Assembly (NCBI GenBank): GCA_963704645.1 | Contig: OY969926.1 | Span: forward strand, 576,001-640,000 | Origin: an uncultured bacterium | GTDB lineage: Bacteria > Patescibacteriota > JACMRA01 | Reading direction: 5' to 3' | Length of the DNA: 64,000 nt | Part shown: positions 1 through 64,000 of the stretch, piece by piece | How the letters are laid out: the number at the start of each line of letters is the position of its first letter | Numbering within the stretch: the first letter of the stretch is position 1 | Translations under genes and position numbers: made by a program | The notes under the pieces: generated by a model | Told to the model about the DNA's origin: nothing | What the model saw: the letters and a program-made list of their open reading frames with translations, nothing else | Databases searched by the model: none

Positions 1-1
1 T

Positions 2-856
2 AATATTGTTACCGAAAATGGTGAGAAATTAGGTAAAGTGGTAGACTTTTATTTCGATGCTCAAACAGGGGCTGTGAAAGAGTTTGAAGTTTCGCAAGGT
101 TTACTAAGCAATATTGCTGGCGGCACCAAATCTTTGAGAGTAAAAGCTATTAAACTGGTTGGTATAGACGCAGTTATTGTTGAACCAGAAACTGCAGATA
201 AATTTGAAGAACAGTCGGAACATCAGGGTGTAAAAGGTGCTGTAATGGGCGCCGGCGCCGTGGTTGTTGATACTGCTGTTGCTGCCAAAGATAAAGTTGT
301 TGAAACTAAAGATAAGGCAGTTGAAGTTGCAGCCCAAGTTGTAGAAGACGCTAAGCCAAGGTTGGAAGAAATGAAGCAATCTGCCATTGAAACTAAGGAC
401 AAAGTTGTTGAAGCAGCTACACCTTATGTGGAAAAAGCAAAAACTATGGCTTCAGAAGTTAAAGATAAAATTGTTGAGTCTGGTCACAACACAGCCGAAG
501 CAGCTAAATCTGGTATGAGAGATGCCAAACGAACAGTAGACCAAAATACTCCAGATTCAAAGGAAGAAATGATGGATACTGTAAAACAAAATATGGAAAA
601 AATGAAGCAAAACTTACAAGGTGGAGCTGAACAAGCAGGAAGCTTAGCCCAAGAAAAATTTGGACAGGTACAAGACAACATGGAACAATCTAAAATAGAT
701 AAAGCCATAGGTTTTACCTTGCTTAGAGATGTAATTGACCCTAAAACCAATGAAATAATAGCCATGAAAGGCGACACAATAGACGCGGAAATTATTAACA
801 GGGCTAAAACATTAGAAATATTACATTTGGTTACTAACGAAAGTTCTTACGCCTAA
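2..856 (+). CDS. PRC-barrel domain protein with LEA-like helical repeats (5' truncated by window)
   Basis: Frame is open from base 2 (NIVTENGEKLGKVVDFYFD...GAVKEFEVS), a PRC-barrel pattern, followed by AKDKVVE/TKDKAVE repeats. Confidence 0.7.
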   Translation, partial: NIVTENGEKLGKVVDFYFDAQTGAVKEFEVSQGLLSNIAGGTKSLRVKAIKLVGIDAVIVEPETADKFEEQSEHQGVKGAVMGAGAVVVDTAVAAKDKVVETKDKAVEVAAQVVEDAKPRLEEMKQSAIETKDKVVEAATPYVEKAKTMASEVKDKIVESGHNTAEAAKSGMRDAKRTVDQNTPDSKEEMMDTVKQNMEKMKQNLQGGAEQAGSLAQEKFGQVQDNMEQSKIDKAIGFTLLRDVIDPKTNEIIAMKGDTIDAEIINRAKTLEILHLVTNESSYA

Positions 857-887
857 ATACTCCATTCCAAAATAAAAACAAATGAGG

Positions 888-1047
888 AAGCTCCTTACTC
901 GATCTTTTTAAGCAAGATCTAAATGAATATTAAACATTCGGCCAAGTCAAAATTCCTACATATGAGTAATAAATTCGTAGAGTTTGACTAGGTTTTTCAC
1001 GGAAATATGTTTCGCAATAAATTAAAGTGATTGAGTAAAAGGAGTTT
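888..1047. other. Structured intergenic element (multibranch palindrome) between convergent genes
   Basis: Imperfect terminal inverted repeats at 888-908 and 1024-1047, internal stem at 942-992, small hairpins. Confidence 0.45.
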
Positions 1048-1056
1048 TTTATAAAA

Positions 1057-1908
1057 CTAAATCTCTCTGGCCCATTGTAAACTTCTTTGGTCTACAAAAT
1101 ATCTATTTCGGTTGAAATTGTGATCGTCTTTTAAATAGTGGAATTCAAAATCAATGTTGGTTTTGCCAAGTAAAGTTATAAAATCTAAAACTCTTTCCGG
1201 GAATACCGCTTCATCTTGTGAACCATGAAAAATTAAAAACTTAGAGTTGGGTTTAATCTCGTCCACTCTGTAAATAATTGAGCGTTTTTTCAGCTCTTCT
1301 TGGTTATTTAAATCAAAACAATCTGCTCTACATTCTCTAAGGTCCTGCCTTTTATCTAAACCATCTTTTTCGTCTACACTGCCACATTCAATAATATATT
1401 TACTAACCCAATCAACTTGTGTGCTGGCCAAATAGCACATTGTTCCACCTCGGCTTGCACCTGTCATTATTATTTGGGAATTATCACTTAAATTAAGCTC
1501 TTCTAAAACTGTTTTTAAATTTAAAACATCATCTAAATCGGCACCACCCACTTCGTCTTTTCCTTCACTTCCGTCATTTCCAGAATACTGTGAGCCTATT
1601 ACAAAATAGCCATTTAAAGCCCAGCTTCCCATATGATCAAGAAGATACATGGCATTTAATTGTCCAAACTCTTTGGTTCCACCTCTGTTATATATTACAG
1701 CTTGTGGACGAAGACTTTTTTCTGCTACTGCTTTTGGTGCTACAGCAAAACCCTTAATTTTCTTGTTGTTAGAATAATACCAAACTTCATAAAAATCTAT
1801 TTTGTCTTTCACTTTTTCGTACAATTGAATTGGACGTTTAAGACCAACGAATTTGGTGTTTATTTCTTCTAGTATATTGTATTTTTTGAAGGAGATTAGG
1901 GAGGGCAT
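1057..1908 (-). CDS. Prolyl oligopeptidase family (S9) alpha/beta hydrolase
   Basis: YNRGG, nucleophile elbow GASRGG, HGSQDEAV and C-terminal DH. Confidence 0.85.
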   Translation of the reverse strand: MPSLISFKKYNILEEINTKFVGLKRPIQLYEKVKDKIDFYEVWYYSNNKKIKGFAVAPKAVAEKSLRPQAVIYNRGGTKEFGQLNAMYLLDHMGSWALNGYFVIGSQYSGNDGSEGKDEVGGADLDDVLNLKTVLEELNLSDNSQIIMTGASRGGTMCYLASTQVDWVSKYIIECGSVDEKDGLDKRQDLRECRADCFDLNNQEELKKRSIIYRVDEIKPNSKFLIFHGSQDEAVFPERVLDFITLLGKTNIDFEFHYLKDDHNFNRNRYFVDQRSLQWAREI

Positions 1909-1959
1909 AAAAGAATTTTAAAGTGAAGGGCTGCCAAATTGCAACCCCTCGAAGATTAT

Positions 1960-2550
1960 CTATACAGTTGGGCGTAACAAGTAAAGTTCAGCCAAAGTTA
2001 GACTGGAAGAAACATCTCCAGTGCAACGACCACAATGCTTACCACAACCATTGCAACCAGCTTGAATTTGAATATTCTGGCAGGCCTTGGAACTTGTATT
2101 GGCAAACATTTGAACGTTTACAGAAGAGCCAAAGAAGGACGGAAAGTGTTCAGCAAAGGTCTGCTTGGTTTCTTCAAACAAAGACTTAAGCAGCAGCTCA
2201 TCTTCTTCTCCACGCGTTCCCAAATAAGGGAAGTGGTCCAGAAAATACCCAAGATGCTTTTCGCAAAGTGCTCTATAAAGAACAGTGTCTTGAATGAGAC
2301 AATGCCAAACATCATCAATTTCTACAGTTGGCACAAAGGTTCGCTGTGGAAACTTGTAGTGCATGTAGAAAAAGAACTTGAATTCTTCAGCATGTCTAGC
2401 AGCTTTGTCTAAAGTCCAGCCTTCTCCTTCTTCAGGGTTCACAAGCTTGAAAATGATAGGGTCAAGATTGATGTTACGAAACGCCAAAGCAATTTCATCA
2501 ATTGTATCAGTTTCAGCAGCAATAATTGGTCTGTCTAGCAGTGTTTGCAT
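1960..2550 (-). CDS. GRDP-like (glycine-rich-domain-containing-like) protein with Cys-rich tail
   Basis: VPTVEIDDVWH..IQDT..Y...C......FLDH motif; tail GCNGCGKHCGRC. Confidence 0.7.
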   Translation of the reverse strand: MQTLLDRPIIAAETDTIDEIALAFRNINLDPIIFKLVNPEEGEGWTLDKAARHAEEFKFFFYMHYKFPQRTFVPTVEIDDVWHCLIQDTVLYRALCEKHLGYFLDHFPYLGTRGEEDELLLKSLFEETKQTFAEHFPSFFGSSVNVQMFANTSSKACQNIQIQAGCNGCGKHCGRCTGDVSSSLTLAELYLLRPTV

Positions 2551-2652
2551 TATTTTTTTACTTGGTAGATGTTTTTGTTTGTATCAGTAATTATTAGTTA
2601 CTGTACACTATACTTTCAGAGGCTTTTATCTTAGTTAGTCGAAGCATTTTAC

Positions 2653-2705
2653 AATTCATTTTTTGGACTGACCAGAGCTGATGAGGGAAAAGTGGTGATT
2701 GGAAA
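2653..2705 (-). promoter_or_regulatory. Conserved upstream element, copy 1
   Basis: 50/53 identical to 4689-4741; homologous to the inverted copy at 8968-9006. Confidence 0.65.
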
Positions 2706-2830
2706 TAGGGGTTTTTGGGGTGGGCTTTAGAGGGATTTTGTGTGGTTTGCTTGATTTTTATTTCTGAATTGTGCGTTTGAAGATTTTTAAATTTAGTGTT
2801 TATTTTGGAGAAATTAAGTTTATCGGAAAG

Positions 2831-3355
2831 TTAAATATTTTTTTCTAATAAAACTGTATCAATACTAATTTCGTTGTTAATTTTATATTTGCCTAATTCT
2901 TGGTCAACAATTTTAAAACCAAAATGTTCATAAAACCCAATTGCATTTTGGTTCATTTTAGCAACTACAACATTTATTTTCAAGTTCGAATTAACCTCTG
3001 TTATTTTATTTATTAAAGACGTTAAAAGCCTTCCTCCAATACCTTGTTTTACGTTTTCAGTATCTATATATAAAGTTTCAACGCTAAAATTGTTTTGGTC
3101 TTTCTGCTTACCCCAAATGTGACCTAGCACCTTGTCATTTTCAATATACACAAATGAAAGATTGTTTCTTCCTTCATTAATTTTTTTGGTATAAGCTAGT
3201 GCTAATTGCTCCCAATTACGTAAAGACACAGCTAAAATCTCTTCTGTAATTCCCAATTCTTTGTTCTGATAAGTTTTAATAAATGATTTTATAGTAATTT
3301 TGCTTATGGCTTCGGTGTGTTTTAATTGGGTTTGGGTTATGTTTGGTTGAGGCAT
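2831..3355 (-). CDS. GNAT family N-acetyltransferase
   Basis: LYID....KQGIGGRLL acetyl-CoA motif A; N.NAIGFYEHFGF motif B. Confidence 0.9.
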   Translation of the reverse strand: MPQPNITQTQLKHTEAISKITIKSFIKTYQNKELGITEEILAVSLRNWEQLALAYTKKINEGRNNLSFVYIENDKVLGHIWGKQKDQNNFSVETLYIDTENVKQGIGGRLLTSLINKITEVNSNLKINVVVAKMNQNAIGFYEHFGFKIVDQELGKYKINNEISIDTVLLEKNI

Positions 3356-3417
3356 ATAATATGTAAAAATATCCCCAAATAAATAAGTGGGGATAATATT
3401 AAACGGAGTTTTAATAG

Positions 3418-3768
3418 TTAATTCAGCTCAAGTCTGAGTGATAGAACTCCATTCTTTGAAGCCCTTTCTTTAAATGATGGTATATTTTCGTAAATACGAA
3501 CACCTTCTTCAATTGACTTGATACCAGGCAGCATGTTCTCAACTCCTTCTCCTTCCAACATGGAATAAAAAGAACTGTATTTGTTAATAGCAACAATTCT
3601 ACAAGAAACTCTATTGTCAGGGTCATTTTTGGAAAAGAACTCAATAGTTTGACCAGCGGCTAGTTTGGCAAAACCGCCAGAATTGATTCTACCCTCACAA
3701 GTTTTTTTACCAGAACGAATCTGGTCAATGTATTTTGCCTGAAGTGTGTATTCAACAGTATTAGACAT
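3418..3768 (-). CDS. ASCH domain protein
   Basis: Y.DQIRSGKKTCEGR (GxKxxExR) signature. Confidence 0.88.
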   Translation of the reverse strand: MSNTVEYTLQAKYIDQIRSGKKTCEGRINSGGFAKLAAGQTIEFFSKNDPDNRVSCRIVAINKYSSFYSMLEGEGVENMLPGIKSIEEGVRIYENIPSFKERASKNGVLSLRLELN

Positions 3769-3776
3769 AATTTTTT

Positions 3777-4121
3777 CTAATTTATAACTATAAGTTTAAA
3801 AGCTAGTGCCAGAACACCCAACTGATTTTCATCAAGTTTAGAGTAGAATCGATAGTAGACTTGCTCGCCTTCGTCAAGATTTATGACATTTGGCAGCACT
3901 TTAAAAAGCCCCTCAGATTCAAGCATTGATCTAAATGAGGGGTATAAATTAGTTGATATTAATTCAACCATAACGGAATTGTTAATAAGAACTGTGTCTC
4001 CAACTTTTAGCTTTAGAAATTTCTCCTTAGCTAACCTTCCTTCGACGGTTTTTTGACCAGAACGAATTAGGCTAAAGTATGGCTCTTGAACGTTTATTTC
4101 AAGATTGACAGTTCTTTTCAT
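3777..4121 (-). CDS. ASCH domain protein
   Basis: EPYFSLIRSGQKTVEGR signature, KVGDTV. Confidence 0.88.
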   Translation of the reverse strand: MKRTVNLEINVQEPYFSLIRSGQKTVEGRLAKEKFLKLKVGDTVLINNSVMVELISTNLYPSFRSMLESEGLFKVLPNVINLDEGEQVYYRFYSKLDENQLGVLALAFKLIVIN

Positions 4122-4129
4122 TTGAAGAG

Positions 4130-4624
4130 TTAAATTGTTAGTTTTAGTAGATATTCGCTCACCCCTTGCTGATATTTTTCAGGAAAAGTTGTAACAACCT
4201 TGAAGCCTTTTTTAAGAAAGAATTTGAGAGATTCAGGCTTATCTTCAGAAACTGTAAGAATTAGTACCGAAGATCCTAGCTTGTTAGCAAAGCTTAATAC
4301 TTCGCTCAATAAAGCTGACCCGAAACGTTTGCCTGAATTTTCTTTGGAATTGTGAAGAAAAAGAGTTTTTACTTCTATAGCACTGTTAATTCCATGATTG
4401 ATAAACTCATGCGTTGGATTAATTTTATAAACCAACAAGCCTACAATTTCTTCATTATAAAGCAGGGCTCTACATGTTCTGTCAACACCTCTTGAAATCT
4501 TTTCAATGGCTCTGTTTTGGCAACCATAAAGTGGCGCTAAGACATCTACCATGATTGAAGCTACAGAGGTAAATAAAGGGTGATCATTCGTAATTGTAAC
4601 AAATTGAACAGAATCTAGACTCAT
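4130..4624 (-). CDS. GNAT family N-acetyltransferase
   Basis: KTLFL....SGKRFGSALL; TVSE...SLKFFLKKGF; Y..GVSEY. Confidence 0.82.
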   Translation of the reverse strand: MSLDSVQFVTITNDHPLFTSVASIMVDVLAPLYGCQNRAIEKISRGVDRTCRALLYNEEIVGLLVYKINPTHEFINHGINSAIEVKTLFLHNSKENSGKRFGSALLSEVLSFANKLGSSVLILTVSEDKPESLKFFLKKGFKVVTTFPEKYQQGVSEYLLKLTI

Positions 4625-4688
4625 TTTTTTAATATAACTCGTCTAAATATTAAAGGCACTTTCAGCTGAGAAAGTAAAAGATAATTTT

Positions 4689-4741
4689 AATTCATTTTTT
4701 GGACTGGCCAGGGCTGGTGAGGGAAAAGTGGTGATTGGAAA
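4689..4741 (-). promoter_or_regulatory. Conserved upstream element, copy 2
   Basis: Direct repeat of 2653-2705 with three A/G differences. Confidence 0.65.
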
Positions 4742-4847
4742 AGGGAGTTTTAGGGGGGGGTGATTTGTTTGATTTTTGAGTGATTTGCCTGCAATAATGT
4801 TTCCAAGATATCTAAATTTAAAGTTCGAAAATAGATTAATTTAGATA

Positions 4848-6611
4848 TTAATTTTCTGAGAGGATTTGTTTAATAGTGTCAAAAATTGGTTTAAAACTTT
4901 CAAAGTCATGATCTAGGAAATCTTGAGTTGATTCTGCGAACTTTGTTTTGTCTCCTTTAAATTCACTTCTTTTTCTATCCGTTCCTGCAATATTTACGTG
5001 TTCTAAGTTGTCAGTCATATCAAGTTTTTCGTCGGTAAACATAAGCTCAATAGAAAGTAAAGATTCGTTTCCCAGTTCTTTGGAAGCATAAAGTGTTCTA
5101 TGAGGTGGAATTGGCAAAATTAAAGCATGGCACTTATTATTCTGCATCGATTGTCTGCTTAAACAGCTGTACTTATTATGATCAATTTCACTCCATTTTG
5201 TACTTCCATTTTTCAGTCCTTTAAACTGGTTAAATCCTTCACAATCAAAATCAAATAGGCCTATTGTTTTGTGTATAAAGTGATCCAATGTTACTGTACT
5301 AAGTAATATACTAATTTGGCTTACACTAGTTGCATCAATTATTGCAAAATTCATAATATTTTTAGGGTACAATATATTCCAGGCGTTTTCAAGAATAATT
5401 TTATCTGACGGTCCTTCTACAAATAAAATTGGTTTGTTTAATTTTTCATATTCCTCCATTTTTTTCTTTAACTCACCAACTTGTGGGTAGAATTTTTCTA
5501 AAACTAGTTTAACTTCTTCAATTTCTTTTAAATCTTCAGTATTTTTTATTACCAATCTCTCTTTTCCTGAATTTGCCTTATTCACTTCATAAAAGCTAGT
5601 TACTTTACCATTTCCAATTTCTGTTGGGGCAAAAGTGGCTGTAATTGGGTTGTGTGTTGTAAGAATTACGGTTACATCTTTTTTAAGAAAGAAATCAATT
5701 AATATTTCATAAAATGCATTAGTTAGGGAAGGGTTAAAAGTTGCATCATATTCATCCAATAGTAATAGTTTTGGTGGCATTCCATCTATTTTAGCTTTCA
5801 TGGAAGCAATGGCAAGTGAAAATATCGCTTTTTCGCCGTCTGAAAGATCTGCTAGTCCAAAACCAAGTTCATTTCCATTGGAATCAAGCAAACTTACTCC
5901 GCCAATGATACCAGTAGAATTTAACTGGTAATTATTGCTAAATCTATAGTTAAATCCGACTTTTTCAAATAATTTGTTTAGCACTGCCCAAGGCTTTTCA
6001 TTATCTTTCTCGAACTCTTCCCAAGTTTTTGTTGTTGTTTTACTCTTATTTTCTGGCTTTTCTGAGTATGTATGTCTACTCCATAAGTAATCTAAAAATA
6101 GGTCATTAATGTCGTTATAGTTGAATAAATTGTCTGGACTAAGCACAAACCCTTCAATTCTACTTAAACTTTCCATTACCTCTTCCTCACTATTAAATTC
6201 ATTCTTATTTGTTTTGCTATAAAAATTAAGTAAAGATTTACTATATCCAATTGAAGAATTAGAGTTTTGCTTATAGTTTCTGTGTGCACTATAAATATTT
6301 TGAGCATATGAAGATTTATAATTTGGATTTAAAGCAGGTATACCCTCATTTTTTATTTGATCTTTGAAGGACTGAACTAGAATTTCACTTAATTTTATAA
6401 CCTCACCATTTTTTTTAATTCCAGCGTTTAGCTCTCTACTAGTGGTGTGAAGCCAAGGCCTAGTAAATATTTTTAGAAACTGGCTTTTCCCACTGCCATT
6501 AACCCCTGTTAAAATTATTAAATCACCTCTTAGTTCATACTCCCTGGCTTTAAAAGATTTGTAATCTTCTAGTAGGTTAATTTTTATTGTATTTTCGTTT
6601 TCTTCTTGCAT
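4848..6611 (-). CDS. OLD-like ABC ATPase-TOPRIM protein (putative ATP-dependent nuclease)
   Basis: Walker A GVNGSGKS, signature LSDGEK, Walker B LLLLDE, TTH; TOPRIM FVEGPSD and DFD. Confidence 0.8.
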   Translation of the reverse strand: MQEENENTIKINLLEDYKSFKAREYELRGDLIILTGVNGSGKSQFLKIFTRPWLHTTSRELNAGIKKNGEVIKLSEILVQSFKDQIKNEGIPALNPNYKSSYAQNIYSAHRNYKQNSNSSIGYSKSLLNFYSKTNKNEFNSEEEVMESLSRIEGFVLSPDNLFNYNDINDLFLDYLWSRHTYSEKPENKSKTTTKTWEEFEKDNEKPWAVLNKLFEKVGFNYRFSNNYQLNSTGIIGGVSLLDSNGNELGFGLADLSDGEKAIFSLAIASMKAKIDGMPPKLLLLDEYDATFNPSLTNAFYEILIDFFLKKDVTVILTTHNPITATFAPTEIGNGKVTSFYEVNKANSGKERLVIKNTEDLKEIEEVKLVLEKFYPQVGELKKKMEEYEKLNKPILFVEGPSDKIILENAWNILYPKNIMNFAIIDATSVSQISILLSTVTLDHFIHKTIGLFDFDCEGFNQFKGLKNGSTKWSEIDHNKYSCLSRQSMQNNKCHALILPIPPHRTLYASKELGNESLLSIELMFTDEKLDMTDNLEHVNIAGTDRKRSEFKGDKTKFAESTQDFLDHDFESFKPIFDTIKQILSEN

Positions 6612-6724
6612 AATTGCTATACGTTATATAGCCTTAAAAAAGCTTGAAGTCTAAATACTGTCAAAAATTATTTGGCTTAACCAGATAAAATATTTTTGAA
6701 ATTCTACTCCTGTTTTTTGAACAT

Positions 6725-7930
6725 CTACCCATTGCTTTTGACTGCAATAATAAAGTGGCTGTTATCGGGTAGGGTTATGGAATCTAAAAACTGGAAATCT
6801 GCTTCTGTGAATAGTCTTGCACATTCATCTATATTGCCAATAGAGTAAATCCATAAAGTAATTTTATCTTTCTTTTGAAGGGTGACTGATCTTTTAAAAT
6901 CTTCATGTTCGAAATCTATGGTGTAATCTTTATCTAAAATTAAATATTCCACCTTCTGATTTTTAACAGAGTCAAATTCATTCATAAGCTCACACTTATC
7001 AATATCAATTCCAAGTAGCTGTGGAATCCAAGTGTCTTGTACTATTGCCTCAGGTGAGTGAATGTATGAAAAATTAAAATTGTTTATTGGTGCACTTACA
7101 TTATTATTTAGCAATACAATATCGTCTGGGCTTAAAGATCTTCTTATGTTCCTTAATATAGAACTGGTTTCGTAGCTATTTAAAATGGTACCACCTAAAA
7201 TAAATACAATATTAGCTACTTTTTTGTCTTGACTATAACTATAGGAAAAGGCTGTATCAATTCTATCTCTTTCAATATCTAACAATAGTTTTTCGTATTC
7301 TAAGCCTTTCACTTCGGCCGATATATTTTCAATAGATTGATCTAATAAACCAGAGCTAATATCTATTCCAATGTACTTTTTTAAATTAACCTGTTTTTGT
7401 AGTTTTTTAATAAAATTAATTAAAGGTAGGCCATTTCCTGGGCCAATATCTACAATGTTTACTTCATCATAATTCTTCATTTTTTGTACTAAAATGGGTA
7501 AGTATAAATCTAAAACCTGCCTTGTTCTTTCGGGCACTTGGTAAGTCCCATTCTCATCATTTTCTTGGTAAAACTGGTCCCAATAGTCTGCTCCTTCGCC
7601 TTTGTAGGTGAACTTATAGTTAATATTTTTGTTATACTCCAAATCTCTAACAATTTCAGTTAGCTCGTCTTTAGAAAAATAATTGTAAAATTCTGGGTCT
7701 ACGCTGGTTTTGGAGGAGTAAATTTTTTGTCTTTTTGTTGTGGCTCTTTGGCCTAAAGTGTCTAAAACTAGCCAGTTTTCTGGGGTGTTAAGTAATCTAA
7801 TTCTTTTTCCAACCTTATCGTATTTTAGGTTTGCTTCACCCTTGGAAGCTAATAAAAGCCATTTGGCAACTGTAACGTTTGAGACACCGTATTTACTATT
7901 TAATTCACTGGTGGATACGTATTTTATCAT
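6725..7930 (-). CDS. HTH-like N-terminus fused to EgtD-like (histidine N-alpha-methyltransferase family) SAM methyltransferase
   Basis: N-terminal ELNSKYGVSNVTVAKW; KFTY.GEGA.YW; IVDIGPGNG; IGIDIS; LGGTILN. Confidence 0.75.
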   Translation of the reverse strand: MIKYVSTSELNSKYGVSNVTVAKWLLLASKGEANLKYDKVGKRIRLLNTPENWLVLDTLGQRATTKRQKIYSSKTSVDPEFYNYFSKDELTEIVRDLEYNKNINYKFTYKGEGADYWDQFYQENDENGTYQVPERTRQVLDLYLPILVQKMKNYDEVNIVDIGPGNGLPLINFIKKLQKQVNLKKYIGIDISSGLLDQSIENISAEVKGLEYEKLLLDIERDRIDTAFSYSYSQDKKVANIVFILGGTILNSYETSSILRNIRRSLSPDDIVLLNNNVSAPINNFNFSYIHSPEAIVQDTWIPQLLGIDIDKCELMNEFDSVKNQKVEYLILDKDYTIDFEHEDFKRSVTLQKKDKITLWIYSIGNIDECARLFTEADFQFLDSITLPDNSHFIIAVKSNG

Positions 7931-8026
7931 ATAAGAAGGGTGTTGGTGTAAAATTACTTGACTAAGTTAATAATTTATTATTAAGTAACTGGATTTGAGT
8001 TTTAGTGCAAATTAATAGATAAATCT

Positions 8027-8185
8027 ATGTCTATCAAGAAAAATATTAAAGACGACGCTGTATACAAGCAAATTCTTCTGTTAATGAAGGAAACTGAACT
8101 GTTATACAATTTGTCTAATGGGCTTTCTAAAAGAAGACGCCAATATATTAGAGATAGATTTAAAAAAATTTGGAAGAGTGCTTAA
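8027..8185 (+). CDS. Small basic hypothetical protein (52 aa), absent from ORF track
   Basis: ATG 8027 to TAA 8185: MSIKKNIKDDAVYKQILLLMKETELLYNLSNGLSKRRRQYIRDRFKKIWKSA; divergent from the methyltransferase. Confidence 0.45.
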   Translation: MSIKKNIKDDAVYKQILLLMKETELLYNLSNGLSKRRRQYIRDRFKKIWKSA

Positions 8186-8490
8186 CTTTTCTATTCTGTT
8201 AAACATACTTTGTATCAAATCGTCAAAGAATTACTTAAAAACCTTGTATTTGTGAGCAAATCCGGTAACTTAATTAGTGTTCTTTAGTTAACTTGTTTAA
8301 ATTCAATTACTTAAACTTCTTACAATTCTAATTCAAATATGACTTATTTCATAGATACAACCTTCAAATCTGCCTAGTTTGTATTAACTTTTAAATATTA
8401 ACTAACTTTTTATATATTCTAGCTAATTTTTTTAATTAATATTCTTACAAGCAAAATAAAACCTTTTAAAACCTTTTACTTTCCAACAAA

Positions 8491-8844
8491 ATGTTCCATC
8501 CACAAGAGTTTAAAAAAGAAGTAGTGCAATATTTACTTCAACATGGAATTAAACAAACTTTAGAAAAATATAATAAAATACCCAAATCTACAATTTATTA
8601 TTGGGTATATAAAATAAATCAAGAAAATAATTTAAACAAAAATAACTCTTTCTATTATTCCAAAACAAGAATAGATCCTAGAATAATTGTATTCATAAAA
8701 AAGATTAGGGTGCTATTTCCAACCATAACCAGAAAAAAAATAAAACAATTGTGTGACCAGTATTCCTATATAAATAATACATCATATATTTCAATTTCCA
8801 GCGTAGGTAGGATATTGAAAAGAATAGTGGAGGGGGAAGAGTAG
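8491..8844 (+). CDS. Transposase-derived HTH protein (IS481/IS3-like N-terminus, no catalytic domain)
   Basis: HPQEFKKEVV...IPKSTIYYWV first HTH; ISISSVGRILKR second HTH; stops before any DDE domain. Confidence 0.6.
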   Translation: MFHPQEFKKEVVQYLLQHGIKQTLEKYNKIPKSTIYYWVYKINQENNLNKNNSFYYSKTRIDPRIIVFIKKIRVLFPTITRKKIKQLCDQYSYINNTSYISISSVGRILKRIVEGEE

Positions 8845-8863
8845 GGGGGTAAATCCATAAGGT

Positions 8864-8886
8864 GTAGCGGAGACAGCCGTGTCTCC
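8864..8886 (+). repeat. GTAG-type REP palindrome
   Basis: GTAG-C-GGAGACA-gccg-TGTCTCC. Confidence 0.6.
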
Positions 8887-8967
8887 ATTTGGTATTATTG
8901 ATTTTTGTGAATTTTATAGAGCCAATTTAGGCCAAGTTTACGAGTCACAAATTTAAAAATTGATTTC

Positions 8968-9006
8968 CCACTTTTCCTGATCTGCACAGGTCAGTCCAAA
9001 AATGAA
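8968..9006 (+). promoter_or_regulatory. Conserved upstream element, copy 3 (inverted), followed by a putative sigma70 promoter
   Basis: CCACTTTTCC-TGATCTGCACAGGTCAG-TCCAAAAATGAA, 35/41 matches to copy 1; TGGACA-17-AAGAAT follows. Confidence 0.6.
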
Positions 9007-9078
9007 CACAAAATATCTTGGACATATATAAGCTTTATCTGAAGAATTGATCATTCACAATTCAGATACAGACTATTT

Positions 9079-12000
9079 ATGAACAAAGATAAATTAAACT
9101 TTTTAAAACACAATTGGCAGAAAAGTCTATCTCCATCAATTACTATCTTTCTAACAACATTAACCATCCTAACCCCAATACTCTCACTAACAACAAGTGC
9201 TAAAATTACTTTTAATAACTACGATGAAAGTAAAATTAAATATTCTAAAGATAGGCCTACTTCTAAATTCAAATCTAATGAGGCGGGTTTCGTCTCTACA
9301 TCAAATGCCTCTGGAGACCAGGGTGTCTCCGCTACACAGGAACAAACTCTCGAGACATCACCAACTCTTCCGCCTAACAAATTAACCATACAAGCCACAG
9401 GGTGTTATTACATTTCAAGAATAAGTAATGATGGTGCGGGGGGTAAGTTGTATTTAACGGGAATGAGCGAAGACGTCTCAGATAAACTAATTTCAGACAA
9501 TTACAATAACCTTACTACAAAACCAAACTTTATTCTTTTAGGAAACTTCCTTTCAGGCCAAGATCTAATTCTTAAAATAACTCCCTTCTACTCACAATCA
9601 CCTAAAACCATTCTTTCTACAGATTCCAGTAGAGTAAAACAAGTAAACTTAGGAAACAATAGCTATTCTCTTTCCTTTGAAGATTGGTTAGACTATGACT
9701 TTAATGATATTGTGCTTAAAGTAGAGAAGGGTATTTGTGAAGGTGAGGGCGAACCTGAGCCTCCAAGTAATCCAGAGCCACCTACTACGCCAACTCCTCA
9801 GCCAACAATTCCTCCAACTCAGCCAGAAACTCCGCTAACCCATCAAGAAAAACAAAAGAGACTGGAAGAATGGAAAAGACCAGAGCCTCAAACTCCTATT
9901 AGGCCTACAATACCTACACCTAAACCAGCACTTCCACAGGTTCCAGTAACTTCTCCAGTAATTATTGATACTCCTCAACCAGTAACTCAAACTCCAATAA
10001 TTCCGCCTTCTGAAGCCACTCAATCCTTAGTGACTAAAACTACACTTGCTCCAACCACTTCCCTTGCTACCACCACCCCCACAGTCCAACCCCTAGCCAT
10101 AACAGGAACTCCCTTATACAACGAATGTAACTACCCAGAACTTCCCTATGATAACTGGTGTGCTCAATATTACAACAACAATCCTTATTCTGGAATAATG
10201 TCTTATTCTGAAAACTATTATCCTGCTAGAGATTCTCTTGGAAGAACAGATTACATTAACAAAGATTGGGGTTATGGTAACCCTGGAGGAGTAACCCCCT
10301 CTGATTACTTCTCAGCTAAATTTAGTAAAAAACAATGGTTTGAATCAGGTCATTACAAATTCTATACAGGTTACGACGATGGAATGAAATTAGTTATTAA
10401 TGGAAACATTGTAATAGATAAATGGGAAAACCCAGCCGCAGATACTGACACCAGAATAGATCTACCAACAGGCTGGCACGTAATGGAAGTATACTATCAA
10501 GAAAAAACAGGAAGTGCTAAACTAACCCTTTCTTGGGAACTAGCATGTAAAACCAATAATAACTTCTCAGACTGGTGTGTAGAATTCTACCCTAACAAAT
10601 ATCAAACAGGAATACCTGTAAAACCAGTAACCAGACTAGGGGACTTTTGGGATGATAACTGGGGGAATAATAATCCTACTGTAAACTTAACTAAGGGAGG
10701 AATAAATTCTTTTTCAGGAACTTACCTAAACTCACCTTCAGGAATAAGCTCCCTTCCAACAGATAACTTTTCTGGTTACTTTACCAAAATGCATTATTTC
10801 CCGGCCTCCACATTCACTTTCATTTCAAAGGCTGATGACGGAACTGAAATTATATTAGACGGAACTAGGATAATTAATCAGCCTGGGTGTTGCTCTGAAA
10901 CCAGAACAGACAGATATCTTACTGAAGGTTGGTATCTTCTTCAAGTTAAGTTTAGGGAAGATGCTGGACAGGCCGCTTTTGCTTTGAGGTGGGAGTATAC
11001 AGACAGTATAAAACCTGATGGAAGAATAATAAACCCAAGTGCAAACTATCAAACAATTACAGGAAACAACTTTACAGTAAAAGCTGAGGCTTGGGATTTA
11101 TCTACACCACAAAGTCTTGTAAGCTATGTAGATTTCTACGCCTACTACGACAGTAAATTATTATTCCTTGGTAGAGAATACAACGACAATGTGGATTATC
11201 TTTATTCAGCCAACATTGATCTTACCAAAGTATCTAGCTCTCAGAATATTGAGTTTAGTATAAATATTACAGACAGAGCGGGCAATGTTAAGATTGGTGG
11301 GTGGGGTAGTGTTTGGGGGAGATTTAATAAGAATCTTTCGCAGGCAGAAAGTTTAATTAATGATGGGTTGTATAATTATTTAGCAAAGAGAGAGTGTACA
11401 GCATCGTGTGATACGGAAATTCAGTTTCATGCTAAAATGGTTTTAGCAATATGGACAGCAACGACAGGTCGAAACCCATCAACAACTTTTCTGTCCTGCC
11501 AAGATTTAAACTACCTACAATCTTTTCTAAATAATAAGAAAAACTCTAATTGGTATACTTCAGATGAGCCAAAAAGATTGTTTTTAAATGCTGTATTTGT
11601 TTTAAATGAAAGAACTTTAATGAATTCCTACTGTAAAAATACAATGGAAGCTTACGTAGCAAGTGCTAATTTTATTGCTCTATCTTGGCAAAGTACCAAT
11701 AACAAGGACAGATTTATTTACGATCTAGGAACAGTTTTTGCCAATAGACCCGGTAAAAATTGCATAATAAGTATAGATGGGTGTAATGCAGGTACAGTAT
11801 ATGAAGAAGCCTACCATATAGTGGAATTTCATGGCTCTTCTGGTTACAATTATATTTTTGATGATGAGGGGACTAAATCTAACCTTGCATGGCATAATAC
11901 TGGTGGAGGAATAAACTTTGCGTATGCAGGTGATAGCCAAAACTCGGTTGGTTATCCTTTTATTGGAGTAAACTTACCATTACCTTTATTTGGATCCAAT

Positions 12001-12312
12001 GAATGGTGGTTAATGTTCCACGAAGCTTATAAAAAGAATACTTTTGTACCTCCACAGTTTTATAGGACTTTACCAGACCCTGCAGAGAATGGTTCAAGCT
12101 GGATGGATTTATTTTCTAGTTATGAAGCCATAAAATTAGGCAAAGATCTAAGAGAAAACAGAGTAAGCGTTTCAACTTTTGCCAATGAATACAAAAATAG
12201 ATTTAGTAAGACACATAACGTCTGTAATGAGTATGTACCTCGAGTTCCCATCGATAGACTTTATTGGGATGATGTGACTTGTAACACAGTTCCAACCAGA
12301 TTAAAAAATTAA
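9079..12312 (+). CDS. Large secreted PA14-domain protein, putative polymorphic toxin/effector
   Basis: Signal peptide; FEDWLDYDFNDIV (DUF4114-like); Pro/Thr linker; two PA14 domains (DDGMKL, ADDGTE); Ig-like segment; distinct C-terminal domain after about 11320. Confidence 0.7.
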   Translation: MNKDKLNFLKHNWQKSLSPSITIFLTTLTILTPILSLTTSAKITFNNYDESKIKYSKDRPTSKFKSNEAGFVSTSNASGDQGVSATQEQTLETSPTLPPNKLTIQATGCYYISRISNDGAGGKLYLTGMSEDVSDKLISDNYNNLTTKPNFILLGNFLSGQDLILKITPFYSQSPKTILSTDSSRVKQVNLGNNSYSLSFEDWLDYDFNDIVLKVEKGICEGEGEPEPPSNPEPPTTPTPQPTIPPTQPETPLTHQEKQKRLEEWKRPEPQTPIRPTIPTPKPALPQVPVTSPVIIDTPQPVTQTPIIPPSEATQSLVTKTTLAPTTSLATTTPTVQPLAITGTPLYNECNYPELPYDNWCAQYYNNNPYSGIMSYSENYYPARDSLGRTDYINKDWGYGNPGGVTPSDYFSAKFSKKQWFESGHYKFYTGYDDGMKLVINGNIVIDKWENPAADTDTRIDLPTGWHVMEVYYQEKTGSAKLTLSWELACKTNNNFSDWCVEFYPNKYQTGIPVKPVTRLGDFWDDNWGNNNPTVNLTKGGINSFSGTYLNSPSGISSLPTDNFSGYFTKMHYFPASTFTFISKADDGTEIILDGTRIINQPGCCSETRTDRYLTEGWYLLQVKFREDAGQAAFALRWEYTDSIKPDGRIINPSANYQTITGNNFTVKAEAWDLSTPQSLVSYVDFYAYYDSKLLFLGREYNDNVDYLYSANIDLTKVSSSQNIEFSINITDRAGNVKIGGWGSVWGRFNKNLSQAESLINDGLYNYLAKRECTASCDTEIQFHAKMVLAIWTATTGRNPSTTFLSCQDLNYLQSFLNNKKNSNWYTSDEPKRLFLNAVFVLNERTLMNSYCKNTMEAYVASANFIALSWQSTNNKDRFIYDLGTVFANRPGKNCIISIDGCNAGTVYEEAYHIVEFHGSSGYNYIFDDEGTKSNLAWHNTGGGINFAYAGDSQNSVGYPFIGVNLPLPLFGSNEWWLMFHEAYKKNTFVPPQFYRTLPDPAENGSSWMDLFSSYEAIKLGKDLRENRVSVSTFANEYKNRFSKTHNVCNEYVPRVPIDRLYWDDVTCNTVPTRLKN

Positions 12313-12314
12313 AT

Positions 12315-12932
12315 ATGACTACACCCTTCTTTAAAAAAGTTAGACTAATCAACTTCACTAAACTTAGCCTAAGATTAAAAATACTTATTGCAATACTAAT
12401 AATTCCTGTAAGCATATTAGTATATAGAGGGGGAATAAAAGTCTACGAAACTTACCAGATATTATTTGATCCTGAGTTTGTTGGAATAAGTACCAACATA
12501 GATTATTTAACTAGTGAAGGAGGGGGCATGCCTTTTAAGCTAAGTGATTTGTGTATTGTAGACCTTAATGAATATACTTCTACAAGCTTAGCCATACCTA
12601 AAGAGTTAACTACAAAAATTAATCTCTCTCTTACTAAATACAATTTTTTGTTGGTAAATGCAAATACTTATATTATACCTACAAATATAAATTCAGGTGA
12701 CGCTTTAATTTATGTTCAAGATAAAAGTATTTGGGACAATTTAAGTTTAAAGGAAAAAAAGGATATGATTCAACAAACTAATAATAATATAAAAGAATAT
12801 TTTAATAAACCAAGTTATACTACATCATTTGTTACTTGCACTCCAAACAGTAGGGGTTACGGAGATAAAAAATGGTTAGGCTACATTGAAAACTTCAAAG
12901 GAAAAGAAAGAATGTCTATTGGGGAGTGGTAG
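12315..12932 (+). CDS. Membrane-anchored protein, putative immunity protein (paralog 1)
   Basis: Starts 2 bp after the large gene; single N-terminal TM; paralog of 12998-13669. Confidence 0.6.
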   Translation: MTTPFFKKVRLINFTKLSLRLKILIAILIIPVSILVYRGGIKVYETYQILFDPEFVGISTNIDYLTSEGGGMPFKLSDLCIVDLNEYTSTSLAIPKELTTKINLSLTKYNFLLVNANTYIIPTNINSGDALIYVQDKSIWDNLSLKEKKDMIQQTNNNIKEYFNKPSYTTSFVTCTPNSRGYGDKKWLGYIENFKGKERMSIGEW

Positions 12933-12997
12933 GTGTTTTGTGAAAATGTTGAGCTAATTAAAAAGGTGTTGCAACTCCTATAAACAAAATTAAAAAT

Positions 12998-13669
12998 ATG
13001 ACCTTTTTCAATAAATTCAAACTTTCTAACCTTAAAAAACTTAGCTTAAAATTAAAAATACTTATTGCTATACTAATTATTCCTGCAAGTATATTGTTAT
13101 ATAGAGGGGGAATAAAAATCTACGAAACTTACCAGATATTATTTGATCCACAGTTTGCTGGAATAAGTACTAACATAAGTTATTTAACTAGTGAAGGTGG
13201 AGGCATGCCCTTTAAGTTAAGTCCAATATGCAAATATAAATTGTCTGAATATGATTCGATGCGAACGCCAATTCCGCCCGAACTAAATAAAATTATTAAT
13301 TCTTCTCTCTCTAAATATAATTTCCTATTGGTAGATGCCAATGAGTACAAGCCTGAAGAAGTTCCATATTCTGGAGATGCTTTAATTTATGTTAAAGACA
13401 AAAGTATTTGGGACAATTTAAGCTTAAAAGAAAAGAAAAGTATTATTCAGCAAACCAACAATACTATTAAAGAATATTTCAATATACCAAATTACACCCC
13501 ATCTTCTGTTAACCAACAAGGTATGTATAACGAATATTATAATTCACCAGGTTACACCACATCTTTTGTAGCCTGTATTCCAACCAGTACAAGCTATGGC
13601 GATAAAAAATGGCTAGGCTATATTCAAAATATAAAGGGTAAGGAAAATATTTCTATTGGGGAATGGTAA
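12998..13669 (+). CDS. Membrane-anchored protein, putative immunity protein (paralog 2)
   Basis: Shares YETYQILFDP, YLTSEGGGMPFKLS, DKSIWDNLSLKEKK, GDKKWLGYI and SIGEW with the previous gene. Confidence 0.6.
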   Translation: MTFFNKFKLSNLKKLSLKLKILIAILIIPASILLYRGGIKIYETYQILFDPQFAGISTNISYLTSEGGGMPFKLSPICKYKLSEYDSMRTPIPPELNKIINSSLSKYNFLLVDANEYKPEEVPYSGDALIYVKDKSIWDNLSLKEKKSIIQQTNNTIKEYFNIPNYTPSSVNQQGMYNEYYNSPGYTTSFVACIPTSTSYGDKKWLGYIQNIKGKENISIGEW

Positions 13670-13676
13670 AAAACTT

Positions 13677-14177
13677 ATGCTAAATCTAATTCTGAAATAC
13701 TCTATTCCCTTATCCATTATTTTAACCGCAGTATTCCATTTTTTTGAAAGAAGCCTTGGTTCTTCTGATAATGAATTAGAGTTTTGTATAAGAGGCTATG
13801 GCTTTCCATTTATTCATACTGTAAGCAGAAATAGGCTTGAAAACTATTTGAACATAATACCAAACTTTATATTTTTCTTTATAATATCGGTTGTTTTTGT
13901 AATAATTTTGTATAAACTAAAACAAATTATAAAAAATAAAATACTGTTACAAAACTTTGATGTGATTGTCATTTCATTTACAGCACTGATAGTAAATTTA
14001 ATTTATTCCTATAAATATTTTATACCAAATAATTTAGAATGTCATTATAACTATGCAGCAAATGACATCTTTGTTGAAATAGTCTTTAAACAATTTCCAA
14101 TAAGTTTGATGGCTGTAATTTTATTTATTTTCGCTTATAGAGTGGGAAAATTATTGATTGAAAAAATTAAATCCTAA
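13677..14177 (+). CDS. Multi-pass membrane hypothetical protein
   Basis: About 4 TM segments and a RGYGFPF loop; ATG at 13677. Confidence 0.6.
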   Translation: MLNLILKYSIPLSIILTAVFHFFERSLGSSDNELEFCIRGYGFPFIHTVSRNRLENYLNIIPNFIFFFIISVVFVIILYKLKQIIKNKILLQNFDVIVISFTALIVNLIYSYKYFIPNNLECHYNYAANDIFVEIVFKQFPISLMAVILFIFAYRVGKLLIEKIKS

Positions 14178-14242
14178 CTTTTGCAGCTGCAATGGGATTT
14201 TAATTGTAAGAAATTAAAAGATAGTAATATTAATATCTTGTC

Positions 14243-14290
14243 TGGGATGATGTAACTTCTAATTCAATACGAGCTAGATTAAAAAACTAA
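14243..14290 (+). pseudogene. Orphan remnant of the 3' end of the 9079-12312 gene
   Basis: 38/48 nt match to 12265-12312; WDDVTSNSIRARLKN* versus WDDVTCNTVPTRLKN*. Confidence 0.75.
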
Positions 14291-14358
14291 TAATAAAATA
14301 GAACAGCAAGAAATTGGCCGCGAAAGTCTTTAAATGTACTACAAATCAATCAATAAAT

Positions 14359-14760
14359 ATGAACAAATATCGTGAATATATAAATGAAATAGTACAATTC
14401 TATTTAACATTACTAAAATATTTATTTCTAAGCTTAATTGTATTTATTAGTAGCCTGTACAATTTCTACTTAATATCATTTTATTTACCATCCTTAATTT
14501 TGGCTTATCCAGGTATTAACCGCAGGTCTGAATTTAAAATAGAAAACCAAGCTTGTTTAAATTATATTATTCAAGAAAGAGGTGAACCAGATTTAGATGG
14601 TCTTTACATACCGTTTACCATTGGCGTTATAATTGCATCTGTTACTCTTGGACATACACCAGATTTACCTAACAACTATATAGTTACAGTACAGAAATTT
14701 GGGTGGTTTGGTCTTCCTAGAGGCTATACTGTTGTTAATTGTGCAAATTATATAATTTAA
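14359..14760 (+). CDS. Membrane-anchored hypothetical protein (possible orphan immunity gene)
   Basis: N-terminal TM; directly follows the orphan C-terminal remnant. Confidence 0.5.
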   Translation: MNKYREYINEIVQFYLTLLKYLFLSLIVFISSLYNFYLISFYLPSLILAYPGINRRSEFKIENQACLNYIIQERGEPDLDGLYIPFTIGVIIASVTLGHTPDLPNNYIVTVQKFGWFGLPRGYTVVNCANYII

Positions 14761-14837
14761 AACCATTACACTAGTTCAAATTAATATTTTAAACCAAAAT
14801 CCTTGACCAACCTAAACCACCAGCTTAAACCTAAATC

Positions 14838-16535
14838 ATGATAGTTTATTGGCTAAGAAAAGAGTTTAGAACTGGGGATAATCCCGCTTTGTTTCAGGCT
14901 GTAAAAAGGTCTAAAGAAACTGGTTTGCCTTTGCTAGTTTTGTTTTGTTTGGATGATAATATTTTGGATGTTAAAAATAATATTGGCTTTCCACGGCGTT
15001 ACCATTTGTCTAAATTGTTGGCCAATTTTAAAGCTGAAAACCCTTATTTTCAAATTGCGCATCAATCACCGAACTCCGTTTTTGAAACACTTTCTAAACA
15101 TAATAAAATTGAAGTTTGGGCTAACGCCGATGTTGAACCTTACCCAAAACTTAGAGACAAAAGCATTTATGAAATTCTGCAAAAAAATGGAAGTAACATA
15201 ACTTTTGTAGCCGATCAACTAAGTATTAACCCAGAAACTAGAAGTAAGGAAGGTAATTTGTATCAAGTTTTTACCCCATTTAAAAATAATGTTTGGCAGC
15301 AGTTTATTTCGTCTAAAGTTTTACCAGTACCGAATTTTGAAGGGGTGAATTTTCTAGCTTTAAATCCATTAATTTTTAAATTAATTCAAACTGATGATGA
15401 GGAAAATTTGGGTCGCCAATTATCCAATAAAGTCCAAAGCGAAGTTGATAATCAAGATACAGTTTGGCCTATTTCCTCGCTAGCTTTGGATACTAAAATA
15501 TCATCAGCCCAACTAAACTCGAATTTAATTCTACCAAATAAAAACCAAGAAATTTATAATCAAATTCAAGCTAAATTGTGGAAAATTTTGGATACTCCTT
15601 GGACTTTGTGTTACCGAGACAGCTATGCCTCAAATCTAACAGCAGAAGAAAAGTTGCATAACTCTAAAGTTATAAATTTAGACGAAATTTTAACTAGGCC
15701 AAATTTAGACAATTGGGCTACTACAGAAGCTTCAGCTCAAGCCAACGCAATTCAGTTTATTGACTCAAAGTTGAACAATTACAAAGAGGGGAGAGATGAT
15801 TTATCTACTATTGGAACCAGCCAATTAAGCATGGCTTTGAAGTGGGGTTTAATTTCTAGCAGATGGTTAGTAGGGCAAATTAGGCCAACTTTGAATACCG
15901 AAAATGTGGAAACTGAAAATATTGGAGCTACAACTTTTGTTTCAGAATTAATTTGGCGAGAATTTTACAGATATATTTTATGGCATAATCCGCAGGTTAT
16001 GAACCTAGAATTTCAACCTAAATTCACTAAGAAAAATGAAGATGGTAATTTAGTTTCTAACATAAATTGGATTTCTGGAGAGCAATCACATCAACGTTTT
16101 TTGTCTTGGATTAAGGCTCAAACAGGTTACCCTTTGGTAGATGCTGGCATGCAGGAAATTGCTCAAACTGGCTATATGCATAACCGTACCAGAATGGTAG
16201 TAGCTTCTATTTTAACTAAAAACTTGGGTGTTGACTGGCGATGGGGGCAAGATTATTTTAGAGCTTTGTTAATAGATTTAGACGAAGCTTCTAACAACGG
16301 AGGTTGGCAATGGGCGGCTTCAACAGGTGCAGACCCTAAGCCAATTCGTATTTTTAACCCGTATCTTCAAGCCGAAAAGTACGATTCCAAAAATATTTAC
16401 CAACAAAAATGGCTTCCTAAAAATTATACCGCAAACCCAATTGTTCCACATGAACAAGCCAGAAAAGATGCTATGGCCAGGTATGGTTTAGGAGAAACCA
16501 AAAATTTCCAAGAGGGAAGTAAGCCTTTGTTTTAA
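14838..16535 (+). CDS. phrB: Deoxyribodipyrimidine photolyase/cryptochrome family
   Basis: WLRKEFRTGDNPAL; ELIWREFY; TGYPLVDAGM..IAQTGYMHNRTRM; DLDEASNNGGWQW; RIFNP. Confidence 0.93.
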   Translation: MIVYWLRKEFRTGDNPALFQAVKRSKETGLPLLVLFCLDDNILDVKNNIGFPRRYHLSKLLANFKAENPYFQIAHQSPNSVFETLSKHNKIEVWANADVEPYPKLRDKSIYEILQKNGSNITFVADQLSINPETRSKEGNLYQVFTPFKNNVWQQFISSKVLPVPNFEGVNFLALNPLIFKLIQTDDEENLGRQLSNKVQSEVDNQDTVWPISSLALDTKISSAQLNSNLILPNKNQEIYNQIQAKLWKILDTPWTLCYRDSYASNLTAEEKLHNSKVINLDEILTRPNLDNWATTEASAQANAIQFIDSKLNNYKEGRDDLSTIGTSQLSMALKWGLISSRWLVGQIRPTLNTENVETENIGATTFVSELIWREFYRYILWHNPQVMNLEFQPKFTKKNEDGNLVSNINWISGEQSHQRFLSWIKAQTGYPLVDAGMQEIAQTGYMHNRTRMVVASILTKNLGVDWRWGQDYFRALLIDLDEASNNGGWQWAASTGADPKPIRIFNPYLQAEKYDSKNIYQQKWLPKNYTANPIVPHEQARKDAMARYGLGETKNFQEGSKPLF

Positions 16536-16630
16536 AAAGTTAGAAGTAATTAAAAAAACTTGCAGCTATATAAAATGTATGCTTTTAATTTATGAATTGG
16601 ATACTTTATAACAATTTTGGTGAGGTAAAT

Positions 16631-16774
16631 ATGATGCGATGGTTTCTGTACGGTATTTTATTGTGTCTGCTGTGTGCTATTGGAGCTAACTTTATCACTT
16701 GGGCTATGTTTAACAGTATGGAATTACAACCTGCTTCTTCTCAAGATTCTCATGAGGAGGAAATCGTAAAATAA
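16631..16774 (+). CDS. Small single-TM protein
   Basis: GGTGAGGT SD before ATG 16631; hydrophobic helix; hairpin terminator downstream. Confidence 0.55.
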   Translation: MMRWFLYGILLCLLCAIGANFITWAMFNSMELQPASSQDSHEEEIVK

Positions 16775-16782
16775 CAATTTTA

Positions 16783-16813
16783 AAACTCCTGCAAATGTGG
16801 GAGTTCAATTTTT
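16783..16813 (+). terminator. Putative intrinsic terminator
   Basis: AACTCCTGCA-AA-TGTGGGAGTT stem followed by T-rich tract. Confidence 0.5.
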
Positions 16814-16846
16814 GACAAAACTGTATTATCAAGGCTAAATGCAAAG

Positions 16847-17287
16847 GTGATTGGTGAAGTAAGATTATATTTTTTGCACTTGCTGAATAAGCGAGATTAT
16901 ACTATTGGCGAGTTATATAGCAAAGCTTTGGTGCGCAAATATGGTATCGCCGATGTTAAGGAAGCAATCTCTACTTTACAGTCTGAAAACGTAGTAAACG
17001 ACTTTAGATATGCAACTAATTTAGCTGAAGTTTATTTGGGTAAAAAAGGTAAAAGATACTTTGAATTAAAGTTGAAAAAACATCTTTTGCCGCCAAGTAT
17101 TGTTCAGCAAGAATTAGAAAAATTTGAAGAGTTTTATTCGCCAGATTCCAAAAGAAGATTGCTAGAAAAATACAGAAACTTAGATTTCCAAAATTTAACT
17201 TACCCGGAAAAAGCAAAAATTCTTAACTTCTTAGCCCGTCAAGGTTTTACCAATCCAAATCAAATATTACAACAAATTTTAAACTAA
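16847..17287 (+). CDS. recX: Regulatory protein RecX
   Basis: LL.KRDYT..EL; VNDFRYA; KG......KL; K..NFLARQGF. Confidence 0.8.
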   Translation: MIGEVRLYFLHLLNKRDYTIGELYSKALVRKYGIADVKEAISTLQSENVVNDFRYATNLAEVYLGKKGKRYFELKLKKHLLPPSIVQQELEKFEEFYSPDSKRRLLEKYRNLDFQNLTYPEKAKILNFLARQGFTNPNQILQQILN

Positions 17288-17297
17288 AATAATTATT

Positions 17298-17606
17298 ATG
17301 GCCAGAAAAGAAACATCAACAGTTGCCTCATCAGGTACAACAAGCTATCTAGTAGCTGGAATTGGCACCAACGGTGGTGTAACTCCAAGAGATTTTATGA
17401 CAGACACATTTGGAAGATATGAAAATGTTACTGTTTTTGAATGTGATAAGGAAGATTTAGACAAACTTGGTAAAGATTTAAAGTATACCCGAGAGTCATT
17501 TATTGTAATAATCAACGATGGAGATCTTTGGAACTTAGACTCTACTTTAAGGAAAAACCCTTCGATTGATTCTTCACAATATCAATATTTTTTAGTAAAA
17601 GCATAA
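17298..17606 (+). CDS. Hypothetical protein
   Basis: Clean ORF with operonic spacing between recX and eno. Confidence 0.7.
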   Translation: MARKETSTVASSGTTSYLVAGIGTNGGVTPRDFMTDTFGRYENVTVFECDKEDLDKLGKDLKYTRESFIVIINDGDLWNLDSTLRKNPSIDSSQYQYFLVKA

Positions 17607-17636
17607 TCATTCCCTAACATTTACTCTTATTTTTTT

Positions 17637-18899
17637 ATGGCTATAGTTAATTTTCTTCAGGCATCTTGGATTTTAGATTCACGTGGTTTTCCTACGGTGA
17701 ATGTGCAAATTGGATTGGAACAAAACGGGCGAAAGGTTGTTGAAAGTGCTGCTGTTCCAAGTGGGGCAAGTACAGGTTCTCACGAGGCTTTAGAGCTACG
17801 TGATGGTGGTAAAGATTTTATGGGGAAAGGCGTAGAAAAAGCAGTGCAAAATATTAATGAAACTATTTTAAACCGTTTGCATTATCGTGAATTTACAACC
17901 GCTTCTGAAATTGATGAAGCAATTATTGAATTAGATGGAACTGCAAACTTTAACAATTTAGGTGCCAATGCTTCTTTAGCTGTTTCCATGGCTGCACATA
18001 GGGCCTTTGCAAATTTGGCTGGTTTGGAACTTTGGCAATATTTACGCAGAATTTATTTTTCTTATTATCCTGCCAAATCTAGGTTTCCTAAATTAATGTG
18101 CAATGTTGTAAATGGCGGAGCACATGCCGATAATGGCTTGCAAATTCAGGAATTCATGATTGTGCCAAACACTAGAAACCTGCAAACTGACGTTCAATTA
18201 AGCAGCGAAGTTTATCATAAACTAAAGTCTATCTTAAAAGAAAAAGGTTTTTCTACTGGTGTAGGTGATGAAGGTGGTTTTGCCCCTGCAATTAAACTTT
18301 CAACCGAAGTTTTATCTTTATTAAGCAGTGCAATTGAACAAGCTGGATATACTTCCCTAGATTGTAACTTGGCTTTAGATGTAGCTGCAACTGAACTATT
18401 TAACAAAGAAACTGAAAAATATTCTATAGATGGTCAGGAACTTACCCGCGCTGAATTAACAGAATTCTATTCTAATTTATGCGACGAATTTAACCTAATT
18501 TCTATTGAAGATGGTTTTTCTGAAGATGATGTTTTGGGATGGCAAATGTTAACTAAAAAAATTGGTGCAAAAAGAATGTTAGTGGGTGATGACTTATTTG
18601 TAACCAACACTGAAAGATTAGAAAGTATCGGCTTGGCACAAGAAGCTGGTAATTCTATTTTAATTAAACCTAATCAAATTGGAACTATTTTGCAAACTTG
18701 TAAAACAATTGAACTGGCTAAAAATAACAGTTTTGCTACAATTATTTCTCATAGAAGCGGCGAAACTTCAGACACTTTCATCTCCGATTTAGCCGTAGCA
18801 AGTCAAAGTGAGTTTATTAAACTTGGGGCACCTTGTAGAGGGGAAAGAGTTGCTAAATACAATAGATTGCTAGAAATTCAATCTCAAATTGAAAATTAG
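17637..18899 (+). CDS. eno: Enolase
   Basis: ILDSRGFPTV, PSGASTG, GDEGGFAP, LVGDDLF, SHRSGET, RGERVAKYNRLL. Confidence 0.98.
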   Translation: MAIVNFLQASWILDSRGFPTVNVQIGLEQNGRKVVESAAVPSGASTGSHEALELRDGGKDFMGKGVEKAVQNINETILNRLHYREFTTASEIDEAIIELDGTANFNNLGANASLAVSMAAHRAFANLAGLELWQYLRRIYFSYYPAKSRFPKLMCNVVNGGAHADNGLQIQEFMIVPNTRNLQTDVQLSSEVYHKLKSILKEKGFSTGVGDEGGFAPAIKLSTEVLSLLSSAIEQAGYTSLDCNLALDVAATELFNKETEKYSIDGQELTRAELTEFYSNLCDEFNLISIEDGFSEDDVLGWQMLTKKIGAKRMLVGDDLFVTNTERLESIGLAQEAGNSILIKPNQIGTILQTCKTIELAKNNSFATIISHRSGETSDTFISDLAVASQSEFIKLGAPCRGERVAKYNRLLEIQSQIEN

Positions 18900-18905
18900 A
18901 TTTTT

Positions 18906-19439
18906 ATGCCAATAAAGAAGATTGGAGCAAGCTATTTATCAGGAGCATTTTGTTTAATTGTTTCTTTTTTCTTCTTATCCATTGGGTTTCTTGCTCTAGT
19001 TAGTAATCCAACAAACTTACCGGGTATATTTCTATTTTGGGGAAGTTTAACTATTTTCATTTTAGTAATAATAAGTCTTCTTCCAAATTCTACATTTATA
19101 AGCTTGAACAATGAAGGAATACAAATTCATACTTTCTACAAAAACAAGTTTATTTTCTATAAAGATATAGAACTTATAGATATTTATAAAGCTAGAAGGA
19201 GTAGGTCAATTGGTATAAGGTATAATCAAAAATATCTTGAGCATATTAATGCATCGCTAACTTGGCAGAAAAAAGTAAACACTATGCTTTCAGGTATGCA
19301 TGAGTTTTTGCCAACGATGTTCCTTGATTACAATATTGATAAACTAAACTACATTCTAAATAGCTATCTACTTAAATACAGACATTTGCAAAACCCTGAT
19401 AAAATTTTGGATGAAGCTCCAGATTTAAGCACGTTATAA
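18906..19439 (+). CDS. Membrane hypothetical protein (two TM plus PH-like domain)
   Basis: Two N-terminal TMs, then ISLNNEGI...IFYKDI. Confidence 0.6.
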   Translation: MPIKKIGASYLSGAFCLIVSFFFLSIGFLALVSNPTNLPGIFLFWGSLTIFILVIISLLPNSTFISLNNEGIQIHTFYKNKFIFYKDIELIDIYKARRSRSIGIRYNQKYLEHINASLTWQKKVNTMLSGMHEFLPTMFLDYNIDKLNYILNSYLLKYRHLQNPDKILDEAPDLSTL

Positions 19440-19520
19440 TCAATTAAAACCTGTTCACAAAATCCATACCTTTTTAATGTTTGACTAAGCTAAATTTTTG
19501 TGCTACTAAAGGTGGTTAAT

Positions 19521-20300
19521 ATGAAGTTTTTAGCGAACAAAACTAAGGTCAATAACCGTGAGTTTATGCTTATTGTTATGCTGTTTTTATCCACTTTAGT
19601 TTGTGGAAAGTCTATTAGTTTAAATTTAACAAATGTACCAAGTTTTTCTTTAGGGGAAGTAAGTGTTCAGGCCGAATCTATTTCTGAAAGTTTGGGTAGT
19701 ACGTCAGTTTCAGCAGAAGCTATTCCAGAAGTTGAAGTTGCTCCTAAGAAGGAAGTTGCTAAAGTTGAGTTGGTGAAAAGTGCTAATGTTTCATCTACAA
19801 AACCTAAAAGCGTTGCTCCAGCTGGCACTTCAAATTTATCTTTGCTTACAATTCCGTCTATAAATTTAAGCACTAATGTAGACTTTGCCTCAGTTACAAA
19901 TTTACCTGTTCTAGAAAAAAAACTTCTGTATAACCCACTTGTGGAAAGTACATTAAGCTCAGACTTTTGCGGTATTGGTTTAGCTACTTACGTTTATGGC
20001 CACTCTGAACCTGCAGTTAATGGAACAGAAAATTACCCAGCCACAAGAGTTTTCAAAAACTTAGATCAGCTAGTTGTGGGTCAGCAAATTCAAGCTTCAA
20101 ATACTAAGGGCCAAAGCTGCTCTTATAAAATAAATGAAATTTTTGTTGTAGTTACAGATAATAAAGATCAGGTAACTAATGAAGATTATGCTAAACTTTT
20201 TTACCCAGCTTTGCTTGAAGATAAAAGTATTTTAACCTTGCAAACTTGTGTTAAAGGTTCTGCTACACACCGTTTAATTATTCGAGCTATTTCTGTTTAA
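19521..20300 (+). CDS. Sortase family protein
   Basis: N-terminal anchor; IPSINL; YVYGHS; F.NL.QL..G; LTLQTC...RLII with catalytic H/C/R. Confidence 0.82.
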   Translation: MKFLANKTKVNNREFMLIVMLFLSTLVCGKSISLNLTNVPSFSLGEVSVQAESISESLGSTSVSAEAIPEVEVAPKKEVAKVELVKSANVSSTKPKSVAPAGTSNLSLLTIPSINLSTNVDFASVTNLPVLEKKLLYNPLVESTLSSDFCGIGLATYVYGHSEPAVNGTENYPATRVFKNLDQLVVGQQIQASNTKGQSCSYKINEIFVVVTDNKDQVTNEDYAKLFYPALLEDKSILTLQTCVKGSATHRLIIRAISV

Positions 20301-20310
20301 TTTAGTCATT

Positions 20311-21600
20311 ATGTCTCGGCTTAAAATTTCAGACAGCACCTTAAAAAAACTGTTTGCTTTGTCAGGTAATTGCTGCGCTTTTCCAAATTGTACTCAAAAA
20401 CTTATTGATGATTCTGGTAATTTAATTGCTCAAATTTGCCATATTGAAGCGGCTAATGTTGAAGGTCAGCGATACAATCCTAATCAAAATGATGAAGAAA
20501 GAAGAGACTTTTCTAATTTGGTTATAATGTGCCCCAATCATCACAAAATTACAGATGATGTGGAAAAATATTCTACGCCACTTCTGCAAAAAATTAAAGC
20601 CGACCACGAGGCTAAGTTTAAGAACAAAAACCAGCAATTTGAACTTGAAAAAGAAGCTTTGCAAAAAATTTCTGAACAAGTAAATAACTTTAATTTTGAA
20701 AACAATTCTGGCCAGCAAAATTTAAATCAGGGTGGAACGCAAATTATTCAAAATGGTTTAACGGTTACAGAAACAAGACAAATAGTTTCAGACCAAATTT
20801 ACCCAGTAGTGGAAGAATTGAAGAAGAATTTTATTCACCTTTCTAAGGAATCTAAAAAAACTGTAGACGAAAGAATTCAAAGTTTTCTAGTTGATAATTT
20901 TACTCCAAAATTTATAGAACTTACAAGTCGTGTAAATAATTTGGAGGTCAGGTTAAAAAGCCCAGATGTTCAATATTCTTTCAATCAAGTTTTGCAAGCT
21001 GTTGGTCGAAGATCTTCTCCAAGTTTCAATCAAAGTTTAGCCAATTTAATGATAGCTAGAATTGAAAGCGAAGATAATTCCGCTGAAGCCTTAATTTACA
21101 ACGAAGCCATAGCAGTTTTCCCAAAGTTAACCAGTACTCAGCTTGGGATTTTGAGCCTTGCGTTTTTAACTCACTCAGTTGAATCAGGCGAGGATGTTAA
21201 GTCTGATGAACAAATTATAGAATTACTGGAATCTAGGTTCGGTTGGCTAGAAAATAATAATTTTGGCGTTCAGAAAATGAAGGAAATTGATTTCTCTCAT
21301 CTTGAGTACGCTGGAGCAGCTAATGTATCTACTCAACAATACAATTTTGATAGTGTAGTAACAAACTACAAATTTTTTGGAGAGTATTTAGGAGAAGATT
21401 TTGGCTTTAGTAGTACTTTGAAAATCAAAACTGATGTACAGCAAGAAATAAAATCTAAAATAGTTGCTTTCTATAATTTATATTCAAATAATCCTATTTC
21501 CACAGTTCGGCTAACTTCTGTGGGAACGGTTCTAGCAATTCACTGGTTAAAAATTATAGCTAACTTGGATTTTGAGACTGGTCTGTGGTTACAAATTTAA
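20311..21600 (+). CDS. HNH endonuclease fused to LPO_1073/Vpar_1526-like domain (candidate defence protein)
   Basis: LFALSGNCCAFPNC, CHIEA, NLVIMCPNHH..D HNH; C-terminal PDVQY...L..RI...EAI...KLT..QL pattern. Confidence 0.72.
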   Translation: MSRLKISDSTLKKLFALSGNCCAFPNCTQKLIDDSGNLIAQICHIEAANVEGQRYNPNQNDEERRDFSNLVIMCPNHHKITDDVEKYSTPLLQKIKADHEAKFKNKNQQFELEKEALQKISEQVNNFNFENNSGQQNLNQGGTQIIQNGLTVTETRQIVSDQIYPVVEELKKNFIHLSKESKKTVDERIQSFLVDNFTPKFIELTSRVNNLEVRLKSPDVQYSFNQVLQAVGRRSSPSFNQSLANLMIARIESEDNSAEALIYNEAIAVFPKLTSTQLGILSLAFLTHSVESGEDVKSDEQIIELLESRFGWLENNNFGVQKMKEIDFSHLEYAGAANVSTQQYNFDSVVTNYKFFGEYLGEDFGFSSTLKIKTDVQQEIKSKIVAFYNLYSNNPISTVRLTSVGTVLAIHWLKIIANLDFETGLWLQI

Positions 21601-21697
21601 CTATTGCAACTAGTTTGACTTAACCAGCTTAAAGTGTACTTGCAAAAAGTGTTTTTATATGCTGAAATTGAAATTGTTCAAGCTACATAAAAAACAA

Positions 21698-21865
21698 ATG
21701 CTTAAAAAAATTGGATTAGGGTTGCTTTCAGCCGGTGTTTTGTGGGTTTTGCTAGACTTGGCTAACAAGTCCACTGGAGATACCCAGCTTTTGTATACCT
21801 GTCTATCAGGTATCCCAGTTTTTGTTATCGGTATATTAATCTACAAAAGAGATAACAGATGGTAA
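21698..21865 (+). CDS. Small two-TM membrane protein
   Basis: Two hydrophobic helices; terminator downstream. Confidence 0.55.
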   Translation: MLKKIGLGLLSAGVLWVLLDLANKSTGDTQLLYTCLSGIPVFVIGILIYKRDNRW

Positions 21866-21897
21866 TTATACCCTAAAGATCTAGATAAATGTTCAGT

Positions 21898-21920
21898 CCT
21901 GTGTTATTTACACAGGTTTT
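21898..21920 (+). terminator. Putative intrinsic terminator
   Basis: CCTGTG-ttattta-CACAGG-TTTT. Confidence 0.55.
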
Positions 21921-21964
21921 ATTATTGCCCAAAATGTTTTTTAAAGTTCAGCTGCTATTAAAAT

Positions 21965-21993
21965 TTGACAAAGGTAATTTTTAGTGTTATAAA
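21965..21993 (+). promoter_or_regulatory. Sigma70 promoter
   Basis: TTGACA-17 bp-TATAAA with extended TG. Confidence 0.7.
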
Positions 21994-21999
21994 TTATGT

Positions 22000-22121
22000 A
22001 TTAAAGTAAACTAAATTACTTTAAAAGTCATCCAGGTTTCTGGATCGTACTATCACATAGGAGGTATTAAATTACAAACAACTCTTTTATCCCGGCATTC
22101 TTTGAATTCACCGGGTCTTTT
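22000..22121 (+). ncRNA. Candidate ~120-nt small RNA
   Basis: Near-consensus promoter, two hairpins, unpaired AGGAGGT, CCCGG/CCGGG-TCTTTT terminator, no ORF. Confidence 0.45.
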
Positions 22122-22159
22122 AATTGCCCAAAAACTAAAAAAATATTTTGCTACAATTA

Positions 22160-23566
22160 ATGTCTTTGAAGTTAGCTTTAGCTATAGAATCTAGTTGTGA
22201 TGAAACCAGTTTGGCTATATTTTTGTTGCCTGATAATGTTCCAACCAACTTTTTAGAAAGAATAAATTCGTACGTTGTTTTGGGTTCAATTGTTTCTTCT
22301 CAAATAAAAATTCACCAAGAATATGGTGGAGTTATTCCAGAAGTTGGCGCCCGAAGCCATGCCACCCAAATTCACTATTTATGGAATTTAGTTTGGCAAC
22401 AAGCCGTAGAAAAAGCCAGTGCTATTGGAATTAATAATTTGGAAAAAACTAATTTAGAAACTATTTTGGTAACTACAAACCCTGGTTTGGTTTCAGCTTT
22501 GCGGGTAGGGCTAGAGTTTGCAAAGTCTTTAAAGTTCTTTTTAGAATTACAAAATGCCAATGTAAATATAATTCCGGTTAACCATTTGCGTGGTCATGTA
22601 GCTAGCTGCTTTTACAATTTAGATGTTAAAACTTGGCTGCTTTCTTCTTCAGATGGACCTTCTAAAAATAACTTGGAGGGTGTTAAAAACGGGGAGAAGG
22701 TCGGGGTAAATAATACTGGCATTTCAGAGGGTTCAACTACCCCGATGAATTTGTCATCACCCCTTACCAGGGGTATTGGTGATGCTGAGTCTTTGAATGT
22801 TAGAGATGAAGATTTGTTTCCGCATTTGCATTTGTTGGTTTCTGGGGGGAATACACAGTTGTTGTTGCTTAAAAGTTGGAACGATTACGAAATTATTGGT
22901 CAAACTTTAGATGATGCAATTGGTGAAAGTTTAGATAAAATTGGACGAATGGTTGGTTTGCCTTATCCAGCTGGAATTAGTGTTTCTAAAATTGCTGGAT
23001 TAGTCTGCCAAAACCCGCTTAATTTAACTATAGGAATGAAGAATGCCGAGCTTAATTTTTCCTATTCAGGTATGAAAACAGCAGTACGTTATTTAGTTCA
23101 AAGTAAACCGGAATTACTTACATTCGAAGAAAATCTTTCCAAAGAAGATGTGGACTTTTTAATTTCTAGGGCGAATTTAGAGATTGGGGAAACTACTACC
23201 CCGAAACCTTCGGTTTCGCTCTTAGACAGGGGTACTTTATCCTCTGGGTCAATTAATTCGTCCGGATTAAATCTAGCCCAGCCCGAACTTGTTGTTGGGT
23301 CTAAACTTCATTTCATTCAGCAGCTTTGTATTTCTGCTCAGTACGTGGCTATTTCCCAAATTTCCCAAAAATTTAACTTGGCTATAAATTTGCATAGTCC
23401 AAAAAGTGTAGGTGTTTCCGGTGGAGTTTCAGCTAGTTTAATGCTTCGCCAAGAATTAAAAAACATAGCAAAAAAACACCAAATTTCTAACTTGTTTATT
23501 CCACAATTAAGTTTAACAGGCGACAACGCAGTTATGATTGGTCTTGCTGGTTTAGTATCTATTTAG
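22160..23566 (+). CDS. tsaD: tRNA N6-adenosine threonylcarbamoyltransferase with two in-frame insertions
   Basis: AIESSCDETS, GGVIPEVGARSH, NHLRGH, LLVSGGNT, TLDDAIGE, FSYSGMKT, DNAVMIG. Confidence 0.95.
   Translation: MSLKLALAIESSCDETSLAIFLLPDNVPTNFLERINSYVVLGSIVSSQIKIHQEYGGVIPEVGARSHATQIHYLWNLVWQQAVEKASAIGINNLEKTNLETILVTTNPGLVSALRVGLEFAKSLKFFLELQNANVNIIPVNHLRGHVASCFYNLDVKTWLLSSSDGPSKNNLEGVKNGEKVGVNNTGISEGSTTPMNLSSPLTRGIGDAESLNVRDEDLFPHLHLLVSGGNTQLLLLKSWNDYEIIGQTLDDAIGESLDKIGRMVGLPYPAGISVSKIAGLVCQNPLNLTIGMKNAELNFSYSGMKTAVRYLVQSKPELLTFEENLSKEDVDFLISRANLEIGETTTPKPSVSLLDRGTLSSGSINSSGLNLAQPELVVGSKLHFIQQLCISAQYVAISQISQKFNLAINLHSPKSVGVSGGVSASLMLRQELKNIAKKHQISNLFIPQLSLTGDNAVMIGLAGLVSI
22736..22777 (+). 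repeat. 42-nt palindromic element, in frame in tsaD (copy a)
   Basis: ACTACCCC-GATGAATTTGTCATC-ACCCCT-TACC-AGGGGTATT. Confidence 0.85.
23195..23236 (+). repeat. 42-nt palindromic element, in frame in tsaD (copy b)
   Basis: ACTACCCC-GAAACCTTCGGTTTC-GCTCTT-AGAC-AGGGGTACT. Confidence 0.85.
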
Positions 23567-23606
23567 TCTGAGCACAAAAAAAGTAGCGTGTTGCTACTTG
23601 CTAGTT

Positions 23607-23912
23607 TTAATTAATCATTTCCTGATAATACTCTATAGGCATTGTTGGCAATCCAAAATCAATTCTCCTAGATAAAGAACTGGAAATTTGAAGAACAGCA
23701 ATGATAGTAATTTCCCCACTAGTAACTGTTACTACGTTATATTCTTGACCAGGCCAATTGTTGATTTGTTTCAGGTCATCACGGTGAACTAAGCCCAAAT
23801 TGTCTTTACTAACTAAACTTTTAACTGCGGGTGCATGATAATGTTTAGTCTGAACTTTAAACTGTCTTCTTATACTATTTCCTTCATCCAAGACAAAAAT
23901 TACTTGCTTCAT
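23607..23912 (-). CDS. Hypothetical protein
   Basis: ORF filling the gap between tsaD and the Mur ligase. Confidence 0.55.
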   Translation of the reverse strand: MKQVIFVLDEGNSIRRQFKVQTKHYHAPAVKSLVSKDNLGLVHRDDLKQINNWPGQEYNVVTVTSGEITIIAVLQISSSLSRRIDFGLPTMPIEYYQEMIN

Positions 23913-24058
23913 TAATGTTTTCCAAAACTAGTAATTCAGTAATAACAAAAGCCATTATCCTGTCAAAATAAATTTGATTTGCAATAAACCAAACAATTTG
24001 AATTACTAGAAATATACTTTCAAAAGCTGAAATAAGCAGCAAAACCAAACTACCTTCA

Positions 24059-25540
24059 ATGCCTAAAATTCCTTTCCGTACAAAACTATTAATTTGGCTT
24101 GGTGGTAAATTGCTAGAAAAAATTCGCAAAACTTATTATAAGAAATATAACAAAAAATGGCCTATTGTTTTAATTGCTGGAACTGCTGGTAAAAGTTCTA
24201 CTACATTGCTAATTCAAAACCTATTTACCAAGGCTGGCTGGCAAGTTTTCGGAAGTGCTACTAAAACTACCTGCCTCAATTCTTTAACTGGTTTAATTAT
24301 GGTTCTTGGAAGGTTTTTCTTCCAGTTTGAAGGCGGAATGGGTGGTTGGCGCAAGTTTGAATTTTTGGTAGAGGCAGCTTGGACTAGTTTTTTTGGCAAT
24401 TATTCAGATTTACAAGAAAACTCGGTTTTGGTTTTTGAGGTTGGTTTTAACGAACAACACGAAGCCAATTTCTTTACTAAAATTTTTGAAGATAAGGCCA
24501 GTTTTTTGGTTGTTACAAATTTAACTTTAGAACATTCCTTTGGTTTTTCAAACCGTTTAGACACGGCTACACTTTCTAAATTAGAAAACAATTTACCGCC
24601 AGAATTAGTTCAGCTTTTGTTAGACAGTGAAAAAAATAATGCCAGATTAGCCAACACTGCTCTAGAGCAACTGAAGTTAATTAACTGTGCTAAAAACATT
24701 ATGGTTCCAACAACTTTAGGCAGCATTACCAACTCTTGGTTTACTAAAATAGCTGGTAAAAATGAATGGGAAATGCAAAACTTTATTGCTACCAGAAATG
24801 AAAATAGGTTGGAAGTTAACGGCCAATATTTGTTTCCAGCTGAATATTTATTGCCTTTAACTTTTGCTAAAACGGTTGGAATTATTGAAGAAATTAAGCA
24901 ACAATTTAATTTGGAAGTTAATTTACAGGAAGTGCTAGATAGTTTTTCTTTCCCCAACGGAAGATTTAGTTTGCTAGCAGGAATTAACGACACAGTTTTG
25001 GTAGACAGCACTTACAATTCAGATCCGGCAAGTTTAGTAGGTTATTTAGATTTGTTTGAAGAAATTGTTAGTCTGCAAAAAACTACAACTCAACAACATT
25101 TAGTTTTACCAAAGCACAATTTAATTTTAGGCGAAATGAGGGAGATGGGAAAAATTGCTACAACTCAGCACAATTTAATTTTAGATAAAGTTTTAGAAAT
25201 TGGAGCTAAATTTCCAGATAGAATTGAATCTATTCGGCTCATTGGAAAAGAATGGCTGGCTTGCAACCAAGACGATATTGTAAAAGTGGATGGAGACGTT
25301 AGTTTTATTTCTTATTCCAAACATTTATTTAAAGTTTATAATTCAGCAGGTTCAATAATTAAATCTTTACCAGAAGTTACTATTTCACAAGGAAATTGGT
25401 ATTGGCTAAAAGGCAGCCAAAACACTATATTTTTAGAAGGCGTAGTAGAATATTTACTAGAGAATAAGGATGAGGTGGAAACAAAACTGTGCAGACGAGG
25501 CGCAGAGTGGGATCAGATTAGGGCGAAGTGGCTGGTGTAG
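24059..25540 (+). CDS. murF: Mur ligase, MurF-like
   Basis: IAGTAGKSST, GRFSLL.G, DSTYNSDP.S, ILGEMREMG, KGSQ. Confidence 0.8.
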   Translation: MPKIPFRTKLLIWLGGKLLEKIRKTYYKKYNKKWPIVLIAGTAGKSSTTLLIQNLFTKAGWQVFGSATKTTCLNSLTGLIMVLGRFFFQFEGGMGGWRKFEFLVEAAWTSFFGNYSDLQENSVLVFEVGFNEQHEANFFTKIFEDKASFLVVTNLTLEHSFGFSNRLDTATLSKLENNLPPELVQLLLDSEKNNARLANTALEQLKLINCAKNIMVPTTLGSITNSWFTKIAGKNEWEMQNFIATRNENRLEVNGQYLFPAEYLLPLTFAKTVGIIEEIKQQFNLEVNLQEVLDSFSFPNGRFSLLAGINDTVLVDSTYNSDPASLVGYLDLFEEIVSLQKTTTQQHLVLPKHNLILGEMREMGKIATTQHNLILDKVLEIGAKFPDRIESIRLIGKEWLACNQDDIVKVDGDVSFISYSKHLFKVYNSAGSIIKSLPEVTISQGNWYWLKGSQNTIFLEGVVEYLLENKDEVETKLCRRGAEWDQIRAKWLV

Positions 25541-25617
25541 TGGGAGATAATTTTATCAGCTTTGAAATTAGAATTAGCACAAAATAAAACAGGCTTGCTG
25601 GGCCTGTTCGGTTTAGG

Positions 25618-26235
25618 TTAACGATTAATGTTAACCGTGTTTAAGTCTACAATGTCTCCAACTCCTTCCAGCTTGAAAATTGAGTTTTCATCAAGAGGAT
25701 TTATCCAACCGTTGTACCATTCTTCAGCATTGCCTAATACAAGCTCACTGATGCCGTTTGATCTACAGATATCGACTAGCTGCTGGTCGTAATCTTCTTG
25801 CATCATATGCAGTTGTGAATCATCAGCTTGTACAAAAAGTTTCAAACCAGCAATGAAATGTTCAATTCCATTCAATTCTTCAACATTACTGGGTGAATCA
25901 GTTTGTTGCTGATTACACTCTGTGTGCTGTTCAAAGTTTTGAAGAATCTGATCTTTAACAGGAGAAAGAGTTCTCAGATAAGCATTTTTATAGGCCTCGG
26001 GGTCTACATCTTGAAACCAAGTATTAGCATCGGCGACATAAACTTTTGATCCGTCTTTAACTAAAAAGCTGAAATCAGTTGATTTAGGAAGTATTTCTCC
26101 TTTAAGATTCCAGAAAGGGATTCCTGTTTTATCTCGAAATATAATAAGGAGCTGAAACAGATCATTATCAAATTTGGTTTCAATTACTCTCCACGCTGTG
26201 TTTAGACTGTTAATATAGTCAACTAAACTTGTCAC
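25618..26235 (-). CDS. Hypothetical acidic protein
   Basis: 205-aa ORF with GGAG SD before GTG. Confidence 0.65.
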   Translation of the reverse strand: MTSLVDYINSLNTAWRVIETKFDNDLFQLLIIFRDKTGIPFWNLKGEILPKSTDFSFLVKDGSKVYVADANTWFQDVDPEAYKNAYLRTLSPVKDQILQNFEQHTECNQQQTDSPSNVEELNGIEHFIAGLKLFVQADDSQLHMMQEDYDQQLVDICRSNGISELVLGNAEEWYNGWINPLDENSIFKLEGVGDIVDLNTVNINR

Positions 26236-26360
26236 AGTTTTTACTCCACAATAGTTTTTACTTCAAGCTTTTAAGTATTTTCATAAATAATTTGCATAGT
26301 CAACCAATCTTAAAACTAGTATTTAGATAGATTCTAGCCGTTAAATTTTTGTTTTTTAAG

Positions 26361-26390
26361 TTAAACCCCGAAACAAGTTCAAGGTAGCGG
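26361..26390 (+). repeat. Degenerate CCTGAAACAAGTTCAGG-type REP-like element
   Basis: AACCCCGAAACAAGTTCAAGGT resembles the copies at 37379 and 51038. Confidence 0.55.
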
Positions 26391-26662
26391 GTTTAGAGAA
26401 ATAAATGTACCAACTAATAGAGATAATTTATTGGGTTTTGAACATATTTATCCTTATTAAAGCTATCTTAAACTTATCCCTTGACAAAAAAATGTTTTTG
26501 TAATTACTAGTTTGTCAAGCTGTGGATTTGTGCTAAGGCAGTGCTGTAAAAAACAATAACTTCATCATCTTATGGCATCTTTAGTTCTATCTAATTAATA
26601 TTTTATTAATCTCATAATTTTTTAATTTATCAGCTTCAATCTTTTATTGTCGCAAACATCAG

Positions 26663-26683
26663 GGTGGCTTCGGCCACTCTTTG
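26663..26683 (+). terminator. Putative terminator hairpin
   Basis: GGGTGGC-TTCG-GCCACTC-TTT. Confidence 0.55.
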
Positions 26684-26727
26684 ACATGGGCAATTTTCTG
26701 TGCTATTTAAGCTGAAATTATATTTTT

Positions 26728-28182
26728 GTGACAATTAATCCTACCAACAAACAATACGGTTCTGTGCCAAGTAAAATTAGACCTAGCTTAAGGTTAGATA
26801 GCACTATTGACCCTAGGCAAATTTCCAAATATCTAGATTTGTTAAAGCCTATTAAACTTCAATCTGATAAGGAAAAACAGATTATTAATTGGTATTATTC
26901 TGAAGAAATTCAATTACCCTTAAAAGAAGCTTTGATGGTAATTGTAGGTAAGTTACAATTGTTTTTAGACTCTGCTGAAACCAAGCTTAAAAAGTCTGTT
27001 GAATTGGGTGATACTGTTTTGGCAGACTGTATTAAGCAGCTGCACATCACGGTTAATAATCATAATTTTGAAGATATAGACAAAGTAAGAGATAGAATTT
27101 TGAAAAGGTTAAAAGATGATGATTACAAAAGTGAAATATATAATTTTACTGGCGAAATTTACCGTAACATTGGTATTTTAAGTAAAAGTATTTCCAACTT
27201 TAAAAAATCTTTGGAATACAACCCAGCTAACTTTAACGCCGTTCTAAATTTGGGCAGACTTTATATAAGCACAGAAGATTATCAGCTAGTTGAAGATTTA
27301 ATTATTGATGCTGTTAAGTTGTTTAAAAAGAAAACTCCAGAATATTTGCCCGAATTATTAAATTTGTTGAGCCAGTCAAAAATATATTCATCTAAATATT
27401 TAGAGGCCAAGCAAATTTTGTTACAAGCTAAAAGTTTTCCTACTAACAACCCAGATTTAAAAAAGTTAATTGATATAAATTTAATTTTGGTTTTAGTGCT
27501 AAATTTTGAATTAACAGAAGCTTGGGAAATGATTGAACATGTTGGATTATCTATTTCCGGCAGTTTCAACCCTCATCATCCCGAGCCTTTGCAATTCAGC
27601 CAAATTCCCTTTTTGTATAACACAATTGCTATATATTACGCTGTAGATAATCAGTTTCAAAAGTCTAAAGCTTTCGCCGAAAAATCTTTTCAAATAGATG
27701 AAATGCTGGGTAACACTAAATACAATTTGCCGTATCATTTTCTAGTAATAAATAACAATTTGGCCTATTTAAGTATTTATCTAGGTGATTCCGAGGGCTT
27801 TAATAAATATAATCAATTAGTCCGAGAGCTTTCCATAGACTTCTTCGGCTCAAATTCTTTTGCTTTTGCTAAAAGTTATGCTAATTTGGGTTTAATGTAT
27901 TTAATTCAAGGTAAAAAAGATGAAGCTTTTCAGCAATTTTTTAGGTCGTTCCAGCTATTGTCACAAACCAGTCAGCGTAGCCAGTTAATAAGATCTGCTA
28001 TTTATTGCGACATTGGAAATATTTATTGTTGGCAGAAAAACTATGATCAGGCTAAAATTTTCTATTCTAAGGCTAAATTAATTGTTCAAGAATATTTTGG
28101 AAAAAACAGTTTGAACTTGCAAAGAATTAATGCAAAAATTAAGACTTTAGAAAGTGGTGTAAATATTATTTTACCTTTCTAA
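26728..28182 (+). CDS. Tetratricopeptide repeat protein
   Basis: FKKSLEYNP...AVLNLGRLY; SYANLGLMY; IYCDIGNIY...YDQA..FYSKA. Confidence 0.85.
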   Translation: MTINPTNKQYGSVPSKIRPSLRLDSTIDPRQISKYLDLLKPIKLQSDKEKQIINWYYSEEIQLPLKEALMVIVGKLQLFLDSAETKLKKSVELGDTVLADCIKQLHITVNNHNFEDIDKVRDRILKRLKDDDYKSEIYNFTGEIYRNIGILSKSISNFKKSLEYNPANFNAVLNLGRLYISTEDYQLVEDLIIDAVKLFKKKTPEYLPELLNLLSQSKIYSSKYLEAKQILLQAKSFPTNNPDLKKLIDINLILVLVLNFELTEAWEMIEHVGLSISGSFNPHHPEPLQFSQIPFLYNTIAIYYAVDNQFQKSKAFAEKSFQIDEMLGNTKYNLPYHFLVINNNLAYLSIYLGDSEGFNKYNQLVRELSIDFFGSNSFAFAKSYANLGLMYLIQGKKDEAFQQFFRSFQLLSQTSQRSQLIRSAIYCDIGNIYCWQKNYDQAKIFYSKAKLIVQEYFGKNSLNLQRINAKIKTLESGVNIILPF

Positions 28183-28190
28183 GTTTTGTT

Positions 28191-29405
28191 ATGCGTTTAG
28201 TTTTTTTTGGTTCGTCCAGTTTTGTAATTCCAATTTTGGAAGATATTAAGAACGGTGAGGGTGCTAGCTTATTACAAGTTTTAACTTCTAGGAGAGAAGA
28301 GTTAGGCAAAATTGACCCTTCATATTCAGATATAGTAAAGCAAGTTGAGTCTCTGGCGAATGAAGAAAATCTAGAATTAAGCGATATTAAAGACAAGCTA
28401 AATTCGCCTATAGAATTATTGGGTGTTGTTACCCAAGCAAACACAGAACATAGAGGAAAAATTCAGAAATCCGGTACTGCAATATGGAGTGAGAATAATA
28501 ATGTAAAGTTATTTCAACCTGAAAAATTAAATAAGCAATTTGAAGAATGGCAGACTTTTGTGGAAGAAGGTTTTGATGTTTCTGTTGTGGCTTCTTTTGG
28601 CCAAATAATCAGTCAAAAAGTTTTAGATACAGGGCAGTGGATAAACTGGCACCCTTCCAAGCTACCAGAATACAGAGGTCCTTGCCCCATGCAGCAATGC
28701 CTGGCAGATGGCAGGGTCGAAACAGCCTTAAGTTGGATTAAAATGACGAAAGGTATGGACGCTGGAGAAATTTATGTGCAAGTTCCTGTAAAAACAAATG
28801 GTTCAGATTTTAACCAATTAGCTGAAAGAATGGGTGATTTAGGTAAATTAACTTGGCCTTTGGCTGTTCTTGCTAGTATAATTAATAATACTGAAAATCA
28901 AAGTTCAAATTCAATTTTAAATAGTTTAAAAGCTTTGCTTCAACCAAAAATTCAAAACGAAGACGAAGTTACTTTTACTAAAATGTTAACCAAAGAAGAT
29001 GGAGTAGTTATTCCCAATTCGCAATCGGCCGAGCAAATTTACAACCATTATTTGGCCTATATCCAATATCCAAAAACATATTATTTTAGTAGTTATTTTA
29101 ATGAAATGGTTAGACTGGATGAAGTTGAAGGTTGGGTTCATGGTGGAACTGAAACTAGCCCGACTACCCCGATGGCTTTGCCATCACCCCTAGATAGGGG
29201 TACTCTTAGCCTAGAACTAGAGGTAGTTAATAGTCTTTCTTCAAACTCTACTTCGCAATCCCATCCTCAAAGTTCTGAGTTTCGCAAGATAGATAATAAA
29301 ACTAATTATTTGCTTTTACAATGTGCCAAGCAAACTTTTTTAAAAGTAATTTCCGTAACTTTAAGTAGTGGTAAAAAGGTGTTTTTAAAAGGTTTGGAAT
29401 TATAG
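28191..29405 (+). CDS. fmt: Methionyl-tRNA formyltransferase with insertions
   Basis: MRLVFFGS, VVASFGQII, INWHPSKLPEYRGPCP, GMDAG. Confidence 0.88.
   Translation: MRLVFFGSSSFVIPILEDIKNGEGASLLQVLTSRREELGKIDPSYSDIVKQVESLANEENLELSDIKDKLNSPIELLGVVTQANTEHRGKIQKSGTAIWSENNNVKLFQPEKLNKQFEEWQTFVEEGFDVSVVASFGQIISQKVLDTGQWINWHPSKLPEYRGPCPMQQCLADGRVETALSWIKMTKGMDAGEIYVQVPVKTNGSDFNQLAERMGDLGKLTWPLAVLASIINNTENQSSNSILNSLKALLQPKIQNEDEVTFTKMLTKEDGVVIPNSQSAEQIYNHYLAYIQYPKTYYFSSYFNEMVRLDEVEGWVHGGTETSPTTPMALPSPLDRGTLSLELEVVNSLSSNSTSQSHPQSSEFRKIDNKTNYLLLQCAKQTFLKVISVTLSSGKKVFLKGLEL
29163..29204 (+). repeat. 42-nt palindromic element, in frame in fmt (copy c)
   Basis: ACTACCCC-GATGGCTTTGCCATC-ACCCCT-AGAT-AGGGGTACT. 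Confidence 0.85.
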
Positions 29406-29434
29406 TTGCAAAGAACGGTACACTGTGCTAGAAT
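29406..29434 (+). promoter_or_regulatory. Sigma70 promoter
   Basis: TTGCAA-17-TAGAAT with extended TG; supports the start at 29451. Confidence 0.6.
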
Positions 29435-29450
29435 TGTACTTATTACATAT

Positions 29451-32363
29451 ATGCTTAGCGATTTATACCTTAAGGCCGTCCAAGTTAGCAGTTCTAGCGA
29501 AAATACCCCTGAATTGGCTAATTATTGGCAGTCTAGATACACTAACTTGCTAGAAAAAGATTTATTTAGGGTTAGTTCTAAAACTATAGATCTGGTAAAA
29601 CTAGACGAATTAACAAGACCTGCCACCACATTTGGAGAGCTTGTTTTGGTTAATCATTTAGATAAGAATGGCCAATTAGACGAAGCAGCTTTGCAAACTA
29701 GTATTGAAACTGCAGTGCGTTTTCTAGATGGTTTTTTGGATACATTAAATTTTAATAGTCAGGCCAAAGCCACGGTTGCCACTTACAGAAAAATTGGTCT
29801 TGGAATTGCCGATTTTAAAGAATATTTAAGCAAAAGAAGTAACTCTTCCGAGCTAGATGAAACAGACTATTTAGGAAATTTAATTAGTTCTGCAACTTAC
29901 AGAGCAAGTGAAAGTTTAGCCGAGGAAAAAGGTGTTTGTCATGGTTGGGATAAGGTTAGAAAACATTTACGTCCAAAATCTTTTGAATATTGGTATGACA
30001 TCGAAACCGGAGATGTTAAAAATGGTTTGGAAATGAGTGAAGATTTTTCTGAAGATACAATAATGGCCAGTAGGTACGAAATTGTTCCAAGAAGAAATGT
30101 TAGTTTGTTATTATTTCCACCAGATTTAGAATGGCAAATTTGGAGTGACCGTGATGATACAGCTGCTAAAACTGAAATGGTAAATGTGCCTGAAATTATT
30201 GATAACAAAAATAATCAAAACAGTAATTTGGTTCAGAAAAGTGATTTGAATCAAAACTTAATTCAAAATGAAATTGTTGAGGAAGTAGTTGTTCAACCTG
30301 ACTTAAATTCTGAGGATATCTCTACTTCTACTTCACAAGAAACTGATGAGCTAGAAACACAAGTTGAAATTATTAAGGAAGATCCAATTGCTTCAAACAT
30401 TAGTACAATAGATACTGAACTGTTGCAATTTGGTAACGAACCAGCACACTTTGAAGAGCCAAACCCAGCTTTAACTGAAATGAAAATTCAAGAACGCTTA
30501 GACGCAGTGGAAGATGCTAAGGTTGTAGAATTGCCTGCTTCTTCAGAAAACTTCTTAAAACCAAGTCTAAGTAACTCAGATAGTTCGCCTTTAAATAATG
30601 AACCTCAAACATTGAAAGATGTAAGTGAAGTTAGTGAAATTAAGGAAGATGATGAATCTTTAAAGTTGTTGACAGATGAAGTTGAACCTTTAATTAAGTC
30701 AGATACTAAGCCATTGCTAAACAATACTGCTAAACTAATGTTGGAAGACGAGCCAGAATTATTATTGGAATCTGATTCGAAGTTATTGCTTGAAGATGAA
30801 AAAGAATTATTATTGCAAGATAATGTTGAACCTTTGCTAACCAACACTCCCGGTATTCTTTTAGACGAAAGCAATGATTTAGATGAAAATAAGGAAAATG
30901 TTGAAGAAGAATTAGAAGTTGATAAATTAACAAATATAAGTTATATAGCTCCTGTAAACTTAGATCATTTAAGTAATTTGGATAATCAGGTTGATAGCGA
31001 AGTTGAAGAAGAGTATTCCAAAGAATCTTTTTCTTTTCAAATTGGCGAGTTAGTTCAACTTCCTAAAGAGAAAAATAAAATATACCAAGTTTTAGATGCA
31101 AAAAATGAGGCAGGAATAAACAAGTATCAATTAACCAATGGAAGTGCGGATGCCGTAGATGTTTATATTGCTGAAGATGAAATTGAGCCAGTAGAACTAT
31201 TCGATATTTTAGACCGAATTAATTTGGCTAGTAGTTTAGAAACAAAGTTGAGCGAACAAGATTTATTACTAAACCAATCTTCATCTTTAAACAAAGGCTG
31301 GGAGGTATGGGCATCGGCTTTAATATTAAACAATGGCAAGGCAGCTGTTTCTAAAGACTCGCAAAATTTTCCTTCAGTTCAGGTTGAAACCGATCAACTT
31401 CCAGAAAAGAAATTAATTGCTTATTTGGAAGATCAATATCAATTACACGGACGTATTATTGAGGAGGTAGGCAGCTCTACAACCCAACTTGATGGTGTTT
31501 CTAGACTACATTTAACATATCAAGTACAAGTAAAAGAGAGTGTTTTACCCGCTAGTTTGGTAGAAGTTCAAATTGCAAGTCTGCAAGAGTCTGAAAGTTC
31601 AGCGAGAACAATTTTAAACAAATATAATAGAAGGCAATTATATTGGCAGAATCAAATAGATAAAGCCAAGAAAAGCGCCCAAGTTATTCCAAACGTTGTA
31701 AATTCTAAAGCTGATAACACTAGTAATTTAAGCGCTTCTAACATAAACCCAACTATATCAGTTGAACCAACACCATCAAACATTCATTTTAACACCCCAA
31801 CAATTCAAATTAACCCTAACAATATGGCTAAATATTCCCTTAAACTAGAACAATTAGTACAAACCCAAGCTTTTGGCGATGTAACAGTAACAATTCAATA
31901 TGATCCTGAAGGTCCTAAAGTAGTTATGGCTACAGGACAAGCAGTTGTAGGTGAATTAAAACACCTACTAGACACTGTTTTAGGTTTAGTAAACTTCACT
32001 TTAAGCAAGAAAATTGCTCCTGTGGAAATTTCTGAACAATTGCAAAATCAACCTAAAGATGGTATGAACATGCCAATTAATGATTTACTACTAATCATCG
32101 CTCAGGCTTTGAAAACTGCTCCAGCTAGTGCCGAACAAATTAATAGTAATATTTTAACTGAAATTGTTCCTGAAAAAATTATGCAGGCTATCACTGAAAA
32201 AGCCGAAGATAAGGCTCCACAATCTAATCCAAAGTCAAACGGCGTTGAACAACCTGCACCTTCCGAAAAACCTGCAGGAAACGATGAAAATAAGGCTTCC
32301 AATGACAAAAAAGAAGAACCTAAAAATGTCTTCTTCGGTGGCTTCGGTGGAAGAAAAGAATAG
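29451..32363 (+). CDS. Degenerate class II ribonucleotide reductase-like multidomain protein
   Basis: AVRFLD, RKIGLGI, YRASESLAEEKG and RRN barrel remnants; acidic linker; SH3-like, NUDIX-like and TSCPD-like segments. Confidence 0.65.
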   Translation: MLSDLYLKAVQVSSSSENTPELANYWQSRYTNLLEKDLFRVSSKTIDLVKLDELTRPATTFGELVLVNHLDKNGQLDEAALQTSIETAVRFLDGFLDTLNFNSQAKATVATYRKIGLGIADFKEYLSKRSNSSELDETDYLGNLISSATYRASESLAEEKGVCHGWDKVRKHLRPKSFEYWYDIETGDVKNGLEMSEDFSEDTIMASRYEIVPRRNVSLLLFPPDLEWQIWSDRDDTAAKTEMVNVPEIIDNKNNQNSNLVQKSDLNQNLIQNEIVEEVVVQPDLNSEDISTSTSQETDELETQVEIIKEDPIASNISTIDTELLQFGNEPAHFEEPNPALTEMKIQERLDAVEDAKVVELPASSENFLKPSLSNSDSSPLNNEPQTLKDVSEVSEIKEDDESLKLLTDEVEPLIKSDTKPLLNNTAKLMLEDEPELLLESDSKLLLEDEKELLLQDNVEPLLTNTPGILLDESNDLDENKENVEEELEVDKLTNISYIAPVNLDHLSNLDNQVDSEVEEEYSKESFSFQIGELVQLPKEKNKIYQVLDAKNEAGINKYQLTNGSADAVDVYIAEDEIEPVELFDILDRINLASSLETKLSEQDLLLNQSSSLNKGWEVWASALILNNGKAAVSKDSQNFPSVQVETDQLPEKKLIAYLEDQYQLHGRIIEEVGSSTTQLDGVSRLHLTYQVQVKESVLPASLVEVQIASLQESESSARTILNKYNRRQLYWQNQIDKAKKSAQVIPNVVNSKADNTSNLSASNINPTISVEPTPSNIHFNTPTIQINPNNMAKYSLKLEQLVQTQAFGDVTVTIQYDPEGPKVVMATGQAVVGELKHLLDTVLGLVNFTLSKKIAPVEISEQLQNQPKDGMNMPINDLLLIIAQALKTAPASAEQINSNILTEIVPEKIMQAITEKAEDKAPQSNPKSNGVEQPAPSEKPAGNDENKASNDKKEEPKNVFFGGFGGRKE

Positions 32364-32395
32364 TTGAAATTGCTACAACAGTTTGAAAATTATAA

Positions 32396-32422
32396 AAAGG
32401 CCGCAAGGCCTTCTGTTTTTTT
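32396..32422 (+). terminator. Intrinsic terminator
   Basis: AAGGCC-GCAA-GGCCTT followed by T tract. Confidence 0.75.
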
Positions 32423-32554
32423 ATTTAAGTTTTAAGATAATTGTTTTTGAGTTAATAACCAAAAACTAAGGCATGAAACTGTCATTTTCTAACTTTTTAC
32501 ACACTTTAAATTACACAATAAATTGGTGAGTAGCTTATTCCTTCCCATCCCTTC

Positions 32555-32910
32555 CCATCCCCTGTGTCTTCTATTTAAATCTTTTAATTCCTTTATCAAT
32601 ATGATTAGTTGTATTAGGAATATTAAGTTCTGAATATTCTTGAAAAGTAAATAATTTTCATATTTCTTTTAAATATTTTTAAAGCTGTAACTATTCTACT
32701 GTGTAGGTATTGTCCTTGTTTATTTCTCTGACTTAGAAAGTATTGGTTTCTTTTTATGTACAGTGCTAATGTTCTACCTAATTCTTGTTCAGTTAATTTA
32801 TTTTTAACGAATAAGCTATTTATCTGATTTAGTTCTTTTCCTTACTCTGTTCTAGGATTCTTTGTAATTAAGGTGCTTATTCTTTTTTTGTATATTAAAC
32901 TGTCATATCT
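32555..32910 (-). pseudogene. Fragment of an IS256-like (Zn-binding variant) transposase
   Basis: Minus-strand pieces ITKNPRTE*GKEL, FLSQRN..GQYLHSRI, LFTFQEYSELNIPNTTNHID and NRRHRG, with a stop and frameshifts. Confidence 0.7.
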
Positions 32911-33041
32911 ATTTAATAAAAAGAAGTTGGGTTTTTAAGTGATAGTTTTGGTTATTAACTCAATTTTTTAATTAGAATAATCTTAATTTTTAACAACTTT
33001 TTCACTCATTTTTTTTGAAGCGTAGAAATATGGACTGTAAA

Positions 33042-36000
33042 TCACATACCCATAACCACCACAGGTACATTGTGCTTTATGGCAAATTCCAATTCTTTTT
33101 GATGATTTGTTTTAATATCTTCATCTGTCATGCCTGGCTTTACTCGAATTAAAAGACCTGCCACTTCGTTTCTGATACTATTTAACTCATTAATTTCACC
33201 AGGAAAAGATATCTGTTCTGCTTTCTCTGGTTCATATCCATCTTTCTCCATTTTTTCTTGGTTGTTATAACTAATCAGCAGATTAGATAATCTTTCAATT
33301 ACACCTGTTAAATCTATATCATCTTTTGGGGATAAGGATTCAGGAAACTTGGAGTATTTTTGATAATAATTCAAGGCAATATTAAATTCTTCTATTTTAT
33401 CTGCAACTTCTAAAAACTTTTCTTTATCCACACCATCTGGTAAATCACCATCATGAAAATATTTTACAAGGTCTCTAGAACTCACTTCTTCTGCATTTGA
33501 TCCAAAAAACTCTGATTGGAGTATCTTAAATTTATGATATGCCATAACCTTTATTTTATTTTGTATCTGTTTTTCATTTGCAATTGTAGATAGAGTTTTT
33601 CCAGAAGCTGAAAAAGTGTCTTCTAAATCCACATTTACTGGAGTTGCTCGTAGTATCAAAGCATTTTGATTATTGCTAAATATTCTCATCCTAGAAGGAT
33701 CTGTAGAAGCATAAGTAGTGCAGAGCAATGAATCTACTTCTACTGCTCCTCTATCAAGTTTTGGTGATTTAGATGGATTATAATCTGCCCTCAATTCATT
33801 AGTAACGTGTAAATTTACACGGTAGCTACCACCTTCTCTTAAATCAATAAGTTGAACAGTTGACTGTTTTGATGTTCCATCAGGATTATTACCTTGATCT
33901 ACAGATAACTGTCTTTGGTTTGGATGCCTTAGAAGCTGGTCTACTTCGCTGATAACAGGGTAATTTAGATTTTCATAATATCGTATTATTGGTTTCAGTC
34001 CTTCAACTAGAGCTTCTCGATTTGGTTTATAGGAATCTATATACTGAAAGCTATCTTTGACTCTAAAACTATCCATTTCACCAAGTTTCATAGTCATATC
34101 TAGAAACTTTTCACTTCCAAGCCTAATTGCTAACTCATGTAGTTTCTCTTCATCCGGAAGTTTAAAATTAATGACTTCAGTTAACTTTGCAATTTCTTCT
34201 TTTAGATCTACCATATTTGGTATTTCTGCTTTCATTGAATAAGGTAAATTCAACCTATCACCGATTTGATAAGCCAACTTTACAGACTTGTATCCGTGAG
34301 AATCATCAGCTTGAGCTTCTCCCCTTTTTTGTGTTGTAGGTTTACCTAGGTCATGACTAAGGGCAGCAAGTGTCATTATAATTTTTTCCTCTTGACTGGC
34401 TTTTTGATAAATATTAGATCCTTGAACTGATTCTACAACTTTTAAGGTGTGTTGGAGTAAATTTTGATACTTATGATAATCATGCTGATATGGACCTGAT
34501 GGAGTTAGTTTTGTGTAAGGCGAGTTTTCAGGAAGATCATATTTACCAGCAGATACGGTGTTTTCAGGCGCGAAATTAAGTAACTCTGGAAGTAAAATAC
34601 TCAATTCACTGTTTGGGTTCATGAGCTGTTTTGGCAATTCCTTGGGATCTTGTAAAATATCCAAAACTTTTTTTGTCGTGTTTGGAAGGTGCTGGAAAGC
34701 CATTGTTTGCATTCCTCCCTCAATGGGGATTCCAATAGGTTTATCGTCTAATGGATTAAAAGATTCCTCTACTCTTCCGATCGATAGCTCAGAACCAAAT
34801 CCTGGAATTCTAAGTACCGCTTTGACACGTTGCCAAGTCTGATTATTCATCGTTGAAAAATGAGCATCCATTTTGTTTAACACCTCTTGAGTTGCTTCAG
34901 GGTCAGCTCTCAAAGACTCCATTATTATATTTTTGATTCCATCTTGACCCTGAAATGAGTCAAAATGTTCACTACTATCTATTTTTGAAAATATATTGTC
35001 GACATAGTTTATAAAATCATCCTTAGCCGGTATACTTATTGTATACTTGTAACCGTAATTGTTTAAGACTGTTCCATTAAAATCAACAGCGAAATCTGGT
35101 GACAATGTTTTTAATAAATCAAGTTTCTGATTATAATTCATCCAGTTTTTCTCAGCAGCTATTTTTAAAAACGCAGATTGTAACTCTACTTTTTTGTTTT
35201 TCAACAAATCTAGAATAACCTCAGGATACTCTTGAAATACTAAGTGGACAATATCATGTATTTGCGAATCCGAAAATGCATAAATAGTGTCAACTAAGGC
35301 GTTCTCAACGTCATCTTTTTTATTTTTGAAGAAGTCTGTTTTGAATTCAGATGTTAGAGTGTTGAGGAAATCCATTAGGTTGCCTGGGCTCTTTGAAATC
35401 TTGTTAATCAATGCTTTTCCAACCTCGTCACTTTTATTGTTAAAGAAATTTACACTAAATTCAGAGTCTATTTTTGAAATATTTCTTAGCGATGAAGTAA
35501 AACTATTTCCATTTTCTGAAATCAGAGAAGCTATTTCGCTCTCCACAAAAGACCTTTTTTCTGTTAAAATATTTTGAATAATATTAGGAATTAAACCATA
35601 AAGACCGTTAATCAAATCAGAATTAGATAAATTGTCAATAATTTTTTTGGTAATTACTTCCTTGTTGCTCTCAAAAAGTTGTATAACGTAATCTGGATAA
35701 AGATTGTTAATACAATCTAGCATAACATTCTTTACTTCAGTCTTCTGAAATAATTTATCAATTAATTGCTTTTCATTATTAATTAATAAATTTTGTACAA
35801 ATTTAGGATTAGCTTTATTGAAAACCGCTAAAATATTTTTTGATGTATCGATTCTTAATAATATTAACCTTTCAAGTTCCACACGATTATCATTAATTAA
35901 TTCTTTTAGAATTGTAGGATTGCTGTGCTCCATCTTTTCGAAAAAACTATCTAGTGATTTAGGATTCTTTACTAATATATCTTTAAGGTTGGTGTAAATA

Positions 36001-37235
36001 TCTTCTTTGTTATCCATTAAATCAGATCCAAAATCAGGATCGATACTATTCAATATACTGATAAAATTTTTATAATCCCTACTATCATCACTAATTAATC
36101 TTTTTAAAATATCAGATAATTGCTTTTTTCGTTCGTAAACAAATTTTGTAGCATTTTCAGGATTAGCAAATTTGATAACTCTTAACAAAGGTATAATTTT
36201 TTTTAGACCTCGTTCCCCTCGATTAATAAATCCATCTAATTTTACAAATAGATCTGAAGAAATTTGATCTATGATTAACTTTGCATTTTCAGGAAGTGTT
36301 TTTTTTAAAAACCCGATCTTATCTAAAAAAAGACCTAGATTTTTATCTAATGATTCAACTAGATAATTTTTCAACTCCCCATCCCCCTCCTTCAAAAACC
36401 TATCTACAATCTCAGGATCAATTTCCCTACACAGATCAAATATTTTTGATGGGTCTGCGCTACCTTCCTTAAACGCCTGCATCATCACATCCATCATCTC
36501 TCGATCTGCAGATTCAGGATCTAAAGCACGCATATCTTCAAACATTTTGGATAGTTGAAGCCTTGCTGCTTCAAATTCGGTTTTTAGTTGCTTGACTTTG
36601 TTTATCAGATTTCCTATTTCTGTTGTTTTGCTTTCAGATTCAATACTTTCTTTGACACCCTCATTATTGTTTTCTGCTTGTTGAGGATTTTGTCTTTTTT
36701 CCAAGTCTTTACTTAGCTTTTCTAACTCTCCAAGATATTCCTCAAAGACAAGATCTAGCTTTTTTAAGAAATCATATTCTCCTATTTGACCTACTACTTC
36801 TTGTTTTTTGTCATTGTTATTTTCAATATGATTCGAAATTATTTTAAAGTCTAAACCATTAGTTTTTGAAATTATAATTAGATCTTTATATCCTTCTATT
36901 TTTAAATTATCCCCTAAGTTTTTTTTCACTTTACCATACCCTGACTCATTAAAATCATTTGAGATATTATCCAGTACGAATATTGCGTCTCGGATATATA
37001 AATCTAGCTTAGCTAAATGGTTTTCTACTTCTTCAGAGTTTTCTGATTTTAGAGATTCATCTGCGAATTCAATTTCTTCTGCATTTACAATCATTGCCAA
37101 TACCGAATCTTGATCTAATAATTCTTTTGTAGAATGTTTTTTTTCAGCTATATTCAAATTCTTTCCAATCTCTATTTTGGGTATTTGCAATTTACTAGAC
37201 TGGCTTAATAGTTGACTTTTAAAATCAGCGGTCAT
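33042..37235 (-). CDS. Giant protein: coiled coil, alpha-solenoid repeats and HD domain
   Basis: About 12 helical repeats (xxPEF/PDF...NKxEL); Q.DYH.Y..LQHTLKV...LAALSHDLGKP...H..S, a CCA-enzyme-like HD motif. Confidence 0.7.
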   Translation of the reverse strand: MTADFKSQLLSQSSKLQIPKIEIGKNLNIAEKKHSTKELLDQDSVLAMIVNAEEIEFADESLKSENSEEVENHLAKLDLYIRDAIFVLDNISNDFNESGYGKVKKNLGDNLKIEGYKDLIIISKTNGLDFKIISNHIENNNDKKQEVVGQIGEYDFLKKLDLVFEEYLGELEKLSKDLEKRQNPQQAENNNEGVKESIESESKTTEIGNLINKVKQLKTEFEAARLQLSKMFEDMRALDPESADREMMDVMMQAFKEGSADPSKIFDLCREIDPEIVDRFLKEGDGELKNYLVESLDKNLGLFLDKIGFLKKTLPENAKLIIDQISSDLFVKLDGFINRGERGLKKIIPLLRVIKFANPENATKFVYERKKQLSDILKRLISDDSRDYKNFISILNSIDPDFGSDLMDNKEDIYTNLKDILVKNPKSLDSFFEKMEHSNPTILKELINDNRVELERLILLRIDTSKNILAVFNKANPKFVQNLLINNEKQLIDKLFQKTEVKNVMLDCINNLYPDYVIQLFESNKEVITKKIIDNLSNSDLINGLYGLIPNIIQNILTEKRSFVESEIASLISENGNSFTSSLRNISKIDSEFSVNFFNNKSDEVGKALINKISKSPGNLMDFLNTLTSEFKTDFFKNKKDDVENALVDTIYAFSDSQIHDIVHLVFQEYPEVILDLLKNKKVELQSAFLKIAAEKNWMNYNQKLDLLKTLSPDFAVDFNGTVLNNYGYKYTISIPAKDDFINYVDNIFSKIDSSEHFDSFQGQDGIKNIIMESLRADPEATQEVLNKMDAHFSTMNNQTWQRVKAVLRIPGFGSELSIGRVEESFNPLDDKPIGIPIEGGMQTMAFQHLPNTTKKVLDILQDPKELPKQLMNPNSELSILLPELLNFAPENTVSAGKYDLPENSPYTKLTPSGPYQHDYHKYQNLLQHTLKVVESVQGSNIYQKASQEEKIIMTLAALSHDLGKPTTQKRGEAQADDSHGYKSVKLAYQIGDRLNLPYSMKAEIPNMVDLKEEIAKLTEVINFKLPDEEKLHELAIRLGSEKFLDMTMKLGEMDSFRVKDSFQYIDSYKPNREALVEGLKPIIRYYENLNYPVISEVDQLLRHPNQRQLSVDQGNNPDGTSKQSTVQLIDLREGGSYRVNLHVTNELRADYNPSKSPKLDRGAVEVDSLLCTTYASTDPSRMRIFSNNQNALILRATPVNVDLEDTFSASGKTLSTIANEKQIQNKIKVMAYHKFKILQSEFFGSNAEEVSSRDLVKYFHDGDLPDGVDKEKFLEVADKIEEFNIALNYYQKYSKFPESLSPKDDIDLTGVIERLSNLLISYNNQEKMEKDGYEPEKAEQISFPGEINELNSIRNEVAGLLIRVKPGMTDEDIKTNHQKELEFAIKHNVPVVVMGM

Positions 37236-37378
37236 TAATTTTTTGTTTTGTGTTTACTACATTTTATCATCAAAGACTAATATAGTCTAATTCTTTGAAC
37301 AAGCCCAAGCAGATATCATGTTAAGGGTAATGAATATTGTTTATTAAGAGTTAATAAAATAATTTTTACTTATTTTTA

Positions 37379-37411
37379 CACTTAGACCCTGAAACAAGTT
37401 CAGGGTGATAG
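37379..37411 (+). repeat. REP-like palindrome
   Basis: CACTTAGACCCTGAAACAAGTTCAGGGTGATAG; 31/33 identical to 51038-51070. Confidence 0.8.
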
Positions 37412-37520
37412 GGCTTATCGTCTAGTGTAGTATGCTTGTAGACAGTCTGGTTGGCCAGTAGTCCAACTTTAATACTTAGAAACTTAGAGTAAGACAGATT
37501 TGTTGATCTGAGATATTAAT

Positions 37521-38138
37521 TTAATATCCAATGTTTTGGTTAACTAAAATAATATGGAATCTGCCTGGGTTTACTTCTCTGTTTACAATCAATACTTTGT
37601 TAATTGCACTTCCTGGAACGCCGTAAGCTTTTCTAGCTCTTTCACTTTCAAGAGGTAAAGTATATTGTTCCAACCTTTCCATTCCTTCAATTAAATCTTT
37701 TGTAATTTTTTGAACACCTGCTACAACAATCATTGTTTCTGCTCCGTAAGCTTGTCCTGGAAGTTGGCTTCCTGTGGCTGAAGCTGTAATTAATTGTCCT
37801 GCTTCGGTAATTGCGTGCACACTTCCAATACCATATTCTGGAACGCTGCCTAAGGCTCGCATTTCTTGGCCATGGGTTTCCTTGTTTAAAGAATATAGTT
37901 TGTCACGGTTAGGCTTATAATCACCAGATTCATTAATATGGGTAGAAATACCAGCTTCGTCTAAAGTAACAGAAGTATAAGTCATAACCTCACTTTGTTC
38001 TGGAATTAGTTCTAATACTTTGGCTTTAGCTTCTTCAAGATTTTCAACAAAACTAACTGTAAAACCGTTACCTTGTAAGTTTACTATTGTTTGGTTTATT
38101 GTTTCTTGGTTTGGGATTGTGTTAAAAGTTTTACTCAT
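37521..38138 (-). CDS. LUD domain (lactate utilization C-like) protein
   Basis: SVTL, GSVHAITEAGQL..ASATGSQL, VAGVQKI, ESERARKAYG. Confidence 0.8.
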   Translation of the reverse strand: MSKTFNTIPNQETINQTIVNLQGNGFTVSFVENLEEAKAKVLELIPEQSEVMTYTSVTLDEAGISTHINESGDYKPNRDKLYSLNKETHGQEMRALGSVPEYGIGSVHAITEAGQLITASATGSQLPGQAYGAETMIVVAGVQKITKDLIEGMERLEQYTLPLESERARKAYGVPGSAINKVLIVNREVNPGRFHIILVNQNIGY

Positions 38139-38205
38139 AATAAGTAATCAAAAACTCTGTATTGACATTTAGTCAAGTACTATGGTAAAAGTAAGTATAT
38201 AAAGT

Positions 38206-38547
38206 ATGAAACAATGCACATCCTCAGACCCAGTAAATATTACCTTAAAAGTAATAGGTGGAAAATGGAAGCCCGTAATTTTGTGGTATTTGAAAGACGA
38301 AATTAAGAGATTCAACCAGCTATCTAAAGAAATAACTGGAATTACCCAAAAAATGTTAATTCAACAACTGCGTGAATTAGAACAAGACGGAATAATTAAA
38401 CGGAAAGTTATGCCAGTTATTCCCCCGCATGTAGAATATTCCATTACAAGTTATGGTCAAAGTCTCCAACCAATTCTAATTTCAATGGCAGAATGGGGTG
38501 AAGGGCATACAATTAAATTGGGCAAAAGAAAAACCAATATAAAATAA
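38206..38547 (+). CDS. HxlR family winged-helix regulator
   Basis: [13 protein letters not shown]...RF..L...[16 protein letters not shown]...PPHVEYS. Confidence 0.93.
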
Positions 38548-38616
38548 TTACTTTTGTAAGTTAGGACTTACATATTTGACCAGATAACTATTTCAGCTCA
38601 TTAAATATACATTAAT

Positions 38617-40449
38617 ATGGCATGGTATAACCAATATAGACCCACAAATTTCCAGCAGGTAATAGGACAAGAAACTGTAAAAAATGTTTTAATTAATAGT
38701 TTGGCTAATAATAAAATTAAACATGCATATTTATTTAACGGTCCAAAAGGTGTTGGTAAAACAACCCTGGCCAGAATATTTGCAAGTGAATTAAACAGTT
38801 TAGAAAACTATCCAGACGCAACTATTGATATTGTAGAACTTGATGCTGCCAGCAATTCTGGGGTGGATAATATAAGAGAATTGATTGAATCAGCTAAAAA
38901 TCCACCGTTAATTGGAAAGTTTAAAATTTATATTATTGATGAAGTTCATATGCTGTCTAAATCGGCTATGAATGCTTTGCTAAAAATTTTGGAAGAGCCT
39001 CCAACTTATTTAGTATTTCTACTGGCTACAACCAACCCTGAAAAGCTGCTTCCTACAGTTTTATCAAGATTAACCAAATTAAATTTAAGCAATCACACAA
39101 CCTTAGATTTGGTAAAAAACTTAGACTTTATAGCAAGACAAGAAGGAATGAAAGTAGATGATGCGGTTTTAGAAATGCTATCTAAGCGGGCTGATGGAAG
39201 CCAAAGAGATGCAATTAATTTACTAGAAACTTTGTGTAGTTTTAACTTACCAAACTATAATTTGCTTGAGTCTAGTAATTTATTGGGCATGCTTCCAGAT
39301 TCTATATTTGCTGAATTTACTAAGCAATTTACAGAAGATAAGCTTCTCACTAAAAGTCTTTTAATTGAAATTAATAATATTGGTTTAGACGGTGAAAGTT
39401 TCTTAATTCAGCTGTTTTCATTTTTACTAGATCAAGTTTTTGAAGGTGCTAAAATTAGTAAGGAATTTGTGAAAACTGTATCTATTGTTTTAGATTTGCA
39501 ATTACCTTCAACAACAATCTTGCAATCTATTGCCTTGCTACAATCATTTTCTACTGATGAAGTTAAAGTTGAAACTACCCCAAAAAGTGAATCCAATAAT
39601 CCAACAAAAAATGACGTAAAGGTTACTGAAGAGACTTCAAATTTTAATCAAAATTCTTTAGAAAGTAGTAATCTTAAAGTAGTTAATGAGGGCGAGTTTG
39701 GGACTGCTCCTATTAAAACAAATACTTTGCTAGACCAAGAAATTGTAAGTTTAGGCGACGCTTTTTTGGAAGGTTTTTATGACAATTTAAGTCTTGAAAT
39801 ATCCCCACAAATTTCACAGAATATGAATGTGGAAACAGAAGCTAAGCCAGAAGAAAATTACCCAAGGCCAAGCGTTGTAGAAGAATTAGAACAAACTAAA
39901 AATCAAGTTCAAACAGAAAACTCTACTTCAACCGAGAGTGATCCACAAAATGTATCTATTGAATTATTGCAAAAATTGTTGATCTTTTTGTCTGCTAGTA
40001 AAGATATTCCGCCAATGCTTAAAATGGTTATAAATAATGTGAAAGTAGATGAATTTGAAAACGGTGTTCTTAAACTTTCGGCTAGTAGCGGTTTAATATT
40101 GGCTCAGTTAAATAACCCAAATAATTTAAGTTGGTTGCTTCAAAAAGCCAAAGAAAATTACCCACAAATTCAGAAAATTGTTGCAGGCCAGGAAGTTAAA
40201 AGTAATGTTATTCCTACAAAAAATATTACTCCAGAAATCACCCCACAAAATATTAGTAGCAAGCCAAGTCAGCCTACAATTGAAGAAAAGCCTACTGAAA
40301 AAAGTGAGTATTTCTATGAAGTTTATGGTCAATTACCTGAAGAAATGGAGGAAAACAGTTTACCAGTTTTTAAAGGCGAAATTAGTAAGCCGCAAAAAAC
40401 TAAATCTTGGGATGACCATGCCAGTGAATTGTTCGATTTTGAAAGTTAA
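38617..40449 (+). CDS. dnaX: DNA polymerase III subunit gamma/tau
   Basis: YRP..F..VIGQ, HAYLF.GPKGVGKTT, ELDAASNSGVD, IIDEVHMLS. Confidence 0.95.
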   Translation: MAWYNQYRPTNFQQVIGQETVKNVLINSLANNKIKHAYLFNGPKGVGKTTLARIFASELNSLENYPDATIDIVELDAASNSGVDNIRELIESAKNPPLIGKFKIYIIDEVHMLSKSAMNALLKILEEPPTYLVFLLATTNPEKLLPTVLSRLTKLNLSNHTTLDLVKNLDFIARQEGMKVDDAVLEMLSKRADGSQRDAINLLETLCSFNLPNYNLLESSNLLGMLPDSIFAEFTKQFTEDKLLTKSLLIEINNIGLDGESFLIQLFSFLLDQVFEGAKISKEFVKTVSIVLDLQLPSTTILQSIALLQSFSTDEVKVETTPKSESNNPTKNDVKVTEETSNFNQNSLESSNLKVVNEGEFGTAPIKTNTLLDQEIVSLGDAFLEGFYDNLSLEISPQISQNMNVETEAKPEENYPRPSVVEELEQTKNQVQTENSTSTESDPQNVSIELLQKLLIFLSASKDIPPMLKMVINNVKVDEFENGVLKLSASSGLILAQLNNPNNLSWLLQKAKENYPQIQKIVAGQEVKSNVIPTKNITPEITPQNISSKPSQPTIEEKPTEKSEYFYEVYGQLPEEMEENSLPVFKGEISKPQKTKSWDDHASELFDFES

Positions 40450-40472
40450 TTTACTGGGTATTTATTGGAATT

Positions 40473-41348
40473 ATGCATTATAAAATTTTTAGTTTGTATC
40501 CACAAATTTTTGAATCTTTTTGGCAAAATAGCTTAATTGCTAGGGCGGTTTCTAAAAATATAATTAGCTATCAAAATATTAATTGGAAGGATGAATTTGG
40601 AGCTGGAAATTACAAACAAGTAGACGATAGGCTGTTTGGTGGAGGAACAGGAATGGTTTTAAAGCCAGAACCAATTTACAACGCTTTGCAAAAATATGAA
40701 GCCCTAAGCCCGTTGTTCCAAACTCCAAAAACTACTCAAGTTTTTAATAAAGTTCTTCCTCCTAATTCTAATTTCTATAATTATTGGCTGGCTAATAAAC
40801 CTTCTAAAGTTACTGTTTCTTTAACTCCACGTGGTTTTCCTTTAAATCAAAATATTGTTGAATGGCTGCAAAACTTTTCGGAAATTTCAATTTTATGTGG
40901 AAGATTTGAAGGATTTGATGCCAGAGTTTCGCCTATGGTAGATTTGGAAATTTCAATTGGAAACTTTGTTACTAACGGCGGTGAAGTTCCCGCCATGGCT
41001 TTGATTGAGGCAGTATCTAGGTTTGTGCCAGGTTTTATTACTAAATCACCTTCAGTACTACACGATTCTTTTTCTGGGGAGAATAACCAATATTCAGAAT
41101 TTAATTCCGTGTTAAAAAAAGGAGAGGATATGAACTCAGCTGATTTGTTGAAGCAGCATCTCGATAACCGAGTTTCTACAAAAAATTTGTTTGATGATGA
41201 AATGTGGAAAGCTAAAATTTTACCTTTTATTGAACATCCACAATTTACAAGGCCAGAAGAATTTATGAACATGGCAATTCCAGAAGTCTTGAAAAACGGA
41301 GACCATAAACAAATTGCCCGGTGGAGGGAGTTGGGCTGGAAGGGGTAG
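40473..41348 (+). CDS. trmD: tRNA (guanine-N1)-methyltransferase
   Basis: VDDRLFGGGTGMV, LCGRFEGFDAR, SIGNFVTNGGE, EHPQFTRP, GDH. Confidence 0.95.
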   Translation: MHYKIFSLYPQIFESFWQNSLIARAVSKNIISYQNINWKDEFGAGNYKQVDDRLFGGGTGMVLKPEPIYNALQKYEALSPLFQTPKTTQVFNKVLPPNSNFYNYWLANKPSKVTVSLTPRGFPLNQNIVEWLQNFSEISILCGRFEGFDARVSPMVDLEISIGNFVTNGGEVPAMALIEAVSRFVPGFITKSPSVLHDSFSGENNQYSEFNSVLKKGEDMNSADLLKQHLDNRVSTKNLFDDEMWKAKILPFIEHPQFTRPEEFMNMAIPEVLKNGDHKQIARWRELGWKG

Positions 41349-41418
41349 CTGCAATTGCCCAAAAAAATATCACAATCTAAAAAATAAGACTGTGATAAAG
41401 TATTTTATTAAAAATTGA

Positions 41419-41790
41419 CTACATATCCAAACTGTCTGAAGCACAAAGCAAAACTATAAATTTTGCAAATTGACGAGTGGGATAAATCCAACCGTTTTCA
41501 CGCATTTCAATATAATTAAACTCCGCATTAAGTTGCTCAAGTTGTTTTACCAAATTTTCTTGTTTAAGAAAAGGAAGATTGTGATACTCAGCTGGGTAAT
41601 CTTGAATATTAGTGCTGATCCCAAGCCAGGTTTTGTATTCATCTTTAGCAGACCATTCACAGATAAAGCAAATTACGTCGCTAAAAATATTTCTAGACCT
41701 TAAACGTTTTGAAACAGACAATGCATTGGGAATACTTAAATTTTCTAGCTCGATAGATTTCCTTAAAAAAGGTTCCATTTTAGTCGGCAT
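41419..41790 (-). CDS. Hypothetical protein
   Basis: 123-aa ORF between trmD and prfA. Confidence 0.5.
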   Translation of the reverse strand: MPTKMEPFLRKSIELENLSIPNALSVSKRLRSRNIFSDVICFICEWSAKDEYKTWLGISTNIQDYPAEYHNLPFLKQENLVKQLEQLNAEFNYIEMRENGWIYPTRQFAKFIVLLCASDSLDM

Positions 41791-41864
41791 GATTTTCCAT
41801 CCAATAAATTTTTAACAAGCAGTACCTAACTTATATTAATCATAATCCTAATGAAAAGGCAAGA

Positions 41865-42938
41865 TTAAATCTGTTCGGCTAAATTACTTAGGTTGTTTTC
41901 AGCTTCAATACGGCGAATGTCTTCTACAATTGGTAAAAGTTTGCCGGCCATAATTGTGTCTAGTTGGGTGTAGTTTAAGTTATAGCGGTGGTCTGTTAAC
42001 CTGTCTTGTGGGAAGTTATAAGTTCGAATTTTTTCGCTTCTGTCTGCAGTTCCAACTTGTTCCTTACGTTCAGCTGATTCTTTTTCACGTCTTTTATTCT
42101 CTAGAAAATCGTATACACGACTGGTTAAAACTTGCAGGGCTTTTTCACGGTTTTGTAGCTGGTTACGTTCATCTTGGCTTTGGGCTTCCATACCTGTTGG
42201 AACGTGCTTCATGCGCACAGCAGAGTAGGTTGTGTTAACGCTTTGCCCACCGTTACCTGAACTGGTAGATAAAATAATTTCAATGTCTTTCATGTCTAGC
42301 TTAAAGCTGCTATCTTTTTCTATTAAAGGCATAATTGCCACAGAAACAGTGGAGGTGTGAATTCTACCCTGTTTTTCTGTAGCTGGAACACGTTGTACAC
42401 GGTGAACTCCACCTTCGTATTTAAACCAAGCAAAAGCCATGTCTCCTTTTACCTCGGCTATTGCTTCTTTATAGCCACCTAGTGGGTTCATACTGGTTGT
42501 AACTAACTTAAAGTTTAAACCTAAGTTAGCACTAAAAATTGAATACATTTTAATCATTTCGGCTGCGAATAAAGCACTTTCATCTCCACCAGCACCAGCT
42601 CTAATTTCTAGTAAAATATTGTTATCATCCCTTGCATCTGCCGGGCTTAGTAAAATTAAAAGCTTTTTCTCTTCTTCTAAAATTTGTTCTTCTTGTTCTG
42701 CAATTTCCATTCTAATCATTTCAGAAAGTTCGTCACCAGAATTTAATTCAGACATACTTTGCCTGTTTTGTTCTAAACTTTTTTCTAATTTATCTATTTT
42801 TTCAGCAATTTCAGCCTGATTTCCAACCCGTTTGTGCTTTTTACCAAGCTCCATCATTTGATCTGGAGTTGAAGTGGATATTTGCTGGCTAAGCTCCTGA
42901 TATCTATTTAAAATTTGCTGTATAGGCAATTTGGACAT
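41865..42938 (-). CDS. prfA: Peptide chain release factor 1
   Basis: EIRAGAGGDE, EGGVHRVQRVPATE (PxT), GGQ, RSEKIRTYNFPQDR. Confidence 0.96.
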   Translation of the reverse strand: MSKLPIQQILNRYQELSQQISTSTPDQMMELGKKHKRVGNQAEIAEKIDKLEKSLEQNRQSMSELNSGDELSEMIRMEIAEQEEQILEEEKKLLILLSPADARDDNNILLEIRAGAGGDESALFAAEMIKMYSIFSANLGLNFKLVTTSMNPLGGYKEAIAEVKGDMAFAWFKYEGGVHRVQRVPATEKQGRIHTSTVSVAIMPLIEKDSSFKLDMKDIEIILSTSSGNGGQSVNTTYSAVRMKHVPTGMEAQSQDERNQLQNREKALQVLTSRVYDFLENKRREKESAERKEQVGTADRSEKIRTYNFPQDRLTDHRYNLNYTQLDTIMAGKLLPIVEDIRRIEAENNLSNLAEQI

Positions 42939-43178
42939 ATGTTTATTAATTTAGCCTGAAGTGGTGTAGAAAGTCAAACGTGGGTGAAAGGGTGGTGTTA
43001 AAAATAAAAAATAGACCCTGCTTTAAGGGGTGTTACGTATTTGCTAATTGCTTAAGAGTTGGAGATCTGTAATTTATTTTCATAGAAGTATCATTGTTTT
43101 TGTGTTTGAGAATACCTGCAGGTAATGTGAGGGTGCGTGAGATCGAAATTGTATCTATTGTTTAGTGGTAGAGTATTT

Positions 43179-43220
43179 TTGACATAACTTTTAAAATTAG
43201 TTAGATTAATTTTTAAAGTT
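43179..43220 (+). promoter_or_regulatory. TA operon promoter with overlapping inverted-repeat operator
   Basis: TTGACA-17-TAGATT; near-inverted repeat AACTTTTAAAATTA / TAATTTTTAAAGTT. Confidence 0.55.
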
Positions 43221-43233
43221 TAACTTTTTTCAT

Positions 43234-43512
43234 ATGTCTACTTTTGTTCTTCCTGTTACAAAAAAAGGAACAGTTACTATTCCAAAGAAAATTAGAGAGT
43301 TTTTGGGTGTTTTTGCTAATGATTCTAATTCTAAAGTGATTATTGTTCTAGATGAAGATGAAAAAACTGTAAGTATAACAAAGCCAGTCATGTCTATTCA
43401 AGAGCTTACTAAATCAATAAAACCTCGCAAACCAGCCGTTCCAGAACATCTTCAGAAAATTGCTTTAGATGAAGAAAGGGCAGAGAAATATTTTAAATTT
43501 AAAGATGTATGA
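43234..43512 (+). CDS. AbrB/MazE-type antitoxin
   Basis: VTKKGTVTIPKKIREFLG. Confidence 0.88.
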   Translation: MSTFVLPVTKKGTVTIPKKIREFLGVFANDSNSKVIIVLDEDEKTVSITKPVMSIQELTKSIKPRKPAVPEHLQKIALDEERAEKYFKFKDV

Positions 43513-43922
43513 ACTTATTAGATGCTAACGTCTGCATTCGCTATCTTACTAGGGATGATGAAAGAAAGTTTCAAGATTGTGCCAAATTTTTTGAGCTAGT
43601 TCAATCTAAACAAATCTCCGTAATTTTATTGGAATCTATTTTGGCGGAAGTGGTATATGTTTTATCTTCAACAAAAATTCAATACAATTTTACTAGGTCA
43701 GAAATTAAAAGTTGCTTAAGTAGTATAATTTTACTTGATGGGTTGGAAACTTTGAACACGCCTAAAAAAGTTTATTTGGAAGCTTTAGATTTATTTGAGA
43801 AAAGTAATTTAGATTTTGAGGATTGTCTTTTAATAGCTAACTTAAATACTGTTGATGATAAAATATATAGTTACGACAGAGGAATGGACAAATTTTTGAC
43901 CAAGAGAAGGATTGAGCCTTAG
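43509..43922 (+). CDS. PIN-domain (VapC-like) toxin
   Basis: LLDANV, LAEVVYVL, LDFEDC, YSYD; ATGA overlap with the antitoxin. Confidence 0.9.
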   Translation: MNLLDANVCIRYLTRDDERKFQDCAKFFELVQSKQISVILLESILAEVVYVLSSTKIQYNFTRSEIKSCLSSIILLDGLETLNTPKKVYLEALDLFEKSNLDFEDCLLIANLNTVDDKIYSYDRGMDKFLTKRRIEP

Positions 43923-43924
43923 CC

Positions 43925-44767
43925 TTAGGCTCCTAAAATATAAAACAAATACCCTGCAAAACTTGTAATAGTAATTATGGTAATTATACTGTAAACTGCA
44001 ATCACTGCTTTATTGTTTTTATATAACCAGAGTAGGGGAAGATACACTAAAATTATTGTAAAAATACTGAATTTCAAAAATTCTACTTCCTGAAAGTTTA
44101 TAAAACCAAGCGGTAAAATAGCCAGTAAACCTAGAATGGCAGTCATTTGTTTTCCTAGAAAAACTGAAGTGGTAGTTTGTCCAATTTGTTCGTCAAAATC
44201 AAAATCGGCCAGTCCTGCTAGCAAGCTTGCCATAACTAAAGCCAAAATAATTCCAATTATTCTTTCTAGTGGAATGTTTTGAAGGAAAATATCTAAACTT
44301 CCAAAGCTTAGACCTAAGCCAGCAATACTTCCTAGTCCAAAAATATTACTAAAAATATCTCCAAGTGGTAATTTTTTAAGTTGTATTGGTGGGGTGGAAT
44401 AAGTCCAAGCAACAGCTATAGCAACACTCATGAAAACTAAATTGTATAAATTAAAAGTAAAAATACTTGATAATATTAATAAAATTGAGACTATTACAGA
44501 TGCAAAAATTACTGTTTTATGATTTCTTTTTGAATCCAGCTCGTCCACAAACTTATTTGCCTTTCTTGGGTTAAGTTTATCAGTTTCATAATCAAATACA
44601 TCGTTAACACCAAACACTAAAATTGGTGCCAAAAAGGTTAAAAACAAAATTTGAATCACAGCTGGTGCAGACAATATTCCATTAGATAAAATAAAACCAA
44701 GAGAAAAAATTATTGGTGGAACAACTAATAAAATTGGGCGGTAGATGTTTAGAAAAGCAGAGAACAT
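43925..44767 (-). CDS. UbiA-family prenyltransferase (CrtEb/lycopene elongase-like)
   Basis: GVNDVFDYETDKLNPRK; YSTPPIQLK; D...D...G..T. Confidence 0.85.
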   Translation of the reverse strand: MFSAFLNIYRPILLVVPPIIFSLGFILSNGILSAPAVIQILFLTFLAPILVFGVNDVFDYETDKLNPRKANKFVDELDSKRNHKTVIFASVIVSILLILSSIFTFNLYNLVFMSVAIAVAWTYSTPPIQLKKLPLGDIFSNIFGLGSIAGLGLSFGSLDIFLQNIPLERIIGIILALVMASLLAGLADFDFDEQIGQTTTSVFLGKQMTAILGLLAILPLGFINFQEVEFLKFSIFTIILVYLPLLWLYKNNKAVIAVYSIITIITITSFAGYLFYILGA

Positions 44768-45649
44768 TTAGAACTTAAATACTGTGGCTAAAAATATGGC
44801 TATACCTCCAAAAGAAGCTAAGCTGTACAGTGTAATTTTAATCATATTCTGGGTAGGCTTCCACTTTAAATAAATAATTAAAACCACCGAAAAAATTAAA
44901 TATAATAAGCTGACTAAACTAACAAAAGGCCTTAAAATTAAAACTATTAAATAACAAATTAATACTAAATTCAAAGTAAACTTTTCTCCATACTTAGTTG
45001 CAATAGTTTTTTGTTTAGCCTTTAAATCTGAGGCGTAATCTGCTAAAAAGGCTAGGCTACCAAGGGCAATAATTAATAAACTTAAAACCCATGGTTTAAT
45101 TCCTGCCTGTAATGTAGAATAAAACATTGTAAATCCCATAAAGTAGGCACCTAGAAACCCAAAACCATAAGCTGACAAACTTAAAAGTGGTCTTTCTTTC
45201 AATCTTACTGGTGGTAGCGAATAAATTAATCCAAATAATAAACCAATACTAGCCCAAATAATATTTTCTAATTTCAAAGTGCTTATAGCAATAGCTAAAA
45301 CAATAACAAAACCTAATACAGCCCCAATTATTGCCTTTTTAATGTCTTTATTTTGAAGTGGTTTGCCAAGCCAAAAACTATTTTTTCTGGGGTTGTTTAA
45401 ATCTGTTTCCTGGTCAAATATATCGTTTAAACTGTTCAAATAAAGTTCCAAAGGAAAACTTAAAGCAAAAACTTGTAACCAAATTTGTAAATTGTAATAA
45501 CCTCTGGCGTCAGATAAGCCAAGTAAAAAAATTAAAGGCAAAATTGGCCAGTGTGCAGGCCTGCTAATTTGAATGTAAAACCAAATTAAATTTACTGTAT
45601 TTTTAAATAGTGTTAAAATGGCTTTCATAGTATTGGTTTTACTTACCAA
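44768..45649 (-). CDS. UbiA-family prenyltransferase (CrtEb/lycopene elongase-like)
   Basis: SRP..W; LNDIFDQETDLNNPRK; YSLPPVRLKERP; DYASD....KTIAT. Confidence 0.85.
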   Translation of the reverse strand: MVSKTNTMKAILTLFKNTVNLIWFYIQISRPAHWPILPLIFLLGLSDARGYYNLQIWLQVFALSFPLELYLNSLNDIFDQETDLNNPRKNSFWLGKPLQNKDIKKAIIGAVLGFVIVLAIAISTLKLENIIWASIGLLFGLIYSLPPVRLKERPLLSLSAYGFGFLGAYFMGFTMFYSTLQAGIKPWVLSLLIIALGSLAFLADYASDLKAKQKTIATKYGEKFTLNLVLICYLIVLILRPFVSLVSLLYLIFSVVLIIYLKWKPTQNMIKITLYSLASFGGIAIFLATVFKF

Positions 45650-46298
45650 ACTTACGCTCTTGATTTTTGTAAAACTCTAGGGCTTTTTGTAATTCTGTTT
45701 CATTGAAGTCGGGCCACAAGGTGTCTGTAAAATAAAGCTCAGTGTATGCCGATTGCCACAATAAAAAGTTAGAAAGTCTTTTGTGCCCACCAGGTCTAAT
45801 TATTAAATCTGGTTCCAAATTAGAATCTAAATTTTTGGCAATATTTTCCTCAGTTATGCTTTCGCCATTGTCTAAGGTTTTTTGAACAGATCTAATAATT
45901 TCGCTTCTACTTCCATAATTTATACAAAGTTGTAGCAAGCTTTGGGAACAGTTATTAGTTGCGTCAACCAAGGAAGATAGCGAACTTTTTAATTTATCTG
46001 GAATCTTATTCAACTCACCTAAAACTTTAACTTTAACGTTTTTTCCAACAAGCTTCTCTTTGTAATCTATCGCTGCAGAGCTAATTATATTAACTAAATT
46101 ATCTATTTCTAAACCAGTTCTTTTGGCAAAGTTTTCTGTAGATAAGGCGTAAACAGTAATTGTATCAATATTGTATTTGGGGCAAATTTCTAATAAATTA
46201 TCTAGTGTGTTTACGCCATTTTTATGGCCAAACAAAGTTTCTAAAGCATGAGCCTTAGCCCATCTTCTGTTGCCATCCATAATTATTCCAAGGTGCAT
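45639..46298 (-). CDS. uppS: Undecaprenyl diphosphate synthase
   Basis: HLGIIMDGNRRWA, YALSTEN, NYGSR.EI, PDLIIRPGG.KRLSNFLLWQ. Confidence 0.96.
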   Translation of the reverse strand: MHLGIIMDGNRRWAKAHALETLFGHKNGVNTLDNLLEICPKYNIDTITVYALSTENFAKRTGLEIDNLVNIISSAAIDYKEKLVGKNVKVKVLGELNKIPDKLKSSLSSLVDATNNCSQSLLQLCINYGSRSEIIRSVQKTLDNGESITEENIAKNLDSNLEPDLIIRPGGHKRLSNFLLWQSAYTELYFTDTLWPDFNETELQKALEFYKNQERKFGK

Positions 46299-46327
46299 GT
46301 TAATTATTTTTTATTATCATTGTGGAA

Positions 46328-46888
46328 CTATTTTTCGCGCTCTACGTATTCATCTTCTACAGTGTTAATTATTACTTTTTCACCTGCTTCAATAAAAGCT
46401 GGAACGCGCACAACTTTTCCTGTTTCAATTGTGGCTTCTTTCATAATGCTTGAAACTGTATTACCTTTTACGGCTGGAGCAGTTGAAGTGACTAAATAAG
46501 AAATTTTAACTGGTAAATCTATACTTATAGGGTTTTCATTGAAATATAAAATAATAACTTCTAAACCTTCTTTTAAATATTCAGCTTTTTCATCTAATAA
46601 ACTTTTTGGAAGATCAATAGTTTCATAACTGGCAGACAGCATAAAAGTCATATTTTCACCTGTAATGTACATGAAACTTGCTGGCTCTCTTTTTAGTTCG
46701 GCTTCTTCTATAGATTCGCCGCTTTTAAAGGAATACTCCTGATTTGCTCCGGTAATAATGTTTTTCATGTTACACTTTTTTACTGGTTTTCTTTGCTGCA
46801 TTCTAAGAAAGTCGCACTTAGTAATTATTGAAGGGGCATTGTTGAATACAACCACGCTACCAAGTTTAATCTGAGAAAAGTCTAACAT
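46328..46888 (-). CDS. efp: Elongation factor P
   Basis: PAVKGNT, K.ATIETG..V.VP.FI..GE...INT....Y..R; start at 46888 (MLDFSQIK). Confidence 0.92.
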   Translation of the reverse strand: MLDFSQIKLGSVVVFNNAPSIITKCDFLRMQQRKPVKKCNMKNIITGANQEYSFKSGESIEEAELKREPASFMYITGENMTFMLSASYETIDLPKSLLDEKAEYLKEGLEVIILYFNENPISIDLPVKISYLVTSTAPAVKGNTVSSIMKEATIETGKVVRVPAFIEAGEKVIINTVEDEYVEREK

Positions 46889-46961
46889 AAAATATATTTT
46901 AAACCAATTGTTGCTGGTTTGACAAGCCAAAAATAGGTGGGTATTCCGATTTAGTCAAGCT

Positions 46962-47345
46962 ATGAACACAGTGGAATATACTTTAGCTATTCAAAAACTT
47001 TTTGCGGTTTTAGCTGGTTTAAGTTTTGTGGCTATTTCAGCAATTTTAGTTTTCTTAGATCCTACAATAAATAATTTGTATGTTTGGGGTTTGTTGTTAT
47101 CGGCGCTAATTTTTCTAACAAGCTTTTTATCATTGTTTGCTTTTTGGTGGTTTTTTTCAGTGAAGAAAGAGATTTTAAGTATCGTTCAAGTTAACCATTT
47201 AATTTACCAAAGTTTAGTTTCAAGCTGCATACCAATACTTTTGATAGTGATGAATCAAACTGGCCAGCTAAATTTTTGGAGTGTAGTGTTGGTTTTCGTG
47301 GCTTACATTATATATTTTTTGTGGGCTAACTCAGAGCTTTCCTAA
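46962..47345 (+). CDS. Four-TM hypothetical membrane protein
   Basis: Four hydrophobic segments. Confidence 0.7.
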   Translation: MNTVEYTLAIQKLFAVLAGLSFVAISAILVFLDPTINNLYVWGLLLSALIFLTSFLSLFAFWWFFSVKKEILSIVQVNHLIYQSLVSSCIPILLIVMNQTGQLNFWSVVLVFVAYIIYFLWANSELS

Positions 47346-47378
47346 AACTTAATCTTCTACTATAATTTAATGTAATAT

Positions 47379-48077
47379 ATGGATCCAAACGCCAACTTGT
47401 ACCAAAGCCAGTATAGTAACTATCAAAGTGCCAACCAAAGCAGTGGTAATTTACTAGATCAAATTAGATATTCTAAAAGGTTGAATGGCCTAGAAATAAT
47501 TACAATTTTAACATCGGTTATTTTGTTAATAATAGTTTTCGTTTTTGGTTTTGTTAACGGTCAACAAAGCAATGAAGATGCTCAGCGACTGGCCCATATC
47601 AGGCAAGTAACCTCAGCACTAACAGAGTTTTATAACAATAGTAGTGCAGTGCCAAGCCAAAGAAGCTACCCAATTGCTTTATGTTCAGCAGACGCAAATG
47701 AAGTAGATTTTGAGCTTACTTTAAGGTTGTCTTTAACAGGTCAAATTAAAGAAAAAGATATTCATGCTTATATTCAACCTGATAATTTTCCTACAGATCC
47801 AAGCGGAGTTTACAGTAAATCTTTAGGCAAAAGAACTGTACCATACAGATGTCCTTCAATTCTGCCTGCAAGTGCAACTTCAAACCAAAGTAGTAATATA
47901 TATTCAGACGGATGGGATAGCTGTAATTTTAATAAAACAAGAAATCCAAAGTGCTATTTATATGCTAGCAGCAATAATGGTGACACTTTTACTGTTGGTT
48001 ATTACAGCCAACTTAATAACAAATTTGTTTTATTTACAAAGTTTAGAGATCAGGAACCTGTAAGAAGTTTGTCTTAA
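47379..48077 (+). CDS. Type IV pilin/pseudopilin-like protein
   Basis: RLNG-LEIITIL hydrophobic helix, DAQRLAHIRQV..AL.EFY...YP, PTDP. Confidence 0.6.
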   Translation: MDPNANLYQSQYSNYQSANQSSGNLLDQIRYSKRLNGLEIITILTSVILLIIVFVFGFVNGQQSNEDAQRLAHIRQVTSALTEFYNNSSAVPSQRSYPIALCSADANEVDFELTLRLSLTGQIKEKDIHAYIQPDNFPTDPSGVYSKSLGKRTVPYRCPSILPASATSNQSSNIYSDGWDSCNFNKTRNPKCYLYASSNNGDTFTVGYYSQLNNKFVLFTKFRDQEPVRSLS

Positions 48078-48289
48078 GTTTTGAATTTTTTTTGTTGATT
48101 AAGCTTTAGAATAGGCTGTTTGTTTTCTCAATAAATATTTATGATTTAATAATTAAATCGGGGATACTAACTTTTACGAAAAAATTTTTGGATTGTGTCG
48201 CAACATTAAAAACCTATAATTACTGTTGTTTTGACGAATATAGAATACTAGCTCATAATTAAAAAGGTTTTCTAATTTAGAACAAATTT

Positions 48290-48952
48290 ATGCAGGTACA
48301 GTTACAAAAAATATTTTCTAAAGATCATATAATTAAAAAATGTGTAGGTTTAGTCATGGTGATCTTAACAATTTTTATTGGATATAATTATGTTGTACAT
48401 TTGTCCTTGCAAAATTCTCTAAAAGTTCAATTAATTTCAGGCGCCGGGTCAATTATTACACCAACTGGAGGTCAAACAATTCTCAGTCAGGATGAAAGTC
48501 ATTTGTTTAAAAAGAATGATACTCTTTCCACCGAAGATAACTCTATAGCTTTAGTTATATTTAATAATGGCAAAATTCAAACCTTTTCTGGTTCGATAAA
48601 TTTAGTTTTTGAAGATGCAGTGAAAGAAGATAATGCAATTAAATATTCATTTCAGAATAAAGCTAGCGGGGAAAAATTATTCTACACTCAAAACTACGGA
48701 TTAACAGAATCTACAGCTACAGTGTTAGGATTTTTAAGTAATTCAAACAATAATAATTCAAAAAATAAAATTGGTAATGTTTTAGGTGCTTCTGAAACTT
48801 CAGCTCTTTCAGACAGTGAAAAGCAAGAAAAATTTAATAAATTACATCAATGTTTAGATTTAAGTAAAGATAAACAAGACTTTAATTACTCAAAGCAATT
48901 AAGCACTTGCTTAACAGAATTAGGGCTTAAAAATTTAAATCAACTAAAATAG
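48290..48952 (+). CDS. Membrane-anchored FecR-like protein
   Basis: TM, then ISG......L...DTLST..NS.A...F.NG. Confidence 0.45.
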   Translation: MQVQLQKIFSKDHIIKKCVGLVMVILTIFIGYNYVVHLSLQNSLKVQLISGAGSIITPTGGQTILSQDESHLFKKNDTLSTEDNSIALVIFNNGKIQTFSGSINLVFEDAVKEDNAIKYSFQNKASGEKLFYTQNYGLTESTATVLGFLSNSNNNNSKNKIGNVLGASETSALSDSEKQEKFNKLHQCLDLSKDKQDFNYSKQLSTCLTELGLKNLNQLK

Positions 48953-50851
48953 ATGTTCTTAAATATAAAAAGGGATATGCCTAAAAATTATAAGTTCGCT
49001 GGTGTATATATAGTTTTAGTAATTCTAATTTATTCTATTTTAGGCCTTGTCTTTTTTGAAAGAAATAATAGGCATAAGTTAATGCCAACTATACCAACCT
49101 CAAGCAATATTGTGGTAGTAGCTATAGACGAAAAAAGTTTAGAAAAATATGGAAACTGGCCATGGCAAAGAGACACAATTGCAGAATCGATTCAATTAAT
49201 TTTAGATTATAATCCAGAAGTTTTAGGCGTAGATATTCTATTTCAAAAAAATGGTTATAATTCTGAAAAATTAAATAAGGTTCTGCAAGACCCTAAAGTA
49301 GTAGTTGCTGAGCAAATTTCTTTAACCAACGATAGTTTAATTACAAGCTCTGAAAATTTAGGAGGTCGCACTGGCTATATAAATTTTCCTGTAGATTCTG
49401 ATGGTGTAGTAAGGCAGGCAGTTACTAAAAATAATAATAATATTAGTTTATCCAGAAAGGTTTATGGTAATGACCCGGTGCCAGATACTTTCTTGCTTAA
49501 TCCAAATAGCAATTTATCCCAAACAATTTCCCTGACAGACTTAAGTGATAAACCAGATCTAGGTAAATTTTTAAGTGGCAAAAAAGTACTTCTAGGTTCT
49601 ACTGTGTTAGCTTTAGGTGATGCACACACCCTCCCAAAATATGGTTCTGTGCCCGGAATCTTTATTCATGCTATTGCTTTAAATCAAATGCTGATTGGTA
49701 ATTATCCAGTTTCACCTAAATTTAATAATTTAGAAGAATTTACAGTCATTATTGCTTTGGCTTTGGTTTTGGCTTATAAAGATATTTTCACGAAATATAA
49801 TAATTTTATTCTTTGCATTATTTTATGCATTATTTTTGTAGGAATTACAATTTGGCTAAATACTAGCCCATTGTTTAGCCTAGAGTTTTTAGTCTCCAAT
49901 ATATTCTCCTTAACTTTTTCAAGTATTATTTTATATACTTTAGAAAATTATAGAGAAAGGAACAAGCTTCAAAAAACCTTAGGTCTTTATGTTCCAGATA
50001 AAGTTTTGCAAATGATTTATAAAAACCCTAATATTATTAATCTTGGTGGCGAGCTGAAGAATATTACACTGCTTTTTACAGACATTAGAAATTTTACTAA
50101 AATGACTGAAAAGTTTGGTAAAACTACTGAATTTGGTATATTTCTAAATAAAATTTTAGATTTACAAACTGTGATAATACAAAAAAATGAAGGTGTAATA
50201 GACAAATTTATTGGTGACGCTGTTATGGCTTTTTGGGGAGCTCCTGTTTCTACCAATCAAGACGCTTTTTTAGCTATTCAAAGCGCTTGTCAAATTACTT
50301 TAGGCTTGCAGAAATTTAATTTAGAAAACAATTCAGATTTAAAAATTGGCATTGGGGTTAGTTCTGGACAGGCTATTGTAGGTAATTTCGGCTCTAGTAA
50401 AAGGTTTAATTACACTGCTATAGGTGATAGCGTTAACACAACGGCCAGACTTGAAAGTTTAAATAAAATATACGGAACAGAAATTCTAATAGGAAAGCCA
50501 GCAATAGATGCATTAAGCGAGGAACAGAAAAGACATTTTAAGTTTATTGAAATAGATACTGTTTGCCCCAAAGGTAAAGATAATAGTGTAGTTTTATATC
50601 AAGTATTGGCTTTTAAAACTAGTTTAAATATGGATTGGGTTAATTTACACACTAATATTAGTTTTGAAGAAGATTATAAAATGGCTTTAAATCTTTACTA
50701 TAAGGGGGAATTCATTAAAGCCAAAACAATTTTTGATAGCATTAATTTTAGTGTTGCCAAGTTACTTTCTGAAAGATGTACTTTTTTACTTTCCCAGTCT
50801 GAAGAATTTAGAAAAGAGTGGAATGGAATTTGGATTCATGGAAAAAAATAG
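48953..50851 (+). CDS. CHASE2-domain class III adenylate/guanylate cyclase
   Basis: VVVAIDEKSL..YG.WPW.R, DSDGVVR, PG.FIHA; LFTDIRNFT, DKFIGDAVMA, GDSVNTTARLE. Confidence 0.93.
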   Translation: MFLNIKRDMPKNYKFAGVYIVLVILIYSILGLVFFERNNRHKLMPTIPTSSNIVVVAIDEKSLEKYGNWPWQRDTIAESIQLILDYNPEVLGVDILFQKNGYNSEKLNKVLQDPKVVVAEQISLTNDSLITSSENLGGRTGYINFPVDSDGVVRQAVTKNNNNISLSRKVYGNDPVPDTFLLNPNSNLSQTISLTDLSDKPDLGKFLSGKKVLLGSTVLALGDAHTLPKYGSVPGIFIHAIALNQMLIGNYPVSPKFNNLEEFTVIIALALVLAYKDIFTKYNNFILCIILCIIFVGITIWLNTSPLFSLEFLVSNIFSLTFSSIILYTLENYRERNKLQKTLGLYVPDKVLQMIYKNPNIINLGGELKNITLLFTDIRNFTKMTEKFGKTTEFGIFLNKILDLQTVIIQKNEGVIDKFIGDAVMAFWGAPVSTNQDAFLAIQSACQITLGLQKFNLENNSDLKIGIGVSSGQAIVGNFGSSKRFNYTAIGDSVNTTARLESLNKIYGTEILIGKPAIDALSEEQKRHFKFIEIDTVCPKGKDNSVVLYQVLAFKTSLNMDWVNLHTNISFEEDYKMALNLYYKGEFIKAKTIFDSINFSVAKLLSERCTFLLSQSEEFRKEWNGIWIHGKK

Positions 50852-51037
50852 TTTTTACAATCAAATTCTACTCAGTGTACTGAGTTACGACAAGCATTTC
50901 TTAATTCAATGTATGTGTCAGAAGCTGTAATCTGGAAGGTACTTTTGAAGAAATAATTGGTGTTAACTATCATTTCTTTTCTCACCGTATCTACCAAAAT
51001 GTAACCCCCCCATCCTCTCTGTCTTAGTGTTTTAATT

Positions 51038-51070
51038 CACTTAGACCCTGAAACAAGTTAAGGGTGACAG
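51038..51070 (+). repeat. REP-like palindrome
   Basis: CACTTAGACCCTGAAACAAGTTAAGGGTGACAG. Confidence 0.8.
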
Positions 51071-51127
51071 CTCTTACTAAAGCGCTCGGTGCATTCCCAA
51101 ATAACTACTCAAACCTCATTCCAAATA

Positions 51128-51814
51128 CTAGATATAATACATTCCAATTGGTTGGTCTAAAGCTACTTTTCCTTTTTGCAAAGTTATAACTCTTTTTTTC
51201 AGTTTATCTACTACATCTTGGTCGTGGGTAACAAGTAAAACTGTCGTTCCAGAATTGTTAATTTTTAACAACAATGTCATTATTTCATAACTATTTGGCT
51301 TGTCTAAATTACCTGTTGGCTCGTCTGCAATTAATAAAATTGGGTTGTGGCTTAATGCTCGGGCAATAGATACTCTTTGTCTTTCTCCTCCACTTAATTC
51401 TTTAGGATAATTACCAGATTTATGTGCAATTCCAACCAATTCTAGCAACTTTGGCACATCTCTTGCAATCTCCATTTTGGTAGCTCCAGCAACTTCCATA
51501 GCCAAGCTTACATTTTCAAAAACTGTTCTAGTGTTTAACAATTTGTAATCTTGAAAAATTACCCCAATTCTTCTTCTTAAATATGGTAAAAATTCTGGTT
51601 TAACTCTATCTACTCTAATGTCTTCAATCCAAACTTCACCACCTTTTTCTGGTTTTTCTTCACCTGTTAACATTCTAATTAAAGTGCTTTTTCCAGCTCC
51701 AGACTGTCCTACTAAAGATACAAATTCCCCAGATTTAATTTCTAAATTAACATTTTCCAAAGAAGGGTCTTGTTTGTTTGAATATTTTTTATTAACTTTT
51801 ACAAAGCGGATCAC
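51128..51814 (-). CDS. ftsE: Cell division ATP-binding protein
   Basis: [44 protein letters not shown]. Confidence 0.88.
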
Positions 51815-51899
51815 AATCTAAACTTAAAATAAGCCAAAGTACTTGTCAACAATTCGTAATTTAATTTTTCTCCGCTTATTATAAATAATTTACACCCAT

Positions 51900-52682
51900 A
51901 TGTTTAAAAATAAATTAGTTCTTGTCGCAACAATAATAGCAATAGTTGCATCTGTATTCTTAATTATTGGTGTTGGGGCAGGGGTTTGGTGGCTGTGGGA
52001 TAAAAACTTACCAGTTTCAGTTTTATCGGTTCAAGGGGAATCTTCTAAAAAAGTAAAATACGATAAAGTTACAATTAATTTAACAATAAGCTTAATTGGT
52101 AAAGATGTATCAGTTTTAAATTCAGAAATAGACACCAAAACTAGTAAAATTATTGATTATTTAAAATCTCAAAATATCTCTGAAGATCAAATTCAAACCA
52201 ATAAATCTTCTTATCCTGATTACGAAATGGGCTATATTTATTCGGCTCCAGATGTAAGTCCTAAAGAAAGACAAACCAGAGTAGAAAATAATTTTATAGT
52301 TACTTTTACAGACTTTGGTTCAGATAACACTAAGCCAAATAAAGTAATTGCAGAGGTAACAAAGCTTGGTGTTAACAGATTTGGCAGTTTTAATTACGAT
52401 TTCAACGACAATAAAAAAGTGTGCAGCGATTTAGAAAACATGGCAATTGAAGATGCTTACAACAAAGCTCAAGATAGAGTAAAAGCTTTAGGCGGTGGCA
52501 GAATAGTTAAGAAAACTACAAACTTACTTTCTGGTTGTGGAGGTGTAAACAACTACCCAATGATGTATGCAACCAAAGCAGATGTAGCAGCATCTGGGCC
52601 TAGCCAAGAAATTCCTCCGTCAGTTTTAGGTGGCGAACAGGAAATTACAAGTACAATTGAACTTACTGTAGAGTATAAATAA
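51900..52682 (+). CDS. SIMPL (DUF541) domain protein
   Basis: TM; LSVQGE....V; L...I....IQT; AIEDA..KA; GEQEIT..I...V. Confidence 0.82.
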   Translation: MFKNKLVLVATIIAIVASVFLIIGVGAGVWWLWDKNLPVSVLSVQGESSKKVKYDKVTINLTISLIGKDVSVLNSEIDTKTSKIIDYLKSQNISEDQIQTNKSSYPDYEMGYIYSAPDVSPKERQTRVENNFIVTFTDFGSDNTKPNKVIAEVTKLGVNRFGSFNYDFNDNKKVCSDLENMAIEDAYNKAQDRVKALGGGRIVKKTTNLLSGCGGVNNYPMMYATKADVAASGPSQEIPPSVLGGEQEITSTIELTVEYK

Positions 52683-52728
52683 TATTTACGAATAAATTAT
52701 TAGACGCCCCAACTTGGGGATTTAACTT

Positions 52729-52757
52729 TTGCCCAAACCTAAAAAATAAAATACAAT
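52729..52757 (+). promoter_or_regulatory. Promoter of modular surface protein A
   Basis: TTGCCC-AAACCTAAAAAATAAAA-TACAAT; near-copy at 57747. Confidence 0.65.
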
Positions 52758-52779
52758 AGAATAAAACCAAAACAAAAAT

Positions 52780-54738
52780 ATGAATCAAAAATCATCTTCA
52801 AGTAGTGACAGTAATAGTAACAATTCTAAATTTGGAAATAAATTTAGTTTAAATAAATTTTTAAAATCTAAAAAAGGACAATATTCTTTATTCTCTTTAT
52901 TAACCCTTTCTGTATTATTAATATCTGGATTATTTACTTTCTCTTTATTACAAAATACTGACACAGCATTAGCTGCTTTAAATTGTCCTGCTGGTTCTTC
53001 TTCAAATGGAAGTCAATGTATCTCTAATACTCCTAGTAGCTACACTTGTCCTGCTGGATATCCTTTTAATAACAATAATGGAACATGTGGAAGGGATGTT
53101 CTTCTTAAAAAATACCTAGTTTTAAAAACATATGGAAATGTACTTCCTTCTGCTAACGATCCTTGTGTAGTAGCAGTTGATCCACGTTTAATTTATATGA
53201 GTGAAACACCAGAAAGTGCATTTGATTCAGCTAGAAATTGTGCAACCACAATTAGCTTTGATGTTACGTCTGCAGCTTTTTTACAAGTTAATTCTTATAA
53301 TTATATTTTGCCGGGTGCAAATGAACCTTGTGCAATGGTATTAGATAGTAGGGTGACATACTTAACTAATGGAAATGCGCCAGCAAGTGGTGGATGTGCT
53401 TCAACAGTATTAGATTTATCTCAAAATTATATAGTTTTCAAATCCTACAACATAATAAATCAGGGAGCAAATGAACCCTGCGCTGCAGTACCTACACCCT
53501 CTATAATGTATGTAAGTTCTGCGCCTGAAAATTTTATGAACGGTTGTGGCGGTGGACAAGGTGGCAATTCAGTGTCTGTTAATTTGAAAGAATTTACCCG
53601 AATTAATGATGGAACAGCTACCCCAGTCTACGGAACAGCAGTAACCCCAACTTCCTACACTGTTGAAGATGTTAACGTTTCAACAGGTACTTGCACTTCC
53701 AATTTAGGAACTAACACAGTAGTAATAGGTCAAACTATGAATTGTACTTTCCCTCTTACGGGTAGCCCAGCTGGAGTACCATACATCCTACCACCTGAAG
53801 GTTTGTATGCAGGATTATGGGATACCCCGACTAATTCTAATAGCTTCTTAGGTAATAGTGGGCTATGTACTATCTCGGCTAATAGCATGACTTGCAACAA
53901 TGTACCTACTACTGGCGGTACCCCAGGCCCAGCTGAATTAGTTATTCACAGGCCAGGAGTTGCTTGGTATCCTAATAAGGGAAGTATTGAGTTAGTTGCC
54001 TCTTCCTCCCCCCTAACAACAGCAGACATCCCTTCCCTTACAGTAACATGTGGAGTAGGAGGAACTCCTGGAACAGTAAGAGTAAACACTACAACAACTT
54101 GTACCTTCACTCTTCCTACAAACAAAACATTACCAAATAACTTCAAACTAGGAATAGGAAATGCAACCCCTGCAGGAACTTGTACTGTAGGAGCAAACAA
54201 TCTTGTAACTTGTATTAATGTACCAACAGGAACACTTCTTGGAACACAACCTATCAACGGACAAATTGGAACTGAAACAATAACACCTACAGGAGAAACA
54301 GTAAATGTAATAGATTCACTATGTTCCACAACTAACCCATGTGCCCTATTCGAAACAGCACTAACCTACAGTCCAACCCAAGCCCTAGCCAAAAGATATG
54401 GAGCTTCTGGTTCTACAAACTCAGATAACCTAATACTAACTCTAAAAGATACAAGATTAGAACAATCTGGATTTACTACAACATGTTCCATAAAATATAA
54501 ATTCAGAACAGATACAAGCTACAGAATATTAACAACAAACTCTACATACAATAATACTACAGGATGTACAGGAAACCTTCTTAAAGCAAATCAACTATTA
54601 TTCAATGTAGACTTTGAAATAACTGCAATAACAACAAATACAACTACAAACACTACAAAGAACTATCTAATCTATTCCAACTACGATTTCAAAGCTGGTT
54701 CTATTGGAGTTACTTCTATTGGTGGAAGTGGGTTGTAA
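52780..54738 (+). CDS. Modular secreted Cys/Thr-rich surface protein A
   Basis: KSKKG-hydrophobic-TALA signal; threefold 2-Cys repeat; two C-x-F-x-L-P beta domains; C-terminus shared with protein B. Confidence 0.8.
   Translation: MNQKSSSSSDSNSNNSKFGNKFSLNKFLKSKKGQYSLFSLLTLSVLLISGLFTFSLLQNTDTALAALNCPAGSSSNGSQCISNTPSSYTCPAGYPFNNNNGTCGRDVLLKKYLVLKTYGNVLPSANDPCVVAVDPRLIYMSETPESAFDSARNCATTISFDVTSAAFLQVNSYNYILPGANEPCAMVLDSRVTYLTNGNAPASGGCASTVLDLSQNYIVFKSYNIINQGANEPCAAVPTPSIMYVSSAPENFMNGCGGGQGGNSVSVNLKEFTRINDGTATPVYGTAVTPTSYTVEDVNVSTGTCTSNLGTNTVVIGQTMNCTFPLTGSPAGVPYILPPEGLYAGLWDTPTNSNSFLGNSGLCTISANSMTCNNVPTTGGTPGPAELVIHRPGVAWYPNKGSIELVASSSPLTTADIPSLTVTCGVGGTPGTVRVNTTTTCTFTLPTNKTLPNNFKLGIGNATPAGTCTVGANNLVTCINVPTGTLLGTQPINGQIGTETITPTGETVNVIDSLCSTTNPCALFETALTYSPTQALAKRYGASGSTNSDNLILTLKDTRLEQSGFTTTCSIKYKFRTDTSYRILTTNSTYNNTTGCTGNLLKANQLLFNVDFEITAITTNTTTNTTKNYLIYSNYDFKAGSIGVTSIGGSGL
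54335..54738 (+). repeat. 404-bp direct repeat (constant C-terminal domain), copy 1
   Basis: Matches 61599-62002; only three differences noticed, all in the last ~55 bp. Confidence 0.95.
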
Positions 54739-54785
54739 TGTCAGGGTTGACAAATTTTCGCAAGCATGGCATTTAGTTGCTAAGT

Positions 54786-55907
54786 ATGTCGGCAGATTTT
54801 TACCAAATTTTAGGCGTTTCTAAAACCGCCACTCAAGATGAAATTAAAAAAGCTTACCGCAAATTAGCCCATCAATATCATCCAGATAAAACCCAAGGCG
54901 ACAAAGCTAGTGAGGCTAAGTTTAAAGAAGTAAATAATGCCTATGAAGTTTTGGGTGACCAAAAAAAGCGTGATAATTATGACAGATTCGGTTCTAATTA
55001 TGATAAGGTTAATAATGCCGGGCAAGGTTTTGGGTATGGTGGAGTAAGTTTTGATTTTGGGGAAATGGGCGGGCAAGCTCCTTTTGGAGACTTAAATGAT
55101 GTGTTTGAAACTTTCTTTGGTTCTGGCTTTGGTTCTTCTACCAACAGACGTAATAAAACCAAACCAACCAGCAGATCTAAGGGTGTAGATATTGAGATGG
55201 GTATTAGTTTAACTTTAGAAGAAATTGCTATGGGAAGCAAAAAAACTTTTGGCTTGAAGCATAACATTAGTTGTGTTAATTGCTCTGGCAAGGGTTTTGA
55301 ACCGGGCTCTAAAGTTTCTACTTGTCCTACTTGTAAAGGTAATGGTAGAGTTTATCAACGGGTTGAAACCATTTTTGGAATTATCCAGCAAGAAACAAAC
55401 TGCCCAACTTGTGAAGGAGGGGGTAAAGTTTTTGAGAACGCTTGTAAGTTTTGCTCTGGGAAAGGTTATAACCAAGAAACAGAACAGCTTGAAGTTGAAA
55501 TACCATTCGGTGTAGACAACGGTGATAGAATAAGAATACAAGGCAAAGGTGAAGCTGGATATAGAGGCTCTGAACCGGGAGATTTGTATTTGCAAGTTCA
55601 AGTTCAACAACACAAGCTTCTACAAAGAGACAAATTAGATATTAATTCTACAATTGAAGTTGGCTATTTTGATGTATTATTAGGTTCTAAAATTGATGTT
55701 TATACTGTTTGGGGTGAGGTTGAAGTACAAATTCCTGCTTTAACAAATCCAGATGGAAAATTGCGTTTGAAAGGCCAAGGAATGCCCAAGTTAAATAATT
55801 CAGGTCAGAAAGGTGATCATTTCCTAAAGTTAAAAATTAAAATGCCAAGTAAGTTAACAACAGAGCAAAGCGAAGTGCTTAGAAAAATAAGAGAAGAATC
55901 TGAGTAG
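54786..55907 (+). CDS. dnaJ: Chaperone DnaJ
   Basis: HPD J-domain, G/F region, four CxxCxGxG repeats. Confidence 0.97.
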   Translation: MSADFYQILGVSKTATQDEIKKAYRKLAHQYHPDKTQGDKASEAKFKEVNNAYEVLGDQKKRDNYDRFGSNYDKVNNAGQGFGYGGVSFDFGEMGGQAPFGDLNDVFETFFGSGFGSSTNRRNKTKPTSRSKGVDIEMGISLTLEEIAMGSKKTFGLKHNISCVNCSGKGFEPGSKVSTCPTCKGNGRVYQRVETIFGIIQQETNCPTCEGGGKVFENACKFCSGKGYNQETEQLEVEIPFGVDNGDRIRIQGKGEAGYRGSEPGDLYLQVQVQQHKLLQRDKLDINSTIEVGYFDVLLGSKIDVYTVWGEVEVQIPALTNPDGKLRLKGQGMPKLNNSGQKGDHFLKLKIKMPSKLTTEQSEVLRKIREESE

Positions 55908-55981
55908 GTTTGTATTATTTTTCGCCGATCTTTAAGTTTGAAATTATTGCCTGAAACTTAATTTTAGATTAACATTATAAA

Positions 55982-56428
55982 GTGAACAAATTAACATTAA
56001 TATTTAAACAAAGTTGGTTCTGGCAAAGTTTAATTTTAAGCTGCGTTATACTTTTAAACGTTTTACTTTCTTTCGCGGTTAGAAACTTAGGTTTATATTA
56101 TATTCCAAACCAACAACCTTTTGGTTTTAGTTTAGGTATTTTTTCTTCTGCTATAATATTATTATTTGTAAGCTGGGGTGTTTTTGCTTTAAAGTTGTTC
56201 GAAAAATCGCCAGTATTTAGTTTGTTAATACTAGGTGGGGCATGGAGCAACTTTATTGAAAGAATAATTTTTGGTTCGGCAACAGATTATATTATATTTT
56301 TCTTCAGTTACATTAATTTAGCTGATATTCAAATTTGGTTAGGCTTAATTTTATTAAATATACAAATGTGGTTCGGCAAGCAAGTGCAAGTTGTTAAATC
56401 CACTGAAAAAGATAAAATACCGGAATAA
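55982..56428 (+). CDS. lspA: Lipoprotein signal peptidase II
   Basis: N...FG, GGAWSNFIER, DY, NLAD. Confidence 0.75.
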   Translation: MNKLTLIFKQSWFWQSLILSCVILLNVLLSFAVRNLGLYYIPNQQPFGFSLGIFSSAIILLFVSWGVFALKLFEKSPVFSLLILGGAWSNFIERIIFGSATDYIIFFFSYINLADIQIWLGLILLNIQMWFGKQVQVVKSTEKDKIPE

Positions 56429-56481
56429 CTAATTTCTAATTGCTAGCTTATAAAAAGTAGGGTATAATTAGTGTGTAATAT

Positions 56482-57720
56482 ATGCAGAGTGGTCAAAAGA
56501 TTAGTTCAGAATGGCAAAATGTATTAGATAATTATTTAAATTTAGATGAAAGCTGGAAAAAGGAAATCTTTTTAAAAAGCATGAGTTCTAAACAAAAAGA
56601 TTATTTATTACAAATTGTGCAAGATGCTATAGATAGTAAAATGGCAGAAAATCTTGTTCCTACAAAAAATATTTATAGCCACACCAGCCCTAGTTTCCAA
56701 CAAAATGTTTCTAATATAAATTTACATCCCAACGGTTCTAATAGTTTACAGTATTTAGCATCAAATAAAGATGAACATTTACTAAGTCACAAAGATTATA
56801 AAACTAGTAAAAGAAAGTGGTGGGCTACACTGTTACCTGTTTTTTTAATTGCTACGGTAATTAGTGGCCTTTCGGGTTTAGTTTTTTTTGCTTGGATAGG
56901 CGGTGGAATTCCAAAATTATCTTTCCTAAACAATATACCTGGAAATAAGGCTAAGGCGGATGAAATTACTTATGTGCAGTGGATAGAACAATTCGATACA
57001 ATAAAAGATACACGCGAAACACTAGATTTTGATGCAGACGGAATAAGTAATTTTGAAGAATTCCAGTTAGGGCTGAACCCTGTAAAGTTTGATGAAAACA
57101 ACAATTCTACAGTTGATGGACTAGACTATATTAATAAAGATATCTCTTTACTAAAAAATGTTGGTGAGCAGTCAAAAATGTGGCAACTGGTTGAAAGTCA
57201 AAGTATTTTTCTAAGACTTCAAAAAGCAACTTTATTAAAATTGGGGTTGCAAAATTCTGGAGAGAGTTTGTTGAAATTAACTAAAATTGTTATTCCAAAA
57301 CTGGATAATTTAGAAGTTTTAGCTTTACCTGAAAATACAGATTTACAAGATTCCTCTAGTACTTTAAAAAAGCAGGCAGCCTTAGTTCATTACTTAGGTA
57401 CAAATTGGGCAGGTGAAAATTTAAGTGTTTGGTTTAGTAATCAAGGTAAAATTGAACAAATGATGCCAGGTGATAAAATGGAAGCATACTTGCAAGACGA
57501 CCAAGAAAATAGCTGGTATCAAATTTATCAACTGCAAGCTGCAAATTCTTTTAGTGCAGACAGCCAAGATATATTTAAAAATGAAAGTAATATTCCTAAT
57601 TTAAAAATTGTTTTATGCCAGCCAGAAAATGGTTGTAACAAAGCTTTAGTTCTAACTTTTGAAATTAAAGAAACTAAACAAATTACCTTTGATAACCAAA
57701 TTAGCTCGCTAGAGTTTTAA
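56482..57720 (+). CDS. Membrane protein with Ca-binding (thrombospondin-3-like) repeat and degenerate sortase-like domain
   Basis: TM; DFDADGISNFEE..LGLNP..FDENNN..VDG; IVIPKL...VHY.GT..G...LKIVLC. Confidence 0.5.
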   Translation: MQSGQKISSEWQNVLDNYLNLDESWKKEIFLKSMSSKQKDYLLQIVQDAIDSKMAENLVPTKNIYSHTSPSFQQNVSNINLHPNGSNSLQYLASNKDEHLLSHKDYKTSKRKWWATLLPVFLIATVISGLSGLVFFAWIGGGIPKLSFLNNIPGNKAKADEITYVQWIEQFDTIKDTRETLDFDADGISNFEEFQLGLNPVKFDENNNSTVDGLDYINKDISLLKNVGEQSKMWQLVESQSIFLRLQKATLLKLGLQNSGESLLKLTKIVIPKLDNLEVLALPENTDLQDSSSTLKKQAALVHYLGTNWAGENLSVWFSNQGKIEQMMPGDKMEAYLQDDQENSWYQIYQLQAANSFSADSQDIFKNESNIPNLKIVLCQPENGCNKALVLTFEIKETKQITFDNQISSLEF

Positions 57721-57746
57721 AAATTTCAATAAAATCAAACAGGTTT

Positions 57747-57775
57747 TTGCCCAAACCAAAAAAACAAAATACACT
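57747..57775 (+). promoter_or_regulatory. Promoter of modular surface protein B
   Basis: TTGCCC-AAACCAAAAAAACAAAA-TACACT. Confidence 0.6.
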
Positions 57776-57861
57776 ACAACACATAAGCAGAAATTCCATT
57801 CTGTCTGTAGTTTAAAGTATATTAAAAATTAATGGTGTAACCATTAAAAACAAAACAAATT

Positions 57862-57883
57862 GTAGAGGCGAGCCTGTCTCGCC
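57862..57883 (+). repeat. GTAG-type REP palindrome in the leader
   Basis: GTAG-A-GGCGAG-cctgt-CTCGCC. Confidence 0.6.
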
Positions 57884-57937
57884 ATTAAACGTTAAAATCA
57901 GGAATAACAAATTCCAAAAAAACAAAAACTAAAAATT

Positions 57938-60900
57938 ATGTCCAAACCAGGTCAAATTAATAATTCTAAAATAAAAAAAGAAGAATCTAAATTAGATAAC
58001 TCTAAATCAAATCTATCTAATACAGATAACCATCAAATAGTTAAAAATACTAAACCTACTATAGCACAGTTCCTCCAATCTAAAAAAGGAAAATATTCTT
58101 TAATCTCTCTTCTAGTTCTTTCTGTACTTCTTATCTCAGGATTATTTACATATAACCTATTAAAACAAGATTCTGATACAGCCAAAGCAGCAAATACAAC
58201 AGCAACAGCTTTTAACCCTTCAGACTGTGCAACTTATGCATCTAATGGAGGAACAAATACAGCAGGAGTATGTTTTGTAAAAATGTATGAAAAGAACGGA
58301 CAATTATATAGAAGTTTAGATATTGCTCCAGGAGAATTAGTTAATGTAAGAAACTATTATAATAATACAACCACAGCATCTGTAACAGCAGCTAACATTA
58401 CAGATAGTATGCCAGCCAACTTCACAAGAGTAGGAGCAGTAACAAATAGTTATGTAGATGCAACTCCTGTAACCTTAAACAATAATGTATTTACAGGACA
58501 GAACCTTTCAGTTGCTCCAGGTGCTGGTTACTTTGGTTATGCTGCAGACAATACTCTTACTTCTTCTAATTTGGAGTTGGGGAAGAAGAGGTATCTAGAC
58601 TTCATTAGATGTACTTTGCTTACAGGAAGTGGTGGTAACACAATTAGCCCATTACCTTTTACAAATACAAACAACAACGGCGTTGCAACTACTCAAGCTG
58701 AGTGTGATTCAACTATTGGTTGGAGTTCCATACCTTCCCTTAATAGCGGTAGTTACAAAGGAATAGATACATTAGGGAAAAGATATGCCGACTTTTTACG
58801 ATGCCAGGCTACATATGCAGGAAGTACTGGAAATATTGTTCAATTACTTAGTTACACCAATACAGATAATAACGGTGTTGCAACTACTCAGGCTCAATGC
58901 GATGGTAGTATTGGTTGGAGTTCAGTACCAGCAAGTAACTCAGGTAGTCTTAAAGGCTTTGATTCCTTAGGTAAAAGATATTTTGATTATCACAGATGTT
59001 TAAGTTCTGGAGGTGGAATAATTGTTAGCCCTGTTGGCTATACAAATACAAACAACAACGGTGTTGCCACAACCCAAGCCGAGTGTGACTCAACTATTGG
59101 TTGGAATTCTACCCCAGCAAACAACTCTGGAAGTCTTAAAGGCTTTGATACCCTAGACACCACCAGAGGCTACGGCTACATCTCATACTCCATGCAAGCT
59201 CCAACAACAGGACTTACCAACGGACAACAGGTTGGCACAACGGGGACTCTAACAGCATCAGGAGCTAAAACATCAGGAACAGCATCTTCTTTAACAATAA
59301 CCAACGTATCCACTCCAAACATAACCTACACAAAACTATACTCTGTAGACGGAGGAAGTACATGGAGCCCTACAGTATCTGCTAATCCAGGACAAAGTGT
59401 TCTAGTAAGATTATGGAATGAAAACACAGGAGGATTATCTTCAACAAGTGCTAACATTAAAGACAGCCTTCCAAATACATTTACCTATGTAGCAGGATCT
59501 GCTAAAAACTGTTTAAATCCAAGTACTACAACAATTACTTCTCCAGATAACACAGAACTAGTTTGTGATAGTGGAACTTCTACTCAGAAAGATTCTTTAT
59601 TCTCTACTCTTACAAATGCCAGTGGAGTTTCTCCAAGTGCAGGACTTTATGATGCTGCTGGAACTACTGTTGCTTCTGGTGGAACTGCTTTTAATGCCAT
59701 ATCAGGAACTAAGGATATTGGGAAGATGAGGTATGTTCAACAACAAGTTTGTAATTATGTAAGAACCACCGAGCAAGCAGTAGTGTTTGATAGAATTCTT
59801 ATTCAAGCGAATAATATTCCAAACTTTACGGTAACCCCAGTAACTACTCTTTGCCCACTTACTAACACCAACCCAAGCTATCAATTAGGCACAATTCAAG
59901 GAGATTCAGCAGTAAATACTGTAGATACATTGGGTGATAGATATTCTCACCAGCAAGTTTGTAACTATATAAGACAATCTGATCAGGCCGTAGTGTTTGA
60001 TAGATATTTAGTTCAAGCAAATAACAATCCTATTCTTTCAATTACTCCAGTAACTACACTTTGCCCACTTACTAACACCAACCCAAGTTACCAATTAGGT
60101 AGTGTGCCTGGAGATTCATCTATCAATACAATTGACACGCTAGGTGACAGATATGTTCACCAACAAGTTTGTAATTATGTAAGAACTAGTGACCAAGCTG
60201 TACTGTTTGATAGAATACTTATTGAAGCAAATAATAATCCAAACTTCACAGTAACCCCAGTAACTACTCTTTGCCCATTTACCAATACCAACCCAAGTTA
60301 TCAATTAGTAGACTCAGCCATCAATACAGTTGATACCCTAGACGCCACCCGCTCCAAATCATACATCCAATACGAAATGATTATCCCAGCAGGAACAGCA
60401 GGAGGAAACTATGGAACACAATCTACAATAGCTTCTACAGCAACAACCCCAGAATTTACATCAGTAAACAGTGGAACTAATGGAAGTGGAATTACAGTTG
60501 CAGGAGATCCAGCCTTTAGTGTAAAGAAACTTCTTGCTTTACCAACTTCAGGAACAGGAGCAAGTGCAGTATGTCCAACATCTACTTCAAGCTACTCAAC
60601 AACATTATCTAATACACCAGCAGGTTCTACAGTATGTGTAAGACTAGCTTACCAGAATAAAACTAGTGGAGCAGTAAGTAATGCTAGAATAAGGGATGAA
60701 ATTAATAATTCCCCAAGTGGCTTTACCCGAGTAGCAGGATCAACTCTTAACTGTTTAACTCCAGCTACAGGAAGTGAAATATGTAATACCTCTGCAGGTA
60801 TGGGAGGAGCTATTGATGAAAATTCTGTTTGGGTTACTAGAGTAGCTGATCCAGCTCCGGGACAAGGTGGAGGTAGTACCGATAATCAACTAGATATTAC

Positions 60901-62002
60901 ACCACATGCAGGCTTTTACGGAATCTCTTCTAATTCAATTACAGGTGTTATGGAAATGGGTAAAAAAAGATATGCAGACAGAATCAGCTGTGTAGCTTTA
61001 TCTGGAAGTGCACAAGAAACATATATCCAAAAATTCTCCAACTTAAATTCAACTAGCCCAGATGGTGATTGTGGAGGGCCAAGTAATGTTGCTTCAATAA
61101 CTCAAATTGATACTTTTGCACAAAGGTACGCCCATAGAATTAGTTGTACTGCTTACAGCGGTGATGCTCAAGAAGTGTACATCCAAAGATACGTTAATAC
61201 TACAACAATAAACAATGGTGGCGATTGTACTCCAACCGGTGTGGCATCTATAATTGCCATTGATACACTTGGTTTAAGATATGCTCACAGAGTAAGCTGT
61301 AATGCTTTAGCTGGTAAACCTCAAGAATTGTACATTCAATTGTTCTCTAACATTCTAACAACAAACAATGGTGGCGATTGTTCAACTGCTGGCGTAGCAT
61401 CTATTAATGTATTTGACCTCCTAGACCCAGCCAACGGAACAGGCTACATCCAATACAAGATGTTAACCCCAACCAATCCAACAAGCACTAGTATTACATT
61501 ACCAAACGTAACCCTAGCAGGAGACAACCAAACAACATCAACTTCACCTGCTACAATTAACTTTACAAATATTCCAGAAGTAGGATGCTCAACCACAGAC
61601 CCATGTGCCCTATTCGAAACAGCACTAACCTACAGTCCAACCCAAGCCCTAGCCAAAAGATATGGAGCTTCTGGTTCTACAAACTCAGATAACCTAATAC
61701 TAACTCTAAAAGATACAAGATTAGAACAATCTGGATTTACTACAACATGTTCCATAAAATATAAATTCAGAACAGATACAAGCTACAGAATATTAACAAC
61801 AAACTCTACATACAATAATACTACAGGATGTACAGGAAACCTTCTTAAAGCAAATCAACTATTATTCAATGTAGACTTTGAAATAACTGCAATAACAACA
61901 AATACAACTACAAACACTACAAAGAACTATCTAATCTATTCCAACTATGATTTCAAAGCTGGTTCTATTGGAGTTACGTCTATTGGTGGAAGTGGGTTGT
62001 AG
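57938..62002 (+). CDS. Modular secreted surface protein B: three DUF11-like scaffolds, each with a threefold 2-Cys repeat insert
   Basis: Same signal region as protein A; three PG..V.VR..N...A.I.D..P..F..V domains; GKxRY-(repeat)x3-LD...YI.Y.M; shared C-terminus. Confidence 0.82.
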   Translation: MSKPGQINNSKIKKEESKLDNSKSNLSNTDNHQIVKNTKPTIAQFLQSKKGKYSLISLLVLSVLLISGLFTYNLLKQDSDTAKAANTTATAFNPSDCATYASNGGTNTAGVCFVKMYEKNGQLYRSLDIAPGELVNVRNYYNNTTTASVTAANITDSMPANFTRVGAVTNSYVDATPVTLNNNVFTGQNLSVAPGAGYFGYAADNTLTSSNLELGKKRYLDFIRCTLLTGSGGNTISPLPFTNTNNNGVATTQAECDSTIGWSSIPSLNSGSYKGIDTLGKRYADFLRCQATYAGSTGNIVQLLSYTNTDNNGVATTQAQCDGSIGWSSVPASNSGSLKGFDSLGKRYFDYHRCLSSGGGIIVSPVGYTNTNNNGVATTQAECDSTIGWNSTPANNSGSLKGFDTLDTTRGYGYISYSMQAPTTGLTNGQQVGTTGTLTASGAKTSGTASSLTITNVSTPNITYTKLYSVDGGSTWSPTVSANPGQSVLVRLWNENTGGLSSTSANIKDSLPNTFTYVAGSAKNCLNPSTTTITSPDNTELVCDSGTSTQKDSLFSTLTNASGVSPSAGLYDAAGTTVASGGTAFNAISGTKDIGKMRYVQQQVCNYVRTTEQAVVFDRILIQANNIPNFTVTPVTTLCPLTNTNPSYQLGTIQGDSAVNTVDTLGDRYSHQQVCNYIRQSDQAVVFDRYLVQANNNPILSITPVTTLCPLTNTNPSYQLGSVPGDSSINTIDTLGDRYVHQQVCNYVRTSDQAVLFDRILIEANNNPNFTVTPVTTLCPFTNTNPSYQLVDSAINTVDTLDATRSKSYIQYEMIIPAGTAGGNYGTQSTIASTATTPEFTSVNSGTNGSGITVAGDPAFSVKKLLALPTSGTGASAVCPTSTSSYSTTLSNTPAGSTVCVRLAYQNKTSGAVSNARIRDEINNSPSGFTRVAGSTLNCLTPATGSEICNTSAGMGGAIDENSVWVTRVADPAPGQGGGSTDNQLDITPHAGFYGISSNSITGVMEMGKKRYADRISCVALSGSAQETYIQKFSNLNSTSPDGDCGGPSNVASITQIDTFAQRYAHRISCTAYSGDAQEVYIQRYVNTTTINNGGDCTPTGVASIIAIDTLGLRYAHRVSCNALAGKPQELYIQLFSNILTTNNGGDCSTAGVASINVFDLLDPANGTGYIQYKMLTPTNPTSTSITLPNVTLAGDNQTTSTSPATINFTNIPEVGCSTTDPCALFETALTYSPTQALAKRYGASGSTNSDNLILTLKDTRLEQSGFTTTCSIKYKFRTDTSYRILTTNSTYNNTTGCTGNLLKANQLLFNVDFEITAITTNTTTNTTKNYLIYSNYDFKAGSIGVTSIGGSGL
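61599..62002 (+). repeat. 404-bp direct repeat, copy 2
   Basis: Offset 7264 bp from copy 1. Confidence 0.95.
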
Positions 62003-62031
62003 GGGTTAATCATTGAAATTCACAACACTCT

Positions 62032-62056
62032 GTAGGGGAGATATTTACTATCTCCC
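62032..62056 (+). repeat. GTAG-type REP palindrome
   Basis: GTAG-GGGAGATA-tttac-TATCTCCC. Confidence 0.65.
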
Positions 62057-62132
62057 GGGGTAAACGAAGGGAAATGGAGAAGAAACTACGAACCGTAACT
62101 TCCTCGTTTCCTCAAACTCCACGCGCACCCAA

Positions 62133-62174
62133 ACTACCCCCAAGCCTTTGGCTTGACCCCTTACCAGGGGTACT
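62133..62174 (+). repeat. 42-nt palindromic element, intergenic (copy d)
   Basis: ACTACCCC-CAAGCCTTTGGCTTG-ACCCCT-TACC-AGGGGTACT. Confidence 0.85.
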
Positions 62175-62375
62175 TTTTATTTTGCGGATTTTTTTTCCAA
62201 TTGCATTGCTTGTTTATAAATATACTGCCCCCATTTTTGGTAGTTTGTTGCCTTATTCTTAAGATTATTTATTGGAATTACAAATACTGAATGATATTTT
62301 ATGGGAAATAAATGCCGTTTTCCTAGAAGCAAATAATTTTGACATATAACTAATGAAAAGCTATCCTGTAGGCAC

Positions 62376-63872
62376 ATGCTTTCTGTTACCTTTTGTGGAG
62401 CTACACGCACAGTTACGGGTTCTCAATATTTTTTGGAATACGCAGCTCCAGATGGTAGTAAATTTAATTTTTGTCTAGATTCGGGAATGTTCCAAGTGGG
62501 GCAAAAAGTGAATTTGTACAAGCTTAATTCTTATTTGGTTTTCGACCCGAAAAAACTTGATTGTATTGTTTTAACCCATGCTCATTTAGACCACTGCGGA
62601 CGTATTCCATATTTAATTAAAATGGGTTTTGGAGGAAAAATTTATTCTACATTAGCCACAAAACAAATTGCAGAAGTGGTAATGCGAGATTCAGCAAGGC
62701 ACAATTCAGAAGGATATTTGGCCCCAGATTTTGGTGGATTGGTTGATAGCCCTAATAACTCATCTGATGGAAATTTGAACAGTGTAAGTGATTCCAAAAA
62801 CAGCTCTAGAAATATATTGCCAGCATTGTACACTGAAGTAGAAGTAGACTCTGCTATGGGTAGATTTAAAACCTATGAATATTTAGAAAAGTTTAGAATT
62901 CACCCAAATTTAGAAGTAGAGTTTCACGATGCTGGTCATATTTTAGGTTCGGCTTTTGCAATTTTTACAGAAATTAGTTCCGGTAAACAAGTAGTTTTTT
63001 CTGGTGATTTAGGTAACGAACATAAGCCAATTATTAAAGACCCGGAAATGCCAGATACACCACCTGGGCTAACACACATTTTCACAGAAACCACCTATGG
63101 TAATAGGGTTCACCCTAAAGTAGATACCAAGCAGCATTTACGTGAAATTGCTAAGAAAACTTTACGTAGAGGAGGAAAATTAATTATTCCATCTTTTTCT
63201 GTGGAGCGTGCACAAGAGGTAATTTATTATTTGGTTGAATTAATGCGGGAAGGCAAAATAGACCAAGTTCCAATTTTCCTAGATTCGCCAATGGCTTCAA
63301 AAGTGTTGGAAATTTGTTTAAACCACCCTGAACTTTACGACAAAGATATTAAACAAAAAATTGCCGACGGAGCTAATCCGCTTCAGTATAAAAACTTGAA
63401 AATTTTGGAAAGTGTGCATCAGTCTAAAACTGTAAATGAAAACCATAAACCATGTATTTTAATTGCAGGAAGTGGAATGTTGAACGGTGGAAGAATTTTG
63501 AAACATTTGCAATTTCATTTGAATAACCCTTTAAATACGCTTTTGTTTGTTGGCTACCAAGCCGAAGGAACACTTGGAAGAAAAATTTTAGAAGGTGCTG
63601 AAGAGGTGGAAATTGAAGAAAAAATGGTGGAAGTTTTGGCGCAACTAGAAACTATGAACGAATTTTCGGCTCATGCAGATAGCAGAATTTTGAAAAACTG
63701 GGTATTAAGTTTAATGCGAGATTTACCAGATGATAAAGTTCCAACTGTATTTTTAATGCATGGTGAAAAAGAAGCTTCTTTAACTTTTGGGAAGGAACTG
63801 GAAAATAGTTTCATGTCTAAAATTAAAACCTACTGGCCAAGATTTTCAGAACGAGTAGTTATGTGGGAGTAG
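62376..63872 (+). CDS. MBL-fold beta-CASP ribonuclease
   Basis: GAT.TVTGS, THAHLDHCGR, DAGHILGS, FSGDLG, ETTYG, AGSGMLNGGR, GYQAEGTLG, FSAHAD, MHGE. Confidence 0.94.
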   Translation: MLSVTFCGATRTVTGSQYFLEYAAPDGSKFNFCLDSGMFQVGQKVNLYKLNSYLVFDPKKLDCIVLTHAHLDHCGRIPYLIKMGFGGKIYSTLATKQIAEVVMRDSARHNSEGYLAPDFGGLVDSPNNSSDGNLNSVSDSKNSSRNILPALYTEVEVDSAMGRFKTYEYLEKFRIHPNLEVEFHDAGHILGSAFAIFTEISSGKQVVFSGDLGNEHKPIIKDPEMPDTPPGLTHIFTETTYGNRVHPKVDTKQHLREIAKKTLRRGGKLIIPSFSVERAQEVIYYLVELMREGKIDQVPIFLDSPMASKVLEICLNHPELYDKDIKQKIADGANPLQYKNLKILESVHQSKTVNENHKPCILIAGSGMLNGGRILKHLQFHLNNPLNTLLFVGYQAEGTLGRKILEGAEEVEIEEKMVEVLAQLETMNEFSAHADSRILKNWVLSLMRDLPDDKVPTVFLMHGEKEASLTFGKELENSFMSKIKTYWPRFSERVVMWE

Positions 63873-63918
63873 GGGGAAGATAAATATTTTTCCGTAGGGG
63901 CTATGTTCACCATCGCCT
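63869..63918 (+). repeat. Tandem GTAG-type REP-like palindromes
   Basis: GTAG-GGGGAAGATA-AA-TATTTTTCC then GTAG-GGGCTATG-ttcac-CATCGCCT. Confidence 0.5.
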
Positions 63919-64000
63919 GTTTTATTTTGTGCTAGAATTTAATTTGTGAAGCATGTTCTATCAATTTATTTTAGCCAGCAGGAATAAATTGAACTTGGTT

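Follow-up and report, generated by a model that had tools for sequence, protein, structure and literature searches.

The term REPIN belongs to the field of GTAG REPs, REP dimers and RAYTs, and the small dispersed repeats of cyanobacteria, reportedly described by Elhai and colleagues in 2008, are said to be very short and mobile, with some copies in frame in genes. GTAG REPs are palindromes of 20-40 bp that form dimers and clusters and have some in-frame intragenic copies (Di Nocera et al. 2013, PMC3733652), and the Ssn nucleases (GIY-YIG, cd10448) go with hairpin repeats named NTS/SRM (Chenal et al. 2025, PMC11893778). In Rickettsia, the palindromic elements RPE-1 to RPE-3 measure 100-150 bp, and RPE-4, RPE-6 as well as RPE-7 have also been described (PMC3767692, PMC10969869). 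A protein with a DUF559 domain, VsrA of Caulobacter, has been proposed to be a mismatch-repair nuclease (PMC12907096).

We analysed a window of 64,000 nt from an uncultured bacterium (Patescibacteriota; JACMRA01), namely positions 576,001-640,000 on the forward strand of contig OY969926.1 in assembly GCA_963704645.1. The sequence-only reading had placed four copies of a palindromic element on the plus strand, at 22736, 23195, 29163 and 62133, and all four are present as it described them:

22736..22777, plus strand: first copy of the element (G..C subtype), in frame within loop 1 of TsaD (TTPMNLSSPLTRGI); 60.1 bits
23195..23236, plus strand: second copy of the element (G..C subtype), in frame within loop 2 of TsaD (TTPKPSVSLLDRGT); 55.7 bits
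29163..29204, plus strand: third copy of the element (G..C subtype), in frame within Fmt (TTPMALPSPLDRGT); 65.5 bits
62133..62174, plus strand: element copy 4, C..G subtype, intergenic; 69.4 bits
62032..62056, plus strand: GTAG-type REP, a separate family in the same intergenic region, 77 nt upstream of copy 4

The element pattern matched 4 times in the window against a shuffle mean of 0.00, and none of 100 shuffles reached 4. No fifth copy was found on either strand of the window by a score scan or by an unfiltered covariance model, whose next-best match (17 bits) was the reverse strand of copy 3. Copy 1 has one mismatch in hairpin 1, copy 2 has a decayed hairpin 2 with three G-T pairs, copy 3 has directly ahead of it, at 29154-29162, 9 nt that repeat the 5' end of the element in degenerate form, and copy 4 contains a TGA in the forward coding frame used by the other three.

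The consensus consists of a 5' RCTACCCC tail, followed by a hairpin of 6 bp whose triloop is C-TTY-G and then by a CCCCT/AGGGG hairpin, with an internal direct repeat of ACCCC. In an alignment of 23 copies, comprising the 4 of the window and 19 from related genomes, 99% of the pairing was intact. The proposal that the hairpin arms vary and yet stay paired is confirmed for hairpin 1, in which 46 cells were altered on both sides and none of 500 shuffles was as high. Hairpin 2 (ACCCCT-N4-AGGGGT) was 100% paired in the same copies, and covariation cannot be claimed for it because the changes occurred on one side only. The alternative pairing of the 3' GGGGTA, also proposed from the sequence, is real in that either the two-hairpin or the end-to-end fold is favoured, depending on the copy. 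On the plus strand, with RNA as well as DNA parameters, the two-hairpin fold was favoured by 1.8-2.4 kcal/mol in three window copies and end-to-end pairing was favoured in the decayed copy at 23195.

Several known classes do not accommodate the element. Its ends are complementary over 6 bp only and it has no terminal inverted repeats of 15-30 bp, unlike a MITE, and copies spaced 459, 5968 and 32970 nt apart form no regular array of CRISPR repeats. No matching duplication of the flanks was seen at sites that have no close empty/filled pair, where the 5' triplet is ACT or GCT and the 3' triplet varies; a 3-bp ACT target duplication was rejected because many copies start with GCT and end otherwise. 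Rfam gave no match in the window at the gathering score and none on the element at E<=1 in two of the related loci (L018 and L006), no tRNA or tmRNA was detected by ARAGORN in the window, and the published SRM pattern with its GTCA-type 5' tag matched nothing (0) in the window or in 19 loci. A search of phages with the element DNA gave no match at E<=1, and one of plasmids only two partial matches (E 0.5-2). A profile search with the 48-aa tandem element peptide, which is too short for the purpose, returned 2 proteins, a tandem-repeat ORF and an apparent translated CRISPR array.

The three coding copies lie in frame 0 of two ORFs, 22148-23566 (TsaD) and 28191-29405 (Fmt), within longer insertions:

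22148..23566, plus strand: tsaD host gene; ATG at 22160 gives 468 aa, with the invariant family columns retained
22625..22792 (approximate bounds), plus strand: TsaD loop-1 insertion, predicted disordered
23174..23287 (approximate bounds), plus strand: TsaD loop-2 insertion, partly predicted disordered
28191..29405, plus strand: fmt, a host gene of 404 aa; five of the six closest homologues have 364-366 aa
29127..29234 (approximate, because the alignment identity is 52%), plus strand: Fmt insertion, 36 codons, the site being empty in the orthologue at related locus L004

Alignments of TsaD and Fmt bear out the insertion into loops, which are short in most orthologues. In most of the homologues measured, loop 1 of TsaD spans 9-18 aa and loop 2 spans 30-39 aa; here they have 68 aa and 70 aa, respectively. 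The Fmt site was filled in 1 of 58 homologues. The loop-2 insertion ends in the peptide QPELVVG, perhaps left over from a different palindromic family. The TsaD core had a dN/dS of about 0.11 against the L004 orthologue and, judged from its sequence, the protein is under purifying selection; together with structure prediction, this value suggests that the inserts are retained in the protein. Element copies at the same TsaD sites were identical between genomes at 38/42 and 35/42 positions, and synonymous sites differed at 57%. Across the genomes, in-frame copies occurred in TsaD, Fmt, ValS, PolA, ArgS, NifS and RsmE, which does not amount to a preference for essential genes. The host had been called CPR-like, and this is likely because the named homologues are from Patescibacteria, although the closest syntenic MAG is titled Bdellovibrionales. 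Insertion in frame into functional housekeeping genes of a small-genome bacterium, with orthologues bearing repeats of different groups close to one site, resembles the Rickettsia RPEs (PMC3767692, PMC10969869). However, the element core is 42-46 nt rather than 100-150 bp, its sequence appears to be different and its host is different, it has no single conserved peptide frame, and a candidate nuclease is linked to it.

The element is one of a dispersed palindromic family, as had been proposed: 24 exact-pattern copies were found in three other genomes, and such matches were present in 3 of 185,579 GTDB genomes. The 42 copies in four genomes comprised 11 forward in genes, 9 reverse in genes and 22 intergenic ones, so that 20/42 are intragenic, compared with 2% for NTS in N. 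meningitidis (PMC11893778). The three coding copies of the window do share strand and frame, but this carries little weight and is not a rule of the family, and a mechanism tied to one frame or one strand is rejected. The strand balance in genes was even (11 against 9, p=0.82) and four of the six frames were used, all 11 forward copies having one frame and the 9 reverse copies three. A special role for a length of 14 codons, also implied earlier, is not supported, as variants of 43 and 46 nt occur in genes as well. Only 3, 3 and 2 of the six frames are open at the three coding copies, so by simple arithmetic a shared frame would arise by chance about 1 time in 9. Of the 42-nt copies, 19 have a stop in forward frame 0 and none of these is a forward in-gene copy; stop codons account for most of the strand and frame pattern. 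Recoding of TGA, which would reopen the C..G subtype, was considered. TGA ends only 1/36 and 2/132 long ORFs, but all five TGA-ended ORFs seen, among them a RAYT whose end is at the normal length, reach a further stop 1-18 codons on, and TGA was therefore taken to be a stop.

Among the linked nucleases suggested by the earlier reading, DUF559 was found. When 150 small proteins of the fetched loci were scanned, 2 had the domain (PF04480), with scores of 90.5 and 101.2 bits against a cut-off of 20.6, and both ORFs contain a pair of elements. Because the loci were fetched by element match, DUF559 genes near the element were ascertained, and the DUF559 protein query itself included element peptides, which raised the rank of homologues bearing them. 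In both genes the pair is arranged tail-to-tail in the 5' coding region, the left arm (G..C subtype) being read forward and the right arm (C..G subtype) in reverse; in JAYUNN, the sole exact-pattern match of the genome falls inside its DUF559 gene. The same combination of left G..C and right C..G arms was seen in 4/4 complete dimers, three of which share a spacer starting TT(G)AGTGAA, and dispersed dimers repeat the arrangement of the nuclease gene, with these two subtypes and this polarity, across the genome. Homologues P0179-P0201 have in common MGxLxxFK and the forward and reverse element peptides. In a quick tree of the nuclease domain, from which 7/121 rows including P0179 were dropped as the domain pattern missed them, the 16/114 rows with element peptide all fell in one 25-row clade (SH-aLRT 95). 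The D, E-x-D and H columns (D124, E135, D137, H141) were invariant in 22 sequences, and the N-terminal extension of 60-110 aa is made of the repeat itself and predicted to be disordered. Ten of 10 distant DUF559 genes had C-rich hairpins of their own close by. Such hairpins flank DUF559 genes in three cyanobacterial plasmids, and the element resembles the cyanobacterial repeats, by their description, in its very short length and in having some in-frame copies. The hairpins at the ten plasmid DUF559 loci must be other families because covariance model R1 matched none of them (0/10).

No DUF559 gene was detected in the window (best E=0.11), none of the best 120 DUF559 homologues was listed on the source contig of 1,272,640 nt, and none was seen within the 37 kb examined in JAYUIW, which has three element copies. 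We found no published description of a pairing between a DUF559 nuclease and a hairpin repeat. From the sequences, we consider it fairly probable that the element is a REP-like selfish repeat whose cognate is a candidate small, stand-alone DUF559 (Vsr-like PD-(D/E)XK) nuclease encoded elsewhere in the genome, and this nuclease would cleave and mobilise it. The Ssn/SRM system likewise consists of a small single-domain nuclease gene and an oriented, dispersed hairpin repeat of 20-50 nt with a conserved unpaired tail (PMC11893778), and mobility is presumed in both. The nuclease here is PD-(D/E)XK DUF559 and not GIY-YIG, the element has two hairpins and it sits as a dimer within the nuclease ORF. 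No GIY-YIG Pfam match was found in 54 window proteins or in 150/152 small locus proteins scanned.

Another enzyme could have spread the element, either a resident RAYT/HUH or host recombination between repeats, with DUF559 as a cargo or a tolerant site; the nuclease gene could be a passive victim, since the lineage puts repeats into many genes. A RAYT is indeed present in the same genome (JBILXY), as the earlier reading had advised looking for:

L020:10656-11258: RAYT gene flanked by GTAG REPs, the one RAYT seen

HUH enzymes have an established ability to join strands, unlike DUF559, and PD-(D/E)XK nucleases are not known to carry out strand transfer by themselves. GTAG REPs and the element also form composite repeats around a toxin-antitoxin pair at L019. 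However, the RAYT gene is flanked by, and contains, GTAG REPs only; no element lies within 700 nt of it, the nearest being 726 nt off inside rsmE. The element resembles the GTAG REP/RAYT system in its short palindromes, dimers, clusters, some in-frame copies and linkage to a nuclease gene (PMC3733652), but it starts with RCTACCCC and has two stems, with neither a CGTC tag nor a GTAG before a single stem-loop, and the RAYT pairs with other repeats. Since the whole DUF559 clade keeps its element pair in one place and C-rich hairpins accompany the distant DUF559 genes, we regard spread by another enzyme as unlikely.

Copies also pile up head-to-tail at existing copies. Of the 18 sites inspected, 6 have a full copy directly adjoined by another copy, truncated or full, whose hairpin is clearly different:

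L003, L006, L008, L013, L020 and L004 10505: stacked element sites at which differing hairpins adjoin

These differences mean that local slippage alone is insufficient. It has to be weighed because DUF559 might be an ordinary very-short-patch T:G mismatch repair nuclease, with the repeats arising via slippage or template switching at C/G runs. The JGI label of the proteins is very-short-patch-repair endonuclease, and several partial copies, 8-18 nt long and lying upstream, are only 1-3 bases off the adjacent copy; like the internal ACCCC repeat, they are in line with such an origin. Caulobacter VsrA, which has a DUF559 domain and a genetic link to a cytosine methyltransferase (PMC12907096), also speaks for it. 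Near-identical copies nevertheless occur at unlinked sites and in different genomes. The structure model of the nuclease matched 3hrl and the catalytic domain of the homing endonuclease I-Bth0305I, and Vsr (1cw0) followed only as a weak match (E=0.59). Neighbours of the two DUF559 genes were ThrRS, the ribonucleotide reductase small chain and two unnamed ORFs, with no cytosine methyltransferase among them. The nuclease shares the domain and intact conserved residues with DUF559/Vsr-like proteins (PF04480; 3hrl; VsrA, PMC12907096), but has a repeat-built N-terminal extension and is linked to a repeat instead of a methyltransferase, and we judge the repair explanation very improbable.

The element might instead be kept by the host as a terminator or mRNA-stability hairpin, or as the substrate of a domesticated nuclease controlling incoming ssDNA, the coding copies being by-products. 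Hairpin 2 of copy 4 together with its T-run has a terminator-like score, the 9 nt that follow hairpin 2 are poorer in T in forward in-gene copies than in the others (p=0.006, for copies that are not independent), the pairing is almost wholly intact, and SsnA of Neisseria modulates transformation (PMC11893778). On the other hand, in-gene copies occur in both orientations, arrays are stacked and truncated, and the distribution is patchy, both among GTDB genomes (3/185,579) and at the Fmt site (1/58), which makes a host function quite unlikely in our view. This explanation concerns maintenance and is compatible with spread by the nuclease.

The best reading is a parallel to RAYT-REP and Ssn-SRM, in which, by analogy, the repeat would be tolerated in protein loops like the Rickettsia RPEs. 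Under spread by DUF559, the nuclease would recognise the element once folded, probably in single-stranded or extruded DNA, and nick it at the tail or immediately 5' of it. Repair synthesis by the host would then fill the break with a copy of a donor element or of part of one, so that the element could spread without a dedicated transposase or a target-site duplication and copies would land in either orientation. Survivors would be those that keep the frame open and lie in tolerant surface loops, the others being purged, and the surviving copies would be translated as disordered peptides rich in T, P, S and G. Stand-alone DUF559 proteins, for which the label of very-short-patch repair enzyme is in wide use, might even join RAYT (HUH) and Ssn (GIY-YIG) as a third class of nucleases that go with repeats, each recognising and spreading its own C-rich hairpin, a possibility that we put forward only tentatively. 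As part of it, the repeat would be pre-adapted to grow disordered segments in housekeeping proteins, because the master dimer inside the nuclease ORF keeps both arms translatable.

How very short palindromic repeats spread and add protein sequence is largely an open question. What is new here is the candidate DUF559 partner of the element. With a candidate enzyme of 180 residues and a 42-nt substrate named, the proposal can be tested by one oligonucleotide cleavage assay. If cleavage is shown, a large and widespread domain of unknown function would be reassigned, and new small site-specific nucleases might become available. The family also brings to light a lineage of small genomes in which disordered inserts, stemming from at least three types of repeat, continue to be added to housekeeping proteins.

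The 42-nt element is a genuine family. All four copies proposed in the sequence-only reading lie where they had been placed (22736, 23195, 29163 and 62133, forward strand), a count matched in none of 100 shuffles, and scanning the whole window by score and by covariance model found no fifth. Read from its 5' tail (RCTACCCC), the element has two hairpins and then a short tail; the first hairpin is 6 bp long and closed by C-TTY-G, and the second is ACCCCT-N4-AGGGGT. Hairpin 1 carried 46 two-sided changes in 23 copies, a count reached in 0/500 shuffles and set against 0-2 in slid controls, over which the alignment had an advantage, being ungapped with a structure derived from the same sequences; the two-sided changes stand despite this. 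Hairpin 2 did not vary in these 23 copies except for four G-T cells. Folding energies were about equal on both strands and thus do not indicate whether the working form is RNA or DNA. On the reverse strand the loop of hairpin 1 reads C-GAA-G or C-AAA-G, which are DNA triloops of unusual stability, but this is only a hint. Two copies (L011:14577-14667 and L020:460-550, in loci from related genomes) have a related 49-nt insert within the loop of hairpin 2.

A single scan of GTDB with the exact element pattern returned 20 loci with 24 distinct copies in three genomes (16 loci in JBILXY, 3 in JAYUIW, 1 in JAYUNN), a lower bound because the pattern is strict. With the covariance model, 29 loci yielded 66 matches. 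The 38 scoring >=39.7 bits were retained; the other 28 scored lower, being partial copies, reverse half-hits or members of a sister family, and were excluded. With the window's four, the census holds 42 copies. Around tsaD-fmt, JBILXY (locus L004) shares its gene order with the window, the proteins being 52-76% identical. Its MAG is labelled Bdellovibrionales, yet the window's named homologues belong to Patescibacteria; the label may be mistaken, and a CPR host seems more likely.

In the window, TsaD carries copies 1 and 2, and Fmt carries copy 3. The two TsaD loops have 68 and 70 residues, compared with 9-18 and 30-39 in most measurable sequences among 120 homologues. The TTP..S.L.RG motif occurred in eight of these 120, up to three times per protein, and the Fmt motif in one of 58, the window's own protein. 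The TsaD inserts coincide with the breaks between three blocks alignable to solved TsaD structures. The AlphaFold model predicts a confident core (mean pLDDT 85.6) and pLDDT <50 at residues 156-207 and 350-368, stretches that take in the whole of the first element peptide (193-206) and the greater part of the second (346-359). Between the window and the orthologue in the syntenic JBILXY region (L004), dN is 0.12 and dS 1.06 over the TsaD core, and both inserts are likewise present in that orthologue, so the gene is still under selection while carrying its inserts. We infer that the TsaD and Fmt inserts are translated.

The strand and frame shared by the window's three coding copies did not prove to be a rule in the census: 22 copies were intergenic, 11 forward in genes and nine reverse in genes (strand bias p=0.82), with a copy upstream of a NusA domain scored as intergenic. 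Other host genes include ValS (three copies, both orientations), PolA, ArgS, NifS, RsmE, a PriA-like protein, a DNA methyltransferase and RNase HII, the start of which is uncertain. Forward in-gene copies all used frame 0; reverse ones used three frames, two of these via 43-nt variants. Of 28 canonical copies, all 28 were open in reverse frame 1, none in reverse frame 2 and 14 in forward frame 0. Two subtypes account for the last number: with G..C as the first pair the codon is TCA, and with C..G it is TGA. TGA seldom ends ORFs of >=200 aa (1/36 in the window, 2/132 in the JBILXY loci). The 42-nt copies open in frame 0 were mostly in genes (12, with 2 outside) and the closed ones mostly outside (14, with 5 in genes, all reverse; Fisher p=0.001, on non-independent copies). 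A mild frame-0 preference remains at four independent sites with another forward frame open (estimated p of about 0.03), and may reflect tolerance of T/P/S/G-rich rather than aromatic peptides. The original frame argument is weak.

It appeared that copies accumulate at occupied sites. At 6 of 18 chosen sites a full copy is directly preceded on its 5' side by another whose hairpin is clearly distinct, cut off at 28-31 nt in five cases and full in one; other sites have element heads of 8-18 nt, and stacked fragments of this kind recur in related TsaD proteins. Because the hairpins differ, the donor must be unlike the resident copy; the two meet at the 5' tail. Between genomes, TsaD copies at the same site resemble each other much more closely than synonymous sites do. 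One hairpin variant has an identical GGTGATG 3' flank in TsaD and ValS, suggesting that flanks can travel along. Nick-and-copy repair aimed at pre-existing copies would fit these observations, and replacement of the 3' part of an older copy by a new one would fit them as well.

The suggestion of a linked nuclease held for DUF559: 2 of 150 small proteins scanned (152 listed) were DUF559 proteins with the element inside both, in loci fetched by element match, which favours linked cases. Both ORFs keep a single frame open from a short MGxLxxFKR leader, through two element copies (the first forward, the second reverse) separated by a spacer, into the nuclease domain. The best fold matches were 3hrl at E=2e-6 and, at E=2e-3, the catalytic domain of I-Bth0305I; the N-terminal extension is predicted to be unstructured. 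A homologue search, whose query likewise favoured linked cases, gave 861 proteins; among the best 120 of these, the nearest keep the leader and both element peptides in clade-specific variants, and none lies on the window's contig. Also against a partnership, no DUF559 gene was found in the 64-kb window. In a tree of the nuclease domain only, all 16 of 114 rows flagged for the element peptide fall within one 25-row clade (SH-aLRT 95), whose nine unflagged members comprise three with variant peptides and six short proteins without the long N-terminal extension. In all four complete dimers (tail-to-tail element pairs) the left arm is G..C and the right arm C..G, the combination that leaves the nuclease ORF open. 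Both dispersed subtypes would then derive from the dimer borne by the nuclease gene.

As a control, the JBILXY RAYT (L020:10656-11258; no Pfam match, NCBIfam match below cut-off) has GTAG REPs on both sides and within its own ORF, and the element in neither place. The REPs inside this ORF mirror the DUF559 case. From 35 plasmid DUF559 records retrieved by protein similarity, ten were picked for taxonomic spread; each has a C-rich hairpin no further than about 200 nt from the gene (shuffles 0-3/30 trials; flanks >300 nt away empty in 9/10), a descriptive result since the rule was set after inspecting these flanks. Two of the loci (L027 and L028) have a comparable tail and two-hairpin layout.

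Other repeats occur alongside the element:

L006:1836, L011:4936, L015:10773: sister element, ACACCCCGTC...CCACCCCTCAAGAGGGGAAT type, same two-hairpin layout, matching reverse-frame peptides of distant TsaD homologues
Window 8864, 57862, 62032, 63894 (+): GTAG-type REPs
Window 9335 (-): GTAG-type REP inside a 1077-aa ORF (9079-12312)
Window 26365, 37386, 51045: third repeat family, ACCCTGAAACAAGTTCAGGGT core, intergenic

More distant TsaD homologues have other palindrome-like peptides in loop 1, one of which, NSPLEGWQAKPDG, agrees with the sister element read on its reverse strand. The JBILXY loci hold about 30 more GTAG REPs, several inside genes. The third family is presumably CGTC-like on the reverse strand; the published SRM pattern did not match it. 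The GTAG REPs, the CGTC-like repeat and the other TsaD loop palindromes suggest a lineage permissive to several repeat families, which weakens claims specific to one. PIN-domain toxin-antitoxin-like pairs at L019:10474-11630 and L018:7751-8697 have the element on both sides, the former within two near-identical composites of GTAG REP and element, like a cargo module. The protein P0301 looks like a translated CRISPR array whose repeat, FQSPLSRGTTPD, resembles the 3' half of the element peptide, perhaps by coincidence.

Several window ORFs were also unusual. A 985-aa ORF (29406-32363; L004 orthologue 820 aa) matches a ribonucleotide reductase barrel only partially. Large unannotated ORFs at 52780-54738 and 57938-62002 have in common a 98% identical 300-nt block and 210-nt tandem units, and two duplicated ORFs lie at 12302-13668. 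Opposite-strand unannotated ORFs at 23607-23912 and 25618-26235, the latter adjoining a CGTC-like repeat, are missing from the syntenic region of L004.

In-frame REPs are already known (PMC3733652, PMC3767692 and PMC10969869), and PMC12907096 gives mismatch repair as the probable role of a DUF559 protein. Our search, which covered few subscription journals, found no report of elements like these in Patescibacteria and none that ties a repeat family to DUF559; the supplements of PMC3733652 and PMC11893778 may list related repeats. The element is tolerated in proteins like the Rickettsia RPEs, and by analogy element and DUF559 would work in the same manner as the RAYT-REP and Ssn-SRM pairs, but its sequence lacks what defines each of the three. 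Judged from sequence, the DUF559 nuclease is a concrete candidate partner of the element, and the link is cheaply testable.

Follow-up and report, generated by a model that had tools for sequence, protein, structure and literature searches.

The genes geneA and geneB were found to belong to a dispersed gene family, and we consider it fairly probable that they are two of 12 paralogues (13 with a variant ending in LPRTG) encoding modular surface proteins that close with one and the same C-terminal domain (CTD). Each gene would be a self-contained cassette consisting of a promoter-like box, a signal peptide, a variable middle and the CTD, and the products would be Sec-exported, disulfide-rich and modular. 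The CTD is an undescribed domain and probably a cell-surface anchor, and in this genome it is kept nearly uniform across loci by gene conversion. The host is, judging from its genome (1.27 Mb, a single contig, estimated completeness 87%), a small monoderm Patescibacteria-like bacterium. Two sortases are encoded in this genome, uL30 is absent, and Omp85 was absent from the single contig at this estimated completeness, the control genomes having given matches.

Organization of geneA and geneB

Both open reading frames called in the sequence-only reading are present (Table 1), and the shared and unshared parts that it had described were recovered by alignment. The common 3' block measures 405 nt up to the stop codon with 3 differing positions (two synonymous changes, plus TAA vs TAG), and the identity drops at once on either side of it. 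The promoter-like boxes are 89% identical over 35 nt and the signal regions 81% identical over 73 nt, and the two middles give no mutual alignment. The number of cysteines is even in both proteins and these form regularly spaced pairs, in line with the disulfide-rich modules that had been proposed. A Pfam scan of 52 ORFs of the window (the whole stretch of 64,000 nucleotides analysed) gave no reverse transcriptase or recombinase, as had also been claimed.

Table 1. Features of geneA, geneB and their flanks (positions in the window)
Feature	Position	Strand	Description
Promoter-like box of geneA	52727..52761	+	TTGCCC-17 nt-TACAAT, A-rich spacer; direct repeat D8
Core of geneA box as listed by promoter scan	52729-52757	+	spacer 17
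geneA (family member D)	52780..54738	+	652 aa, type-A architecture, 22 Cys
geneA signal region	52780..52974	+	long basic n-region, hydrophobic core YSLFSLLTLSVLLISGLFTF, then putative cleavage at ALA|A as read from the translation
geneA constant 3' block	54334..54738	+	CTD = residues 513-652
Promoter-like box of geneB	57745..57779	+	TTGCCC-17 nt-TACACT
geneB 5' leader	57780..57937	+	~160 nt, GC-rich hairpin; common to family member A
geneB (family member E)	57938..62002	+	1354 aa, type-B architecture, 30 Cys
geneB first three-fold repeat	58661..59167	+	family D3; period ~62-65 aa
geneB second three-fold repeat	59729..60358	+	family D1; 3 x 210 nt
geneB third three-fold repeat	60950..61420 (bounds approximate)	+	Cys pairs and repeated motifs
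geneB constant 3' block (CTD)	61598..62002	+	TAG stop within GTAGGGG REP head
REP-hairpin cluster	62000..62175	+	GTAGGGGAGATatttactATCTCCC and others; fold z = -2.04

In geneA no Pfam family was found above the cut-off. Its homology to other members stops at the TAA, with no REPs downstream, and dnaJ begins 39 nt after the gene. The box of geneB lies ~160 nt 5' of its ATG, and geneB and member A share 85% identity across an 851-nt stretch that takes in the leader; the leader has no Rfam match, and the Rfam scan of 52000-64000 gave no match at E<=1. The REP cluster 3' of geneB closes with a terminator-like hairpin (62156-62171) followed by a T-run.

The middles would consist of sandwiches resembling Ig or DUF11 domains and of three-fold repeats, each unit of which holds one disulfide. 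Each of the three repeats of geneB carries one Cys pair per unit, at 225/256, 289/321 and 354/383 in the first, at 605/639, 675/709 and 745/779 in the second (TRF period 210, 2.7 copies) and at 1018/1045, 1070/1097 and 1121/1148 in the third, whose translation repeats the motif as GKKRYADRISC, AQRYAHRISC and GLRYAHRVSC. The geneB middle scored 20 bits against TIGR01451 (DUF11 repeat; cut-off 24, E=5e-4), and the DUF11 clusters of the ESM Atlas, with scores of 0.85-0.87, serve as leads only. PDB homologues were sought by phmmer, giving none for geneB and only two chance-level actinidin matches for geneA.

The gene family in the genome

A genome-wide search recovered the constant block in 12 copies rather than 2, with 11 at 98% identity or more and 1 at 70%. 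These fall in 12 ORFs of 552-1948 aa, and the family makes up about 3% of the genome. The genome is a single contig, each of 11 occurrences is set in flanks of its own, and 29 sites vary among them; an assembly artefact, which the sequence-only reading had raised against itself, is thereby excluded. One member, J, is separated from its signal-peptide ORF by a frameshift.

All 7 strict genome-wide matches to the promoter-like box sit upstream of family members, and the spacer, within which an A7 tract is found, measured 17 nt in 8/8 boxes read. The TTGCCC-17-TACAAT/TACACT box can be regarded as a putative promoter of each member. This call rests on conservation, since a generic sigma-70 scan did not rise above shuffles (29 found vs 32.6 expected).

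The C-terminal domain

The CTD is predicted to be an FN3/Ig-like domain of ~135 aa with an invariant and probably flexible tail of 19 residues, NYDFKAGSIGVTSIGGSGL, and its members finish ...SIGGSGL. In the tail a Lys is followed by 15 residues without charge, and there is neither a helix-length hydrophobic run nor a basic cluster. Compared with 7/7 copies of the sister species, it shows 7-16 nucleotide differences out of 57 and 0 amino acid differences; by this measure the extreme C-terminus is under strong purifying selection.

No Pfam or NCBIfam model matched the CTD. Among 1.84 billion representatives 14 CTD proteins were found at E<=1e-30, and among 5.77 billion clusters 31, of which 12 come from this genome and none carries a functional name. 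The literature searched gave no description of the CTD or of the family. In the distant matches only 0-11 residues follow the domain (11/11 examined, 17 found), and in another genus four ORFs finish in a CTD, one of them a GH9 enzyme (E=3.8e-35). A 703-aa CTD protein of another genus, guessed by eye to be a glycoside hydrolase, received no Pfam support. The minimal homologue, P0014, consists of a signal peptide and the CTD and nothing else. These comparisons show the CTD as a lineage-restricted domain that always closes its protein.

The fold was modelled with AF2 from a 13-row alignment (pLDDT 77.9), the single-sequence model being poor (pLDDT 49.5). A beta sandwich was predicted, with the last 12 residues below 50. 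Foldseek against the PDB gave nothing at E<=0.001 (best E 6.8e-3), and a VIA search gave generic FN3/Ig sandwiches; the best had Z 8.6 with an rmsd of 2.6 across 93 residues, and 11 chains reached Z>=8, a range that the tool itself rates as common. None of these structural neighbours is informative, and the predicted sandwich is of a generic kind.

The CTD as a probable anchor and its alternatives

A surface anchoring or sorting role is suggested for the CTD because it is always C-terminal, is carried by unrelated passengers and is replaced by LPRTG at the same junction. The replacement is seen in paralogue M (genome 964733-967195), which has the N-terminus of geneA; past ...TGETVNV, the precise point at which geneA enters the CTD, it carries LPRTG with a membrane helix and basic tail after it. 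A 443-aa protein likewise terminates in ...TGE(T/K)VN...LPRTG, helix and basic tail. By regular expression only 3 ORFs of the genome have an LPXTG-type C-terminal signal, and none of them has a CTD. The swap shows positional equivalence of the CTD and the sortase signal at the level of sequence, not equivalent function. The CTD would then keep proteins on the cell surface, or sort them to it, without the help of a sortase. Hence the anchoring or export role given to this domain by the sequence-only reading gains indirect support. Neither a partner nor a receptor polymer nor a processing enzyme came to light for the CTD, and co-occurrence with it was found for no gene.

The middles would bind external ligands, for example host-cell surface structures, and we infer this ligand binding from their architecture. 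The same holds for the adhesin and host-recognition part of the combinatorial system that had been proposed; its active combinatorial part found no support, as the members are full genes, each with a promoter-like box, and neither silent cassettes nor a reverse transcriptase or adjacent recombinase could be detected.

Alternatively, the CTD could be a removable export or processing tag, comparable to a T9SS CTD or a C-terminal propeptide. Its ...S-G-L-COOH end would serve as the recognition site of a PDZ-bearing protease or a dedicated sorting enzyme, the mature protein being then released or covalently attached. The invariant extreme C-terminus under strong purifying selection fits such a tag, and we take the S-G-L end to resemble C-termini recognised by PDZ domains in general. 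Moreover, PDZ-bearing peptidases are encoded near two members, an S41 peptidase 1.5 kb upstream of member I and an M50 peptidase close to member K, and P0036, a divergent sortase-like protein (an ESM Atlas lead), is encoded between geneA and geneB. However, these links consist of adjacency and the presumed PDZ resemblance; there is no outer-membrane sign, and neither geneA nor geneB matched a T9SS or other sorting-domain model of NCBIfam (E<=0.1). P0036 was rejected as a CTD-specific sortase, as it has no Pfam sortase match, its distribution is unlike that of the CTD, it has no BLAST similarity to the sortase of the window and its distant homologues are without the Cys. The tag is an unlikely reading.

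A polymerisation module would lend its flexible tail as a donor strand to the sandwich of the following subunit, as in strand-exchange pili, so that different family members would join in one fibre or surface layer. The position of the invariant low-confidence tail after the beta sandwich, the P0014 architecture and the presence of one CTD on many different passengers, which would permit mixed assemblies, agree with this. Yet positive evidence is missing, no usher-, chaperone- or pilus-type genes adjoin the members, and the GH9-CTD enzyme and the LPRTG swap suit surface tethering better than fibre building. A homotrimer prediction (alignment, 3 copies) gave no answer (score 0.00, without controls) and weighs neither way. 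Fibre building is decidedly unlikely, and surface anchoring is retained as the preferred role of the CTD.

Gene conversion and REP elements

Among the CTDs of this genome the nucleotide identity is 92-100%, among those of the sister genome 65-97%, and across the two genomes 65-75%. The 11 copies form one clade (100/100) on a stem of 0.32 that runs across four N-terminal types, whereas the conserved paralogue groups with its counterpart in the other genome (86/91). The type-B N-region retains 65% identity across species over 246 aa, and the CTDs of geneA and geneB are 99% identical. On this comparison the type-A and type-B architectures are older than the split of the two species, and they reach another genus. 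Further, members A, B, H, I and K agree almost completely in the REP-rich non-coding 3' flank (330-400 nt). The site patterns do not pass the four-gamete test either, all four gametes being present at sites 197 and 216. Because the clade ignores gene type, the non-coding flank is homogenised and the four-gamete test fails, these observations together show that the CTD and its REP-rich flank have been homogenised between loci of this genome by gene conversion. Of the processes offered by the sequence-only reading for the constant end, conversion or recombination is thus strongly supported.

The middles are mosaics of shared segments in k-mer and BLAST maps, and the 5' ends sort into three homogenised classes. 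At the orthologous yceG locus the gene is of type B in this genome and of type A in the sister species. With this, and with 12 copies in place of two, none of the outcomes that the sequence-only reading named as refuting it was seen. Recombination between the constant ends and the shared internal modules would reshuffle binding modules over evolutionary time.

The REP hairpins are GTAG-headed imperfect palindromes (GGGGAGAT-loop-ATCTCCC) repeated in the genome. There are 138 GTAGGGG sites and 21 GTAGGGGAGAT sites genome-wide, and 17 of the latter lie immediately downstream of family members. The REP cluster adjoining a member would supply its stop codon and would probably stabilise or terminate the mRNA; it may also aid conversion by lengthening the homology. 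Any such role of the REPs rests on n=2, because homogenisation is strong in only 1/2 genus genomes. PF01797 (RAYT) was not found in the genome at E<=0.001; one ORF, L079:2695-3405(-), has an NHIHG (HUH) motif, and its sole PDB match, a weak one, is TnpA-REP 4ER8 (E=0.35). The GTAG REPs and BIMEs with RAYT described in PMC3733652, whose termini are there said often to supply the stop codon, are similar in that GTAG palindromes adjoin ORFs and give a TAG stop and that the genome has a candidate for a RAYT-like ORF in the one with the HUH motif. They differ in that here one REP subtype is nearly private to one gene family and the REPs are homogenised along with the final 400 coding nt.

The two themes could be combined, the CTD being the address tag of an undescribed sortase-independent display pathway and RAYT nicking at the stop-overlapping REP driving the conversion. 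Such a pathway would be confined to one Patescibacteria order and functionally parallel to the T9SS CTD or LPXTG; a nick at the REP would start conversion into the CTD, and the constant ends would serve as homology arms in the repair. If this were true, an episymbiont would have put a selfish repeat to use as the motor that reshuffles its host-attachment modules, but the combination is decidedly improbable in our judgement.

Programmed antigenic or phase variation, in which promoters slip or cassettes recombine into an expression site, is known from Mycoplasma Vlp, Campylobacter fetus sap and Neisseria pilE/pilS. The constant ends with variable middles, the A7 tract in the 17-nt promoter spacer, the gene-conversion footprints and the split member J would all suit it. 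Against it, the spacers read do not vary in length, no member lacks a promoter-like box and full ORF of its own, tblastn gave no promoterless or silent cassettes, no invertase, reverse transcriptase or recombinase is found beside the members, and the frameshift of J is not at a homopolymer; this makes it very unlikely. Recent duplication with purifying selection only, the middles being replaced in young duplicates, resembles what is seen in members F and L (99.9% identity over 3450 nt), but it is already largely refuted and highly improbable, as type-A and type-B CTDs are 96-100% identical here in spite of the older split between the types, the non-coding flank is conserved as much as the coding block, the four-gamete test fails, and replacement of a middle with retained ends is recombination in itself. 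Gene conversion remains the preferred account of the constant end.

Comparison with known systems and significance

In Helicobacter pylori the dispersed Hop/BabA-BabB paralogues have near-identical ends and divergent middles, and conversion yields chimeras; their constant C-terminal part is the envelope anchor, an outer-membrane beta-barrel in a diderm, and phase-variable repeats are known. The present family shares the constant ends, divergent middles and inter-locus conversion, whereas its constant part is a ~135-aa sandwich, Omp85 went undetected and phase-variable repeats were not found. Campylobacter fetus sap and Clostridioides difficile Cwp (CWB2) likewise place a constant wall- or surface-binding module on many paralogues with differing functional or antigenic parts. 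The sap anchor is N-terminal, the DNA that encodes it is kept identical and a single promoter is moved by inversion, and Cwp proteins have triple CWB2 repeats; here, in contrast, there is a single undescribed C-terminal anchor candidate and a promoter-like box per gene. Compared with the sortase LPXTG signal, the CTD occupies the same position after the same kind of stalk module, but CTD proteins have no LPXTG, membrane helix or basic tail.

The CTD of T9SS is also a folded beta sandwich at the extreme C-terminus, which tags enzymes and adhesins for surface display. The likeness lies in a C-terminal sandwich on diverse passengers; there is, however, no sequence relation, and T9SS requires an outer membrane, for which Omp85 was not found here. 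PEP-CTERM, GlyGly-CTERM and MYXO-CTERM differ from the CTD, the tail of which has no transmembrane helix or Arg/Lys cluster and no NCBIfam match. A diversity-generating retroelement differs as well, since PF00078 (reverse transcriptase) was not found genome-wide. As in multigene families under concerted evolution, the copies group by genome and not by type, and non-coding DNA is homogenised.

Surface display and host recognition in the ultrasmall episymbiotic Patescibacteria are so far little understood. The family provides a compact candidate for an anchoring domain, the 19 tail residues of which do not vary, along with a natural control in which the same passenger has LPRTG in place of the CTD, and the CTD could mark the surface proteome across the order. 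Moreover, the locus lends itself clearly to the study of concerted evolution in reduced genomes and of the recombination coupled to REPs there. The attachment factors of Patescibacteria described in the literature searched are type IV pili, and PrgB-type adhesins are reported as absent from the phylum in one survey (PMC12102498).

One sediment sequencing run was found to contain 20% of the sampled words of the genome, and no RNA run was listed as containing them. Its reads gave only low-depth contigs, too short to reveal chimeras, in which no joints were seen, and the constant block reached a summed word depth of ~10 in them vs 0-4 elsewhere.

A constant 3′ end on unrelated middles

The two family genes of the window, geneA (member D, type-A) and geneB (member E, type-B), had been read from the sequence alone as sharing a 3′ block, a signal region and a promoter around distinct middles, and the alignments have confirmed this arrangement. 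From positions 54334 and 61598 to the stop codons, 3 of 405 positions were found to differ by pairwise alignment, two of the differences being synonymous and the third lying in the stop codon (TAA vs TAG), and similarity is lost within a few bases on either side of this block. The signal regions show 81% identity over 73 nt. A 35-nt promoter-like box with TTGCCC-17 nt-TACA(A/C)T is 89% identical between the two genes, and the ATG of geneB lies ~160 nt downstream of it. The middles gave no mutual alignment. In total 22 cysteines are encoded by geneA and 30 by geneB, in regularly spaced pairs, and geneB contains three different three-fold repeats (residues ~215-420, 597-810 and 1005-1160), each unit of which holds one Cys pair. 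Repeats of this three-fold, one-disulfide kind occupy residues ~106-265 of geneA. The claim that neither a reverse transcriptase nor a recombinase is present in the window also held by Pfam among the 52 ORFs scanned.

Positions of the family genes and of other features discussed (G000:C1, whole-contig numbering)
Feature	Numbering	Position	Strand	Description
geneA ORF	window	52780-54738		652 aa
geneB ORF	window	57938-62002		1354 aa
Family promoter box	window	52729-52757
Family promoter box	window	57747-57775
P0036	window	56482-57720	plus	412 aa, after lspA, between geneA and geneB
Sortase	window	19500-20300	plus	Pfam-detectable
Surface-protein-like ORF	window	9079-12312	plus	1077 aa, PA14 match
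Surface-protein-like ORF	window	33042-37235	minus	1397 aa, no Pfam match
Diverged paralogue	G000:C1	573178-574902		just upstream of window
Long family gene of a pair	G000:C1	754169-760012		pair of 1947/1948 aa
Long family gene of a pair	G000:C1	1125298-1131144		pair of 1947/1948 aa
Relative M	G000:C1	964733-967195	minus	820 aa, outside window
Member J	G000:C1	971957-977687	minus	1691-aa open frame, outside window
LPRTG-ended protein	G000:C1	ends 496583		443 aa
Its family-like promoter box	G000:C1	495195

Extent of the family and the host genome

The window forms bases 576001-640000 of a single 1,272,640-bp contig. A genome-wide count of the block, proposed in the sequence-only reading, gave 12 copies, 11 at 98-100% identity (377-405 aligned nt) and one at 70%. 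The ORFs bearing them (552-1948 aa) sum to ~13,700 codons, or ~3% of the genome. They sit among housekeeping genes (rpoC, a RecG-like helicase, ATP synthase beta, ftsZ, radA, CTP synthase and dnaJ). Neither a recombinase nor a secretion gene was found adjoining family members, and the closest ORF of the integrase type is ~2 kb from one member, on the far side of radA. Omp85 and ribosomal protein uL30 were not detected in the genome and two sortases were detected by Pfam, which fits a monoderm Patescibacteria-type organism; to our knowledge, uL30 is missing in this phylum. One of the two sortases lies in the window, 32 kb from the family genes. The window also holds two other large surface-protein-like ORFs, which were not picked up by the searches with the C-terminal domain.

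An undescribed C-terminal domain

The constant block encodes the last ~135-140 residues of each family protein (the C-terminal domain, CTD), for which no matching Pfam or NCBIfam model was found. A HMMER search through all 1.84 billion representatives returned 14 proteins at E<=1e-30, the fifteenth match (1.4e-4) being a repetitive, unrelated-looking sequence. In a 5.77-billion-cluster database the CTD was found in 31 proteins among 1511 candidates; 12 of the 31 come from this genome and the rest are without a name or are called 'hypothetical protein'. A narrow profile detected the CTD in 4 of 41 related genomes, and a profile including distant copies in 10 of 27 genomes of the order, with 2-12 matches each and the most in this genome. 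The CTD is an undescribed domain family in one Patescibacteria order, expanded and homogenised in this genome.

Alignment of 13 CTDs has highlighted four conserved cysteines and a fully invariant last stretch, NYDFKAGSIGVTSIGGSGL. With this alignment, AlphaFold modelled the CTD as an eight-strand beta sandwich (mean pLDDT 77.9, pTM 0.71), the last 12 residues having pLDDT below 50. Only generic FN3/Ig sandwiches were recovered with the model by Foldseek (best E 6.8e-3) and by the VIA structure search (best Z 8.6, rmsd 2.6 over 93 residues). Between geneA and seven sister-species copies, 7-16 of the last 57 nt and 0 of 19 residues differ, which places the CTD tail under strong constraint at the protein level.

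Concerted evolution of the constant end

Over the last 423 nt, identity is 92-100% among the 11 copies here, 65-97% within the sister species (a second genome of the genus) and 65-75% between the two genomes. A maximum-likelihood tree of the CTD, built from 18 rows with one 92-aa fragment left out, groups the 11 copies in a single 100/100 clade, with a stem of 0.32 and internal branches of <=0.05, that spans four N-terminal architectures; the diverged paralogue pairs with its sister-genome counterpart (86/91). The architectures themselves are older than the species: over its N-terminal 246 residues geneB has 65% identity to a type-B protein from the sister lineage, and another genus has a protein like geneA. 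The CTDs of geneA and geneB are nevertheless 99% identical. The 11 copies are polymorphic at 29 of 405 sites (13 synonymous, 16 not), 18 of which lie within the first 42 nt, and several site pairs show all four combinations.

Selection on the protein cannot explain how far this conservation reaches. The 330-400 nt 3′ of the stop codon are non-coding, yet members A, B, H, I and K conserve them to the same degree as the coding sequence of the block, and members E, F, G, J and L do so in part, which homogenisation at the DNA level can explain. The proposal that gene conversion or recombination keeps one end constant is thus borne out by the within-genome clade, the conserved non-coding flank and the four-combination site pairs.

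BLAST and k-mer maps have shown common tracts anchored at the 3′ end (~390 to 3450 nt), 5′ ends of three classes, and internal segments recurring in different combinations. Member A has a 5′ end of the geneB kind and a 3′ end identical to its neighbour B, and the yceG locus carries a 1450-aa type-B gene here vs a 625-aa type-A gene in the sister species. The two longest genes in the table, 370 kb apart, are 99.9% identical over the 3′ 3450 nt and ~70% in the first third, the outcome either of a very recent conversion over a long tract or of a duplication. Four family copies of the sister genome are cut off by contig ends, as unresolved repeats would be.

Palindromes at the stop codon

Of the 11 near-identical members, 10 terminate at a TAG inside the GTAGGG head of a repetitive extragenic palindrome (REP). 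GTAG REPs are documented as frequent suppliers of TAG stop codons (PMC3733652). The exception is geneA, which ends in TAA and lacks both the REP cluster and a terminator-like hairpin (window 54739-54777); dnaJ begins 39 nt downstream, so geneA may share a transcript with dnaJ and lspA. Of the 21 genomic sites of GTAGGGGAGAT, 17 lie immediately 3′ of family members. The cluster 3′ of geneB comprises several hairpins (fold z = -2.04), the terminal one being terminator-like with a T-run. A REP-associated transposase (RAYT)-like ORF with an HUH motif was found elsewhere in the genome by weak matches. The sister genome has GC-rich but heterogeneous flanks and less homogenised CTDs, a correlation of n=2. 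The REPs may promote conversion, or they may merely lengthen the homologous tract and stabilise the mRNA.

Shuffling and switching

The hexamer spacer of the family promoter boxes is A-rich with an A6-A7 run. It was found to be 17 nt in 8/8 boxes read, and its constant length across the copies read gave no sign of slippage. The genome yielded no reverse transcriptase, a tblastn search of it with the family as query revealed no promoterless donor cassettes, and every member except J is a full ORF. On these grounds the family looks like evolutionary shuffling rather than a demonstrated switching system. Member J has Gly-rich, near-perfect long repeats. Upstream of it a 179-aa ORF encodes a signal peptide and an fn3 domain, and the first 195 nt of this ORF are 93% identical to member L. 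The two frames overlap by 14 nt and the frame change is not at a homopolymer; the gene may be split, J may be a pseudogene, or the sequence may contain an error.

Position of the CTD and possible anchoring

In 11/11 matches examined, out of 17 outside the three best genomes, 0-11 residues separate the CTD match from the stop codon. In another genus the CTD and a related tail (...Y.[LM][KR].GA[IV]GLV.IS...) close four different proteins, of which one is a GH9 glycoside hydrolase (Pfam, E=3.8e-35), one is geneA-like and two are without a Pfam match.

The same tblastn search identified M, a thirteenth relative that shares with geneA its promoter-like box, its signal peptide and its first module (89% identity to geneA over 333 nt and 97% to member G over 196 nt). 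Past the end of the stalk module (...TGETVNV) M continues into ...LPRTG, a hydrophobic helix and a basic tail, and at the same point geneA runs into the CTD. The CTD and a wall-anchoring signal are thereby shown to be positionally equivalent on passengers of one kind. Among all ORFs of the genome, a regex scan found only three sortase signals of this type, each of them LPRTG; a second of the three closes a 443-aa protein made of the same stalk modules. The suggestion that the CTD is an anchoring or export module gains indirect support from the positional equivalence, from which we infer that the CTD probably anchors its protein. It is alike in role to LPXTG signals and to T9SS CTDs but is without the defining features of either.

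In its way of working the family resembles the Hop/Bab paralogues of Helicobacter, and it is like the constant-anchor families sap of Campylobacter fetus and Cwp of Clostridioides difficile. Patescibacteria are known for an episymbiotic lifestyle, and this, together with the signal peptide and the disulfide-rich Ig/DUF11-like and three-fold repeat architecture, suggests that the family proteins may act as adhesins.

The P0036 protein combines a cytoplasmic N-domain and a single membrane helix with a TSP3-like Asp-rich repeat and a C-terminal domain bearing the motif 'IVLCQP'. It has no Pfam sortase match, and in the ESM Atlas it lies closest to clusters of Patescibacteria sortase-family proteins (0.90/0.89/0.86). 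The Cys is absent from distant homologues, and an orthologue with 62% identity is present in the sister species.
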